Positions 1 to 35,645 of a stretch of 35,645 nucleotides of DNA are shown here, in pieces. The position numbers were made by a program, and so were the translations under genes. Source of the stretch: a virus. The notes under the pieces were generated by a model. It saw nothing but the letters and a program-made list of their open reading frames with translations. It made no database searches and had not been told where the DNA came from. The stretch is taken from positions 1-35,645 of the IMG/VR virus record IMGVR_UViG_3300045988_027218; one strand, given 5' to 3'. How positions within the stretch are numbered: position 1 is the stretch's first letter; the number at the start of each line of letters is the position of its first letter.

Positions 1-2
1 TT

Positions 3-455
3 ATGAATCTTTTTAAATTTTTAGTAGGTGCTGCAACCATTACAGTTGGCGCATGTGCAGTTGCTGGCAAAGTACGTCGTGATAAACAAAGACAGGAAGA
101 GTTAGATGAATTCTTATGCCCAGATATTGATGAACCTATTGAAAAAGAGATTCAACCAAGTGTAAGTCCATTAAAAAATATGGAATTGGATATTATGGGA
201 TTTAAAGAGGCTGAAGAAGAAATTCTTCCGGTCACACTTACATATAGCTTTGATTCTAAGGAGGCGGCTAAACAATTTCAAACAGAAATTGCTGAAAATG
301 GATTAACTTCTTCGTATGATGATGAAGACAAACTTGTGGATGTAATTTATCATGAGGGTGTAAATGAAAGTGATTTAAAAATTTTGTCAGACACACTTGT
401 AAATGCATGTACAAATACGAGTGCTGAATATAAAGGATTTCATTTTAATAAATAG
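3..455 (+). CDS. hypothetical membrane-anchored protein (N-terminal TM helix, acidic C-terminal domain)
   Basis: ATG at 3 opens a 150-aa ORF. The N-terminus FLVGAATITVGACAVAG is hydrophobic. A strong hairpin terminator follows directly. No family recognised. Confidence 0.55.
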   Translation: MNLFKFLVGAATITVGACAVAGKVRRDKQRQEELDEFLCPDIDEPIEKEIQPSVSPLKNMELDIMGFKEAEEEILPVTLTYSFDSKEAAKQFQTEIAENGLTSSYDDEDKLVDVIYHEGVNESDLKILSDTLVNACTNTSAEYKGFHFNK

Positions 456-482
456 TGGCTTGAGGGTGCTCAAGCCATTTTA
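456..482 (+). terminator. rho-independent terminator
   Basis: 9-bp stem TGGCTTGAG/CTCAAGCCA (456-464 / 469-477) with loop GGTG, followed by TTTTA. Confidence 0.6.
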
Positions 483-503
483 ATATGGTATAATAGATAA
501 AAG

Positions 504-551
504 CCTATATATAAAGCGTATATAGGAATATTGGCATATTTTCGGCATATT
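504..551. repeat. inverted and direct repeats in the candidate attP / integrase-binding region
   Basis: Inverted repeat CCTATATA (504-511) / TATATAGG (519-526). Direct repeat GGCATATT at 533-540 and 544-551. The region is non-coding and lies just upstream of int. Confidence 0.3.
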
Positions 552-576
552 CTTTCATGAATTATGCCTTTTTTTT
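544..576 (+). terminator. rho-independent terminator upstream of int
   Basis: Hairpin GGCATATTC...GAATTATGCC (544-568, one bulge) followed by T8 (569-576). Confidence 0.5.
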
Positions 577-618
577 ATCCTTTTTCTTGTGTATGATGTA
601 GAAAAAGAGGTGCAAGAA

Positions 619-1716
619 ATGGCAGTCAAGAAAGATGAAGCAACAAGCAAATGGATGTATTACGGTTCATATAAATTGAACGGAAAGACCAAACAATATA
701 AGAAGCGTGGTTTTGAAAAAAAGAAGGACGCTATAAAAGCAGAGATTATCTTCAAAGAGAATTTAAAAGAACCAAACGCAACTATCACATTCAATGAACT
801 ATCTTATCAATATCAAGTATACTCGGAAAAGAGGATTAAGGAAAGCTCATACTTAACGCAAAGAGCTATATTGAAACTTTGGGAAGATAGATTAGGCGAT
901 TGTGAAATAAGAAAAATCACAACAAATGAAATTGAATCTGTAATAAATGAATTGTTGGAATCCATGTCTTTTTCTACAATGGTAAATTGCTATGCAAAAT
1001 TCAGAGCAGTTCTTAACTATGCAGTAAGGCAAGGATATATTCAAGTGAATCCATGCAATAAGATTGATTTGAAAAAAGACCCCAACGAAAAGAAAAAGGA
1101 AATGAAATATTGGACGGTAGAACAATTCAACAAATTTATTGTAAATGAAGAAAAAGAAGTGTTTCATTTGTTATTTACAAATCAATTCTACATGGGCATG
1201 AGAATAGGCGAAGCGTTGGCTCTGCAATGGAAAGATGTTGACCTTATTAATAACACTATAAAGATAAGCAAAACGTGGTCAAATGCTCTTAGAAAAGCTA
1301 CTACGCCTAAAACAAATAACAGTTATAGAACAATTACTATGCCACAATTCTTAGTTGATGAATACAAGACATTTAAAGAGAAGATACACGCAAATGCAGA
1401 TGATTATATTTTCGGAACTACACTACCGTTCTATGTGAATAGAGTACAAGATGAATTAAAGCGTGTAATCAGAATAACAAATATCAAGCTACAAAAAGAT
1501 GAGCAGATACCTATTATTAGAACACATGATTTAAGGCACTCATGCGCAAGCTATATGATTAACAATATGGTTACAGATGGAATAGTGAATTTCTCAGTGT
1601 ATGACATTGCGAAAAGATTAGGCGATAACCTCGATACAGTACTTTCAGTATATGCTCATTGGTTACCTCAAGCAGATAAAGGTATTGTACAATTTATGGA
1701 GAAAGACAAATTTTAG
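619..1716 (+). CDS. int: tyrosine recombinase / phage integrase
   Basis: C-terminal catalytic pattern of tyrosine recombinases: MRIGEALAL, HDLRHSCASY, LSVYAHW. ATG 619 lies 6 nt after SD AAGAGGTG (605-612). The ORF track begins at GTG 589, which has no SD. Confidence 0.9.
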   Translation: MAVKKDEATSKWMYYGSYKLNGKTKQYKKRGFEKKKDAIKAEIIFKENLKEPNATITFNELSYQYQVYSEKRIKESSYLTQRAILKLWEDRLGDCEIRKITTNEIESVINELLESMSFSTMVNCYAKFRAVLNYAVRQGYIQVNPCNKIDLKKDPNEKKKEMKYWTVEQFNKFIVNEEKEVFHLLFTNQFYMGMRIGEALALQWKDVDLINNTIKISKTWSNALRKATTPKTNNSYRTITMPQFLVDEYKTFKEKIHANADDYIFGTTLPFYVNRVQDELKRVIRITNIKLQKDEQIPIIRTHDLRHSCASYMINNMVTDGIVNFSVYDIAKRLGDNLDTVLSVYAHWLPQADKGIVQFMEKDKF

Positions 1717-1798
1717 CACTAAAAATTACCCTTGAAATATAGTTATATGTGTTATAACCCTAGAGTTATTAATAATTATAAAGAAAGGGGGAAGCCAC

Positions 1799-1927
1799 GT
1801 GACGAAGTATGAAATGTATGTATTAATTAATAGAATGCTAGAAGAGTTAGAAGAAAAAGAAGTGGCAAGAGTTTATGAGTATACTCAACGGATTTGGATA
1901 GATTCCACAGATGAAAAGAGCGATTAA
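1799..1927 (+). CDS. small hypothetical protein (42 aa)
   Basis: GTG 1799 lies 7 nt after a GGGGG SD (1787-1791). It translates as VTKYEMYVLINRMLEELEEKEVARVYEYTQRIWIDSTDEKSD and ends inside the terminator hairpin. No Xis-like HTH recognised. Confidence 0.35.
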   Translation: MTKYEMYVLINRMLEELEEKEVARVYEYTQRIWIDSTDEKSD

Positions 1928-1941
1928 TTTCGCTCTTTTTT
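1915..1941. terminator. bidirectional rho-independent terminator
   Basis: Stem AAAGAGCGA (1915-1923) / TCGCTCTTT (1930-1938) with loop TTAATT. An A-tract lies upstream and a T-tract downstream. It sits between convergent genes. Confidence 0.6.
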
Positions 1942-2584
1942 AGTTTGGAAACCATTGAATTTCTTTAAATGTTGGCGCTTCATCAGTGTTTCCTGTCCAA
2001 TCACAAGTAATGACAAAGCCAAGTTTCTTATCATCTACATATGCGTATCCTTTTACTGCATATGAATTATCTTGTTTAATCCAATCAAAATTTGATGTTT
2101 TATCTAATTCAGATATATTGAAATCTGAATGAACTGCTATTGCCATGTTCACCCAATCATATAAAGCTTCTTTTTCTGCTGGTGTCATAATAACAGTTCT
2201 AGGCATTCTAGTAACTGAACCATTTTCATAGAATACTGTTTCATCCTTTTTAACAGTGCTTACAGTATCATCTTTAATATTAAAAGTAATATCAGTGTCT
2301 ATATATTTAATTGTGCAAGAATCCTCATCTAAATGAGTGATATGAAGTTTTGATTTTTTAATTCCTAGTTCTTTAGCAACAGATACAATAGATTTTACTT
2401 CTTTTTCCGGTACTTCCCAATTTTCTGCTATTTCTTCAGTATATGTTAACTTCTTTTGTGGTTCACTAGGAGCAATAGCAATAATTGCATAAAAAACGAC
2501 AATAATAATTGCACACCATAAAAATATCTTTTTCTTCTTACTTCCACCTTTCTTAATAGGTGGTGTTTTAGTTTTGTTCCGCAT
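1940..2584 (-). CDS. membrane-anchored protein of the lysogeny module (candidate superinfection-exclusion / moron protein)
   Basis: 214-aa ORF that overlaps the end of the repressor gene and is probably co-transcribed with it. A basic N-terminus is followed by the TM helix IFLWCAIIIVVFYAIIAIA. No HExxH motif, so it is not ImmA-like. Confidence 0.65.
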   Translation of the reverse strand: MRNKTKTPPIKKGGSKKKKIFLWCAIIIVVFYAIIAIAPSEPQKKLTYTEEIAENWEVPEKEVKSIVSVAKELGIKKSKLHITHLDEDSCTIKYIDTDITFNIKDDTVSTVKKDETVFYENGSVTRMPRTVIMTPAEKEALYDWVNMAIAVHSDFNISELDKTSNFDWIKQDNSYAVKGYAYVDDKKLGFVITCDWTGNTDEAPTFKEIQWFPN

Positions 2585-2969
2585 TGTCTAATTCCTTAAT
2601 GATTCCATAAATGAAATCCAATAACCTTTCCTTTGTTTCTTCACTTGATTTTAAGTAAGCCTTGATAAGTGGCTTTTGATTTGGGTTGATTTGGTATTCA
2701 TCAATTAATTCATCAATAGTGTTATCCGGCAATTCTAGAAACATATTGCCTTTACCCTCAGTTAACCAAAAGTAATCAACATTATATTCTTTACAAATTA
2801 ATTTGATTGTTTGGTCACTAGGATTGTTTACACCTTTTTCGAGTGAATTGACACTACTTCGAGTTATACCAATTTTCTTTCCGAACTTTTCCATGCTTAG
2901 GTTCAAGTTAGACCTAATAGCATTTATTCTTTCACCTATAGTCAAATGTTTTACCTCCTCTATATTCAT
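2568..2969 (-). CDS. XRE-family (cI-like) transcriptional repressor
   Basis: N-terminal HTH: IGERINAIRSNLNLSMEKFGKKIGITRSSVNSLEKGVNNPSDQTIKLICKEYNVDYFWL. It is divergent from the early operon. Confidence 0.85.
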   Translation of the reverse strand: MNIEEVKHLTIGERINAIRSNLNLSMEKFGKKIGITRSSVNSLEKGVNNPSDQTIKLICKEYNVDYFWLTEGKGNMFLELPDNTIDELIDEYQINPNQKPLIKAYLKSSEETKERLLDFIYGIIKELDNAEQN

Positions 2970-3013
2970 AATATCACAAAGAATAAACTTGTAAATTAAA
3001 AAGACAAAAATAC

Positions 3014-3042
3014 TTTACAATGTCATTCAAAAGTACTATAAT
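3014..3042 (+). promoter_or_regulatory. early rightward promoter (sigma-70 type)
   Basis: TTTACA (3014-3019), exactly 17 nt of spacer, then TATAAT (3037-3042), about 40 nt upstream of the first early gene. Confidence 0.6.
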
Positions 3043-3069
3043 GTACTCGTAAAGTACAAATGAGTACTA
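3031..3069. promoter_or_regulatory. putative operator array (four AGTAC/GTACT half-sites phased one helical turn apart)
   Basis: GTAC cores at 3033, 3043, 3054 and 3064 (spacing 10/11/10 bp). The first pair, AGTAC-TATAAT-GTACT, brackets the -10 box. Confidence 0.4.
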
Positions 3070-3084
3070 AACAGAGGACAAGAA

Positions 3085-3366
3085 ATGACAAACGAAGAAA
3101 TTATCCAAAATGAAAAAAAGGTACTAGGCATGGGAGAGTTTGAACCTCTCCACACATTCCAAAAATGGAAAGAAATGGGGTTCAAAGTTAAGAAAGGTGA
3201 GCATGCAGTAACTTGTACAAAGTTATGGAAACCTAAAGCAAAGAAATTCACAGATGAAAACGGAGAAGAAAAAGTTGAGAACAATTTCTTCTTAGCAAAA
3301 GCTTACTTATTTAAATTAAATCAAGTTGAGCGAATCAATCAAAATGCAGAACCATTAATGAATTAA
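3085..3366 (+). CDS. small ArdC-N-like (DUF1738-like) protein in the cro position
   Basis: SD AGAGGA upstream. The pattern LHTFQKWKEMGFKVKKGEHAV...FFLAKAYLFKLNQVE resembles the ArdC N-terminal ssDNA-binding domain (TfkQa..lGg.VrKGEkg ... vFn..Qve). This is from memory. Confidence 0.5.
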   Translation: MTNEEIIQNEKKVLGMGEFEPLHTFQKWKEMGFKVKKGEHAVTCTKLWKPKAKKFTDENGEEKVENNFFLAKAYLFKLNQVERINQNAEPLMN

Positions 3367-3381
3367 TAGGAGGAACAAGTA

Positions 3382-3600
3382 ATGTTAATTTATCAGACAC
3401 CAAAAGGTGAAAAGCACACTGTATATGTCTATTTAAAAGATGGGCGAGTAGAAAGATTTAAAAATATTGTAGAAATCAGTAGATTGCGTAACGGATACGC
3501 ATGGGGTGTTCAAAATGAATACAACTTTTTAGAAGATGACAGAAGAACATCACACGCAGTAAGAAAAGAAGATATAGAAAAACTAGAAATATTCAATTAG
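3382..3600 (+). CDS. hypothetical protein
   Basis: SD TAGGAGGA lies 7 nt upstream of the ATG; 72-aa ORF. Confidence 0.65.
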   Translation: MLIYQTPKGEKHTVYVYLKDGRVERFKNIVEISRLRNGYAWGVQNEYNFLEDDRRTSHAVRKEDIEKLEIFN

Positions 3601-3683
3601 TCGAAACTAGCCAATAGGCTAGTCTGCTAGAGTTGACCTACTAGCACTGATGATGACAGGTCAAAAAGAAAGAGGGTGAAACA

Positions 3684-3812
3684 ATACTAGACAAAAGAAT
3701 TTTTGAAGCCTTAGGCGAACTACAAAAGAAAGGCTATGAGCTTTCAGAATTTCATCAAGGATATATCGCTTGTATCTTAGATGAATCGAAAAGAGGTGAG
3801 AAGCATGACTAG
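3684..3812 (+). CDS. small hypothetical protein (42 aa) with a putative ATA start
   Basis: It fills an otherwise empty 180-bp gap. SD AGAGGGTG (3671-3678) is followed by 5 nt and then ATA. The frame opens at TGA 3678-3680. Its end overlaps the next start (ATGACTAG). Not in the ORF track because it lacks a canonical start. Confidence 0.35.
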   Translation: MLDKRIFEALGELQKKGYELSEFHQGYIACILDESKRGEKHD

Positions 3813-3984
3813 AACATATTTCGTAACCTGCGACGTAACTGCAAATGTTACGTTCGAGGTTGAAGCACATGACAGTGCAGAAGCAAAAGAAATTGCGAAT
3901 CAATTAAACGTAAGAGATTTGCAAGAAGTAAATCAAATTAACACTTGTGAATCTAGAATAGAGGTGTATGAAAGTGATTATTGA
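3805..3984 (+). CDS. hypothetical protein
   Basis: ATG 3805 follows SD AAGAGGTGA. The ORF-track start 3781 has no SD. Confidence 0.6.
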   Translation: MTRTYFVTCDVTANVTFEVEAHDSAEAKEIANQLNVRDLQEVNQINTCESRIEVYESDY

Positions 3985-4225
3985 TTATAAAGCGTTGCTT
4001 AATAAAGATGATTTAGTTTCATTGTTTGATTGGGATGTTTTTCAAGAGCAAACTCAAAGAAACTACGCTCACAAGGTAATGAAATCGGTTCGTGAACAAT
4101 ACAAAAAAGACAATGGAATTGATTGGAAAGACACGTTTATTTATAAGAATGTATCACAAAATGTTATTCCAACAGAAACATTTTTAAAGTGTTGTCCGGA
4201 GTTCAGAAAAAGCTTTAGGAGGTAA
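3968..4225 (+). CDS. hypothetical protein
   Basis: 85-aa ORF overlapping the previous stop. The alternative GTG 3974 is better spaced from GAGGTG. Confidence 0.6.
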   Translation: MKVIIDYKALLNKDDLVSLFDWDVFQEQTQRNYAHKVMKSVREQYKKDNGIDWKDTFIYKNVSQNVIPTETFLKCCPEFRKSFRR

Positions 4226-4227
4226 AC

Positions 4228-4458
4228 ATGGAAGATATAAGAATGAATGCAATACAAGAAGATGAAATGGAGTTAAGCATTTATCCATTTAATCCAAAAA
4301 GAAGATATTTAAGCAAGGAAGAAAAAGAACTTATTAGAGAACAAAGGTATCAAAAAAGAATCACAACGTGTGTGAATATTCTGTTATTCGCAACAATTAT
4401 GATTCTATTAATGACTATTTCATGTTTTGGTAAAACGTATGCAATGTTATTTCAATAA
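4228..4458 (+). CDS. hypothetical protein with a C-terminal TM helix
   Basis: SD TAGGAGGT upstream. The C-terminus ITTCVNILLFATIMILLMTISCF is hydrophobic. Confidence 0.6.
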   Translation: MEDIRMNAIQEDEMELSIYPFNPKRRYLSKEEKELIREQRYQKRITTCVNILLFATIMILLMTISCFGKTYAMLFQ

Positions 4459-4558
4459 AAAAAGAGGTGCGCACTCGACAAAAGCACGCACACACAAGAA
4501 ATGACGTTCTTAAAATAAGAACACATACATTATAGCAGATTAAAAGGAGAAACGGAAG

Positions 4559-5221
4559 ATGGAAGAAAAGAAAAGCATTTATGAGAAACTTTCATTAATT
4601 CAGAATGAAATGAAAGTCGGAAAAAACAATTACAACAAATTTGGGAAATATAACTATCGTTCTGCCGAAGATATTCTTGCAGAAGCTAAAAAGATTTGTT
4701 GCAAGCATAGAACAACATTAATTCTTACAGATGATATTAAAGTTGCAGAAGCTAGATATTACGTTGTAGCAAATGCAATATTAATGGATTGGGATTCTCA
4801 TATAACGGTAGAGGTTACCGCAATGGCTAGAGAAGAAGAAAATAAAAAAGGTATGGACGCTTCACAAGTTACAGGTTCATGCAGTTCATATGCTAGAAAA
4901 TATGCGTTAAATGGTTTATTCAATTTAGATGATACAAAAGACGCAGATACAGACGAGCAACATGAAGCAATTCAAAATGCACAAACAAAACAACAGAAAG
5001 CCGAAAAAAATGACAAGTTAGATGAAATTCGTATGCGTTGTTTTAAAGCACAAAATGAATTACAGAAGCTAGGAATTGATACGCATTCAGAAGCGTTTTG
5101 TGAGCATTTAAAAGCCGAATATAAAATCAGCTCACAAGATATTCCTAATCTAAATGGAAACGGTCTAGTGGCATTAATTAAAGCATATGGAGCTATTTAC
5201 AAAGAAAATGCGAAAGCATAA
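4559..5221 (+). CDS. erf: ERF-family single-strand annealing recombinase
   Basis: The N-terminus SIYEKLSLIQNEMKVGKNNYNKFGKYNYRSAEDILAEAKK and the later SYARKYALNGLF are typical of Erf (recalled family pattern). SD AAAGGAGA upstream. Confidence 0.8.
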   Translation: MEEKKSIYEKLSLIQNEMKVGKNNYNKFGKYNYRSAEDILAEAKKICCKHRTTLILTDDIKVAEARYYVVANAILMDWDSHITVEVTAMAREEENKKGMDASQVTGSCSSYARKYALNGLFNLDDTKDADTDEQHEAIQNAQTKQQKAEKNDKLDEIRMRCFKAQNELQKLGIDTHSEAFCEHLKAEYKISSQDIPNLNGNGLVALIKAYGAIYKENAKA

Positions 5222-5234
5222 GGAGGAAAGAAAA

Positions 5235-5540
5235 ATGGAATTAGTAAACGTAACAAATGGACAAATTGAAATTCAACAGGAAGCATTAAGTAAATTAAAA
5301 TCATTTCAAGAATACAAAAAGGAAATGGACAAATTAGAAAAAGATATTAAGAAAAATATCTTAGAAGCTATGGAAAATAACGGTATCAAATCATTTGAAA
5401 ATGATGTTGTGAAAATTTCGTATGTAGAACCATACACAAGAACAACTATTGATACAAAGTTAGTGAATGAATTAGGTCTTATGCACCAATTATCAAAGGA
5501 AACACAAGTTAAATCTAGTGTTAAGGTAACTTGGAAATAA
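5235..5540 (+). CDS. hypothetical coiled-coil protein downstream of Erf
   Basis: ATG 5235 follows SD AAGGAGGA. The ORF-track start 5187 lies inside erf. Confidence 0.65.
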   Translation: MELVNVTNGQIEIQQEALSKLKSFQEYKKEMDKLEKDIKKNILEAMENNGIKSFENDVVKISYVEPYTRTTIDTKLVNELGLMHQLSKETQVKSSVKVTWK

Positions 5541-5827
5541 AACGAGATAAGTCAATTTTACAAAAAGACATGTCTAAATGTTATGTATGTGGTTCACCTT
5601 TAGATTTACACACGCATGAAATTTATTTCGGTACTGCTAACCGAAAGAAATCAATTGAGCATGGTTGCTATGTACGTTTATGTGCTAGACATCACAACAT
5701 GAGCAGTGAAGGAGTACATTTCAATCACAAATTAGACATGAAACTTAAAAAGGAATGCCAAAAGGCATTTGAAGAAGTACACACAAGAAATGAATTTATG
5801 AAGATATTTCATAAAAACTATCTATAG
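5531..5827 (+). CDS. Cys/His-rich zinc-binding protein (NinG/HNH-like pattern)
   Basis: The arrangement CYVCGS...HTHEIYFG..NRKKS...LCARHHN...GVHFN recalls small phage Zn/HNH-like recombination-associated proteins. The start is uncertain: TTG 5531, ATA 5537 or ATG 5570. Confidence 0.5.
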   Translation: MEIKRDKSILQKDMSKCYVCGSPLDLHTHEIYFGTANRKKSIEHGCYVRLCARHHNMSSEGVHFNHKLDMKLKKECQKAFEEVHTRNEFMKIFHKNYL

Positions 5828-5836
5828 GAGGTAAAT

Positions 5837-6067
5837 ATGCATTCATACAATGTTATAAAGAATCAAGAATCATACCCTCGTGATATTTATTATTCACAGG
5901 CTAAAAGGATTGAGGATTTAGAAAATTACATCATGGATGAAAACTTCAATCCGTATCAAGATTCATGGACGGATGTTAAAAAAATGGAAGAATTGGGAAT
6001 TACAGAAGAACAAAAAGCACTTTTCAGAATCCAAAAATTTGAAGAAATGGAGCAAATGAGATTTTGA
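5837..6067 (+). CDS. hypothetical protein
   Basis: SD TAGGAGGT lies 5 nt upstream of the ATG. Confidence 0.65.
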   Translation: MHSYNVIKNQESYPRDIYYSQAKRIEDLENYIMDENFNPYQDSWTDVKKMEELGITEEQKALFRIQKFEEMEQMRF

Positions 6068-6615
6068 AAACAAAATTAATAGGTAATTTCATCAGAAAAT
6101 CAAGAAATGAAGATGGAAACCTAGAAATAACATTTGAATTGACTGAGCCAATATACGAATCATACGCTCAGACACTCGAAAAAGGGGCATATAGCGTGAT
6201 TATAGATTCTGTTAAGCATTTACGTACTAACAATCAGAATCGGCTTATGTGGGCATTAATCAAGGAAATAAGTGAAAACGAAAACGCAAGCTACAACGAT
6301 ACATGGGATATGTATTGCGAATTCTTGAGAATGGCAAAAGCGTTATATACATATGTTTCAGTTTTGAAAGATGGTGTTGATTCGTTGGCTCAAGCTCATG
6401 GAGTTAGAGCAGTTCAAATATTGGGCACTGAGATAAGAGACAATGGAAATGAATTTGTGAATTGTAGATTGTTTTTGGGTAGCTCACAAATGGACACAAA
6501 ACAAATGGGAGTCTTAATTGATTGCATATTAGATTATGCAGAACAATTAGGAATCAGTACCCAATATTATTTAGATAAAGGAATCAAGGTGGAAGAAAAT
6601 AAAGTTTGTAATTAA
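6064..6615 (+). CDS. NinB/Orf-like recombination mediator
   Basis: RTNNQNRLMWALIKEIS...TWDMYCEF and GSSQMDTKQMGVLIDCILDYAEQLGI parallel lambda NinB motifs (RSLDQNRKLWACLGDVS...ESWKCVF; STSRMRVGEFAELLELIQAFGTERGV), recalled from memory. Confidence 0.55.
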   Translation: MKTKLIGNFIRKSRNEDGNLEITFELTEPIYESYAQTLEKGAYSVIIDSVKHLRTNNQNRLMWALIKEISENENASYNDTWDMYCEFLRMAKALYTYVSVLKDGVDSLAQAHGVRAVQILGTEIRDNGNEFVNCRLFLGSSQMDTKQMGVLIDCILDYAEQLGISTQYYLDKGIKVEENKVCN

Positions 6616-6976
6616 AGGAAAACTAGATGGATTGAATGAATATATTAATGCTTGCAGAACGAACCGCTACAAAGGAGCAGAAATGAAGAAAAAGAATGAG
6701 CGATTAGTTATGGCTTATATCTTACAGGCAGTAAACTTTGGTGAAATTTACGAAGTTAAGAACTACCCAATTAAATTAAATATTAATTGGTATGAACCGA
6801 ATTCAAGGCGTGATGTTGATAACGTAACATTCGCAACTAAATTCATTCAAGATTCATTAGTTAGAACAGGAATACTTGAGGATGATTCAAGGAAATACAT
6901 TAATCAAGTGAATCATTCAGTATTTACAGATAAACAAAATCCAAGAATAGAGGTAGAAATTCTAGGGGGTGATTAG
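6599..6976 (+). CDS. rusA: RusA-family Holliday-junction resolvase (putative ATA start)
   Basis: (M)KFVIKGKLDGLNEYINACRTNRYKGAEMKKK...NWYEPNSRRDVDNVTFATKFIQDSLV is the RusA pattern. The conserved N-terminus lies upstream of the ORF-track TTG 6632. There is no in-frame ATG/GTG/TTG after stop 6572. SD AGGTGG (6587-6592) is followed by 6 nt and then ATA 6599. Confidence 0.75.
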   Translation: MKFVIKGKLDGLNEYINACRTNRYKGAEMKKKNERLVMAYILQAVNFGEIYEVKNYPIKLNINWYEPNSRRDVDNVTFATKFIQDSLVRTGILEDDSRKYINQVNHSVFTDKQNPRIEVEILGGD

Positions 6977-7709
6977 AATAGCAGAACTAAAGAAAAGCCT
7001 ACAAAGTGGGTATACACACGTTAACAATGAAATATTTCACGATAGAGAACTATCCTATAAAGCAAAAGGCTTGTTTTGCCAAATGTTAAGCCTTCCGGAT
7101 AATTGGGACTTTAAGGAAAACAGTATTAAAGCATTAGCTACAGATGGAATATCAAGTGTTCGTTCCGGGTTAAAAGAATTAATGAATAAAGGATATTTAA
7201 TTCGTGAACCTATTAGAGAAGGTAATTTAATTGTTGATTGGCAATATACATTAATAGACAATCCTCGGAATTTAGAAAATCTAAAAATAGAAAATCTAAA
7301 AATAGAAAATCTAAAATTAGAAAATCTAAACCCTATTAAATTAAATAATAATTCAACTAAAAATGAATTAAATAAAAATAATATTAATGTATGTACGCAC
7401 AAACATAAATACGGAGAATATTCACACGTGTTACTTACAGATAAAGAACACACACACCTATTAGATTTATATGGTGATTCATTAGATGAGCATATAAAGA
7501 TATTAGATGAGTACATTGAAACAAGTGGAAAGAAATACAAGAACCATTCATTAGTACTACAAAAGTGGGTACATGATGAATGGATGAAAAGAAACAAAGA
7601 TAAGCCTATCACACTTGATTCAAAGTTTTATGCAGAGCAAAGCACAAAGACAGATAAAGAAGTACAAGATGAATTTAATAGGCTTAGAGCACAATTATTT
7701 GGAGCATAG
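6969..7709 (+). CDS. phage replisome organiser / replication initiator (N-terminal wHTH, DnaD-like C-terminus)
   Basis: The N-terminus YTHVNNEIFHD..LSYKAKGLFCQMLSLPDNWDF and the C-terminus VLLTDKEHTHLLDLYGDSLDEHIKILDEYIETSGKKYKNHSLVLQKWV match recalled replisome-organiser families. The gene contains iterons. Confidence 0.75.
   Translation: MIRIAELKKSLQSGYTHVNNEIFHDRELSYKAKGLFCQMLSLPDNWDFKENSIKALATDGISSVRSGLKELMNKGYLIREPIREGNLIVDWQYTLIDNPRNLENLKIENLKIENLKLENLNPIKLNNNSTKNELNKNNINVCTHKHKYGEYSHVLLTDKEHTHLLDLYGDSLDEHIKILDEYIETSGKKYKNHSLVLQKWVHDEWMKRNKDKPITLDSKFYAEQSTKTDKEVQDEFNRLRAQLFGA
7273..7332 (+). repeat. four tandem 15-bp iterons (TAGAAAATCTAAAAA)
   Basis: Units at 7273, 7288, 7303 and 7318; the last two each differ slightly. 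They encode NLKIENLKIENLKLENL within the initiator gene. Confidence 0.85.
7273..7395. other. putative phage origin of replication (iterons plus an AT-rich tract)
   Basis: The iterons are followed immediately by a very AT-rich stretch (7333-7395). This is the same architecture as lambda ori within gene O. Confidence 0.55.
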
Positions 7710-7721
7710 AAAGGGGATTAA

Positions 7722-7928
7722 ATGATTAATTGGATTTGTGGAGCTATATGTGGAAGTGGTGCAACACTTCTTCTATATAGCATAATGGTAGGAAAAAGGA
7801 TTCAAGAAGAACAAGACAAAGCTTGTAAATGTATTTTTAAATACGAAGAATACAGAAGAAGAATCAGAACTTTAGAATATGAAAAAAAGAAATTAGAGTA
7901 TGATTTGAAATCTGCTCAACAGAGGTAA
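7722..7928 (+). CDS. hypothetical protein (N-terminal TM helix, basic coiled-coil tail)
   Basis: SD AAAGGGGA upstream. The N-terminus WICGAICGSGATLLLYSIMV is hydrophobic. Confidence 0.6.
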   Translation: MINWICGAICGSGATLLLYSIMVGKRIQEEQDKACKCIFKYEEYRRRIRTLEYEKKKLEYDLKSAQQR

Positions 7929-7933
7929 TCAAT

Positions 7934-8551
7934 ATGGACTACATGATGTTAGAGCCTTACACAAATGAATTTAAAGGATTTGTAAGCGACGAAAAGGTAA
8001 TGGACGAGTTAGGGTTAACGAAAGCACAATTTGACGCACACGTTATGTATCAAAGGTTATATAAAGGATGTGTATTAATTGAAGATGAAGCAGATGAAAA
8101 GAAAGCAAGCGATACAGAAATGTATGAATTAATTGAAACATCCAAAACAGGCAGAAGATGGTACATTTCAAATCGTTTAAATGTAATTTCAGTTAGTAAA
8201 GATGGAGTGAAAAGCAAGATTCATCCTTCATTTGATAAAGGAGCTTACAGAGTTTGTATAAATGGGAAGATGTATCAACTATACAGATTAGCATATAAAG
8301 CTTTTATTGGTGAATTGAGCAGAAGTTACAAAGTTCGCTTAAAAGGAAAAAAACACGTTAAGAATCTTTATCTTGTAAGCAATGGAATTGACGGTGGAAA
8401 AGTATGTCAAAAGAAAGTTGTATTAAATGGAGTTGAATATGAATCAATCGCACAATGCGCAAGAAATACAGGATATACACCTAGTGCAATATCAATTATG
8501 TTGCGTGGAATCGTAAAGAACAGTTTAGGTGTTAGATATGCAGAGGTATAA
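7934..8551 (+). CDS. DNA-binding protein related to NUMOD-type homing endonucleases (catalytic His apparently absent)
   Basis: RRWYISNRLNVISVSKDGVKSKIHPSFDKGAYRVCINGKMYQLYRLAYKAFIG resembles the NUMOD4/HNH_3 core but has YRL where HRL is expected. The C-terminus VLNGVEYESIAQCARNTGYTPSAISIMLRG resembles a NUMOD1 HTH. Confidence 0.4.
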   Translation: MDYMMLEPYTNEFKGFVSDEKVMDELGLTKAQFDAHVMYQRLYKGCVLIEDEADEKKASDTEMYELIETSKTGRRWYISNRLNVISVSKDGVKSKIHPSFDKGAYRVCINGKMYQLYRLAYKAFIGELSRSYKVRLKGKKHVKNLYLVSNGIDGGKVCQKKVVLNGVEYESIAQCARNTGYTPSAISIMLRGIVKNSLGVRYAEV

Positions 8552-8553
8552 AA

Positions 8554-8997
8554 ATGAATAAAGAACATAAATATGATGAATGTAAATACGAACATGATTC
8601 TGCAATTGATGAACCATGCGTGAGTTGCAGTAAATCAACAAGTCATTTTGAGCCAAAAGAACATGATGAAATCGACATGGTGAATCATCCACAACATTAC
8701 AACAGAGATGGAGCAATTGAGTGTATTGACGAAATGATAACAGTATTTGGAAAATATATTGTTGCTTGTTTCTGCTTGTGCAATGTATGGAAATATAGAT
8801 ACAGAGCTTCAGATAAGGGACATGAAGAGGACTTATCTAAATCTGACTATTATATGGCTAAGTATAAGGAATTAATTACAGGACGCAGTGTATTAGGATT
8901 TGAAAGTGTTATGGAACTTGAAGAATTAGAAGATATTGTAAAAGAAAAATTAGATAAATTGTATTTAGAAAGAGAGATAAAGAAACATGACAAGTAA
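8554..8997 (+). CDS. DUF3310-family protein
   Basis: NHPQHYNRDGAIECIDEMITVFG...LCNVWKYRYRASDKGHEEDLSKSDYYMAKY matches the recalled DUF3310 pattern (HP.HY...iEcID...KY..R...K...DL.KA.wY). Confidence 0.65.
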   Translation: MNKEHKYDECKYEHDSAIDEPCVSCSKSTSHFEPKEHDEIDMVNHPQHYNRDGAIECIDEMITVFGKYIVACFCLCNVWKYRYRASDKGHEEDLSKSDYYMAKYKELITGRSVLGFESVMELEELEDIVKEKLDKLYLEREIKKHDK

Positions 8998-9502
8998 AGA
9001 ATTTGAATTAATCAAAGAAATGCTTCAAATGCAGAAAAAGCTAGATGAAGCAATTATGGAAGAATACGGATTGACTGAGATTGATGAAGAAAATTTAAGA
9101 ATGGCTATTTTGGATGAAGTAGGCGAATTAACACACGAGCTTAAAGGAGATTGGTGTTGGTGGAAAAAGACTCAAGCTCCTGTAGATATGAGAAAGGTAT
9201 TAGGAGAATTAATTGATGTTTGGCATTTCGTTTTAAGTTATCAGAATCATTTCAATGGTGGTGAAAATGGAATTTTAAATGCTTTAATGTTTATAAGAAA
9301 TTCAGATAATATATTCAAGCTTTTAATGACTAATGAATATAAGTTAAGTGAAACATTGACTGATTTAGCTACATGGAATATTCATAAAATGGAAAGATTA
9401 ATTGCAATCTCAGAATACTTAGGTTTCACAATTGAGCAAGTATATGAATGCTATTGTGAAAAGAACAAAATCAACTATCAAAGATTGAAAGAAGGTTATT
9501 AA
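8987..9502 (+). CDS. dimeric dUTPase / all-alpha NTP-pyrophosphohydrolase-like protein
   Basis: MLQMQKKLDEAI...AILDEVGELTHELKGDWCWWKK...LGELIDVWHFVLSY resembles the dUTPase_2 / MazG-like family (from memory). Confidence 0.55.
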   Translation: MTSKEFELIKEMLQMQKKLDEAIMEEYGLTEIDEENLRMAILDEVGELTHELKGDWCWWKKTQAPVDMRKVLGELIDVWHFVLSYQNHFNGGENGILNALMFIRNSDNIFKLLMTNEYKLSETLTDLATWNIHKMERLIAISEYLGFTIEQVYECYCEKNKINYQRLKEGY

Positions 9503-9503
9503 A

Positions 9504-9890
9504 ATGTACAACCCTAACTATTTAAAAGCAATTCTTATTTATGTAAGAGATAAACAAACAGGATATATTCACATTGTAGGAACAGACCAACACGATAGAT
9601 TATATCTAGATGATAATGGAAACATCCAATATATGAATTTACAGAATTGTGGAACTACTGAAGGTGATTATGAATTTGTGTTAGATGAGCAAGGACATAA
9701 TCAAAACAATCTTACCTATACTAAGGAAGAACAAGAGAAATATGGATTAAGTAATATGGATGATTATTTTGATTCAATTGATTTAGAAACATACATGGAT
9801 TTGGAAAGTAAAAAGAGAATCCAAGAATTAACAGAAATCAATATGCGATTAGTTACAGAAAAGCAAAGGAGAAATAAAGATGTGGATTAG
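9504..9890 (+). CDS. hypothetical protein
   Basis: 128-aa ORF. ATG lies 6 nt after GAAGG and is tightly packed against its neighbours. Confidence 0.6.
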   Translation: MYNPNYLKAILIYVRDKQTGYIHIVGTDQHDRLYLDDNGNIQYMNLQNCGTTEGDYEFVLDEQGHNQNNLTYTKEEQEKYGLSNMDDYFDSIDLETYMDLESKKRIQELTEINMRLVTEKQRRNKDVD

Positions 9891-10143
9891 AAGTCAAGAC
9901 AGAAAGATTTTAACAGAGATTCATAATTTAGATATTGATGATATTAATCAAATATGGGACGGTAGTTCATTGCTTGGCAAGTACTCAAGTGAATAAAAAG
10001 CTCTAAAAGTTCTAGATAGAATTGAAGAACTTATTCAATATCAGTACAAATTAACATTCTGTATGCCTGCAGATGATGAAGTGGTAACAGTCAAAAAAGA
10101 AGTTGATGAATTTGTTAAAAAGCTAAAGGAGCAAGAACAATGA
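9880..10143 (+). pseudogene. small phage gene interrupted by an in-frame TAA (9994-9996)
   Basis: ATG 9880 (SD GGAGA) gives MWIRSQDRKILTEIHNLDIDDINQIWDGSSLLGKYSSE. After the stop the same frame continues as KALKVLDRIEELIQYQYKLTFCMPADDEVVTVKKEVDEFVKKLKEQEQ. It ends at TGA 10141-10143, in an ATGA overlap with the next gene. The second half has no start of its own. Confidence 0.45.
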
Positions 10144-10400
10144 TTAAAACAAGGATTGAAGAAGGACTCGATTCTTTAATTGAAATGTACACTATAGAAA
10201 TTGAAGATGATACAGAATGTCTAAAAAAGTATAAAGATGAGTTGGAGAATGTTTTAAAAGAATCTGACTGCTTATCAGAAGTTGATAATAGCAGAATATG
10301 TAGTTTGCACAAAATTGTAGAAAGAAAGGCAAACCAAATCGTTTTGAAGAAAGAATTTTTACTCAATTTAAATTGTATTAGAGAGGCAAACGATGATTGA
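10140..10400 (+). CDS. hypothetical protein
   Basis: 86-aa ORF, coupled to the upstream frame by an ATGA overlap. Confidence 0.6.
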   Translation: MIKTRIEEGLDSLIEMYTIEIEDDTECLKKYKDELENVLKESDCLSEVDNSRICSLHKIVERKANQIVLKKEFLLNLNCIREANDD

Positions 10401-10623
10401 AGAAAGAATTGATAAGTTGATTAAAACGTATCAAGGATATATTGATAAGAATCAAACATTAATTGATTTTAATAACGGTGTATTACTATACCGATTAGAG
10501 CAACGGTATGAAGATTACATTGAACTTAGTGCAAGAAAAATTGAAGAATTACGAAAAGAAAATGAACTTTTCAGAACATTTATTGAATCACTAGAATATG
10601 CAAAGGCAGGAGAAAGAAAATGA
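10393..10623 (+). CDS. hypothetical coiled-coil protein
   Basis: SD GAGAGG upstream; overlaps both neighbours. Confidence 0.6.
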   Translation: MIEERIDKLIKTYQGYIDKNQTLIDFNNGVLLYRLEQRYEDYIELSARKIEELRKENELFRTFIESLEYAKAGERK

Positions 10624-10919
10624 ATAATAAAGAATTGAAAAAAAGCTTAGAAAAGGAAAGAAAAAAGCAAAGAGAAGATGTCATAAAAATAAATACTTTT
10701 ATCAGATTAGATAAAAGCAGTGCTTCTGAAATCGATAAACAAATTGAGCAAACTTATTTATCTTTGCAAAAGAATATTAAATTTGTCTGTACCAATAAAG
10801 ACTTGATGAACAGTATGCTAGATGAATTAGACTACATTGTTTACGCATCGAAACTATATGGTGGAAAGCATGTTATGGAAGAATTGGATAATCGTTACAA
10901 AAATAAATTAATGAGTTAA
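10620..10919 (+). CDS. hypothetical protein
   Basis: ATGA overlap with the upstream gene, with GGAGA upstream. Confidence 0.6.
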   Translation: MNNKELKKSLEKERKKQREDVIKINTFIRLDKSSASEIDKQIEQTYLSLQKNIKFVCTNKDLMNSMLDELDYIVYASKLYGGKHVMEELDNRYKNKLMS

Positions 10920-10932
10920 AAGGAGAATGAAA

Positions 10933-11193
10933 ATGATTAGATTACAAAATAATTATGCAATCACTTCTAACGGTGGTTCATTCGCCCTTGTAACGTTCGT
11001 AAAGGGTAAGGATAAAGAAGGAAATGAGATAGACGCACAAAAGCCTATCTCATACCATACAACGCTAGAATCGGCTTTACAGAGCTATTCTAACAATCGT
11101 ATGGCAGATTTAGTTAGCAACTTTGATATGGGTTTAAAGGATGTTAAGAAAGCTATTGACGATTTAAAAAGGGAGATAAAGGCATATGAATAA
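10933..11193 (+). CDS. hypothetical protein
   Basis: ATG 10933 lies 7 nt after AGGAG. The ORF-track ATG 10927 abuts the SD. Confidence 0.6.
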   Translation: MIRLQNNYAITSNGGSFALVTFVKGKDKEGNEIDAQKPISYHTTLESALQSYSNNRMADLVSNFDMGLKDVKKAIDDLKREIKAYE

Positions 11194-11491
11194 ATATCAA
11201 GAAGTGTTGCAAGTTCTTGAAAAGGAATATCAAGTTACGTGTGATGTAGCAGGGATAGAAGAGACTGACCGTGCCAAGTTATATTTTCGATTGTTGGAAA
11301 ATCTTACGGATAAAGAAACGCCAAAGAAACCAATAGATGTTGAAATTGGCCCATGCGGTGATTTGATGTTATGTTGTCCAAATTGCGAGCATGGAGTTGT
11401 GCCTATTCCGACATATCATGGAAATAAATATTATCCACGTTGTCCATTCTGTGGGCAGAAGTTAATGGAGGAAGATAAAGATGACTGCTAA
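11186..11491 (+). CDS. zinc-ribbon protein
   Basis: CCPNCEHG...CPFCGQK forms a C4 pattern. Confidence 0.6.
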   Translation: MNKYQEVLQVLEKEYQVTCDVAGIEETDRAKLYFRLLENLTDKETPKKPIDVEIGPCGDLMLCCPNCEHGVVPIPTYHGNKYYPRCPFCGQKLMEEDKDDC

Positions 11492-11891
11492 AGAGATGTT
11501 TGAAGAAGAAAAACAAGAAATAAAACAGGAAACAAATTATGAACATTTTAAAGATGAAATCATAGAAAATTCCGGCTACTGTTTTGCACTAGTCGACGGA
11601 AAGCCTTGTAAATGCAGTGGTGTTAGTTGTAGCGAGTGTGGATTTAGTACAGAATATGGATGCAGTGAAAAGATTAAAGAATGGTTAAATAAACCATATG
11701 AAAAGCCAAAATATAAGCTAACTCAATTTGAGTATGATTTGTTAAGCGTGCATAAAGATTATAAAACGTATAATAACATTGCAAATCAAATACATTTGTT
11801 TAAAATGCGTGAAAAGGGATATTTTAAAGACGTTGATACAAATATTCCAATTCGTGAAATCTTAGACAATTGCGAGGTAATTAAAAGATAG
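11481..11891 (+). CDS. hypothetical Cys-rich protein
   Basis: SD GGAGGA upstream. Contains the Cys-rich stretch CKCSGVSCSECGFSTEYGC. Confidence 0.6.
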   Translation: MTAKEMFEEEKQEIKQETNYEHFKDEIIENSGYCFALVDGKPCKCSGVSCSECGFSTEYGCSEKIKEWLNKPYEKPKYKLTQFEYDLLSVHKDYKTYNNIANQIHLFKMREKGYFKDVDTNIPIREILDNCEVIKR

Positions 11892-11905
11892 AAAAGAGGT
11901 AGAAA

Positions 11906-12388
11906 ATGATTAATGTAGTAGTAATAGCAGGACATCTAACTAAAGATGTTGAATTATCAAAAACACAAAAAGGAAATAGCGTAGCAAAATTTACAGTAGC
12001 AGTAAATGGAATCAATGATAATACAGATTTTATTAATTGTGTGGCATGGAATAAATTAGCAGATATTGTAAATATGTATTGCAAAAAAGGTGATTTAGTT
12101 ACAGTCGAAGGAAGAATTAGTGTTAGAAATTATGAGAATCAACAAGGGCAGAAAGTGTATATCACTGAGGTTGTGGCTAATAACGTGCAATTACCGCCTA
12201 AAAACGCTTCTAATGGGCAGAATTATAGTTCTAATGTAAATGCATATCAATATCCAAATCAAGCAAATAGCAACGCTTACGGCGTTCAAAACACATATAC
12301 GCAACCTAGTTTAACACAACAGATTGCACAACAAGAATATAACGGTGAAAATGATTTAGATATTGCTTCAGACGATTTACCATTCTAG
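11906..12388 (+). CDS. ssb: single-stranded DNA-binding protein
   Basis: OB-fold N-terminus MINVVVIAGHLTKDVELSKTQKGNSVAKFTVAVNG...VEGRISVRNYENQQGQKVYITEVVANNVQL, a Q/N-rich linker and the acidic tail DDLPF. Confidence 0.92.
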   Translation: MINVVVIAGHLTKDVELSKTQKGNSVAKFTVAVNGINDNTDFINCVAWNKLADIVNMYCKKGDLVTVEGRISVRNYENQQGQKVYITEVVANNVQLPPKNASNGQNYSSNVNAYQYPNQANSNAYGVQNTYTQPSLTQQIAQQEYNGENDLDIASDDLPF

Positions 12389-12406
12389 GAGGTGGCACTA
12401 ATAGAA

Positions 12407-12595
12407 ATGAATTATGAAGAAAGGATTAAAGAGTTAATTTCTAAGAATAACAGATTAGGAATGGCGAACATTGAGCTTAATCAGACTTTAAAAGAAAGAA
12501 ATGCAACAATTCATAATCAAACACACGAGATTAATAGATTAAAAAATAAAGTTGGCGAATTAGAAAATAGATTAATGAGGATGTATACATCATGA
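12407..12595 (+). CDS. hypothetical coiled-coil protein
   Basis: ATG 12407 is downstream of AGGAGGTGG. The ORF-track GTG 12392 lies inside the SD. Confidence 0.55.
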   Translation: MNYEERIKELISKNNRLGMANIELNQTLKERNATIHNQTHEINRLKNKVGELENRLMRMYTS

Positions 12596-12918
12596 GTACA
12601 TATGAAGAAGTTAAAAAACATTTTCTATGCGAATGTCAATCTTATACATACTATGAGCAAAAGATAGCAGAGCTACAAAGGGATGAAGCAATTTATCCTT
12701 TAAAAGCCGAGCTATTCTTGGCTCATGCAGATTATGCAAGAAGAATGAATTATGTAAAAGACAAATTAAGCCAACTTGATGATACGACTAGAGCCATGAT
12801 TGAGTATAGATATATAAAGGGATTCAGTGCAGAAAAAACATCTAATATTGTAGGTTATGCACGAGAAGAGATTCCAAGAAAAATAAATAAGAACTTGAAG
12901 AAAGTGCTCACAATGTGA
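12592..12918 (+). CDS. small sigma-70 region-4-like / ArpU-RinA-type late transcription regulator
   Basis: The C-terminal HTH LSQLDDTTRAMIEYRYIKGFSAEKTSNIVGYAREEIPRKINKNLKKV is sigma region-4-like. It is the last gene before the packaging and late module. Confidence 0.55.
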   Translation: MSTYEEVKKHFLCECQSYTYYEQKIAELQRDEAIYPLKAELFLAHADYARRMNYVKDKLSQLDDTTRAMIEYRYIKGFSAEKTSNIVGYAREEIPRKINKNLKKVLTM

Positions 12919-12927
12919 GCATTTTTT
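12905..12927 (+). terminator. hairpin/palindrome TGCTCACAATGTGAGCA plus T6 (terminator and/or regulator site)
   Basis: A perfect 8-bp inverted repeat around one central base (12905-12921) is followed by TTTTTT. It overlaps the stop codon of the regulator gene. A near-identical palindrome occurs at 22586-22600. Confidence 0.55.
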
Positions 12928-12944
12928 CATGTAATAATTGTTTT

Positions 12945-13020
12945 AGCAGGATAGAGCAGTAGTAGCTCACTAGTCTTATTAGCTAGAGGTCGAATGGTGC
13001 AATTCCTTCTCCTGCAACCA
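12945..13020 (+). tRNA. tRNA-like gene, anticodon UAU (reads AUA), with initiator-tRNA-like identity elements
   Basis: 76 nt folds by hand as AGCAGGA-TA-GAGC-AGTAGTA-GCTC-A-CTAGT-CTTATTA-GCTAG-AGGTC-GAA(T)GG-TGCAATT-CCTTC-TCCTGCA-A-CCA. The anticodon TAT is at 12977-12979 and CCA is encoded. Initiator-like features are the A1xA72 mismatch, G2:C71, C3:G70 and A11:U24. Atypical features are a bulged T-stem, G55, no GG in the D-loop, and U37. Confidence 0.6.
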
Positions 13021-13102
13021 TGTTTACAAAGCCTATCAGTAAGTCCTCCCAAAATTAGATATTAAATACCAACAATGGCATACAATTAGGCTTTGATATA
13101 TT

Positions 13103-13127
13103 ACCGAGCGTTTGTCTCGGTTCTTTT
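13103..13127 (+). terminator. rho-independent terminator downstream of the tRNA unit
   Basis: Stem ACCGAG (13103-13108) / CTCGGT (13116-13121) followed by TCTTTT. Confidence 0.55.
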
Positions 13128-13145
13128 AATAATAAGGAGGAGAAT

Positions 13146-13391
13146 ATGGGTTCAAAAGAATTTCAAGAATTAGCAATGAATGCAGTATTTCAAGTGAATC
13201 CAAATATTGCAATCAGTGAAATGTTCGTTGTATGGATGGTTAAAGTGCTTCAAAACAATAAAGCATTGATTAGTGCTCAAAGCACAGATAACTATTACGA
13301 AGTAACGTATAACGGCGATAAAAAGGAGTTATACGTTGATGAATACATAAAGAATACAAATACTTGTCTAAATGTAAATGACGCTCTATGA
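13146..13391 (+). CDS. hypothetical protein
   Basis: SD AAGGAGGAGAAT precedes the ATG. The next gene has an identical initiation region. Confidence 0.65.
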   Translation: MGSKEFQELAMNAVFQVNPNIAISEMFVVWMVKVLQNNKALISAQSTDNYYEVTYNGDKKELYVDEYIKNTNTCLNVNDAL

Positions 13392-13409
13392 GCTTAAAAG
13401 GAGGAGAAT

Positions 13410-13991
13410 ATGAATATTGTTGAAAAAAGATTAAATGAGCTAAAACCTTATGAGAATAATCCTAGAATCAATGATGGAGCAGTGAAATTTGTTAAAAATT
13501 CTATTGAGGAATTCGGCTTCAAAGTGCCTATTGTTATTGATAAAAATGGAGTGATTGTTGCAGGTCATACACGATATAAAGCTAGTCAAGAATTAGGCTT
13601 AGAAACTGTTCCTTGCGTGGTTGCAGATGATTTAACAGATGAGCAAGTAAAAGCATTTAGAATTGCAGATAATAAAACGGCAGAAAAAGCGTCTTGGGAT
13701 TTAGACGCATTAAAAACAGAAATGGAAGAGCTTGAAGAAATTGACGGAATCGATATGAGAGAATTCGGATTCGGCGATTTTGAAATTAGTGCATTAACTG
13801 AGGACATGGATGCAGAAGGATATGACAACGAGCTTATGGACGCATTTAGCGAACATTCAGAAGATATGCTAAAAAAGCAACGTGTAATCATTACATATGA
13901 AACAGAGGAAGAACAACTATTCTTAGAGAAACTATTGCAGGTAACTGAATTGAAAGTGTGCTACGACATCGAGGAATTAATGCATGAATAA
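13410..13991 (+). CDS. ParB N-terminal-domain (ParB/sulfiredoxin-like nuclease) protein
   Basis: LKPYENNPRINDGAVKFVKNSIEEFGFKVPIVIDKNGVIVAGHTRYKASQELGLETVPCVV matches the ParB-like pattern. The C-terminus is acidic. Confidence 0.75.
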   Translation: MNIVEKRLNELKPYENNPRINDGAVKFVKNSIEEFGFKVPIVIDKNGVIVAGHTRYKASQELGLETVPCVVADDLTDEQVKAFRIADNKTAEKASWDLDALKTEMEELEEIDGIDMREFGFGDFEISALTEDMDAEGYDNELMDAFSEHSEDMLKKQRVIITYETEEEQLFLEKLLQVTELKVCYDIEELMHE

Positions 13992-14562
13992 CATCTATTA
14001 TGCAATAGCTAGTTACCATAGACCAAAATGTAAAACGTATTACGCACTAAAAGAATGTGGAATTGAAGATGAAAGAATTGTTATTAGCTTAAATGATTCA
14101 AATGATTTCAAAACTTATGTTGAAACATTAGGAAGTCAAGCTCAAATCATTACTAGGCGTGGAAATAACGTAGCTTCGAATAGAAATAACATTCTAAATT
14201 ATTTTGAAAATGGGGCAAAAATCATCTTACTAGATGATGACATCAGAGATTTTAGGAAATGGGAAGAAAAGCAAGGAAATAAATGTGGAGCGCAGAAAAA
14301 AATCACTGAATTGGATAAGACATTTAATGAGGTATTCTCATTTATGCAAAAGAACAATATTCACTTCATGGGATGTCTACCCACAACCAATAATATGAAT
14401 ATAGCTAGCTATGTTAAGAAAGGTGAAACATATTCATTCAATACACTCGTACAAGGTGGATTGTGTTTTGTTATTAAAAGTGAAGAAATCAAATTTGATG
14501 AGAAATGGGATATGTTAGAGGATTATGAATTGAATCAATATGATTGTTATAGGGGGGATTAA
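13984..14562 (+). CDS. GT-A-fold glycosyltransferase-like protein (tentative)
   Basis: IASYHRPKCKTY...NVASNRNNILNYFENGAKIILLDDDIRDF...MLEDYEL resembles the GT2-like layout (YNRP, a DxD-type DDD, ED). This is a weak call made by eye only. Confidence 0.35.
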   Translation: MNNIYYAIASYHRPKCKTYYALKECGIEDERIVISLNDSNDFKTYVETLGSQAQIITRRGNNVASNRNNILNYFENGAKIILLDDDIRDFRKWEEKQGNKCGAQKKITELDKTFNEVFSFMQKNNIHFMGCLPTTNNMNIASYVKKGETYSFNTLVQGGLCFVIKSEEIKFDEKWDMLEDYELNQYDCYRGD

Positions 14563-14563
14563 A

Positions 14564-14905
14564 ATAGCAGAGAAACACGCAGGAGGACGCCCAAGAATAA
14601 AGATTGATTATGAAGCAGTTGAAAAGCTTGCTTCTATTGGATGTACTCAAGAAGAAATTGCAGATTTCCTAGGATGTTCGGTAAGAACATTATTAAGAAA
14701 TAGAAAGTTTTGTCAGACATATAAAAAAGGTATAAGCCACTCAAAAAGAAGTTTAAGACGTATGCAATTTGACAAAGCGTCAAAAGGGAATACGACCATG
14801 CTTATTTGGTTAGGTAAACAAATGCTTGGACAGAGCGAAAAGGTTGAGCAGACAATGACACATGAGATTGAGGACTTAACACCTTTGGCAGATTTATTAA
14901 AATGA
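14564..14905 (+). CDS. terS: terminase small subunit (HTH type), probable ATA start
   Basis: (M)AEKHAGGRPRIKIDYEAVEKLASIGCTQEEIADFLGCSVRTLLRN is a typical terS N-terminus. SD AGGGGGGA (14551-14558) is followed by 5 nt and then ATA 14564. The in-frame ORF-track ATG 14540 has no SD. Confidence 0.7.
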   Translation: MAEKHAGGRPRIKIDYEAVEKLASIGCTQEEIADFLGCSVRTLLRNRKFCQTYKKGISHSKRSLRRMQFDKASKGNTTMLIWLGKQMLGQSEKVEQTMTHEIEDLTPLADLLK

Positions 14906-16239
14906 TGACTAGAACGATTCCTTGGGGGAAATTTTCAGATAAACATAAGAATTATATTAAGACCGCCCTAAATTACAAACAAAGTGTAGCAGAAGGAGCG
15001 GTACGAAGTGGCAAAACGATTGACCACTGCATAATCTTTTCAATGTATTTAGAAACATGCGAAGATAAAATACATTTAGCGAGTGGGTCAAGCTTACCAA
15101 ATGCGAAATTAAACATAGGCGATTGCAATGGTTTCGGCTTAGAACATATCTTTCGTGGGCGGTGTCGTTGGGGTAAATACAAATCGAACGAAGCACTATT
15201 TGTCCAAACAAAGACAGGCGAAAAGATAGTTATATTTACAGGCGGTGGAAAGTCCGATTCATATAAGAGCATATTAGGTAACTCATATGGTGGATGGATA
15301 GCGACCGAAATAAATGAGCATTACGATTGTGATGATTCTAGAACAAGCTTTATCAAGGTAGCGATGGCAAGACAGATTGCAAGTGTACATCCATTTACAT
15401 TATGGGATTTAAACCCATCAAACCCAAACGCAGACATCTATAAGAATTACATAGATAAATTTATGGGGTTAGATTGGTACAGATATGAGCACTTCAACAT
15501 CTTTGACAATGCTACAATGAGCCAAGAAAGAATCGAAGAAATCCAAAACAAATATGACAAGAATTCAGTATGGTACAAGCGAGATATTTTAGGGGAAAGA
15601 ATGGTTGCCGAAGGTCTAGTCTTTCCTTATTTTGCCAATAACTGCAAGCCTTACCTATTCAAATATCAGAGTCTAAAAGAAAAGATGAAGGAAAAAGGAA
15701 AAAGGTTCAGTCATTTAATCATAGGCGTTGACTTTGGAGACAATGGTTCAAAGTATTCATGGCACTTAACAGGATTCACAAATGATTGGGATTATATGTG
15801 GGCACTTGATGAAGGAGACATGGCAAAGTCAAATGCAATAGACGCAACAAAGTTCTGCAAAGCATTTGTAAGATTCTATAAGCGTTGTATTGAATGTTAT
15901 GGGTATGTAGAATGGATATTTCCGGACAGTGCTTCTAATACACTCATAAACACGCTTAGAGCTTATTTCTACGCCGAAGGGTTAGACGGAAGTATAATTG
16001 CACCGGTTAAGAAGAATGAGCTTACAGACCGTCCTATAACAGTTGATAGCTTACTTGTTACAGGTAGGTTAAAGATAGAAGAGCATTGTAAGAACTTAAT
16101 AAACGCATTGAGCGAATTAGTATGGGATGAAAAGAAAGACATTCCAAAAGATGAGAACGTAAACAATATCAATGATGATTGGGATTCGTTCTGCTATACA
16201 TTTATCACACATAGTGGATATATAGATTTAAGGAGGTAA
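14902..16239 (+). CDS. terL: terminase large subunit
   Basis: Walker A motif GAVRSGKT near the N-terminus, 445 aa, positioned between terS and portal. The ATGA-type overlap with terS suggests coupling. Confidence 0.85.
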   Translation: MMTRTIPWGKFSDKHKNYIKTALNYKQSVAEGAVRSGKTIDHCIIFSMYLETCEDKIHLASGSSLPNAKLNIGDCNGFGLEHIFRGRCRWGKYKSNEALFVQTKTGEKIVIFTGGGKSDSYKSILGNSYGGWIATEINEHYDCDDSRTSFIKVAMARQIASVHPFTLWDLNPSNPNADIYKNYIDKFMGLDWYRYEHFNIFDNATMSQERIEEIQNKYDKNSVWYKRDILGERMVAEGLVFPYFANNCKPYLFKYQSLKEKMKEKGKRFSHLIIGVDFGDNGSKYSWHLTGFTNDWDYMWALDEGDMAKSNAIDATKFCKAFVRFYKRCIECYGYVEWIFPDSASNTLINTLRAYFYAEGLDGSIIAPVKKNELTDRPITVDSLLVTGRLKIEEHCKNLINALSELVWDEKKDIPKDENVNNINDDWDSFCYTFITHSGYIDLRR

Positions 16240-16242
16240 GAA

Positions 16243-17646
16243 ATAGAAACATCTAACACACGTAGACCGTGGTTTCAAAACTACCTTAACAAAAGAGGGT
16301 ATTATGTAGATACAAACGCAATTGAGATTATTGAATTGTGCAACAAATGGTATACAAATACCGAAACAGAATTTCATACGGCATACACATTAAATAATGA
16401 GGAATACACGCTAGATAAAACAGATTTTGCAAAGCGTTTATGCGAAGATGACGCAAACCTTATTGAAATCCTAGATATAAACGCAACAGAGGACAGTGCT
16501 ACAAATGACATTATTTCAGATATTCTAACGAAGAATAGATTTGATGTTATGTATAGGAAACAAGTTGAGCAAATGTCTGCAAATGGTACAGTAGGAGCTT
16601 ATGTGACGGTATCAAATGCCGAGATTTATGAAGATGGTACATTCAGTGGAGGAGAAATCAGAATCAACTATTGTGATTCAATGAATATCCTTCCATTAAC
16701 TGTTATCAATGATGAAATTGTGGAAGTTGCTTTCGTTGGAGTAAATTATGAGAAGTTAAAAAAAGTATATGTGATGGTCATGTTCTTAAAAGGACAAGAC
16801 GAAAGATATATTGCAGAAACACATTACTTCAAAGATACAGGCGAAGAAATAAAAGAGCGTGCTCAGATTGTTCAACTAGATGTTGTAAAGCCGTTTGCAA
16901 TTATGAGAAACGCAAAGGTAAACAACTTACAAATGCAAGGTTACGGCTTGCCGAAGATTTGGAGCGCAATTGCTCCTTTAAAAACAATTGATTTAACAAT
17001 GACAATGTGGAATCGTGATTTGTTGAAATCAGATAAAATCGTTCTTGTGAATGAAGCATTAATGCAGAAAGACGAGAATGGAAAGATTAAGATGAATCCA
17101 CAAATGAAAAAGATATTTGTTCAGTTAGGTAGAGACAAGTTACCGGAAGAAAAAGCTTTATGGCAAGAATACAATCCAACAGTTAGAACGGCAGAAGTTG
17201 TCCAATCGTTAGAAACTGCATTAAGTATCTTATCAATGATGTTTGGATTCGGTACAAAAAAATACACATTTGAAAGTGGAAGAATCGTAACGGCTACAGA
17301 ATATATCGGCGAAAACCAAGACGCTATGAAGGAAGTAAACTCACAACGTAAAGAATCTACCGCATATATTCAAGATATCATTCAAGCTATAGCATACTTC
17401 TACGAATTAACACAAGGCAGAAAGCTTAATATCAATTCATTAGACATTGCTATTGATTATGACGATACATACATTGAGGATAAGCAAAGCACGGCACAAG
17501 CGTTAAGAAATGACGCACTTACATTTGATATTCCAAGATTAAAGATTATGTATTTCATGAAACAATACGGATTCACAGAAGAAGAAGCAACGGAATTGTT
17601 GAATGAAGAAATTCAAGATGATGGAGAGGGGGATGACGAAGAATAG
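16243..17646 (+). CDS. portal protein (SPP1 gp6-like), ATA start
   Basis: The frame opens at 16240. SD AAGGAGGT (16230-16237) is followed by 5 nt and then ATA. The extension (M)ETSNTRRPWFQNYLNKRGYYVDTNAIEIIELCNKWYTN...FH matches the recalled portal N-terminus (GY.V......I..W..WY). The first canonical codon is TTG 16336. Confidence 0.8.
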   Translation: METSNTRRPWFQNYLNKRGYYVDTNAIEIIELCNKWYTNTETEFHTAYTLNNEEYTLDKTDFAKRLCEDDANLIEILDINATEDSATNDIISDILTKNRFDVMYRKQVEQMSANGTVGAYVTVSNAEIYEDGTFSGGEIRINYCDSMNILPLTVINDEIVEVAFVGVNYEKLKKVYVMVMFLKGQDERYIAETHYFKDTGEEIKERAQIVQLDVVKPFAIMRNAKVNNLQMQGYGLPKIWSAIAPLKTIDLTMTMWNRDLLKSDKIVLVNEALMQKDENGKIKMNPQMKKIFVQLGRDKLPEEKALWQEYNPTVRTAEVVQSLETALSILSMMFGFGTKKYTFESGRIVTATEYIGENQDAMKEVNSQRKESTAYIQDIIQAIAYFYELTQGRKLNINSLDIAIDYDDTYIEDKQSTAQALRNDALTFDIPRLKIMYFMKQYGFTEEEATELLNEEIQDDGEGDDEE

Positions 17647-18452
17647 CAACTACATATTTTCCATTCGTCTCAAGAAATGGCGATAGATTAGTATTATATG
17701 ACGCTTTCAGAAGATTGTTCTCAAGCTACTTTACAAATGGCGTGTTCGTAGATGATTCTAGTTCAGACCATTTAAGAGTTGAGAAGGCTCAAGGCTTAAC
17801 ACTTACAGTTAAGGCAGGACGAGCAAATATTAATGGAGCGTTCTATTGGCAGAAAGATGACGAAACCATCACACTAGAAAAGAATAGCGCTACTAAAAGC
17901 TACAATATTATTCTTAGATTGAATGATAATGACGCATACAGAAACATTACCTTAGTAGCAAGTGATATCAATGATGGAATCACAAGAAGTGATTCTATTT
18001 ATGATTTAGTATTAGCTACGGTAACAGTGACAGGCAATGTGAACGAAGTTAAAGGCTCAGATATTACTGATACAAGATTAGATTCTACACGTTGCGGAGC
18101 AGTTACAAGCACAATTAAAAGCGTACAATCGTTGGATTTATTCACACAGGTTACGGAGTTATTTAAGGAAATTAAAGCTCAGAATGAATCTGAAATGAAT
18201 GCAAATAGAACAGAATTTAATGATTGGTTTGAAACTGTAAAGGATACGTTAGACGCAAATACGGCAGGAAAACTATCGAACAGAATTTCAAACATTGAAA
18301 AGATGATTATGGAGAACCATTTCACCACAATTCTATTAACGGAAGATGGAACACTAGTAGATGAGAATGGTCATGAGATTCTAGCCGATTGGGCGTATGA
18401 AGTTGATAAAGGTGAAGTAGGCAAAGATTGGACTTACAAGGTGAAATCATGA
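17643..18452 (+). CDS. tail-fibre/receptor-binding-type structural protein, ATA start
   Basis: (M)ATTYFPFVSRNGDRLVLYDAFRRLFSSYFTNGVF...LTLTVKAGRANINGAFYW. ATA 17643 overlaps the portal TAG stop (gaATAGca), with the GAGAGGGGGA SD 9 nt upstream. The ORF track starts at TTG 17715. Confidence 0.6.
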   Translation: MATTYFPFVSRNGDRLVLYDAFRRLFSSYFTNGVFVDDSSSDHLRVEKAQGLTLTVKAGRANINGAFYWQKDDETITLEKNSATKSYNIILRLNDNDAYRNITLVASDINDGITRSDSIYDLVLATVTVTGNVNEVKGSDITDTRLDSTRCGAVTSTIKSVQSLDLFTQVTELFKEIKAQNESEMNANRTEFNDWFETVKDTLDANTAGKLSNRISNIEKMIMENHFTTILLTEDGTLVDENGHEILADWAYEVDKGEVGKDWTYKVKS

Positions 18453-18748
18453 GACAAGGAACAACGCCAACAATTCAAATAACAATAAATGATATTGATT
18501 TAAATGAAATGCAGAATATCTATGTGGTATTTGAACAGAACGGATATATCTTGAAAAAAGAATCAAGTGATTTAGACATTGAAGGAAATACTATTTCAGT
18601 TTCGTTAAGTCAAGAAGAAACGCTCAATTTCAAAGAGGGTACTTGTAACATTCAATTAAGAATGATTACAAAAGGAGGAGTTGCTATTGCTTCTCCTATC
18701 AAGACAACAAAGGTATATAGAGTATTGAATAAGGAAGTGATTACATGA
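18449..18748 (+). CDS. hypothetical structural protein
   Basis: ATG 18449 lies in an ATGA overlap and follows AAGGTGA. The product begins MRQGTTPTIQITIND... Confidence 0.6.
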   Translation: MRQGTTPTIQITINDIDLNEMQNIYVVFEQNGYILKKESSDLDIEGNTISVSLSQEETLNFKEGTCNIQLRMITKGGVAIASPIKTTKVYRVLNKEVIT

Positions 18749-19074
18749 TTCTTATGAAAGATATTCAAATGAATATACAAGATGAATCAGACAAGCTTCA
18801 AATTGAAATCAATGAAGATAAAGAAACATTAGCTTTAGGCTTAGATGAGAAGTTTGTTGAAGGTACAAGTGATTACAACAAGCTAAAGAACAAGCCTAAA
18901 TTAAATGGTAATGAAATCATTGGAGAGGTAGAGGAAATAGACCCAACAGTTCCAACGTGGGCAAAAGTAGAGACAATACCGGTATATACACCGGAAGATA
19001 TTGGAGCTATGGCAGAAGGTTCTGTAACTTCTGTATCAACAACCGAACTAGATGAATTATGGAATAGTATATAG
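18745..19074 (+). CDS. fibre-associated protein (DYNKLKNKPKLNG motif)
   Basis: SDYNKLKNKPKLNGNEIIG is a motif I recall from Firmicute phage tail fibres. The gene overlaps its upstream neighbour. Confidence 0.55.
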   Translation: MILMKDIQMNIQDESDKLQIEINEDKETLALGLDEKFVEGTSDYNKLKNKPKLNGNEIIGEVEEIDPTVPTWAKVETIPVYTPEDIGAMAEGSVTSVSTTELDELWNSI

Positions 19075-19085
19075 GAGGAAAAAGA

Positions 19086-19694
19086 ATAGCTATTGAATAT
19101 TTAGATAAGAGTGGATTGACGCTCTTAATCAGTAAAATTAAATCGGCGTTAGGTGGGAAAGTTGATGTTGAAATTGGTAAAGGCTTATCAACAAATGACT
19201 ATACTAATGCGGAAAAAAACAAATTAAGTGGTATCGCAAGTGGTGCTCAAGCGAATGTGATTGAGTCTGTAAAGGTTAACGGTACAAAAGTTGAGCCAAG
19301 TTCAAAAGCCGTAGATATTTCAGTGCCTACAAAGGTATCACAATTAACAAATGACAGTGGATTCCAAACATCTACGCAAGTAAATTCAATCGTTACAGGT
19401 AAAGGATATCAAACGCAATCACAAGTACAATCGTTGATTAATTCGGCAGTAGGTAATATTACATCTATTAGATATGAAAAGGTAACGAGCTTACCTGCTA
19501 CAGGTTCAAATGGTGTTATCTATTTGGTAGCACATTCACACGGAACACAAGATATTTATGATGAGTATATTTGGCTTTCAGAGACAAAGACATATGAAAA
19601 GATTGGTAATACAGACATTGATTTATCGGCATACGTTAAGAAGTCAGAATTAACTGCGATTACTACAAATGATTTAAATACAATGTGGGGTTAG
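19086..19694 (+). CDS. tail-fibre-type protein, ATA start
   Basis: (M)AIEYLDKSGLTLLISKIKSALGGKVDVEIGKGLSTNDYTNAEKNKLSGI. SD AGGAGGA (19073-19079) is followed by 6 nt and then ATA. The ORF track starts at TTG 19116. Confidence 0.6.
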   Translation: MAIEYLDKSGLTLLISKIKSALGGKVDVEIGKGLSTNDYTNAEKNKLSGIASGAQANVIESVKVNGTKVEPSSKAVDISVPTKVSQLTNDSGFQTSTQVNSIVTGKGYQTQSQVQSLINSAVGNITSIRYEKVTSLPATGSNGVIYLVAHSHGTQDIYDEYIWLSETKTYEKIGNTDIDLSAYVKKSELTAITTNDLNTMWG

Positions 19695-19697
19695 CGT

Positions 19698-19943
19698 ATG
19701 TCTTTCGTATTCAAAGACAAAGCTTCTATTCAGTGGCTTGTCGATAGAATAAAGTCTGTAACCACATCACATAACGCATTGAATCAAATGGTTATGAATA
19801 ACCACTTTACCACAAATCTAAACGCAACAAGCGCTCAAGATTTAGTGGATGAAAAAGGAAATACAATCTTAGCCGATTGGTCTTATGAAGTAGCAAGTGG
19901 AGAAGTCGGTAAGGATTGGAAATATAAAATCAAGGAGGAATAA
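19698..19943 (+). CDS. small protein duplicating the C-terminal module of the 17643-18452 protein
   Basis: NNHFTTNL...LVDEKGNTILADWSYEVASGEVGKDWKYKIKEE parallels ENHFTTIL...LVDENGHEILADWAYEVDKGEVGKDWTYKVKS. Confidence 0.6.
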   Translation: MSFVFKDKASIQWLVDRIKSVTTSHNALNQMVMNNHFTTNLNATSAQDLVDEKGNTILADWSYEVASGEVGKDWKYKIKEE

Positions 19944-19944
19944 C

Positions 19945-20871
19945 ATGCCAGGAAAACAAGTAACAGAATTAGAAGCATTACCTAGTTTCACGGATACCAG
20001 CTTACTACCTGTGCACAATGGCGCAGGATTAAAAAAAGGTTTATTATCAAAGCTTGTAGAGTATCTAGGAACTAAATTTAGTAATCCGAATTTGTTGATT
20101 AATCCGGATTTCAAAGTAAATCAACGTGGACTTACAACGTACAACGAAACAGATTATTCATTTGATAGATGGAAAATTTATAATACAACAGTAAAGCAAT
20201 TAGGTAATGGGATAAGCTATAAAGGTGGCAGCGCAACAACTAACTCTGTAGGAACTTTAGAAAATTATATAAGCCAAATCTTGGAGACTGAATTGAACGA
20301 AGAATTTACGATTTCGGTAAAGGTATCTTCTATTGTAGGTTCATTTAGACTTGAAGCTATGAAAAAAGGAGGCACTAGCCTTCTAGGCGGAAACGCGCTT
20401 ATTGGAAAAAAAGAAATCACAACAAATGGAATTCATACATTAACACTTGATGGTTCAAGTGCTCCATTAAGTATTATCAGATTTGGTACTACATCGCAGA
20501 ATGGAGCTTGCACAATTGAATGGATTAAATTGGAAAAAGGTAAAGTAGCAACAACATTTGTTGCTCCAAATTATGCAGATGAATTAATTAAGTGTCAGAG
20601 ATATTACTTTAAAAGATATTACTATTATGTATTTTATTCCGGTTCTGCAAGCTTTACATACATATTCTCAGACACAATTCCTAGTATGAGAATTAAACCT
20701 ACAGTAAACTTTGCAAATACTTCTAACTCCGGTTTAACAAGAGCCGTAGTTTCATTAGACACTACCGTGAAAGACCTTACCTTGCTTATTCAAGCCGTGA
20801 CAAGCAAGGTTGGAAATTGCAACGTAGGCGGAACTATAGAATTAGACGCAGAAATTTATGATGATGAATAG
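19945..20871 (+). CDS. receptor-binding / tail-fibre tip-like protein
   Basis: ATG 19945 follows AAGGAGGA. The product starts MPGKQVTELEALPSFTDTSLLPVHNG..., contains NLLINPDFKVNQRG...FDRW, and has a beta-rich C-terminus. Confidence 0.55.
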   Translation: MPGKQVTELEALPSFTDTSLLPVHNGAGLKKGLLSKLVEYLGTKFSNPNLLINPDFKVNQRGLTTYNETDYSFDRWKIYNTTVKQLGNGISYKGGSATTNSVGTLENYISQILETELNEEFTISVKVSSIVGSFRLEAMKKGGTSLLGGNALIGKKEITTNGIHTLTLDGSSAPLSIIRFGTTSQNGACTIEWIKLEKGKVATTFVAPNYADELIKCQRYYFKRYYYYVFYSGSASFTYIFSDTIPSMRIKPTVNFANTSNSGLTRAVVSLDTTVKDLTLLIQAVTSKVGNCNVGGTIELDAEIYDDE

Positions 20872-20882
20872 GAGAAGTAGAC

Positions 20883-21224
20883 ATGGCAAGAGTATATATT
20901 AATAAAGATTCAGAAAATAACATTACGTCTATTAATTCAGAAATCTTTTTATCACAAGAAGAAATGGACACAATGACAGAGATTGATAAGGGACAAGGAG
21001 ATAAATACGCACATGCACAAAGCCAGTATCTAGAAAAAGGATTAGTTGATGAATATGGAAGATATAACTACAAATATGTAGAAGGTAAAGTGATTGAGGT
21101 TGCAGAAGGAGACAAACCTACAATTGAAGAACCAAAAGCAGTACCAACTGAGCAAGAAAAGATTAATGCACAATTAATGCTACAGATTGCTCAATTAAAA
21201 GCTCAATTGAATGGGGTGAAGTAG
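20883..21224 (+). CDS. XkdW-like protein (tentative)
   Basis: It lies immediately upstream of an XkdX-like gene. The pattern ...VDEYGRYNYKYVEGKVIE... supports the call. SD TAGGAGA upstream. Confidence 0.45.
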   Translation: MARVYINKDSENNITSINSEIFLSQEEMDTMTEIDKGQGDKYAHAQSQYLEKGLVDEYGRYNYKYVEGKVIEVAEGDKPTIEEPKAVPTEQEKINAQLMLQIAQLKAQLNGVK

Positions 21225-21225
21225 T

Positions 21226-21345
21226 ATGAGTTATGAATTAATCAAATCGTATTATGAATTAGGCTTATTTACAAAGAGCGATTTAGAAATGTTTGCTTCT
21301 ATCGGTTGGATTACAGAAGCTCAGAGAAAAGAATTAATTAAATAA
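21226..21345 (+). CDS. XkdX-family small protein (39 aa; not in the ORF track)
   Basis: MSYELIKSYYELGLFTKSDLEMFASIGWITEAQRKELIK fits the recalled XkdX pattern (yY..g.yt..dv..fv..g.IT..q...i). Confidence 0.55.
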   Translation: MSYELIKSYYELGLFTKSDLEMFASIGWITEAQRKELIK

Positions 21346-21361
21346 GCTTTAAAAGCGTTTT

Positions 21362-21384
21362 AAAGGGCATTTAAGCCCTTTTTC
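21362..21384 (+). terminator. rho-independent terminator closing the fibre module
   Basis: Stem AAGGGC (21363-21368) / GCCCTT (21375-21380) followed by TTTTT. Confidence 0.55.
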
Positions 21385-21400
21385 TATAGGGGGTATATAA

Positions 21401-22582
21401 ATGTTAAGCGAAGAAGAACAAAGGGAACAAGAACGTAAAAAAAGGCAAGAAGAAAGGAAGCAAGAACGCCTACAAAAGCAGATTGAAAAAAGAAGAAAGC
21501 TTGAAGAAAGAGAAAGAAAAAGTGTAAAGCGTGCAAGTGTATTTGAATTAGGAATGATGATATTCGTATCTAATAAAATTCGTGAAGTTTTAGAAAAAGC
21601 CACCGAAGAAAACGCAAAATTTAATGAGATATTAGCAAAATCACTGGTAGATTTGCGTAAATTCACAAAAAAAGAATCAAAAAGCCTAAAAAAAGATGTA
21701 ATTAAGGAATCTAAAAAGGATTTTGAAGAAAATAGGCAAGGAACACTTGATTTAATTGAAGAAGCAAGTGGGAAACCTATCAAAAAGAAGCTCAAGATAG
21801 ATTTATATATCAGTCCACAAAATGATACTTCAAGGCGTTGGAAGAAATATATCAAATCAAACGCAAACACGTATGCAATCGGTAAAGATAAGCTTCCTGT
21901 ATTCTTTACAAAGGTAGTTCAAGAAGAAGTTAAGAATGTAGTAGGTGGTAAATGCACAATTGATGATTCTTGCAGAAAAGCTATCTCAAAATTAGCATAT
22001 AGTGGCGTAAAAGTCGTTGAATATGATACAGGAGTTAAAAGAAATGTGGATGTGTGGGTAAGGCAACAAATGCAGTACGCAGAAAAAGAATCATCGCAAG
22101 AAATTAACAATAAATGCGCTAAAGATATGGGAGTTACTGTATTTGAGTTTGACGCTCATGCCAACGCAAGACCAACTCATAAGAAGTGGCAAGGTAAGCG
22201 CTACGACACAAAAGGGAAACTATATCCTAGTCTTTATCAGTTAACACATGGAGAAGAAAAAGATTATGGATGTAGGCACTTTGCGCAACCTGTTTGGGAT
22301 GTTGATATGCCTTATGCCTACACAAAAGAGCAGTTAAAGAATATTGATACAAAGCCTTTCACATTCCAAGGAAAAAAATATGAAGGATATGAAGCTAGGC
22401 AGTATCAAAGAGAACTAGAAAGAAATATCAGAGCGTTGAAAAGGGAAGTAATCTTATTGGACAATCAAGGATTAGGCAGTACAGAAGCCAAAATCAAACT
22501 AAAACACGCAAATGCAACGTATAAAGCTTTCAGTTCTGAAATGGGAGACAGAGTTCACAACGATAGGCTTAGAATCGGCTAA
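21401..22582 (+). CDS. minor capsid / head-morphogenesis protein (SPP1 gp7 / minor capsid 2 type)
   Basis: FEFDAHANARPTHKKWQGKRY...YGCRHFAQPV is the recalled gp7/Mu-F-like core. The N-terminal extension is K/E-rich. SD AGGGGG upstream. Confidence 0.7.
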   Translation: MLSEEEQREQERKKRQEERKQERLQKQIEKRRKLEERERKSVKRASVFELGMMIFVSNKIREVLEKATEENAKFNEILAKSLVDLRKFTKKESKSLKKDVIKESKKDFEENRQGTLDLIEEASGKPIKKKLKIDLYISPQNDTSRRWKKYIKSNANTYAIGKDKLPVFFTKVVQEEVKNVVGGKCTIDDSCRKAISKLAYSGVKVVEYDTGVKRNVDVWVRQQMQYAEKESSQEINNKCAKDMGVTVFEFDAHANARPTHKKWQGKRYDTKGKLYPSLYQLTHGEEKDYGCRHFAQPVWDVDMPYAYTKEQLKNIDTKPFTFQGKKYEGYEARQYQRELERNIRALKREVILLDNQGLGSTEAKIKLKHANATYKAFSSEMGDRVHNDRLRIG

Positions 22583-22585
22583 AAC

Positions 22586-22600
22586 GCTCACATTGTGAGC
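22586..22600. promoter_or_regulatory. second copy of the GCTCACAWTGTGAGC palindrome
   Basis: GCTCACATTGTGAGC lies 3 nt after the minor capsid stop codon and has no clear T-run. TAAAAT lies 20 bp downstream of its centre. Confidence 0.35.
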
Positions 22601-22678
22601 TATTATTCAAGCTAAAATATAGTTAGCCAAAGCCATACCGGAGAAGATTCGGTTTATAAAAGACTTTAGGAGGGCAAA

Positions 22679-23263
22679 ATGAAAAACATTATTGAAATTT
22701 TAAAAGAATCAAACATTGAATTAACCAAAGAGCAAGAGGAATCAATTACAAAGCTAGTAAATGACAACTATAAGACGATTGCAGAGTTCGACAAGCAAAA
22801 AGAAAAGCTATCTTTAGCAGAGAACAACGCAAAGGAAATTCAAACAAAGTTTGATAATTTCAAGAAAAGCTATGATGGGGTTGATGTAGAAGAATTGAAA
22901 AATAAAATCAATACATTGACGAATGATATTGATACTCAAAAAACTACATACGAAACTCAGATTAGCAAAATGAATCTTGATTCTGTATTAAGTGCAAAAG
23001 CTAAAGAATACGGATGTAAAGATTTTGATTTAGCAAAATCACAATTCAACTATGATAATTTACTAAATTCAAAAGACCAAACAAATGATATTGACAAAGC
23101 TTTTAAAACATTAAAAGAAAATAAGCCAATCTTATTTGAAGAAGAACAGAAAGGACCTACTGCAACAGGAAATATCGTTGGAAGCAGTGGTCAAGGGGAG
23201 AACCCAAATGCCGAAGATTTATTATTACGACAAGCAATGGGTTTAACTACAGAAAAGAAATAA
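22679..23263 (+). CDS. scaffolding protein (GP20-like)
   Basis: Helical, acidic 194-aa protein directly upstream of the major capsid gene. SD TAGGAGGG upstream. Confidence 0.65.
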   Translation: MKNIIEILKESNIELTKEQEESITKLVNDNYKTIAEFDKQKEKLSLAENNAKEIQTKFDNFKKSYDGVDVEELKNKINTLTNDIDTQKTTYETQISKMNLDSVLSAKAKEYGCKDFDLAKSQFNYDNLLNSKDQTNDIDKAFKTLKENKPILFEEEQKGPTATGNIVGSSGQGENPNAEDLLLRQAMGLTTEKK

Positions 23264-23276
23264 GGAGGATTAATTA

Positions 23277-24146
23277 ATAGCAAATCAAATTGCATTAGCT
23301 AAAACGTATGTTTCAAATTTAGATGAAGTTTACAAGTTAGCTTCAGTAACAGGCGATTTAAACGCCGACGCTACAATGGTAAGAGCCGGAGCAAACGCAA
23401 AAGAAATCATCTATCCACAAATTTCTGTTAAAGGTTTAGGAAACTACGATAGAAATAGCGGATATACATCAAATTCAGTTAAATTAGAATGGAAGACTGC
23501 TACATTTGATTACGATAGAGGAACAAAGATTGCAGTTGATACACAAGATAACACAGAATCAATGAATATTGCATTCGGTATGGCAGGAGCGGAATTAATG
23601 CGTACAAAGGTTGCGCCGGAAGCAGACGCTTACACATTCGCTAAGATTGCCGGAACAACAGGTATCACAAAGGTTTCAGAAGATTATACAGGTGCAGAAG
23701 AGTTCTTGAGCGCATTATTAACGGCTATCACTAAAATGGATGAGGATGAAGTTCCTAGCGAACAACGTATCTTGTATTCAACACCAACATTATTGAATAG
23801 CGTTAAGGCATTGGACACTTACAAATCTCGTGAAGCTTTACAAGGATTTGCAAAGGTTGTTCCTGTACCTTCAACACGTTTCTATACAAAGATTAAATTG
23901 TTGAGCGGAGCAGATACAGAAACAGATGGTGGATTCACTAAAGCGGAAGATGGGCACGCAATTAACTTCTTAATTGTTCACAAGCCTGCCGTTATGAAGT
24001 GGGATAAACACACTGTTTCAAATGTAATTCCTGCAAGCAATAACATTGAATCAGATTCAGATGTATTGAAGTATCGTAAGTATGGAATCGTTGATGTATA
24101 CGCAAATAAGGTGGCAGGTATCTACTTATCTGCTAGTGCGAAGTAA
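23277..24146 (+). CDS. major capsid protein, ATA start
   Basis: The frame opens at 23274. SD AAGGAGGA (23262-23269) is followed by 7 nt and then ATA. The extension (M)ANQIALAKTYVSNLDEVYKLASVTGDLNADAT precedes the first ATG (23376) and matches the recalled capsid N-terminus (...Y...LDEVYK.as.t..L). Confidence 0.8.
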   Translation: MANQIALAKTYVSNLDEVYKLASVTGDLNADATMVRAGANAKEIIYPQISVKGLGNYDRNSGYTSNSVKLEWKTATFDYDRGTKIAVDTQDNTESMNIAFGMAGAELMRTKVAPEADAYTFAKIAGTTGITKVSEDYTGAEEFLSALLTAITKMDEDEVPSEQRILYSTPTLLNSVKALDTYKSREALQGFAKVVPVPSTRFYTKIKLLSGADTETDGGFTKAEDGHAINFLIVHKPAVMKWDKHTVSNVIPASNNIESDSDVLKYRKYGIVDVYANKVAGIYLSASAK

Positions 24147-24250
24147 TGGCAACGGTAATCGGTTGGGGTTATCCTTCTAAAGTTGAAAAGCCTAAAAAAG
24201 GTAAACCTCAAACAGAAAAAGAGGAAGCTAAACCTCAAAAAGAAAAATAG
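24146..24250 (+). CDS. possible small Lys-rich protein (34 aa)
   Basis: A TAATG overlap links it to the capsid stop. It translates as MATVIGWGYPSKVEKPKKGKPQTEKEEAKPQKEK. It has no SD, so it would depend on translational coupling. Confidence 0.25.
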   Translation: MATVIGWGYPSKVEKPKKGKPQTEKEEAKPQKEK

Positions 24251-24269
24251 CTAAAAAGGGGGTTGTAAA

Positions 24270-24617
24270 ATGAACAATATTTTAGATTGGGAATATTACA
24301 ATTCCAATTTTCCTAAATTCGATGAAAATCAATTCAATCAGTATTCTTACAAAGCCGAGGCAATGGTATTGAAGTATGTGAATGTTGATTCTATTAACGA
24401 ACAGAACGAAAGTACTTTAAAAGATTGTATCTGTGATGTCTTAAACAATGTAATCTTTCAAGATTCGATTGATGGCGTATCAAGTATCTCAAATGGTGGA
24501 TATTCCAAAAGCTTTACAAACACTACACACTCAGACAAAAGAAACATGCTTGAGGATATCATAGCCTTTTGGTTAGGTGATACAGATTTAATGAAAGAAA
24601 GATGGATTGCATTATGA
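24270..24617 (+). CDS. head-tail connector/adaptor protein (putative)
   Basis: Called from its position after the capsid gene. SD AAAGGGGG upstream; 115 aa. Confidence 0.5.
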   Translation: MNNILDWEYYNSNFPKFDENQFNQYSYKAEAMVLKYVNVDSINEQNESTLKDCICDVLNNVIFQDSIDGVSSISNGGYSKSFTNTTHSDKRNMLEDIIAFWLGDTDLMKERWIAL

Positions 24618-25033
24618 CAGGTTTCTTTGAAGATTCAATCACGCTTGTTAATCACTACTACGATACATTGACAAGAGAAGATAAGTTTCAAGCTTCTATA
24701 CTTGATAAATGTATGTGGAGACAATCAACTGTTAGAACTGCAAACGGTAATATTATGAGCATAGCCACATCCACAAATATTACCATTCTATATCGTGAGG
24801 GATATGTTGAACCTTACGCATATGCAAAACTTTCAAATGATGAGAAACAAAAGCACTTTACATTGAATACAGATAAGACAGATTTCGTATTTTTTGGAGA
24901 AGTGAAAGAAGATTTATCCACAATTAAAGCAATAAACGAAGCTAAAAAGAAATACAAATGGACAACAATTCAAAGCGTAACAGATTGTACGAATGTCGAT
25001 ATGTTGAAGCATTGGGAGGTTGTAGGTCAATAG
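24614..25033 (+). CDS. head-closure / minor capsid-type protein (putative)
   Basis: ATG 24614 lies in an ATGA overlap with the upstream stop, giving MTGFFEDSITLVNHY... The ORF-track start 24602 has no SD. Confidence 0.5.
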   Translation: MTGFFEDSITLVNHYYDTLTREDKFQASILDKCMWRQSTVRTANGNIMSIATSTNITILYREGYVEPYAYAKLSNDEKQKHFTLNTDKTDFVFFGEVKEDLSTIKAINEAKKKYKWTTIQSVTDCTNVDMLKHWEVVGQ

Positions 25034-25035
25034 GA

Positions 25036-25392
25036 ATGAAAGTCAAACTTGATGTTAAATCACTTCAAGAATTTAAACAATCAAGAGGACTTGAAGAACG
25101 TGGACGAGTTCAACAAATGATTGATTCTGAAGTCATTAGGCTTATGACCCCTTATACGCCTAGAGACACAGGAGCATTGATAAACTCGGCTACACGATTA
25201 ACACAAATCGGTAGTGGATTAGTAAAGCAAGGTGGACCAAGTGCTCCATATGCTAGACGGTGGTATTACAATAAAGAGAATGCTCATTTCGTAGGAGGTA
25301 AAACAGACCATTGGTTCAAAAAAGCTATGCGAAATGGTGGAGCAGAGACAATCTTAAAGAAAGCACAACAAATGATAGGAGGTAGTGAATGA
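25036..25392 (+). CDS. HK97 gp10-like tail-completion / minor capsid-type protein
   Basis: ...LMTPYTPRDTGALINSAT... is the recalled gp10-like motif. ATG 25036 comes just after the upstream stop. Confidence 0.55.
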   Translation: MKVKLDVKSLQEFKQSRGLEERGRVQQMIDSEVIRLMTPYTPRDTGALINSATRLTQIGSGLVKQGGPSAPYARRWYYNKENAHFVGGKTDHWFKKAMRNGGAETILKKAQQMIGGSE

Positions 25393-25802
25393 CAGTATCA
25401 AAAGCGTTGATTCAATGGCTTTACGGCTATGGAAATATACAGATAGATGAACGTATTGAAACGGATGTTTTAGCGCAACAAGCTATCTCTTATGCATTGT
25501 ATAAAGAACCTAATGCAATTGTAGATACGTTCATTGACGGCTCTCAAATGCGTACAGAATACTACACGTTTCTAGCTCGTAGGAATACACAAATCGAAGC
25601 CGAAAGGCAAGACAACAATTCTTTCTTAGAAGAATTAGGAGAATGGATTGACGAAAAGAATTTAAATGGAGAATTGCTACAACTAGACGGAAACAAATAT
25701 TGTGATGATGTTTCCGTTTCAAGTGGTTTATATCTATACACAAATGAGGATAGTCAAGCAGTATATGCATTAACTATTCAAATTAAATACAGAAAGGATT
25801 AA
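25389..25802 (+). CDS. tail terminator / minor capsid 3-type protein (putative)
   Basis: ATGA overlap with the upstream gene. The product begins MTVSKALIQWLYGYGNIQ... and has the pattern ...YYTFLARRNTQ...NNSFLEELGEWI. Confidence 0.5.
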   Translation: MTVSKALIQWLYGYGNIQIDERIETDVLAQQAISYALYKEPNAIVDTFIDGSQMRTEYYTFLARRNTQIEAERQDNNSFLEELGEWIDEKNLNGELLQLDGNKYCDDVSVSSGLYLYTNEDSQAVYALTIQIKYRKD

Positions 25803-25823
25803 ATACAGAAAGGAGCTTAATTA

Positions 25824-26330
25824 ATAGCAACTCAAGGAACTGAAGTAAATACAGGACAGACAGTCAAGAAGTATATGATTGGATTGTTCTTACAAATGGG
25901 AGAAGGTTACAAGCGAATTAAGAAATCTACAACTTTAGATATTTCATTTAACAGTGAAACTGAAACGTATGACTTTATCGCAGATAAGAACCCAACCGAA
26001 TCATTAAAGAGTTATTCACCTCAGATTTCGCAAGATTTAACAATGATTAAAGGCGAAGATGACTTTGAATATATTTACGAACAAATGATGAAGTCCGTAC
26101 CAAACAATGAAGAAGTAAATACAAAAGCTTTACTTGTATTCATGTTTGACGGAGACAAAACAAAAGGATACAAGGCGTGGGAAGTTGACGCTAAATTGAT
26201 TTTCGATACGTTAAGTGGTGTTGATTCAAAAATCAATTTCAACATTAACTTTGCAAGCGATATTCGTGTCGGTGTTGCAAAGGTAGCAGATGGAACAGTA
26301 ACCTTCACAGAAGGCACATCAGAAGTATAA
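25824..26330 (+). CDS. major tail protein, ATA start
   Basis: SD GAAAGGAG (25808-25815) is followed by 8 nt and then ATA. The product begins (M)ATQGTEVNTGQTVKKYMIGLFLQMGEGYKRIKKSTTLDISFNSETETYDFIADKNPT. The initiation region TTAATTAATAGCAA is identical to that of the capsid gene. Confidence 0.75.
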   Translation: MATQGTEVNTGQTVKKYMIGLFLQMGEGYKRIKKSTTLDISFNSETETYDFIADKNPTESLKSYSPQISQDLTMIKGEDDFEYIYEQMMKSVPNNEEVNTKALLVFMFDGDKTKGYKAWEVDAKLIFDTLSGVDSKINFNINFASDIRVGVAKVADGTVTFTEGTSEV

Positions 26331-26348
26331 AGAAAGAAGAGGTAAATC

Positions 26349-26711
26349 ATGAATAGAATCACGTATGAAGGGAAACAGTATGAAATCCCACCTAAAACAA
26401 TTGAAGTATTAAAAGCAGAGGACGCTTGTAACGCATTTCACGCTACGCATGAAGAAGCATATCGAGCAAAATTCGACTATCTGAAAACAGTATTAACAGA
26501 TGAACAAATTGAAAGCATGTTAGGAAGTGCAGACTTTGAACAGGTTGATTTGATGGAAGTATTGTATATTGTCAATTTGATTGATGATGAATATTCAAAG
26601 AAAACGGTTGAACAGTTAGAAAAGAAATTAAAAACAACATTCGGAACAAATGGAATGAAGCAATTTCTTGACGCAAGCAAAACTGTTTCTAGCATTTCGG
26701 CGAAGAAATGA
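26349..26711 (+). CDS. tail assembly chaperone (putative)
   Basis: Called from its position between the major tail and tape-measure genes. SD AGAGGT upstream. Confidence 0.5.
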   Translation: MNRITYEGKQYEIPPKTIEVLKAEDACNAFHATHEEAYRAKFDYLKTVLTDEQIESMLGSADFEQVDLMEVLYIVNLIDDEYSKKTVEQLEKKLKTTFGTNGMKQFLDASKTVSSISAKK

Positions 26712-27271
26712 TTGATTTACGCATAAAAGGCTTGCCAAATAGCATTCAGTCGCTAGATGGCGAGCCTATTTTATTAAATACAGACTTTCGGTTGTGGATA
26801 AGATTCTATGAAGAATTTGAAAGATTCAATAATCATATCATTGATGAAATAGATTGCTCTTATTTATTCGTAGATGAACCACCTATCATAGATAAGCATA
26901 TTTTAAAAGAGTTAGAACGATTCCTATATAACCCTTCTAGTACGCCTAGAAGTGATTCTACAGGCGTTAAGACATTAGACTATGTGCAAGATGGGGAATA
27001 TATTTATTCGGCATTTATGCAACTTTACGGCATTGATTTAACTGAATGTGATATGCATTGGCATAAGTTTCTAGCATTAGCAAATAATATTGTTGGTGAT
27101 TCTACATTGTGGGGATATGCAAAGAGTGTTAGAGGATATGAAAAACCTTCAAAAAATGATACACAAGATAAAGCATATCAAAGAGCAAAAGAAGCGTGGT
27201 CTTTCCCAATCGAATTAACAATAGAGGAACAAGAAATGAAGGATGAATTTGATTCATATTTCGATGTTTAG
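26708..27271 (+). CDS. Gp15-like tail protein (A118 gp15 type)
   Basis: MIDLRIKGLPNSIQSLDGEPILLNTDFRLWIRFYEE... matches the recalled Phage_Gp15 N-terminus. ATGA overlap with the upstream gene. Confidence 0.55.
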   Translation: MIDLRIKGLPNSIQSLDGEPILLNTDFRLWIRFYEEFERFNNHIIDEIDCSYLFVDEPPIIDKHILKELERFLYNPSSTPRSDSTGVKTLDYVQDGEYIYSAFMQLYGIDLTECDMHWHKFLALANNIVGDSTLWGYAKSVRGYEKPSKNDTQDKAYQRAKEAWSFPIELTIEEQEMKDEFDSYFDV

Positions 27272-27291
27272 AAAAGGAGGTGGCAAATTGA

Positions 27292-29871
27292 ATATCAGAC
27301 GGAACATTAAAGTTTGATACAAAGATAGATACAAGTGGTCTTGAAAATGGTATTAAATCGGTTAGTGATGTATCAAATAAAGCTACAAATGCTATTAAAG
27401 ATACTTCAAATGCGATAGATAAGTTAGGTTCTGAAGGTTCAAAAGCACCACCAAAGATTAAAAATAAACTTAAAGATTTAAATGAAGAGCAAAAGAATAC
27501 ACAAACAGAAACGCAAGAAACAGGTTCTAAATTTGATGTATTTAAACAAGTAGGAAACAGTGCCTTAGAATCAATTCAAGGTGGGTTTGATGGATTACTA
27601 GAGAAGATTCAAAATATTAGTCCGGAAGCAACTACAATCACTGAAACCCTAACAGGATTAGGCGTAGGAGGTGTTGTAGGCGTTACTGCCGTAGCAGGAG
27701 CTATCGGTGGAATGGAATTAGCAATTAAGACAGGTGTAAATCAAGCTACTGAATTAGATGACGCTATGGCTAAACTCCAAGCTCAGACAGGTGCTTCAAG
27801 CAATGAAATGAGCAAATTTAAAAACATTGCTCGTGATGTTTGGTCTAATAATTTTGGTGAAGATATTTCAGATGTTGCCGATATGATGGGCAGAGTCAAG
27901 CAACAAATGCAAGGCATAAGTGATGTTGACCTAAAGAACGTGACCGAGGATTTATTAACTTTAAGAGATACATTCGATATGGATGAGAATGAAACTCTTA
28001 GAGGTGCTCAACAATTAATGAAGCAGTTCGGAATCACTTCTCAAGAAGCTTTTGACCTTATGGCTACAGGTGCTCAGAATGGTTTAAACAAATCAGATGA
28101 GTTAGGCGACAACATTTCAGAATACTCCGGTAAATTCGCACAAGCAGGATATTCGGCAGATGAATATTTCCAATTAATGCAGAATGGATTAGATGGTGGA
28201 GCTTATAACCTTGATAAAGTAAATGACGCAATCAACGAAGTTACCACAAGGTTAGTTGATGGAACTATTGAAGGAGCTTTAGATAGTTTTGATACCAAGA
28301 CGCAAGATGTCTTTAAAGCTTGGCAAGAAGGAAGAGCAACTCAGAAAGATGTTGTAAATGCGATTGTAAAAGATATTTCAAAGACTACAAATGAACAAGA
28401 AAAGTTGAATAAATCGGCAACGGCTTTCGGTACAATGGGAGAAGATTTCAACGCCGGCTTTATTGAATCCTTAACAACGGTAGGAAATAAATATAAAGAT
28501 GTAGAAGGGGCAATGGATAAAGTCAAAGAAATTGCAAATGGTGGCTTAAAGAATGCTTTAAGTGGCTTAGGACGTGCATTTCTTGATTCATTTACTCCAA
28601 TAGGCGAACTTATTACCCCTATTCTTGCAGGTATCATCGGATTAATTACAGTAGCTATACAAGGTATTCAACAAGGATTTGTTAAAGTTGGTGATGTAAT
28701 TTCAAGTGTGTTAAGCAAGATTGATACAAGTGGAATTACAGAATTGACAAGTCAAGTTTCAGAGGTGTTAGCTCCTGCTTTTGATGAGGTCAGAAAAGCG
28801 ATTGACGAAATGAAAGTTGCTCTTGAACCTATTGCAAAAGAAATCTTAGGTAAAATTGGTAACGCAATTCAAAATGTTGTTAACCAAGCTCAAAAGATTC
28901 TTAGCGTTGTAGGACCACCGATTCTAGCAATCATTAAGAAGATTATTCAAACAGTTATCGGTATGACTCCTGTAATAACATCTATCCTTCAAGTAGTTGG
29001 AAGTGTGGTAAGTGGAATCATTTCATTTATAACTATGGTTGTGACGTATGTCGGAACTGCAATTGCAACAATACTAGGATTTATCATGCCTATTGTTCAA
29101 ATCATAGCTACAATCGTAGCGAATATTTGGTCTGTAATATTAACGGTTGCTCAGAATATTTGGAGTAAGGTTAGCGAAGTAGTTACTGCGATTATTGGAT
29201 TTGTAAGCAATTTATTTAAGACGGTTTCGGACATCATAAACAATATTTGGAGTAAGATTCAAGATTCCATGAACAAGGTAAGAGACAAGGTTCAAGGTGT
29301 TATTGATAATATCAATAAATATTTCAATAATGTTAAGAGTACTGTTTCAGATGTATTCAATGGAATTTGGTCTAAGGTACAAAGTGTAATGGACAATGTA
29401 GGGAATAAAATTTCAAATGTTCTACAAGGAATACAAAATGCATGGAGCGGTTTAAAAGGATTTGTAGGTGGTGTATTTGGTGGAATTGAAGGAGCAGTTA
29501 GTTCATTAGTTGGAAGTGTAAAAGGAATGGTAAATGGTGTTATCGGTGGCATTAACGGTGCAATCGGTATCATCAATAAGATTCCCGGTGTACATATCGG
29601 AAGGATTCCAAGATTGGAACGTGGTGGTGTATTAAAACGTGGACAAATCGGTTTATTGGAAGGTAATGGAGCAGAAGCAGTCGTACCATTAGAAAAAAAT
29701 AAAGCGTGGATTCGTGCCGTAGCTAAAGATATGGCTCAAATCATGCCTAGTGTAACCACAAATAACAACGGACAAACAATTAACTTCTACAATAAAGTTC
29801 AAAGTCCGGATGAAATCGCTAGAATGTTACGTATGCAAGCAAGATATGGATATGGAGGTGTAGTTCAATAG
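27292..29871 (+). CDS. tape measure protein, ATA start
   Basis: The frame opens at TGA 27289-27291, directly before ATA 27292. SD AAAGGAGGTGG (27273-27283) lies 8 nt upstream. The 140 codons (M)SDGTLKFDTKIDTSGLENGIKSV... precede the first ATG (27712) and form a typical TMP N-terminus. The protein has a long helical/hydrophobic core with repeated NIWSK motifs. Confidence 0.85.
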   Translation: MSDGTLKFDTKIDTSGLENGIKSVSDVSNKATNAIKDTSNAIDKLGSEGSKAPPKIKNKLKDLNEEQKNTQTETQETGSKFDVFKQVGNSALESIQGGFDGLLEKIQNISPEATTITETLTGLGVGGVVGVTAVAGAIGGMELAIKTGVNQATELDDAMAKLQAQTGASSNEMSKFKNIARDVWSNNFGEDISDVADMMGRVKQQMQGISDVDLKNVTEDLLTLRDTFDMDENETLRGAQQLMKQFGITSQEAFDLMATGAQNGLNKSDELGDNISEYSGKFAQAGYSADEYFQLMQNGLDGGAYNLDKVNDAINEVTTRLVDGTIEGALDSFDTKTQDVFKAWQEGRATQKDVVNAIVKDISKTTNEQEKLNKSATAFGTMGEDFNAGFIESLTTVGNKYKDVEGAMDKVKEIANGGLKNALSGLGRAFLDSFTPIGELITPILAGIIGLITVAIQGIQQGFVKVGDVISSVLSKIDTSGITELTSQVSEVLAPAFDEVRKAIDEMKVALEPIAKEILGKIGNAIQNVVNQAQKILSVVGPPILAIIKKIIQTVIGMTPVITSILQVVGSVVSGIISFITMVVTYVGTAIATILGFIMPIVQIIATIVANIWSVILTVAQNIWSKVSEVVTAIIGFVSNLFKTVSDIINNIWSKIQDSMNKVRDKVQGVIDNINKYFNNVKSTVSDVFNGIWSKVQSVMDNVGNKISNVLQGIQNAWSGLKGFVGGVFGGIEGAVSSLVGSVKGMVNGVIGGINGAIGIINKIPGVHIGRIPRLERGGVLKRGQIGLLEGNGAEAVVPLEKNKAWIRAVAKDMAQIMPSVTTNNNGQTINFYNKVQSPDEIARMLRMQARYGYGGVVQ

Positions 29872-30737
29872 ATATCAATAAAGTAAGAGTTATTGTCCGA
29901 AGGGACGACGGCAAAGAATTTGAAATTGATAACAAAAGATGGAGAATACCATCTAGTGATGGTTTAGATGGATTTGATTATGTAGCACCTTCGTATACTA
30001 CCCAAGACAACGCATTCGGAAATGGTGCTAGATTAATCGGTTCACGTATTCCCACAAAAGAAAGAAGCGTGAAAGCTACCTTTAAAGGCTCACTAGAAGA
30101 AAAAAGAGAAGAAAGGGAGAAGCTACGGCGCTTCTTCCAATATTCTCATGTATTTGATGTGATAGTTGAGTACATGGGAGAAAAGAAATATTGCAGAGGT
30201 CGTTTATATGCATATAGCTTGCCTACTGTTAACATCTACAAAGATTTAGAGCTTAACTTTACAATTCTATGCACACAACCTTTATTGCTTTCATTTGATA
30301 ATTTTGCAAGGAATATCGCAGAAATTGGTGAAGGTTTAGCGTTCAACTTTGAAATACCGGAGACAGGTGTAAACTTTGGAACATTTACATTCGCTAGAGA
30401 AATCTATATTGACAATCAAGGCGATACAGAAACATACTGTAGAGCCGTTATTGAAGCATTTGGAGAGGTAACAAATCCGAAACTATTTAACAAGGATAAA
30501 TATATTCGTGTATTAGATACGCTACACAATGGTGATGTGTTAGAAATTGATTTAGTTTCTGAACCTATTTCGATAAAGAAAAATGGTGTGAATTGTATCG
30601 GCAAAGTTGATAGAACATCATCATTCAATGATATGACGATTCAGTTAGGCGAGAATATCATAGGATATACGGCAGACAATGGAGATACGAATCTAGCTTG
30701 CACGGTTTATTACAATGAAAGGTATTTAGGTTTATAG
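29868..30737 (+). CDS. distal tail protein (Dit), ATA start
   Basis: ATA 29868 overlaps the TMP TAG stop (caATAGat). SD GGAGGTG (29854-29860) lies 7 nt upstream. The 67 codons (M)DINKVRVIVRRDDGKEFEIDNKRWRIPSSDGLDGFDYVAPSYTTQDNAFGNGARLIGSRIPTKERS precede the first canonical codon, GTG 30069. Confidence 0.75.
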   Translation: MDINKVRVIVRRDDGKEFEIDNKRWRIPSSDGLDGFDYVAPSYTTQDNAFGNGARLIGSRIPTKERSVKATFKGSLEEKREEREKLRRFFQYSHVFDVIVEYMGEKKYCRGRLYAYSLPTVNIYKDLELNFTILCTQPLLLSFDNFARNIAEIGEGLAFNFEIPETGVNFGTFTFAREIYIDNQGDTETYCRAVIEAFGEVTNPKLFNKDKYIRVLDTLHNGDVLEIDLVSEPISIKKNGVNCIGKVDRTSSFNDMTIQLGENIIGYTADNGDTNLACTVYYNERYLGL

Positions 30738-30738
30738 T

Positions 30739-31752
30739 ATGTCTTATTTTGGATTAGATAAAGATTTCAATATTGTTACACATCTAGCACCTTATAACGT
30801 GCAGTGGAATCGGCGATATTATGAAACAGGAGATTTCGAGATTTATATTGATATAGGGCAGTATTCAAGTAATATCAAATATATTTATTCGACTGATGAT
30901 AAAGAGCTAGGAATCGTAGAAATACCGCATTATTCCGTTTCAAACAACACGAAACAAATGTTGCTAAAAGGTTCATTTTTTGAAAAGATTCTAGCAGATG
31001 ATTGTATTTATCCTACGTTCTCAAGCAGTGGAAAAATTGTTGATGTTGTCAAAAAGCTATTAGACAAGTATTGTTCATGGAAAATGGGGTATAGATATGA
31101 TGAATCCATCACAGATAGAGTAGACTTTCAAGAAACAGGAGAGAACCTTGATAAGAAGTTATATGAGTTACTCTATCCGTTAGAATTGTCTTTCCGTATA
31201 GAATATGACTATGTGTCAAGTACGTTCACATTCGTGTTGTATCGAGGTCGTGATTTAACTCAGAACAATGCAGATGGAAACAACTTTGTTACCTTTTCAA
31301 CAGAGTTTGGAAACATTGAAGAACCGGACGTTATGATTGACTCAAGTAAATACAAGAACTATGCAATCATTTGTGGCGAAGGACAATCAGAAGAGCGTAT
31401 ATACGTTGAATATGACGCTAGAATAGATAAGAATGAAAGAATCAAAAAGTTATTCGTAGACGCACGTTCTGAGCGTATGGGGGATGATGTGACGCTTGAG
31501 GATTACAAGAAAGCATTGATTCAAAAAGGAATTGAAAAACTAGCAGATTGTCAAATTCAAGAAAATGTGAATTTCGGATTGAATACTGATTCATACGAAT
31601 ACAAGGTTGATTTTGATTTAGGCGATAAGGTGGATGTTATAGTAGCAGATATTGGACTAGTAATGACGGCAAGAATTAGAAATATATTTGAAGTCATTAA
31701 GAGTGGATACAGAACCTTAGAATTAGAGGTTGATAATTTAAAAATTATGTAA
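30739..31752 (+). CDS. tail-associated (Tal-like / baseplate hub N-domain) protein
   Basis: It follows Dit; 337 aa, beginning MSYFGLDKDFNIVTHLAPYNVQWNRRYYETGDFEIYI... Confidence 0.55.
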   Translation: MSYFGLDKDFNIVTHLAPYNVQWNRRYYETGDFEIYIDIGQYSSNIKYIYSTDDKELGIVEIPHYSVSNNTKQMLLKGSFFEKILADDCIYPTFSSSGKIVDVVKKLLDKYCSWKMGYRYDESITDRVDFQETGENLDKKLYELLYPLELSFRIEYDYVSSTFTFVLYRGRDLTQNNADGNNFVTFSTEFGNIEEPDVMIDSSKYKNYAIICGEGQSEERIYVEYDARIDKNERIKKLFVDARSERMGDDVTLEDYKKALIQKGIEKLADCQIQENVNFGLNTDSYEYKVDFDLGDKVDVIVADIGLVMTARIRNIFEVIKSGYRTLELEVDNLKIM

Positions 31753-31764
31753 GGAGTGAATTTA

Positions 31765-32271
31765 ATAGAAAAGAACAATGGAGGATTTAAACAAATAACA
31801 AGAAGTATGTATTTTCTAGACAAGATGAATGCAATGGGCGGTGTAGCAGTTGCCGTATTAACATATGTTTTAGGTGAACATTGGTATTTATTTGCATTCT
31901 TCTTATTTATGAATATTGTGGATTATATTACAGGGTGCATGAAGTCGGCGATTAATCACAAAATCAATAGCAATAAAGGATGGATTGGAGTCCTTAAAAA
32001 GCTAGGCTATTGGATTATGATTGTAGTTGCGTTCACATTCAGTGCATTCTTGGTAGAAATTGGAAAAATGCTAGGAATTGATTTTCATGTAACAACATTA
32101 GTAGGTTGGTTTGTATTGGCTTCTTTATGTATTAATGAAGTGCGTAGCATTATTGAGAACCTTGTACAATGTGGATATAGCGTGCCTAACGTATTAACTA
32201 AAGGATTAGAAGTAGCAGATAAACTCGTTAACGAAGAACAAGACAATGACGAATCAAGTACCTTGGAATAA
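31765..32271 (+). CDS. holin (phage_holin_4 / LL-H type); the long form possibly starts at ATA
   Basis: FFLFMNIVDYITGCMKSAINHKINSNKGWIGVLKKLGYWIMIVV is the recalled holin-4 pattern, with three hydrophobic segments. SD AAGGAG (31751-31756) is followed by 8 nt and then ATA 31765. The in-frame ATGs at 31807, 31825 and 31834 have no SD. The ORF-track GTG 31756 lies inside the SD. Confidence 0.7.
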   Translation: MEKNNGGFKQITRSMYFLDKMNAMGGVAVAVLTYVLGEHWYLFAFFLFMNIVDYITGCMKSAINHKINSNKGWIGVLKKLGYWIMIVVAFTFSAFLVEIGKMLGIDFHVTTLVGWFVLASLCINEVRSIIENLVQCGYSVPNVLTKGLEVADKLVNEEQDNDESSTLE

Positions 32272-32446
32272 GATTATCCTTGAAGAATTTATTAATCTAG
32301 CTTTATTAACTAAAGATGAAGAAATGATTTTAAGAACTAGAATATACGGATGGACAGTCAGAGAACAAGCCGATAGATTAAATATGAGTGTTTCTAGTGT
32401 TAACAGAATCATCAAAAGAATAAAGAACAAGTATGATGAAGTATAG
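32246..32446 (+). CDS. small sigma-70 region-4-like HTH protein
   Basis: LTKDEEMILRTRIYGWTVREQADRLNMSVSSVNRIIKRIKNKY. The gene overlaps the 3' end of the holin gene. Confidence 0.5.
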   Translation: MTNQVPWNKIILEEFINLALLTKDEEMILRTRIYGWTVREQADRLNMSVSSVNRIIKRIKNKYDEV

Positions 32447-32510
32447 AAGTATAGCGCAGTTTTACCACCAAGAAAAAGCAGTGAAAAAGAAACGTATCTA
32501 GATGAGAATT

Positions 32511-32536
32511 AAGAGGTTGAAAGACCTCTTTTTTTT
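32511..32536 (+). terminator. rho-independent terminator
   Basis: Stem AAGAGGT (32511-32517) / ACCTCTT (32524-32530) followed by T8. Confidence 0.65.
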
Positions 32537-32545
32537 GACATTTAT

Positions 32546-32574
32546 TTGACATTAATGTGGAAACAAATTGAAAT
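32546..32574 (+). promoter_or_regulatory. candidate promoter of the holin-lysin intervening cassette
   Basis: TTGACA (32546-32551; another TTGACA lies at 32535-32540), 17 nt of spacer, then TGAAAT (32569-32574). Confidence 0.3.
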
Positions 32575-32614
32575 TGCTCATGAATATAATTAGGAGTGTA
32601 AAGAGGTGAGCGAA

Positions 32615-33040
32615 ATGTATAATCCAATTAATGACAGAATCAACAATTTAATGAATCAAAAACAGATGATTGAATCGCAATTACAAAACATTCAACAATT
32701 AGCAAATATTCCACCTATTAACATCAACAACCAAATCACGCCTAACATGGCATTGAATGATTTTAATGGAAAATGGGTCAATAATGAGCAAGAAGCAAGG
32801 AATATGATGGTGAATGGTTTGCCTAGTATTATGCTAGATAGAAATGATTCAGTATTCTATATGAAGTCTTTAGACGGCAGTTTCAAAAAATACAGATTCC
32901 AAGAAGAAACAGAACCAAAGAAAGATAACATAGAACAACGCTTAGACAAGCTAGAAGCTATGATATTAGGTCTAACAAACGGAAGTAATATAAATACAAA
33001 GGCAGAGAAAGAAACGCCTAGAAAGGAGCTTAAAGTGTGA
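32615..33040 (+). CDS. uncharacterised protein (Q/N-rich N-terminus, conserved-looking C-terminal domain)
   Basis: ATG 32615 follows AAGAGGTG. The product begins MYNPINDRINNLMNQKQ... and contains GKWVNNEQEARNMMVNGLPSIMLDRNDSVFYMKSLDGSFKKYRFQE. I recall similar prophage proteins in Clostridia, function unknown. Confidence 0.6.
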   Translation: MYNPINDRINNLMNQKQMIESQLQNIQQLANIPPININNQITPNMALNDFNGKWVNNEQEARNMMVNGLPSIMLDRNDSVFYMKSLDGSFKKYRFQEETEPKKDNIEQRLDKLEAMILGLTNGSNINTKAEKETPRKELKV

Positions 33041-33246
33041 ATCCTTTAATGAATATGATGAACCCTCAACAAATGTTGTTGAGTATGTTACAACAAAGAA
33101 ATCCACAAGCATTTAATCAAGTTCAACAATTAATGCGAAGTGGGCAGAATCCCCAAGTATTATTGAATAATATGATGGGGCAACTTACGCCACAACAGAA
33201 ACAACAGTTTGAAAATGTGGCTTCTCAGTATGGGCTAAAACGCTAA
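33037..33246 (+). CDS. small Q-rich protein with NPQ repeats
   Basis: GTG 33037 lies 5 nt after AAGGAGC. The product is MNPLMNMMNPQQMLLSMLQQRNPQAF...GQNPQVLLNNMMGQLTPQQKQQF. Confidence 0.55.
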   Translation: MNPLMNMMNPQQMLLSMLQQRNPQAFNQVQQLMRSGQNPQVLLNNMMGQLTPQQKQQFENVASQYGLKR

Positions 33247-33270
33247 TTGCGTTGAAAGGAGGAAATATAG

Positions 33271-33882
33271 ATGGAAAGCATGAATGGTATTCAACCAATG
33301 TACGATTTAGCAGACAAAAACAATAACGAATGGGGTGGTGGATATTGGATTTGGATTATCCTTTTATTCTTCCTGTTTGGTGGAAATTGGGGTAATAATG
33401 GCAATATGCAGAATGACGCATTAATGAATCAAGAATTCATTAAACGTGATTTGTTCAACACAAATCAGAATGTATCTAGCCAAGGTTTCCAAAATTCAAG
33501 AGACATTTTAGAAAGCCGATACACTACACAATTAGGCTTACAGAATCTAGGTCAACAGACTCAAGAATGTTGTTGTGTAACGCAAAGAGCGATTGATGGT
33601 GTAAACGCACAAAACTTCAAGAACACGTGTGACATTACCACTGCAATTCACTCAGAAGCCGAAGCAACAAGAGCATTAATCAATGCTAACACAATGCAAG
33701 ATTTGCGTGATAAATTAGCAGACAGAGACCGAGAGCTATTGACTGCAAACTTCCAATTAAGTCAACAGGCACAATCTGCCAATATCATTGATACATTGCA
33801 ACCAACTCCAAAACCTGCATATCTTACTTGCTCACCTTATTATGCATACAATATGACAGGTTGCGGATGTAACCAAATCTAG
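33271..33882 (+). CDS. type-II membrane protein with a coiled-coil ectodomain and Cys clusters
   Basis: SD AAAGGAGGA upstream. The TM segment is GGGYWIWIILLFFLFGGNWG. Also present are QECCCVTQRAIDG, a helical LRDKLADRDRELLTANFQLSQQAQ stretch, and the C-terminus CSPYYAYNMTGCGCNQI. Confidence 0.65.
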   Translation: MESMNGIQPMYDLADKNNNEWGGGYWIWIILLFFLFGGNWGNNGNMQNDALMNQEFIKRDLFNTNQNVSSQGFQNSRDILESRYTTQLGLQNLGQQTQECCCVTQRAIDGVNAQNFKNTCDITTAIHSEAEATRALINANTMQDLRDKLADRDRELLTANFQLSQQAQSANIIDTLQPTPKPAYLTCSPYYAYNMTGCGCNQI

Positions 33883-33920
33883 CTCGAAAGAGATTAGGCA
33901 ATAATAGCCTTTGGATTATA

Positions 33921-33949
33921 GGGTAGTCGAAAGGCTACCCATTTATTTT
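33921..33949 (+). terminator. hairpin with a GAAA tetraloop plus a T-rich tail
   Basis: GGGTAGTC-GAAA-GGCTACCC (33921-33940) followed by ATTTATTTT. Confidence 0.45.
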
Positions 33950-33968
33950 ATATAGGAGGAAAAGAAAA

Positions 33969-34388
33969 ATGATTAATAGTATAGCAACGGCAGTACAGAC
34001 AGTAGCAAACGGACAAAATGTATTATTTCCAACGGACAGAGTAAGAACGAAATCTTGTCAATGTGCATGTAAAGGTTGGCTTGCTCATGATGTAGGAAGT
34101 GGACTATTTACATTGACGAAACAAGGAATTTATGAAGTAGAATATACGGCAGACATCACAAGCGCAACGGTAGGAGTTGCTTCTTTAGAATTAGAACAGA
34201 ATGGAGAAGCGGTAGGAGGAACAGAATCTCTATATAACGTAGCTACTGCAAGTGCATACGGAAATGTAAGTGGAGTTACATTGATTCAAGTACCTTGTGG
34301 AGCTTCTTATACAATCACGCTAGGAAACAACAGTGGCTTAGATTTATCTGTTCAAAATGCAAATATCATCATTAAGAAATTAGCGTAG
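33969..34388 (+). CDS. all-beta protein, possibly a C1q/TNF-like (BclA C-terminal-domain-like) fold
   Basis: SD TAGGAGGA upstream. The pattern NVLFPTD...GLFTLTKQGIYEVEYTADI...LELEQNGEAVGG...VTLIQV...YTITLGNNSG..LSVQNANIIIKKL resembles C1q-like jelly-rolls. This is from memory and is weak. Confidence 0.55.
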   Translation: MINSIATAVQTVANGQNVLFPTDRVRTKSCQCACKGWLAHDVGSGLFTLTKQGIYEVEYTADITSATVGVASLELEQNGEAVGGTESLYNVATASAYGNVSGVTLIQVPCGASYTITLGNNSGLDLSVQNANIIIKKLA

Positions 34389-34395
34389 GTGTATC

Positions 34396-34833
34396 ATGCA
34401 AGAGGTTAGAAAAAGGAATCTAGACCTCTTAACCGAAGCAATGAGAGGACTAGAAAAAGGATACAATGATTTAGACTTTAGAGTTATGAGCCAAGCTTTA
34501 GACAACATCAAAGACATTGATACAATACTAGCTATGAGTGATGGAAGAACGGCTATAAATTCATTAAGAACAAATGACACCAATATTGAAGGAAAGGAAA
34601 TTGATGACAATATCGCATTGATGAATAGCCATTTTAGAAAATACATAGAAGCAAAAAAAGAATATCGAAAAGATAACAATGAAATAGATAAGCGAAATTC
34701 TATTCGTGAGTTAGAAGCTTTTTTGAGCGCTATGTATGGAATCTTAGAAGAAATGAAAACGTCTAGCGACTTTCAAGAAGAAAGAGAAATGGTAAGAGAT
34801 AAATTAAGAGAAATGTTCTCTGTATATCAGTGA
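34396..34833 (+). CDS. helical hypothetical protein
   Basis: SD TAGGTG upstream. 145 aa, charged and helical. It ends at the large hairpin. Confidence 0.6.
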   Translation: MQEVRKRNLDLLTEAMRGLEKGYNDLDFRVMSQALDNIKDIDTILAMSDGRTAINSLRTNDTNIEGKEIDDNIALMNSHFRKYIEAKKEYRKDNNEIDKRNSIRELEAFLSAMYGILEEMKTSSDFQEEREMVRDKLREMFSVYQ

Positions 34834-34834
34834 T

Positions 34835-34882
34835 AAAAATCCTCTTTTATGTGCTATAATTAGTACATAAAGGAGGATTTTT
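34835..34882 (+). terminator. long hairpin that acts as a terminator, sequesters the endolysin SD and contains an extended -10 box
   Basis: The 5' arm 34835-34852 pairs with the 3' arm 34865-34882 (18 bp, one G.U). The loop side adds a further C54-G63, T55-A62 and A56-T61. The 3' arm contains AAAGGAGGA. TGcTATAAT is at 34852-34860. Confidence 0.5.
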
Positions 34883-34883
34883 A

Positions 34884-35645
34884 ATAAATTATCAAAGTTT
34901 TAAAAAAGCCGTATTAGGCAAAGCATTCGATATTGACGGATATTATGGTGCGCAGTGTTGGGACGGATTCGCAAAGTACATGATTGATTTAGGATATAAA
35001 GCAATCCATTGTACAACAAGCAAATTTGTAAAAGACATTTGGAACAATCGAAAAGCAAATGGTATCTTGAACTATTGTAATGAGGTCTCAATTATGCAAC
35101 CGGGAGACATTGCGGTATTTAAAGAAGTAGCAGGATGGACTCCATACTCACATATCGCAATCTTTGATTCTGATATTGACGGAAAGCAAGGATGGTTCTT
35201 GGGTCAAAATCAAGGTGGAAAAGGTGGAGCATTCAATTTAATTAAATTGCCTTATTATGCAACATTTGATACTGCGTTTAGACCTAAATGTTTCGCAAAT
35301 ACAGGAGCAGTTAAACCAAGCATTCCACAACCTGTAGAAGCAATTGACCAAATCTTGCACGCAGGAAGCTACGTAACATCCGTACAAATGAAGATTGGCA
35401 ATCAAGGATTGAAACAAATCAATGGCGATTTATGCGCATACCTTGCACAATTAGGTGGTTGGTTTCCAATTCGTATGGTTGACAAAGTTCGCTATTCTGA
35501 TGGATATAATGATAACGTATTGCATACAACAAATGCCGTTGTCTATGTTACAAGAATTCGTGTTGATGAAGTCAACGTGCAAAAGAATCTTGTGAAAATC
35601 GGTGGAATTTGGGTAAATTGTAGCCCATTAATTGAAGTAGCATAA
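34884..35645 (+). CDS. endolysin: N-terminal CHAP amidase/peptidase plus a C-terminal SH3b-like wall-binding domain, ATA start
   Basis: (M)NYQSFKKAVLGKAFDIDGYYGAQCWDGFAKYMIDLGY...YSHIAIFD. The CHAP nucleophile Cys codon (34956-34958) lies upstream of the first ATG (34980). The frame opens at 34860 with no canonical start. SD AAAGGAGGA (34869-34877) is followed by 6 nt and then ATA. Confidence 0.85.
   Translation: MNYQSFKKAVLGKAFDIDGYYGAQCWDGFAKYMIDLGYKAIHCTTSKFVKDIWNNRKANGILNYCNEVSIMQPGDIAVFKEVAGWTPYSHIAIFDSDIDGKQGWFLGQNQGGKGGAFNLIKLPYYATFDTAFRPKCFANTGAVKPSIPQPVEAIDQILHAGSYVTSVQMKIGNQGLKQINGDLCAYLAQLGGWFPIRMVDKVRYSDGYNDNVLHTTNAVVYVTRIRVDEVNVQKNLVKIGGIWVNCSPLIEVA

What the first reader, a model, noticed from the sequence alone, without database searches (positions are those of the whole stretch)
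3684..34886. Nine to twelve phage genes, including most essential virion genes and the endolysin, initiate at ATA
In nine genes the reading frame is open upstream of the first in-frame ATG/GTG/TTG and encodes recognisable or necessary N-terminal sequence there. In each, the only plausible start is an ATA 5-9 nt after a strong SD. The nine are:
- rusA 6599 (AGGTGG+6)
- portal 16243 (AAGGAGGT+5; 31 codons before TTG)
- fibre-like 17643
- fibre-like 19086 (AGGAGGA+6)
- major capsid 23277 (AAGGAGGA+7; 33 codons before ATG)
- major tail 25824 (GAAAGGAG+8)
- tape measure 27292 (AAAGGAGGTGG+8; 140 codons before the first ATG, and the ATA is the very first codon after an in-frame TGA)
- Dit 29868 (GGAGGTG+7; 67 codons before GTG)
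- endolysin 34884 (AAAGGAGGA+6)

For the endolysin, the CHAP catalytic Cys codon at 34956-34958 lies upstream of the first ATG at 34980. A product started at that ATG would be catalytically dead.

Three further candidates are less certain. They are terS 14564 (AGGGGGGA+5, versus an SD-less ATG 14540), holin 31765 (AAGGAG+8), and a new 42-aa ORF at 3684 (AGAGGGTG+5).

The capsid and major tail genes share the identical initiation region TTAATTAATAGCAA. Most other genes in the window use ordinary ATG starts. ATA initiation is normally very rare and inefficient in bacteria.
Basis: seen in the sequence. Interest (0 to 1): 0.9.

Follow-up and report, generated by a model that had tools for sequence, protein, structure and literature searches.

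The report
Phage start-codon switch with own tRNA
A gut-bacterium prophage starts about 14 of its 60 genes, including its main virion and lysis genes, with ATA instead of ATG. It also carries its own initiator-type tRNA whose anticodon matches ATA, which looks like a natural, private translation-start system not described before.

Summary
All 12 reported ATA codons sit 4-10 nt after strong Shine-Dalgarno sites, at the positions where homologues have their ATG. I found two more, at 6978 (replication initiator) and 12401.

The ATAs are conserved in 14-38 independent assemblies per gene. The only variant seen is ATG, never ATT or ATC. In contrast, 26 of 42 internal ATA codons drift to ATT or ATC. 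This rules out a sequencing artefact.

The host is Holdemanella. About 36 host genes next to the prophage, and 57 more distant phage relatives, show no ATA starts.

At 12945-13020 the window encodes a tRNA (Rfam 48 bits; ARAGORN missed it) with these features:
- anticodon UAU
- an unpaired 1:72 (A·A)
- G2:C71 and C3:G70
- A11:U24
- invariant G30:C40

These are hallmarks of bacterial initiator tRNAs. Position 37 is U, and every ATA start (14/14) has a complementary A at -1.

All 36 clade contigs that carry the upstream gene have this tRNA. A second lineage (54% capsid identity) has a C1·A72 version, and its terS, portal and capsid genes also start with ATA.

Best reading: a phage-encoded initiator tRNA reads A-AUA starts. 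Function is inferred, not shown.

The parts
12945..13020 (+). tRNA gene (76 nt, CCA encoded). Anticodon UAU, anticodon loop CUUAUUA (U37), A1·A72 mismatch, G2:C71, C3:G70, A11:U24, A73. An initiator-type tRNA cognate to AUA.
   Evidence: Rfam RF00005 scores 48 bits against a gathering score of 29. ARAGORN calls the same gene tRNA(tat) in relatives but missed it here. There are 10 sequence variants in 36 loci. The cloverleaf has 95% of cells paired and 11 doubly changed pairs; 1:72 is unpaired in 11/12 rows. It is present in 36/36 contigs that carry the upstream gene.
12930..12938 (+). Likely extended -10 promoter element (TGTAATAAT), 6 nt before the tRNA 5' end. This is inferred.
   Evidence: Read from the sequence. 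Relatives keep TGnAATAAT or TGnGATAAT at the same spot. The simple promoter scan did not call it.
12905..12921 (+). Hairpin plus T-run ending the upstream sigma-like gene (12592-12918). It separates that gene from the tRNA unit.
   Evidence: Terminator-like site; sequence.
13103..13121 (+). Terminator-like hairpin between the tRNA and the gene at 13146.
3684..3812 (+). Small ORF (42 aa) starting at ATA (GGGTGA+4; -1 A).
   Evidence: ATA in 29/29 relatives, with a conserved reading frame; many relatives have GGAGGTGA+4.
6599..6976 (+). RusA resolvase gene starting at ATA (AGGTGG+6; -1 A).
   Evidence: phrog_1682 aligns from residue 2, and Pfam RusA matches. ATA in 33/33 relatives.
6978..7709 (+). 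Replication-initiator (DnaD-like) gene starting at ATA (GGGGGTGA+5; -1 A).
   Evidence: ATA in 31/31 relatives across two alleles with different spacers; the alternative GTG 6969 is part of the SD.
12401..12595 (+). Small gene probably starting at ATA (AGGAGGTG+6; -1 A). ATG 12407, two codons downstream, is an alternative.
   Evidence: 'A ATA GAA ATG' is invariant in 27 relatives while the spacer varies. GTG 12392 is absent in 4 relatives.
14564..14905 (+). Small terminase gene, probably starting at ATA (AGGGGGGA+5; -1 A). An SD-less ATG at 14540 is the alternative.
   Evidence: ATA in 14/14 relatives. Non-orthologous terS alleles in sister genomes, and terS in the L211/L351 lineage, also start at ATA. 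ATG 14540 is also conserved.
16243..17646 (+). Portal gene starting at ATA (AAGGAGGT+5; -1 A).
   Evidence: phrog_533 aligns from residue 22, upstream of TTG 16336. ATA in 33/33 relatives. The L351 portal also starts at ATA.
17643..18452 (+). Head/fibre-like protein gene starting at ATA. It overlaps the portal stop as ATAG.
   Evidence: phrog_1220 aligns from residue 3. ATA in 33/33 relatives.
19086..19694 (+). Second fibre-like gene starting at ATA (AGGAGGA+6).
   Evidence: phrog_24103 residues 4-200 against 4-195/197. Relatives: 14 ATA and 6 ATG at this exact codon.
23277..24146 (+). Major capsid gene starting at ATA (AAGGAGGA+7).
   Evidence: phrog_422 residues 2-288 against 2-294/297. ATA in 38/38 close relatives and ATG in 57/57 distant ones at the aligned codon.
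25824..26330 (+). Tail-tube gene starting at ATA (GAAAGGAG+8).
   Evidence: Relatives: 35 ATA (two shifted by one codon) and 1 ATG.
27292..29871 (+). Tape-measure gene starting at ATA, the first codon after an in-frame TGA. The first ATG is 140 codons downstream.
   Evidence: ATA in 35/35 relatives, with the second codon varying (TCA/GCA/TCG).
29868..30737 (+). Distal tail protein (Dit) gene starting at ATA (GGAGGTG+7). It overlaps the tape-measure stop as ATAG.
   Evidence: Pfam SPP1_Dit; phrog_33 aligns from residue 20. ATA in 30/30 relatives.
31765..32271 (+). Holin gene starting at ATA (AAGGAG+8). GTG 31756 lies inside the SD.
   Evidence: Pfam Phage_holin_4_1. At this codon 26 relatives have ATA and 3 have ATG.
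34884..35645 (+). CHAP endolysin gene starting at ATA (AAAGGAGGA+6). The catalytic Cys, codon 25, is upstream of the first ATG.
   Evidence: ATA in both relatives that cover it.

Best explanation
This temperate siphophage lives as a prophage in Holdemanella. It uses AUA as a second start codon for about 14 of its roughly 60 genes:
- virion and packaging genes: terS, portal, two head/fibre proteins, major capsid, tail tube, tape measure and Dit
- lysis genes: holin and endolysin
- others: RusA, the replication initiator and two small genes

The phage supplies the matching decoder itself. This is an initiator-type tRNA (12945-13020) whose anticodon has changed from CAU to UAU.

Proposed mechanism, step by step:
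1. The tRNA is transcribed from its own unit at the head of the packaging and late region.
2. It is aminoacylated. The amino acid is unknown; Ile is the likeliest, because MetRS needs C34.
3. It is formylated, because it keeps the Fmt determinants (1:72 mismatch, G2:C71, C3:G70).
4. The same mismatch keeps it out of elongation.
5. It enters the 30S P site at SD-positioned AUA codons.
6. There it forms a cognate AUA:UAU pairing that IF3 accepts.
7. A fourth pair between its U37 and the invariant A at mRNA position -1 strengthens the pairing (quadruplet A-AUA).

What is shown: the ATA starts and their conservation; the tRNA gene, its structure and its initiator hallmarks; their co-occurrence in two lineages; and the -1 A / U37 complementarity.

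What is inferred: expression, charging, formylation, and actual initiation by this tRNA. The biological pay-off is also inferred. A private initiation channel could couple virion and lysis gene translation to the phage's own tRNA, or make it independent of the host initiator tRNA.
For: 1. The ATA starts are real and under selection.
- They align with the ATG of homologues.
- They are conserved in 14-38 assemblies per gene.
- The only variant is ATG (fib2 6/20, tail tube 1/36, holin 3/29).
- By contrast, 26 of 42 internal ATA codons carry ATT/ATC variants, and 58% of two-fold purine third positions are A/G polymorphic.
- ATG-start genes stay ATG.

2. The tRNA is genuine.
- It scores 48-50 bits against Rfam tRNA, where the gathering score is 29.
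- There are 10 variants with compensatory changes in the anticodon, acceptor and T stems.
- 95% of cells are paired; none of 500 shuffles reached this value or the observed covariation score.
- The minimum-energy fold is a cloverleaf with base 1 unpaired.

3. Initiator hallmarks:
- 1:72 is unpaired in 11/12 rows (A·A, C·A, G·G).
- G2:C71, C3:G70 and A11:U24 are present in 12/12 rows.
- G30:C40 is present in 12/12 rows; this is the pair reported as most crucial (PMC5389676).
- The less derived variants are 75-78% identical to real initiator tRNA genes, against 56-63% for host elongator tRNAs.

4. The link between tRNA and starts.
- The anticodon UAU is cognate to AUA.
- U37 is complementary to the A at -1, which is found at 14/14 ATA starts against 21/47 canonical starts (Fisher p = 1.2e-4).
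- Complementarity between -1 and tRNAfMet position 37, including an A37U mutant, was shown experimentally to raise translation in E. coli (PMC10018350).

5. Co-occurrence.
- The tRNA follows the same upstream gene in all 36 IMG/VR contigs that have that gene.
- An independent lineage (L211/L351; capsid 54%, portal 63% identical) has a C1·A72/UAU/U37 tRNA just before terS. It has ATA starts with -1 A at terS, portal, capsid and at least two more genes.
- The 57 distant relatives with ATG starts have no tRNA(UAU) in the stretches fetched. Seven of them carry an initiator-like tRNA(CAU).
- The host flanks have no ATA starts.

6. Proof of principle. Engineered anticodon-mutant initiator tRNAs initiate at their cognate non-AUG codons (PMC11744186).
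Against: - No expression, charging, formylation or N-terminal data exist. The function is inferred.
- The anticodon stem lacks the full three G:C pairs. In the window it is A29:U41 / G30:C40 / U31·G39.
- The main-clade tRNA is odd in other ways. The D loop has no GG, the T loop reads UGCAAUU (G55), and the T stem has a bulge.
- The single-sequence fold energy is not better than shuffles.
- AUA starts with extended SDs work at 10-30% of AUG in S. aureus without any special tRNA (PMC13009471). So the tRNA is not strictly required to explain translation.
- The phage uses internal AUA codons 2.3 times more often than the host sample (1.4% against 0.6% of codons), so an elongator role is conceivable.
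- Some ATA genes are early (rusA, rep), so a purely 'late switch' logic does not fit.
- The tRNA status of the 86%-identity lineage (L001/L003), which also has ATA starts, could not be determined.
- Other initiator-like tRNA(UAU) genes, in high-GC or SD-poor contigs, showed no clear ATA starts nearby.
Confidence: 0.65

Rival explanations
1. The AUA codons are read by the host's ordinary initiator tRNA (CAU) through a C·A mismatch, helped by extended SD pairing. This is how infC, ccpN and citZ work in Staphylococcus aureus. On this view the ATA starts attenuate translation and make it sensitive to IF3 and growth state. The phage tRNA(UAU) would be an elongator supplement for AUA codons, or irrelevant.
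For: - SD pairing is stronger at ATA starts than at canonical starts (mean -12.9 against -9.4 kcal/mol, p = 6e-4).
- S. aureus AUA starts with extended SDs give 10-30% of AUG (PMC13009471).
- AUA mRNA behaved like AUG mRNA in an optimised in-vitro context (PMC5499595).
- The phage uses internal AUA 2.3 times more often than the host sample.
- ATA is never exchanged for ATG in ATG-start genes, which shows that the two codons are not equivalent.
Against: - It gives no reason why the tRNA keeps an unpaired 1:72, G2:C71, C3:G70 and A11:U24 across all variants and lineages.
- It gives no reason why the tRNA has U37, or why every ATA start has A at -1.
- It does not explain why ATA starts and this tRNA appear together in two lineages and are absent together in the relatives.
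- The most abundant virion proteins (capsid, tail tube) would carry the weakest start codons.
- The SD comparison is partly biased, because strong SDs helped to pick the sites.
Confidence: 0.22
2. The tRNA(UAU) serves both roles or mainly elongation. On this view it is a typical phage tRNA that covers a rare host codon, and its initiator-like features are leftovers from an ancestral phage tRNAfMet gene.
For: - Related phages carry an initiator-like tRNA(CAU).
- Internal AUA use is higher in the phage.
- Phage tRNAs commonly match phage codon usage (general knowledge).
Against: - The 1:72 mismatch is maintained while its identity changes (A·A, C·A), and the stems evolve by compensatory changes. 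This indicates selection for the mismatch rather than decay.
- A 1:72 mismatch is the feature that bars initiator tRNA from EF-Tu (established knowledge; PMC5389676 for its role in Fmt recognition).
- U37 is atypical for ANN-reading elongators, which carry t6A37 (PMC2685093).
Confidence: 0.1
3. The ATAs are not functional starts. They would be sequencing or assembly artefacts, the marks of a decaying, non-functional prophage, or ATG restored at the RNA level by A-to-I editing.
For: - G-to-A is the commonest substitution in AT-rich genomes.
- The phage carries a TET-associated glycosyltransferase-like gene, and a relative carries QueT. This first suggested base-modification artefacts.
Against: - The same ATAs occur in dozens of independent assemblies from different projects and in integrated prophages.
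- ATG codons occur in identical contexts in relatives, for example TTAATG GCA in L052.
- All reading frames are intact and under purifying selection.
- The capsid cluster has 1224 member sequences.
- The sites do not fit the TadA UACG editing motif (my knowledge), and no deaminase was seen.
Confidence: 0.02

Closest known systems
Non-canonical AUA/AUU start codons with extended Shine-Dalgarno sites in Firmicutes (S. aureus infC, ccpN, citZ; E. coli infC AUU)
   Same: AUA at the start position, a strong and extended SD at optimal spacing, and conservation of the unusual codon (PMC13009471).
   Different: Those are single regulatory or housekeeping genes. They are read by the host tRNAfMet at reduced efficiency and tied to IF3. 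Here about 14 genes in one 36-kb phage are involved, including its most abundant virion proteins. A cognate initiator-type tRNA is encoded alongside them, and -1 A is invariant.
Engineered orthogonal initiator tRNAs (amber initiator tRNA-CUA; anticodon-mutant tRNAini sets)
   Same: An initiator tRNA body with a changed anticodon initiates at the cognate non-AUG codon. Extra mutations tune the fold (PMC11744186; bioRxiv 10.1101/2021.05.25.445580).
   Different: Those are laboratory constructs. This one is natural, phage-borne, conserved in dozens of genomes, and matched by re-coded start codons in the phage's own genes.
Quadruplet pairing between mRNA position -1 and position 37 of initiator tRNA
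   Same: Complementarity between -1 and tRNA position 37 raises initiation. An A37U mutant favours A at -1 (PMC10018350).
   Different: In E. coli this is a modest modulation around A37 and U(-1). Here the tRNA naturally has U37, and the A at -1 is invariant at all ATA starts. That suggests the fourth pair is part of the recognition code.
Phage stop-codon recoding with phage-encoded suppressor tRNAs (crAss-like, Lak and other gut phages; from my knowledge, Borges et al. 2022)
   Same: A phage-encoded tRNA changes how a codon is read, and the re-coded codons concentrate in structural and lysis genes.
   Different: That system reassigns stop codons in elongation. This one would reassign, or add, a start codon in initiation.
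Mitochondrial AUA initiation
   Same: AUA is used as a start codon (PMC11775629).
   Different: Mitochondria read AUA with a single tRNAMet whose C34 is modified (f5C). Here a separate tRNA gene has a genomically encoded UAU anticodon.
Phage-encoded initiator tRNA(CAU) genes
   Same: Distant relatives (L060-L065, L102) encode an initiator-like tRNA with a 1:72 mismatch, A11:U24 and three G:C pairs. This is a plausible ancestor.
   Different: Those keep CAU and their phages use ATG starts. The window's tRNA has UAU and U37, and its phage uses ATA starts.

Membership tests
Bacterial initiator tRNA (tRNAfMet class) | [quoted passage not shown] | tested here: met
   A1·A72 in all 10 clade variants and C1·A72 in L211/L351. 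Unpaired in 11/12 rows of alignment A1, while all other acceptor pairs are standard. Real initiator genes show C·A or U·U.
Bacterial initiator tRNA (tRNAfMet class) | G2:C71 and C3:G70 (formyltransferase determinants, together with 1:72) | tested here: met
   GC in 12/12 rows and CG in 12/12 rows. Their role is described in PMC5389676.
Bacterial initiator tRNA (tRNAfMet class) | A11:U24 in the D stem (elongators have Y11:R24; from my knowledge) | tested here: met
   AU in 12/12 rows. Host elongators in L019 have C11/U11 (sequences).
Bacterial initiator tRNA (tRNAfMet class) | Three consecutive G:C pairs at 29:41, 30:40 and 31:39 | tested here: not met
   The window has A:U / G:C / U·G; other variants have G:C / G:C / U·G. 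G30:C40 is invariant. Natural au/GC/gu initiators exist in mycoplasmas, and G30 is the crucial element (PMC5389676). Even so, the strict rule is not met.
Bacterial initiator tRNA (tRNAfMet class) | Anticodon CAU, charged with Met and formylated | tested here: not met
   The anticodon is UAU in every copy. Charging and formylation cannot be tested with these tools.
Bacterial initiator tRNA (tRNAfMet class) | Acts in the P site at initiation | not testable with these tools
   Support is indirect only: co-occurrence with ATA starts and the -1 A / U37 complementarity.
Elongator tRNA-Ile(UAU) | Anticodon UAU reading AUA | tested here: met
   ARAGORN labels it tRNA-Ile(tat).
Elongator tRNA-Ile(UAU) | Watson-Crick 1:72 pair, Y11:R24 and purine 37 (t6A37 in ANN readers) | tested here: not met
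   1:72 is unpaired, 11:24 is A:U, and position 37 is U. t6A37 is described in PMC2685093.
Attenuating non-canonical start codon read by host tRNAfMet (infC/ccpN type) | AUA at the true start with an extended SD and no canonical alternative | tested here: met
Attenuating non-canonical start codon read by host tRNAfMet (infC/ccpN type) | Decoded by the host initiator at reduced, IF3-sensitive efficiency | not testable with these tools
   The host infC and initiator tRNA genes were not within reach. The only genome-contig scan returned distant relatives.

The most novel reading that the evidence does not exclude
This would be a natural orthogonal initiation system. A phage-encoded initiator tRNA with anticodon UAU and U37 starts translation at quadruplet A-AUA sites, probably with formyl-Ile rather than fMet. 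That gives the phage a private start codon for its replication, virion and lysis genes. Such a channel could gate those genes on the phage's own tRNA. It could also keep them translatable if the host initiator tRNA is limiting or attacked. It would be the start-codon counterpart of stop-codon recoding in phages.
Probability: 0.55. Interest if true: 0.95.

Novelty: categorically new. Interest (0 to 1): 0.92.

Why it matters
If the tRNA does what its sequence suggests, this is the first natural case of a dedicated non-AUG initiator tRNA paired with re-coded start codons. I searched the held literature five times for such a case and found none. The search showed that start-codon choice has until now been altered only in the laboratory.

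Practical consequences:
- **Annotation.** Gene callers truncate or miss these genes. The capsid cluster of 1224 database sequences is annotated at 256-283 aa instead of 289, and the endolysin loses its catalytic Cys. tRNA finders label the tRNA as Ile or miss it.
- **Protein chemistry.** It predicts N-terminal Ile on major virion proteins.
- **Tools.** It offers a ready-made orthogonal initiator/start-codon pair for Gram-positive synthetic biology.
- **Open question.** It makes testable whether the -1:37 'fourth base pair' can carry specificity in initiation.

Tried and rejected
**Searches that gave little**
- Megablast of the late region against INPHARED phages found no match.
- The single genome-contig scan with the capsid returned only relatives of 55% identity or less. 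All of them use ATG, and the scan gave no Holdemanella genome. So host-wide start-codon use, infC and the host initiator tRNA could not be examined.

**Ideas considered and dropped**
- DNA-modification or sequencing artefact. This was prompted by the TAGT-like gene and by QueT in L001. I rejected it because the ATAs occur in integrated prophages and many independent assemblies, and because ATG occurs in identical contexts.
- A-to-I editing of AUA to AUI. There is no TadA-like UACG motif and no deaminase gene.
- A phage protein that relaxes IF3. PHROG and Pfam scans of 30 early and late proteins showed nothing related to translation.
- A host-wide habit of ATA starts. I saw none in about 36 flanking host genes or in other integrated elements in the same host. 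That sample is small and rich in ribosomal genes.

**Attempts that failed**
- I tried to reach the tRNA region of the 86%-identity lineage (L001). The exact protein was not a cluster representative, and the short contig I obtained (L394) has no room for a tRNA.

**Candidates examined and set aside**
- The g8987 'ATA' variants in relatives have no SD and are not starts.
- Other initiator-like tRNA(UAU) hits (L192/L209, L229, L350, L352-L357) sit on short, high-GC or SD-poor contigs and gave no clear ATA starts.

**Methods note**
- My first regex for counting the tRNA was too strict and returned zero. The printed sequences show the tRNA by eye in 34 loci. The two offset loci (L382, L384) are contigs that already scored positive.

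Full report
**1.

Each lies 4-10 nt downstream of a strong Shine-Dalgarno motif. In each the frame is open upstream of the first ATG/GTG/TTG.

PHROG and Pfam profiles align to the ATA-extended proteins from residue 2-4 for the capsid, both fibre-like proteins, RusA and the lysin. They align from residue 10-22 for the tail tube, Dit and portal, always upstream of the first canonical codon.

Thirteen distant capsid homologues from GTDB genomes begin ATG-GCA/CCA-AAT (M-A/P-N-S-I). The window has ATA-GCA-AAT at the same place. The CHAP Cys is codon 25 of the ATA-started lysin, before ATG 34980.

In an unbiased scan of ORF 5' ends, ATA is the outlier triplet behind 'orphan' SDs in the window (9 ORFs). 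Other triplets at such sites occur 1-4 times each, and many are simply the codons flanking the same ATA sites. ATA is not among the 12 commonest such triplets in 57 distant relatives, and it does not occur in the host flanks.

I add two sites. One is 6978, the DnaD-like replication initiator, where the annotated GTG 6969 is part of the SD GGGGGTGA. The other is 12401, with AGGAGGTG+6. Both ATAs are invariant in 31 and 27 relatives despite variable spacers. That makes up to 14 ATA starts among about 60 genes, against 43 ATG, 3 GTG and 2 TTG.

**2. It is not an artefact, and it is under selection**

The closest capsid proteins in the 5.8-billion-protein collection are all N-terminally truncated gene calls of 256-283 aa. 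They include a 1224-member cluster with RefSeq Holdemanella entries.

Contigs from three unrelated sequencing runs carry ATA at the capsid, tail-tube, tape-measure, portal, fibre and Dit starts, with diverged neighbouring codons.

Across 30-38 IMG/VR relatives per gene the start ATA is invariant for portal, fibre 1, capsid, tape measure, Dit and rusA. Where it varies, it varies only to ATG:
- fibre 2: 6 of 20
- tail tube: 1 of 36
- holin: 3 of 29

It never varies to ATT or ATC. Yet 26 of 42 internal ATA codons in the same genes do so, and 58% of two-fold purine third positions are A/G polymorphic. ATG-start genes stay ATG. So ATA and ATG are both start codons here, and selection keeps each gene in its state.

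Unrelated replacement alleles of terS and of the 19945 gene in sister genomes also start with ATA. The habit therefore belongs to the lineage, not to particular genes.

**3. Host and specificity**

Cluster names give Holdemanella. The window's first ORF is a host gene.

Empty-site contigs show that the prophage sits between that gene and ecfA. This is inside the rpoA-rplQ...ecfA-truA-rplM-rpsI region, and the prophage is co-oriented with it.

About 36 distinct host genes there, and other integrated elements in the same host, have canonical starts only (Fisher p = 0.002 against the phage).

Relatives with 47-57% capsid identity, and those at 68%, all from other hosts, use ATG throughout.

**4.

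ARAGORN found nothing in the window. In three relatives, however, it called a tRNA 'Ile' with anticodon UAU.

The same 76-nt gene is in the window at 12945-13020. Rfam's tRNA model scores it at 48 bits, where the gathering score is 29.

It lies after the terminator of a small sigma-like gene (12592-12918). It is preceded by TGTAATAAT six bases upstream and followed by another terminator-like hairpin. Next come the 13146 gene, a ParB-like gene, a TAGT-like gene and terS.

Ten sequence variants occur in 36 fetched loci. All 36 IMG/VR contigs that carry the upstream gene have the tRNA directly after it.

I aligned these variants with the second-lineage tRNA (L211), a high-GC tRNA(UAU) (L192), the tRNA(CAU) of relative L060 and the E. 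coli initiator. On that alignment the cloverleaf is 95% paired, and 11 pairs are changed on both sides. None of 500 shuffles reached the observed pairing or covariation score.

The one position that is systematically unpaired is 1:72: A·A in the clade, C·A in a second lineage. G2:C71, C3:G70, A11:U24 and G30:C40 are invariant. These are the features that define bacterial initiator tRNAs and their recognition by formyltransferase (PMC5389676).

The sequence GAGCAG...GUAGCUCG...GAAGGUCG is essentially that of tRNAfMet. I checked my recollection of that sequence against 120 real initiator genes. The less derived variants are 75-78% identical to these genes, against 56-63% for host elongators.

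Deviations from the initiator pattern:
- The anticodon is UAU instead of CAU.
- Position 37 is U instead of A.
- The stem has one or two, not three, G:C pairs.
- In the main clade the D loop has no GG, the T loop has G55, and the T stem has a bulge.

**5. Links between the tRNA and the ATA starts**

(a) UAU is the exact complement of AUA.

(b) The base before every ATA start is A (14/14, against 21/47 at canonical starts; p = 1.2e-4). It is also A at the ATA starts of replacement alleles and of the second lineage. This A is complementary to U37. [quoted passage not shown]

(c) A second lineage replicates the arrangement. It is L211, the same as the 10.3-kb contig L351. Its capsid is 54%, its portal 63% and its terL 73% identical to the window's. 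It carries a more canonical version of the tRNA (C1·A72, normal D and T loops, the same CUUAUUA loop) between a small regulator-like gene and terS. It starts terS, portal, capsid and at least two other genes with SD + A-ATA.

(d) Relatives without ATA starts show no tRNA(UAU) in the fetched stretches. Seven of them carry an initiator-like tRNA with the normal CAU anticodon. That suggests a route: a phage-borne tRNAfMet, then the anticodon change, then re-coding of the starts.

**6. Mechanism proposed**

The phage tRNA is charged, formylated and used in the 30S P site at A-AUA sites. The amino acid is unknown. Ile is most likely, since MetRS depends on C34 and IleRS of Bacillus accepts UAU; see PMC3919564 for a UAU tRNA-Ile working in B. 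subtilis.

The cognate pairing satisfies IF3. The 1:72 mismatch keeps the tRNA out of elongation.

Engineered initiators with altered anticodons do exactly this (PMC11744186).

What is shown is sequence anatomy, conservation, covariation and co-occurrence. Every biochemical step is inferred. I put this at about 0.65.

**7. Rivals**

The main rival is that the host tRNAfMet reads AUA with the help of the extended SDs, as in S. aureus infC, ccpN and citZ at 10-30% of AUG (PMC13009471). The tRNA would then be an elongator supplement.

Three findings fit this rival:
- ATA starts have stronger SDs.
- The phage uses internal AUA 2.3 times more often than the host sample.
- Some ATA genes are early.

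It does not explain the maintained initiator determinants, U37 with -1 A, or the joint presence and absence of tRNA and ATA starts. I give it about 0.2. A mixed situation is possible, in which the host tRNA gives a basal level and the phage tRNA a boost.

The data exclude artefact, pseudogenisation and RNA editing for practical purposes.

**8. Comparison with what is known**

As start codons, these sites resemble the AUA and AUU starts of Firmicutes. As a system, the closest things are engineered orthogonal initiator tRNAs and, conceptually, phage stop-codon recoding with suppressor tRNAs.

The tRNA passes four of the structural tests for a bacterial initiator and fails two: the full three G:C pairs and the CAU anticodon. 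It fails three of four tests for an elongator tRNA-Ile.

Five literature searches found no description of a natural initiator tRNA with a UAU anticodon or of phage genes re-coded to ATA starts.

**9. Limits**

- Host-wide start-codon use, host infC and the host initiator tRNA could not be reached.
- The tRNA status of the 86% lineage is unknown.
- The other initiator-like tRNA(UAU) genes found in metagenomes sit on short contigs without clear ATA starts.

Noticed in passing
window 3599-3665 (+): A type II hammerhead ribozyme (Rfam RF02276, 40.5 bits, gathering score 37) lies 19 nt upstream of the ATA start of the 42-aa ORF. The whole-window scan at gathering threshold did not report it. Relatives have the same element (L118 5005-5071) and a second copy near the right end (L037 20752-20818).
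   Followed up: partly
window 1-620; L018/L019 10001-10520; L017 1-1352: The prophage is inserted between a 150-aa host gene and ecfA, inside the rpoA-rplQ...ecfA-ecfT-truA-rplM-rpsI region. It is co-oriented with that region. Read-through from a highly transcribed ribosomal operon into the prophage is therefore conceivable.
   Followed up: partly
window 13410-14562: A ParB-N-like gene and a TET-associated-glycosyltransferase-like gene (Pfam TAGT, phrog_842) sit just before terS. A relative (L001 819-1238) has a QueT-like gene there, itself apparently starting at ATA. This hints at DNA or nucleoside modification functions.
   Followed up: no
L060-L065, L102 (e.g. L060 9260-9331 and 8839-8918): Distant relatives (capsid 53%) carry an initiator-like tRNA(CAU) with a G1·G72 mismatch and three G:C pairs, about 700 nt upstream of the capsid gene. 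A 'skipping-rope' RNA (RF02924, 60.6 bits) sits next to it.
   Followed up: partly
L192/L209 (GC 0.64), L352 (GC 0.68), L355 (GC 0.41), L350/L357 (GC 0.27), L354/L229: Other initiator-like tRNAs with anticodon UAU exist in unrelated metagenome and viral contigs. L355 is a textbook initiator (C1·A72, three G:C pairs) apart from the anticodon. No clear ATA starts were seen on these short contigs.
   Followed up: partly
window 23277-24146 and public records (WP_337526991.1, WP_288536604.1, DAF49942.1): Public annotations of this phage group truncate the ATA-start proteins. The capsid is listed at 256-283 aa instead of 289, and the portal, tail tube, Dit and tape measure are similarly shortened in called genes of L001-L003.
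   Followed up: yes
window 17643-17646 and 29868-29871: Two ATA starts overlap the preceding gene's stop as ATAG (ATA + TAG). This is the ATA counterpart of the familiar ATGA start/stop overlap.
   Followed up: no
window 12592-12918: The gene just upstream of the tRNA has a weak match to sigma-factor PHROG 1740 (E = 5e-4). In the second lineage a small gene in the same position appears to start at ATA. It may be a late regulator linked to the tRNA unit.
   Followed up: no

Follow-up and report, generated by a model that had tools for sequence, protein, structure and literature searches.

The viral DNA analysed here, a stretch of 35,645 nucleotides referred to as the window, probably encodes an initiator tRNA whose target has shifted from AUG to AUA, and the probability of this reading is put at about 0.8. 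The tRNA combines a UAU anticodon with an initiator-type scaffold, and at least 12 of the about 59 forward-strand genes of the phage, roughly a fifth, open with an SD sequence followed by A-ATA. The link between the tRNA and these starts is drawn from their co-occurrence and complementarity. Such a phage-supplied, AUA-decoding initiator had been proposed in a preliminary description of the sequence, and the scaffold, the ATA starts, the co-occurrence and the match between the -1 base and position 37 argue for it by inference.

The tRNA gene occupies the following position:

12945..13020, plus strand: initiator-type tRNA gene, supported by Rfam RF00005, by covariation and by conservation in 97 copies

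These 76 nucleotides had been folded by hand into a cloverleaf with a CCA end. The sequence is as described, and RF00005 covers 12945-13017 (model positions 1-71) with 48 bits against a threshold of 29 (E 2e-7), returning the same cloverleaf, in which 1:72 is flagged as a non-pair and the extra U of the T stem is placed as an insertion. Of the tools suggested for checking the fold, the covariance model thus supports it, and ARAGORN run on the window makes no call, the gene being detected by the covariance model alone. The anticodon TAT (UAU) lies at 12977-12979, as claimed, and is followed by U37 (T at 12980) in an anticodon loop that reads C-U-U-A-U-U-A. The acceptor end contains A1xA72, G2:C71, C3:G70, A73 and the encoded CCA, and the D stem GAGC/GCTC provides A11:U24, which is kept in 17 of 17 sequences; the mismatch and the three pairs had all been read correctly beforehand. 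The same holds for the odd features of the molecule, namely the bulged U in the T stem, U37, the 7-nt D loop AGTAGTA with no GG (A18, G19) and the T loop TGCAATT with G55 and C56. The set of elbow contacts G18-U55 and G19-C56 is therefore incomplete in the window lineage (A18/G55). The anticodon stem had been credited with a single G:C pair. It contains two (27:43 and 30:40) as well as U31.G39, and the claim stands for the initiator positions, where A29:U41, G30:C40 and U31.G39 leave one G:C among 29-31:39-41 in place of three.

The gene belongs to a family of four diverged tRNA lineages, the window's own and three others (B, C and D), whose portal proteins are 55-63% identical and whose tRNAs are 72-79% identical overall. 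All four share the loop CUUAUUA, U31.G39, G30:C40, the 1x72 mismatch and CCA, and their stems covary. The 1:72 position is unpaired in each of them (AxA in the window, CxA in B, GxA in C and GxA in D), and G2:C71, C3:G70 and A73 are invariant. The anticodon is UAU rather than the CAU of an initiator, and it does not vary in the 97 copies or in lineages B-D. Rfam scores of the relatives range from 48 to 65 bits. In alignments of related sequences, about 96% of the helix cells pair (96.4-96.5%), compared with 35-50% when the partners are slid, and 13-15 base pairs show compensatory changes on both sides; for the set of 17 sequences, the slid value is 39-49% and the number of such pairs 13. Across the 97 copies the tRNA is nearly invariant, while the spacer 3′ of the gene contains substitutions and indels; one sub-variant has three anticodon-stem pairs changed with compensation. 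Because of such pairing, the compensatory changes and the conservation next to a variable spacer, the match goes beyond chance. The window copy is the most deviant member of the family, with A18/G55 in place of G18/U55 and the bulged base of the T stem, and the D and T loops of lineages B-D are normal (GG; TTCGATT/TTCAAGT).

The claim that the scaffold is of initiator type, and not that of an elongator tRNA-Ile, agrees with both the database matches and the identities. The top phage-database matches of the window tRNA are initiator-type tRNA-Met genes. Its identity to the E. coli tRNA-fMet gene metZ is 65%, compared with 49-55% for elongator Met, Ile2 and Ile (ileT 53%, ileX 55%). Across the lineages, the corresponding ranges are 65-77%, the upper value being that of lineage B against metZ, and 46-58%. 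A BLAST search of the tRNA against E. coli genomes gave no match. The variable loop AGGTC and the 3′ end GCAACCA, for which a resemblance to E. coli tRNA-fMet had been noted, are identical to metZ. The determinants of the formyltransferase are G2:C71, C3:G70 and A73. The E. coli elongator tRNAs compared carry C11:G24, and of the traits expected for an elongator tRNA-Ile, the UAU anticodon is present and the paired 1:72, Y11:R24, purine 37 and similarity to Ile tRNAs are absent. In E. coli, G30:C40 is the sole essential pair among the three initiator G:C pairs, and this middle pair alone suffices (PMC5389676). As G30:C40 is invariant in the phage tRNAs, the objection raised by the missing G:C pairs is softened.

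The tRNA appears to form a unit of its own, flanked by the following elements:

12905..12927, plus strand: hairpin TGCTCAC-AAT-GTGAGCA followed by TTTTTT, read from the sequence and reported identically by the scan
12930..12938, plus strand: possible extended -10 element TGTAATAAT, read by eye, ending 6 nt before tRNA position 1
13027..13096, plus strand: long-range hairpin of the tRNA 3′ trailer, with the arms CAAAGCCUA / UAGGCUUUG
13103..13131, plus strand: intrinsic terminator-like hairpin with a T run, ending the tRNA unit before gene 13146

The first hairpin resembles a terminator and closes the sigma-like regulator gene that lies upstream (12592-12918), which has a weak PHROG sigma-factor match. 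TGTAATAAT is a possible extended -10 element; the relatives retain TGN-[A/G]ATAAT at this site, lineage B is without it at the same distance, and a simple promoter scan upstream of the tRNA called nothing. The trailer hairpin has a fold z-score of -2.4 and shows partial covariation in relatives.

The ATA-start genes include those for the portal, head proteins, tape measure, Dit, holin and endolysin, among others, and the integrase and the minus-strand lysogeny genes have canonical starts:

6599..6976, plus strand: RusA-like resolvase gene, start AAGGTGGAAGAAA ATA
12401..12595, plus strand: small coiled-coil protein gene, start AGGAGGTGGCACTA ATA
16243..17646, plus strand: portal protein gene, start AAGGAGGTAAGAA ATA
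17643..18452, plus strand: head protein gene with ATA start (phrog_1220)
19086..19694, plus strand: structural-region gene with ATA start (phrog_24103)
23277..24146, plus strand: major head protein gene, start AAGGAGGATTAATTA ATA
25030..25392, plus strand: minor head protein gene, its ATA overlapping the upstream stop (ATAG); phrog_556 at residues 2-118
25824..26330, plus strand: tail-region gene with ATA start (phrog_3099)
27292..29871, plus strand: tape measure protein gene, start AAGGAGGTGGCAAATTGA ATA
29868..30737, plus strand: distal tail protein (Dit) gene with ATA start
31765..32271, plus strand: holin gene, start AAGGAGTGAATTTA ATA; Pfam Phage_holin_4_1
34884..35645, plus strand: CHAP endolysin gene with ATA start, its 3′ part cut by the window end

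The ATA-start genes cited in the preliminary description prove to be real by the combination of SD and ATA, profile coverage, homology and ATA/ATG interchange. In these genes, an SD with ATA stands at the beginning of a long ORF. Family profiles extend upstream of any canonical start. In the portal protein, phrog_533 covers residues 22-462, with the first canonical start (TTG 16336) at residue 32; in the head protein encoded at 17643, phrog_1220 covers residues 3-224 and the first such start (TTG 17715) is residue 25. The ATA start of both genes is invariant in 41 relatives. The PHROG profile of RusA spans residues 2-122, with the first canonical start at residue 12, and that of Dit (phrog_33) residues 20-288, with a GTG at residue 68. 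The tape measure protein matches TMP profiles from residue 7, its first canonical ATG is residue 141, and its ATA start is invariant in 26 relatives. In the endolysin, CHAP and endolysin profiles begin at residue 2 and an identity of 58% to S. agalactiae phage lysins begins at residue 3; the first ATG is residue 33, past the catalytic Cys of the QCWD motif. Positions 2-294 of phrog_422 align to residues 2-288 of the major head protein, residue 1 of which aligns with the annotated Met1 of PMBT5 gp16 and RG-TP1 gp26, and its start aligns with an ATG codon in the unannotated record MT835795. For gene 19086, positions 4-195 of phrog_24103 align to residues 4-200.

Conservation of the start site supports the same boundaries. 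The ATA and the -1 A are unchanged in 9 relatives of the RusA gene and in 28 relatives of gene 12401, where the spacer varies and the SD has a spacing of 7 from the ATA and of 12 from an ATG two codons downstream. In the relatives of gene 25030 the ATA is invariant, and the ATG two codons downstream varies between ATG, ATC, ATA and ATT. The start codon of gene 19086 is ATA in 19 of 23 relatives and ATG in the remaining 4; that of gene 25824 is ATA in 33 of 34 and ATG in one. Upstream of the holin, a GTG falls within the SD. The ATA after AGGAGG within terS (14597) was rejected as a start, as relatives have GTA there and terS starts with the ATG at 14540. Sites 5537 and 6978 were left ambiguous, having a TTG or GTG 2-3 codons upstream.

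Across about 40 related contigs, the ATA of these starts is replaced by ATG alone, and that rarely; ATT and ATC do not occur there. All 12 ATA starts are directly preceded by A, compared with 19 of 43 ATG starts (p = 3e-4), and this -1 A is invariant in relatives. Such a context agrees with four base pairs between AAUA and U34-A35-U36-U37. Complementarity between the -1 base and position 37 boosts initiation in E. coli, where an A37U initiator favours -1 A (PMC10018350). The objection that U37 is unsuited to an initiator is softened, since the invariant -1 A matches it at every ATA start. The SD of ATA-start genes is also stronger, with a mean of 6.75 nt compared with 5.28 nt in ATG-start genes (p = 0.004), and a stronger SD could by itself partly offset a weak start codon. 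Inside genes, ATA accounts for 19% of the Ile codons, which is presumably ordinary for AT-rich Firmicutes, and is not enriched in late genes. Raised internal AUA usage was not seen in the phage, and the capsid gene is without any internal ATA.

The preliminary description had suggested that related phages be searched for the co-occurrence of the tRNA with ATA starts, and this is seen in four diverged lineages. The tRNA was found in 31 of 31 portal-anchored close relatives with sufficient upstream DNA, in all 8 loci of the more distant lineages C and D and in the lineage B locus L168, all of them with ATA starts. Each of lineages B, C and D has one same-loop tRNA and 2-13 candidate SD+ATA sites per locus; L214, a short locus of 5.2 kb, has 2, and the other B-D loci have 4-13. 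Where phages lack such a tRNA, their capsid homologues begin with ATG, and Streptococcus phage Javan59 has a CAU version in the same slot and ATG starts. Although it lacks such a tRNA, Ruminococcus phage RG-TP1 apparently has one stop-overlapping ATA start, so ATA initiation can occur without the tRNA, at least when coupled. The contig L141 has an initiator-like tRNA with UAU and A37 beside late genes with ATG starts. No clear ATA starts were found near the UAU/A37 initiator-like tRNAs of this and other contigs (L142/179, L143, L148/200, L164 and others), and for this reason the claim is not extended to them. A scan of genome contigs for initiator-like UAU tRNAs gave five hits, all of them unrelated and outside the window's lineage, and in several the acceptor stem is broken; a search of INPHARED with lineages B and D returned CAU initiators only and no cultured UAU/U37 phage. 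The host family is probably Erysipelotrichaceae, judging from flanking genes. The hallmark of phage recoding, a tRNA with an odd anticodon alongside genes that need its reading, is present in these phages.

The mechanism suggested by these observations involves several steps. The tRNA would be charged by IleRS and most likely carry isoleucine, since identity depends mainly on the anticodon and C34 is required by MetRS. The efficiency of such charging is uncertain, as a tRNA with U37 cannot have the t6A37 on which IleRS normally relies. The host formyltransferase, reading the acceptor end, would formylate the tRNA, and the 1x72 mismatch would exclude it from EF-Tu. IF2 would then place it in the 30S P site, where U34-A35-U36 may pair with AUA and U37 with the -1 A. 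The resulting AAUA:UAUU helix of four base pairs would offset the three weak A:U pairs and disfavour the host tRNA-fMet with its C34 and A37. As a result, the start signal would depend on the phage tRNA for efficient use. A translational lock on lytic genes, or an insulation from host initiation control, is plausible because neither the integrase gene nor the lysogeny genes on the minus strand depart from canonical starts. Gating of late genes only is weakened by the RusA gene (6599) and gene 12401, which lie upstream of the tRNA and also start with ATA; these are early or middle genes, and a simple late-gene switch does not fit. Overall, it is likely that these prophages of gut Firmicutes have a natural orthogonal initiation system, in which a private initiator tRNA (UAU, U37) and an A-AUA signal, probably with formyl-isoleucine, place the translation of virion and lysis proteins under host-independent control. 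A literature search for a natural AUA initiator or a private start codon found no precedent.

Three other explanations of the same data were weighed. In the first, the AUA initiator is charged with methionine and the proteins keep fMet, which is unlikely and needs a modification of U34 or a relaxed host MetRS. The retained acceptor-end features of tRNA-fMet (A73, G2:C71, C3:G70), the use of AUA for Met in some mitochondrial codes and the unstudied specificity of aminoacyl-tRNA synthetases in the probable host family are compatible with such charging. However, C34 is the dominant identity element of MetRS, and the Pfam list of the window includes no tRNA-modifying enzyme or aminoacyl-tRNA synthetase. 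In addition, engineered initiator tRNAs whose anticodon was altered begin translation at the codon complementary to it, using the amino acid that this anticodon specifies (bioRxiv 10.1101/2021.05.25.445580).

In the second, the phage tRNA is an elongator tRNA-Ile(UAU) serving internal AUA codons, and the ATA starts are read inefficiently by the host tRNA-fMet with the aid of strong SD sequences. ARAGORN does label the tRNAs of lineages B-D as tRNA-Ile(tat), some bacteria are known to use UAU as an anticodon for Ile, and both the stronger SD of the ATA-start genes and the seemingly tRNA-independent ATA start of RG-TP1 agree with it. Nevertheless, such a role is quite unlikely. The scaffold is initiator-like and not Ile-like, the 1:72 mismatch occurs in all lineages, and R11:Y24 together with U37 is unsuited to an elongator for ANN codons. 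Internal ATA is neither frequent among the Ile codons nor concentrated in late genes, and the invariant -1 A fits U37 of the phage tRNA, not A37 of the host initiator. Moreover, the most abundant virion proteins would have to rely on one of the weakest start codons.

Finally, a decaying or non-translational initiator copy (a pseudogene, defence decoy or integration-site remnant) with a coincidental ATA co-occurrence is very improbable: the off-consensus window copy (G55, GG-less D loop, T-stem bulge, U37), the negative ARAGORN result, the scattered UAU initiator-like sequences with damaged acceptor stems in a few MAGs and the L141 tRNA adjoining ATG-start genes are outweighed by near-invariance in 97 copies with compensatory stem changes, by the shared core of four lineages, by the normal D and T loops of B-D and by the presence of the tRNA in every relative with ATA starts.

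As far as we know, all natural initiator tRNAs described to date have CAU, and non-AUG starts are explained by wobble with this one type of tRNA. A dedicated natural AUA initiator, if true, would be the first exception and a new viral alteration of the genetic code, in which start-codon recoding forms the counterpart to the known stop-codon recoding of phages. Gene callers disallow ATA starts, and consequently proteins of these phages are truncated in the public sets: the portal has 436 aa there instead of 467 and the capsid protein 256 aa instead of 289, and an endolysin called from its first ATG would lose the catalytic Cys. Standard tools also miss the UAU tRNA or label it tRNA-Ile. For synthetic biology, the system would offer an evolved, presumably efficient orthogonal pair of initiator and start codon, including a solution for position 37 and the -1 base, a pairing characterised in laboratory work only recently. 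It would also make it possible to probe how far initiation needs the three G:C pairs, the formylation determinants and proofreading by IF3, and it raises the question of private start codons for gating lytic genes or evading host initiation control.

The nearest known counterparts of the window tRNA include bacterial tRNA-fMet, such as that of E. coli (metZ/metY), with which it shares the 1x72 mismatch, G2:C71, C3:G70, A73, A11:U24, the D stem GAGC/GCTC, AGGTC, GCAACCA, G30:C40 and the encoded CCA. It differs in having UAU and not CAU, U37 and not A37, A:U at 29:41 and U.G at 31:39 in place of G:C, and, in the window lineage, A18, G55 and the T-stem bulge. Phages are known to carry initiator-type tRNA-Met(CAU) genes, as in Mycobacterium phage Phabba, Pseudomonas phage Milchi and Phaeobacter phage MD18 (annotated as tRNA-Met), Stenotrophomonas phage vB_Sm_QDWS359 (annotated as tRNA-fMet) and Streptococcus phage Javan59 (an unannotated copy). 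These belong to the same sequence family, whose CUAG(C/U)...GCUAG anticodon stem occurs in 96 phage contigs, and the Javan59 tRNA shares the slot of the window tRNA just upstream of terS. Unlike the window group, they have CAU with A37, and ATG starts (checked in Javan59 only); UAU with U37 alongside ATA-start genes is confined to the window's group. The elongator tRNA-Ile(UAU), which occurs in bacteria without lysidine (the Mycoplasma mobile type, and a B. subtilis suppressor), has the same anticodon complementary to AUA, and it differs from the window tRNA at the 1:72 mismatch, at A11:U24 and at U37, where a t6A37 purine is expected. In engineered initiators (amber, i-tRNA(AAC) and the Schulman/RajBhandary mutants), a change of the anticodon likewise moves initiation to the complementary codon. 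The phage tRNA, in contrast to these E. coli constructs, is natural and conserved, has its own recoded gene set and carries a second-site change at position 37. Phages also recode stop codons through their own suppressor tRNAs, and in both cases an altered anticodon on a phage tRNA lends a non-standard meaning to a codon whose use is mainly in lytic or structural genes. Stop-codon recoding, however, acts in elongation, whereas ATA is a sense codon that would be reassigned at the start, in initiation, and AUA presumably keeps its Ile meaning inside the phage genes.

A phage initiator tRNA with the anticodon UAU and U37 which decodes AUA start codons is, on the sequence evidence, the probable mechanism behind the ATA starts of this prophage, with a probability of about 0.8. 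The tRNA gene is flanked on both sides by terminator-like hairpins, and the packaging genes come after it:

12592-12918, small sigma-like regulator gene (weak PHROG match), with the tRNA directly after it
12905-12921, terminator-like hairpin followed by T6, upstream side (sequence reading and scan)
12945-13020 (+), tRNA
13103-13121, terminator-like hairpin followed by a T run, downstream side (scan)

The tRNA reads AGCAGGA-TA-GAGC-AGTAGTA-GCTC-A-CTAGT-CTTATTA-GCTAG-AGGTC-GAA(T)GG-TGCAATT-CCTTC-TCCTGCA-A-CCA, identical to the hand fold of the preliminary description, and the Rfam covariance model returns the same cloverleaf. This match runs end to end over 12945-13017 (48 bits against a threshold of 29, E 2e-7), with 1:72 flagged as a non-pair and the extra T-stem U taken as an insertion. 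The anticodon TAT (12977-12979) and the T at position 37 were read as before. ARAGORN called zero tRNAs on the whole window, probably because of G55, the absent GG and the bulge. The cloverleaf is the minimum-energy fold and is thermodynamically unexceptional, as tRNA folds usually are. The 3′ trailer before the terminator (13027-13096) contains a 9-bp long-range hairpin, CAAAGCCUA / UAGGCUUUG, with a fold z-score of -2.4, in which relatives pair CC to TT on one arm with GG to GA on the other; it could have a role in processing or packaging. The interval between the tRNA and terS (13146-14562) holds genes with DUF6275, ParB_N and a weak TAGT-like Pfam match, taken from identical genes in other contigs, and may be a DNA-modification or partition-like module.

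The initiator scaffold proposed earlier is borne out by the 1x72 mismatch, G2:C71, C3:G70, A73 and A11:U24, all of which are present. Among the verified E. coli metZ, metT, ileX and ileT genes, tRNA-fMet is the closest (65% identity), compared with 49% for elongator Met, 55% for Ile2 and 53% for Ile. Against 50,697 phage genomes, the window tRNA matches best to annotated tRNA-Met genes (Phabba, MD18, Milchi), whose D arm, variable loop, acceptor end and CUAG anticodon stem it shares. A broader pattern gave 96 phage tRNAs of such build, and every one outside the window's lineage has CAT and A37. The CUAGC/GCUAG scan (96 matches counted on 94 DNA stretches) outlines a widespread initiator-like phage tRNA-Met(CAU) family (IMG/VR contigs L034-L099, and L001-L004), which is without the canonical three G:C pairs and keeps G30:C40. 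The same hallmark, previously described as missing from the window tRNA, is indeed absent; only G30:C40 is present, and this pair is invariant across every lineage found. In E. coli, the essential one of the three is the middle pair, or just G30 (Shetty et al., PMC5389676).

The ATA starts are real. A window census of SD-like motifs with a codon at the 5′ ends of long ORFs returned 22 ATG, 13 ATA and 2 GTG, and the same census in control phages gave 0-2 ATA matches in poor contexts. A strong SD followed by ATA is located at 12 sites:

6599, RusA
12401, small coiled-coil protein
16243, portal
17643, head
19086, structural-region protein
23277, major head (capsid)
25030, minor head
25824, tail-region protein
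27292, tape measure
29868, Dit
31765, holin
34884, endolysin

Such sites lie 0-15 codons from the upstream in-frame stop (≤8 at most of them). The stop (TGA, TAA or TAG) is often only a few codons upstream, and in the window it directly precedes the ATA only at 27292. At 10 of the 12 sites the next canonical start is well inside the conserved protein; 12401 and 25030 have an ATG two codons downstream. Profile matches cover the ATA-initiated translations from residues 2-22 onward (in the major head protein, profile positions 2-294 cover residues 2-288), and the first ATG of the endolysin falls after the catalytic QCWD motif. The N-terminus of Eggerthella phage PMBT5 gp16, M-ANSITKFKAYTSMLDEVYKLAS, and that of the window's capsid protein, I-ANQIALAKTYVSNLDEVYKLAS, form a residue-by-residue alignment; the same holds for Ruminococcus phage RG-TP1 gp26 and for the reading frame that opens with ATG at the equivalent place in MT835795, a record without annotation. 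The ATA-start genes of the preliminary description are thus supported by the census, profile coverage, capsid alignment and conservation in relatives. One further candidate, at 14597, was dropped, as relatives have GTA at that codon.

With the ATA starts in use, the late genes are tightly packed. G occupies +4 in 9/12 ATA-start genes, and their SD matches are longer than those of ATG-start genes (mean 6.75 vs 5.28 nt, p = 0.004). It is mainly virion and lysis genes that have ATA starts (10 of the roughly 32 genes that follow the tRNA), and the RusA gene and gene 12401, upstream of it, have them as well; the integrase and the minus-strand lysogeny genes have canonical starts. Internal ATA comprises 149 codons, 19% of Ile codons, without enrichment in late genes, and is absent from the capsid gene (23277-24146) and from 12401, 17643, 19086 and 25824. 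This frequency is taken as ordinary, and therefore AUA presumably keeps its Ile meaning in elongation. Public gene calls on identical contigs are clipped N-terminally at ATA-start genes, so that protein databases hold clipped versions. In the contigs L158-L160, which have the window's terminase gene unchanged and otherwise differ little from it, every ATA-start gene is clipped (portal 436 aa, not 467; capsid 256, not 289), and the calls leave apparent intergenic gaps.

The anticodon arm was present in 28 viral contigs in an IMG/VR pattern scan, and further scans and protein-anchored searches brought the total to 97 tRNA copies in 9 sequence variants. Variation is limited to the bulged base, positions 59, 47 and 31 (U/C opposite G39), and one sub-variant with the anticodon stem TCGGT/GCCGA in place of CTAGT/GCTAG, where both partners differ in three pairs and the loop and U31.G39 are kept; the spacer 3′ of the tRNA is rich in substitutions and indels in the same alignment. 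In a 17-sequence alignment, cloverleaf pairing reaches 96.4% of cells, compared with 39-49% for slid partners, and compensatory changes affect 13 pairs.

The proposed co-occurrence of the tRNA with ATA starts holds in close relatives, where 31/31 portal-anchored loci with enough upstream DNA carry the tRNA, and in lineages B-D. Across 41 related loci, nine of the sites keep both the ATA and the A before it without exception, while their spacers and second codons differ. The sole alternative at ATA codons is ATG (4/23 at 19086, 1/34 at 25824); the synonymous ATT and ATC were never seen at these starts in related loci. A portal-alignment search revealed eight loci from more distant phages (portals 55-59% identical), which form lineages C and D; each locus has exactly one tRNA, some 1.9 kb 5′ of the portal gene. 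Each also has 2-13 SD+ATA candidate sites (2 in the short locus L214, 4-13 elsewhere), found at the portal and terS genes and, in loci long enough to include them, at the capsid, tape measure and Dit genes. The L150 and L168 loci of lineage B, at 63% portal identity, follow this pattern. The four tRNA lineages are mutually 72-79% identical and differ by compensatory changes in the acceptor, anticodon and T stems; all keep the 1x72 mismatch (AxA, CxA, GxA, GxA), G2:C71, C3:G70, A73, CCA, A11:U24, G30:C40, U31.G39 and the loop CUUAUUA. In lineages B-D the D and T loops are normal, and ARAGORN labels the tRNAs tRNA-Ile(tat).

The -1 base is A at 12/12 ATA starts compared with 19/43 ATG starts (Fisher p = 3e-4), invariantly so in close relatives and mostly in lineages B-D. 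U37 is complementary to this A, which makes AAUA the effective start signal, and U34-A35-U36-U37 would pair with it. In E. coli, translation rises when mRNA -1 is complementary to position 37 of the initiator, also with an A37U initiator (Höllerer and Jeschek, PMC10018350). The A37U change would stabilize the otherwise all-A:U helix and would add discrimination against the host initiator, whose C34 would face A at +3 and whose A37 would face A at -1, a mismatch at either end.

The anticodon is dominant in Met and Ile identity, and engineered initiator anticodon mutants behave accordingly; isoleucine is therefore the amino acid expected on the tRNA, with methionine a possible alternative. Since U37 excludes t6A37, the charging efficiency is uncertain.

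UAU is also found with A37 in initiator-like tRNAs (L141, L142/L179, L143/L149, L148/L200, L164/L204, L161/L202, L184/L199, L153-L157) from unrelated contigs, viral and metagenomic, and from 5 contigs of MAGs or genomes; the acceptor stem is damaged in some of them. No ATA-start signal was seen near them, so the claim is limited to the UAU + U37 group. The late genes adjoining the L141 tRNA use ATG, and this contig shares 98.7% identity with a relative that carries CAU, across most of the downstream stretch compared (6.4 kb).

Among homologues, the capsid gene starts with ATG in PMBT5 (complete genome, no tRNA), RG-TP1 (only tRNA-Asn) and MT835795, which encodes the closest tRNA-less capsid homologue. 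MT835795 (L139), a human-faecal phage scaffold, contains two type II hammerhead ribozymes and a RAGATH-28 RNA (241-312, 895-968, 8186-8277), and in RG-TP1 a GP20-b RNA motif lies 5′ of the scaffold gene. The annotated "minor head protein" of RG-TP1 (L140, 14681-15070; start 14858) seems clipped, its conserved N-terminus reaching upstream of the ATG. As start codon it has a single candidate, an ATA that overlaps the preceding stop (GTAATA), and the homologous window gene 25030 (ATAG) overlaps its upstream stop likewise. RG-TP1, without the UAU tRNA, is thus a possible exception to strict tRNA dependence, and its candidate may represent coupled ATA initiation with no need of the tRNA.

The window is a prophage, and a longer copy of the contig (L219) has the rplQ end and an O-methyltransferase upstream of the integrase:

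L219 1-1350 and window 1-455, host flank: rplQ (L17) end, O-methyltransferase, 150-aa membrane protein, prophage integrase

The nearest named homologues of the methyltransferase belong to Erysipelotrichaceae (Catenisphaera, Floccifex, Holdemanella; 63-67% identity), and 99% identical copies occur only in metagenome assemblies (966 member sequences). Lysins similar to the window's endolysin come from Streptococcus phages and from phages of Clostridium innocuum and Amedibacillus. Every copy comes from a human-gut metagenome, and no copy was found in the GenBank phage collection.

Full-text literature searches yielded neither a natural initiator tRNA with a non-CAU anticodon nor a phage system of ATA starts, in agreement with the earlier statement that no described precedent is known. 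Streptococcus phage Javan59 (L220) carries at 12001-12073, just upstream of terS, an unannotated initiator-type tRNA(CAU) with C1xA72; it occupies the same slot as the window tRNA, and the start codon used in Javan59 is ATG. The nearest work, on orthogonal initiator tRNAs, is synthetic, whereas the window system is natural and would represent a new kind of natural recoding made of familiar parts.
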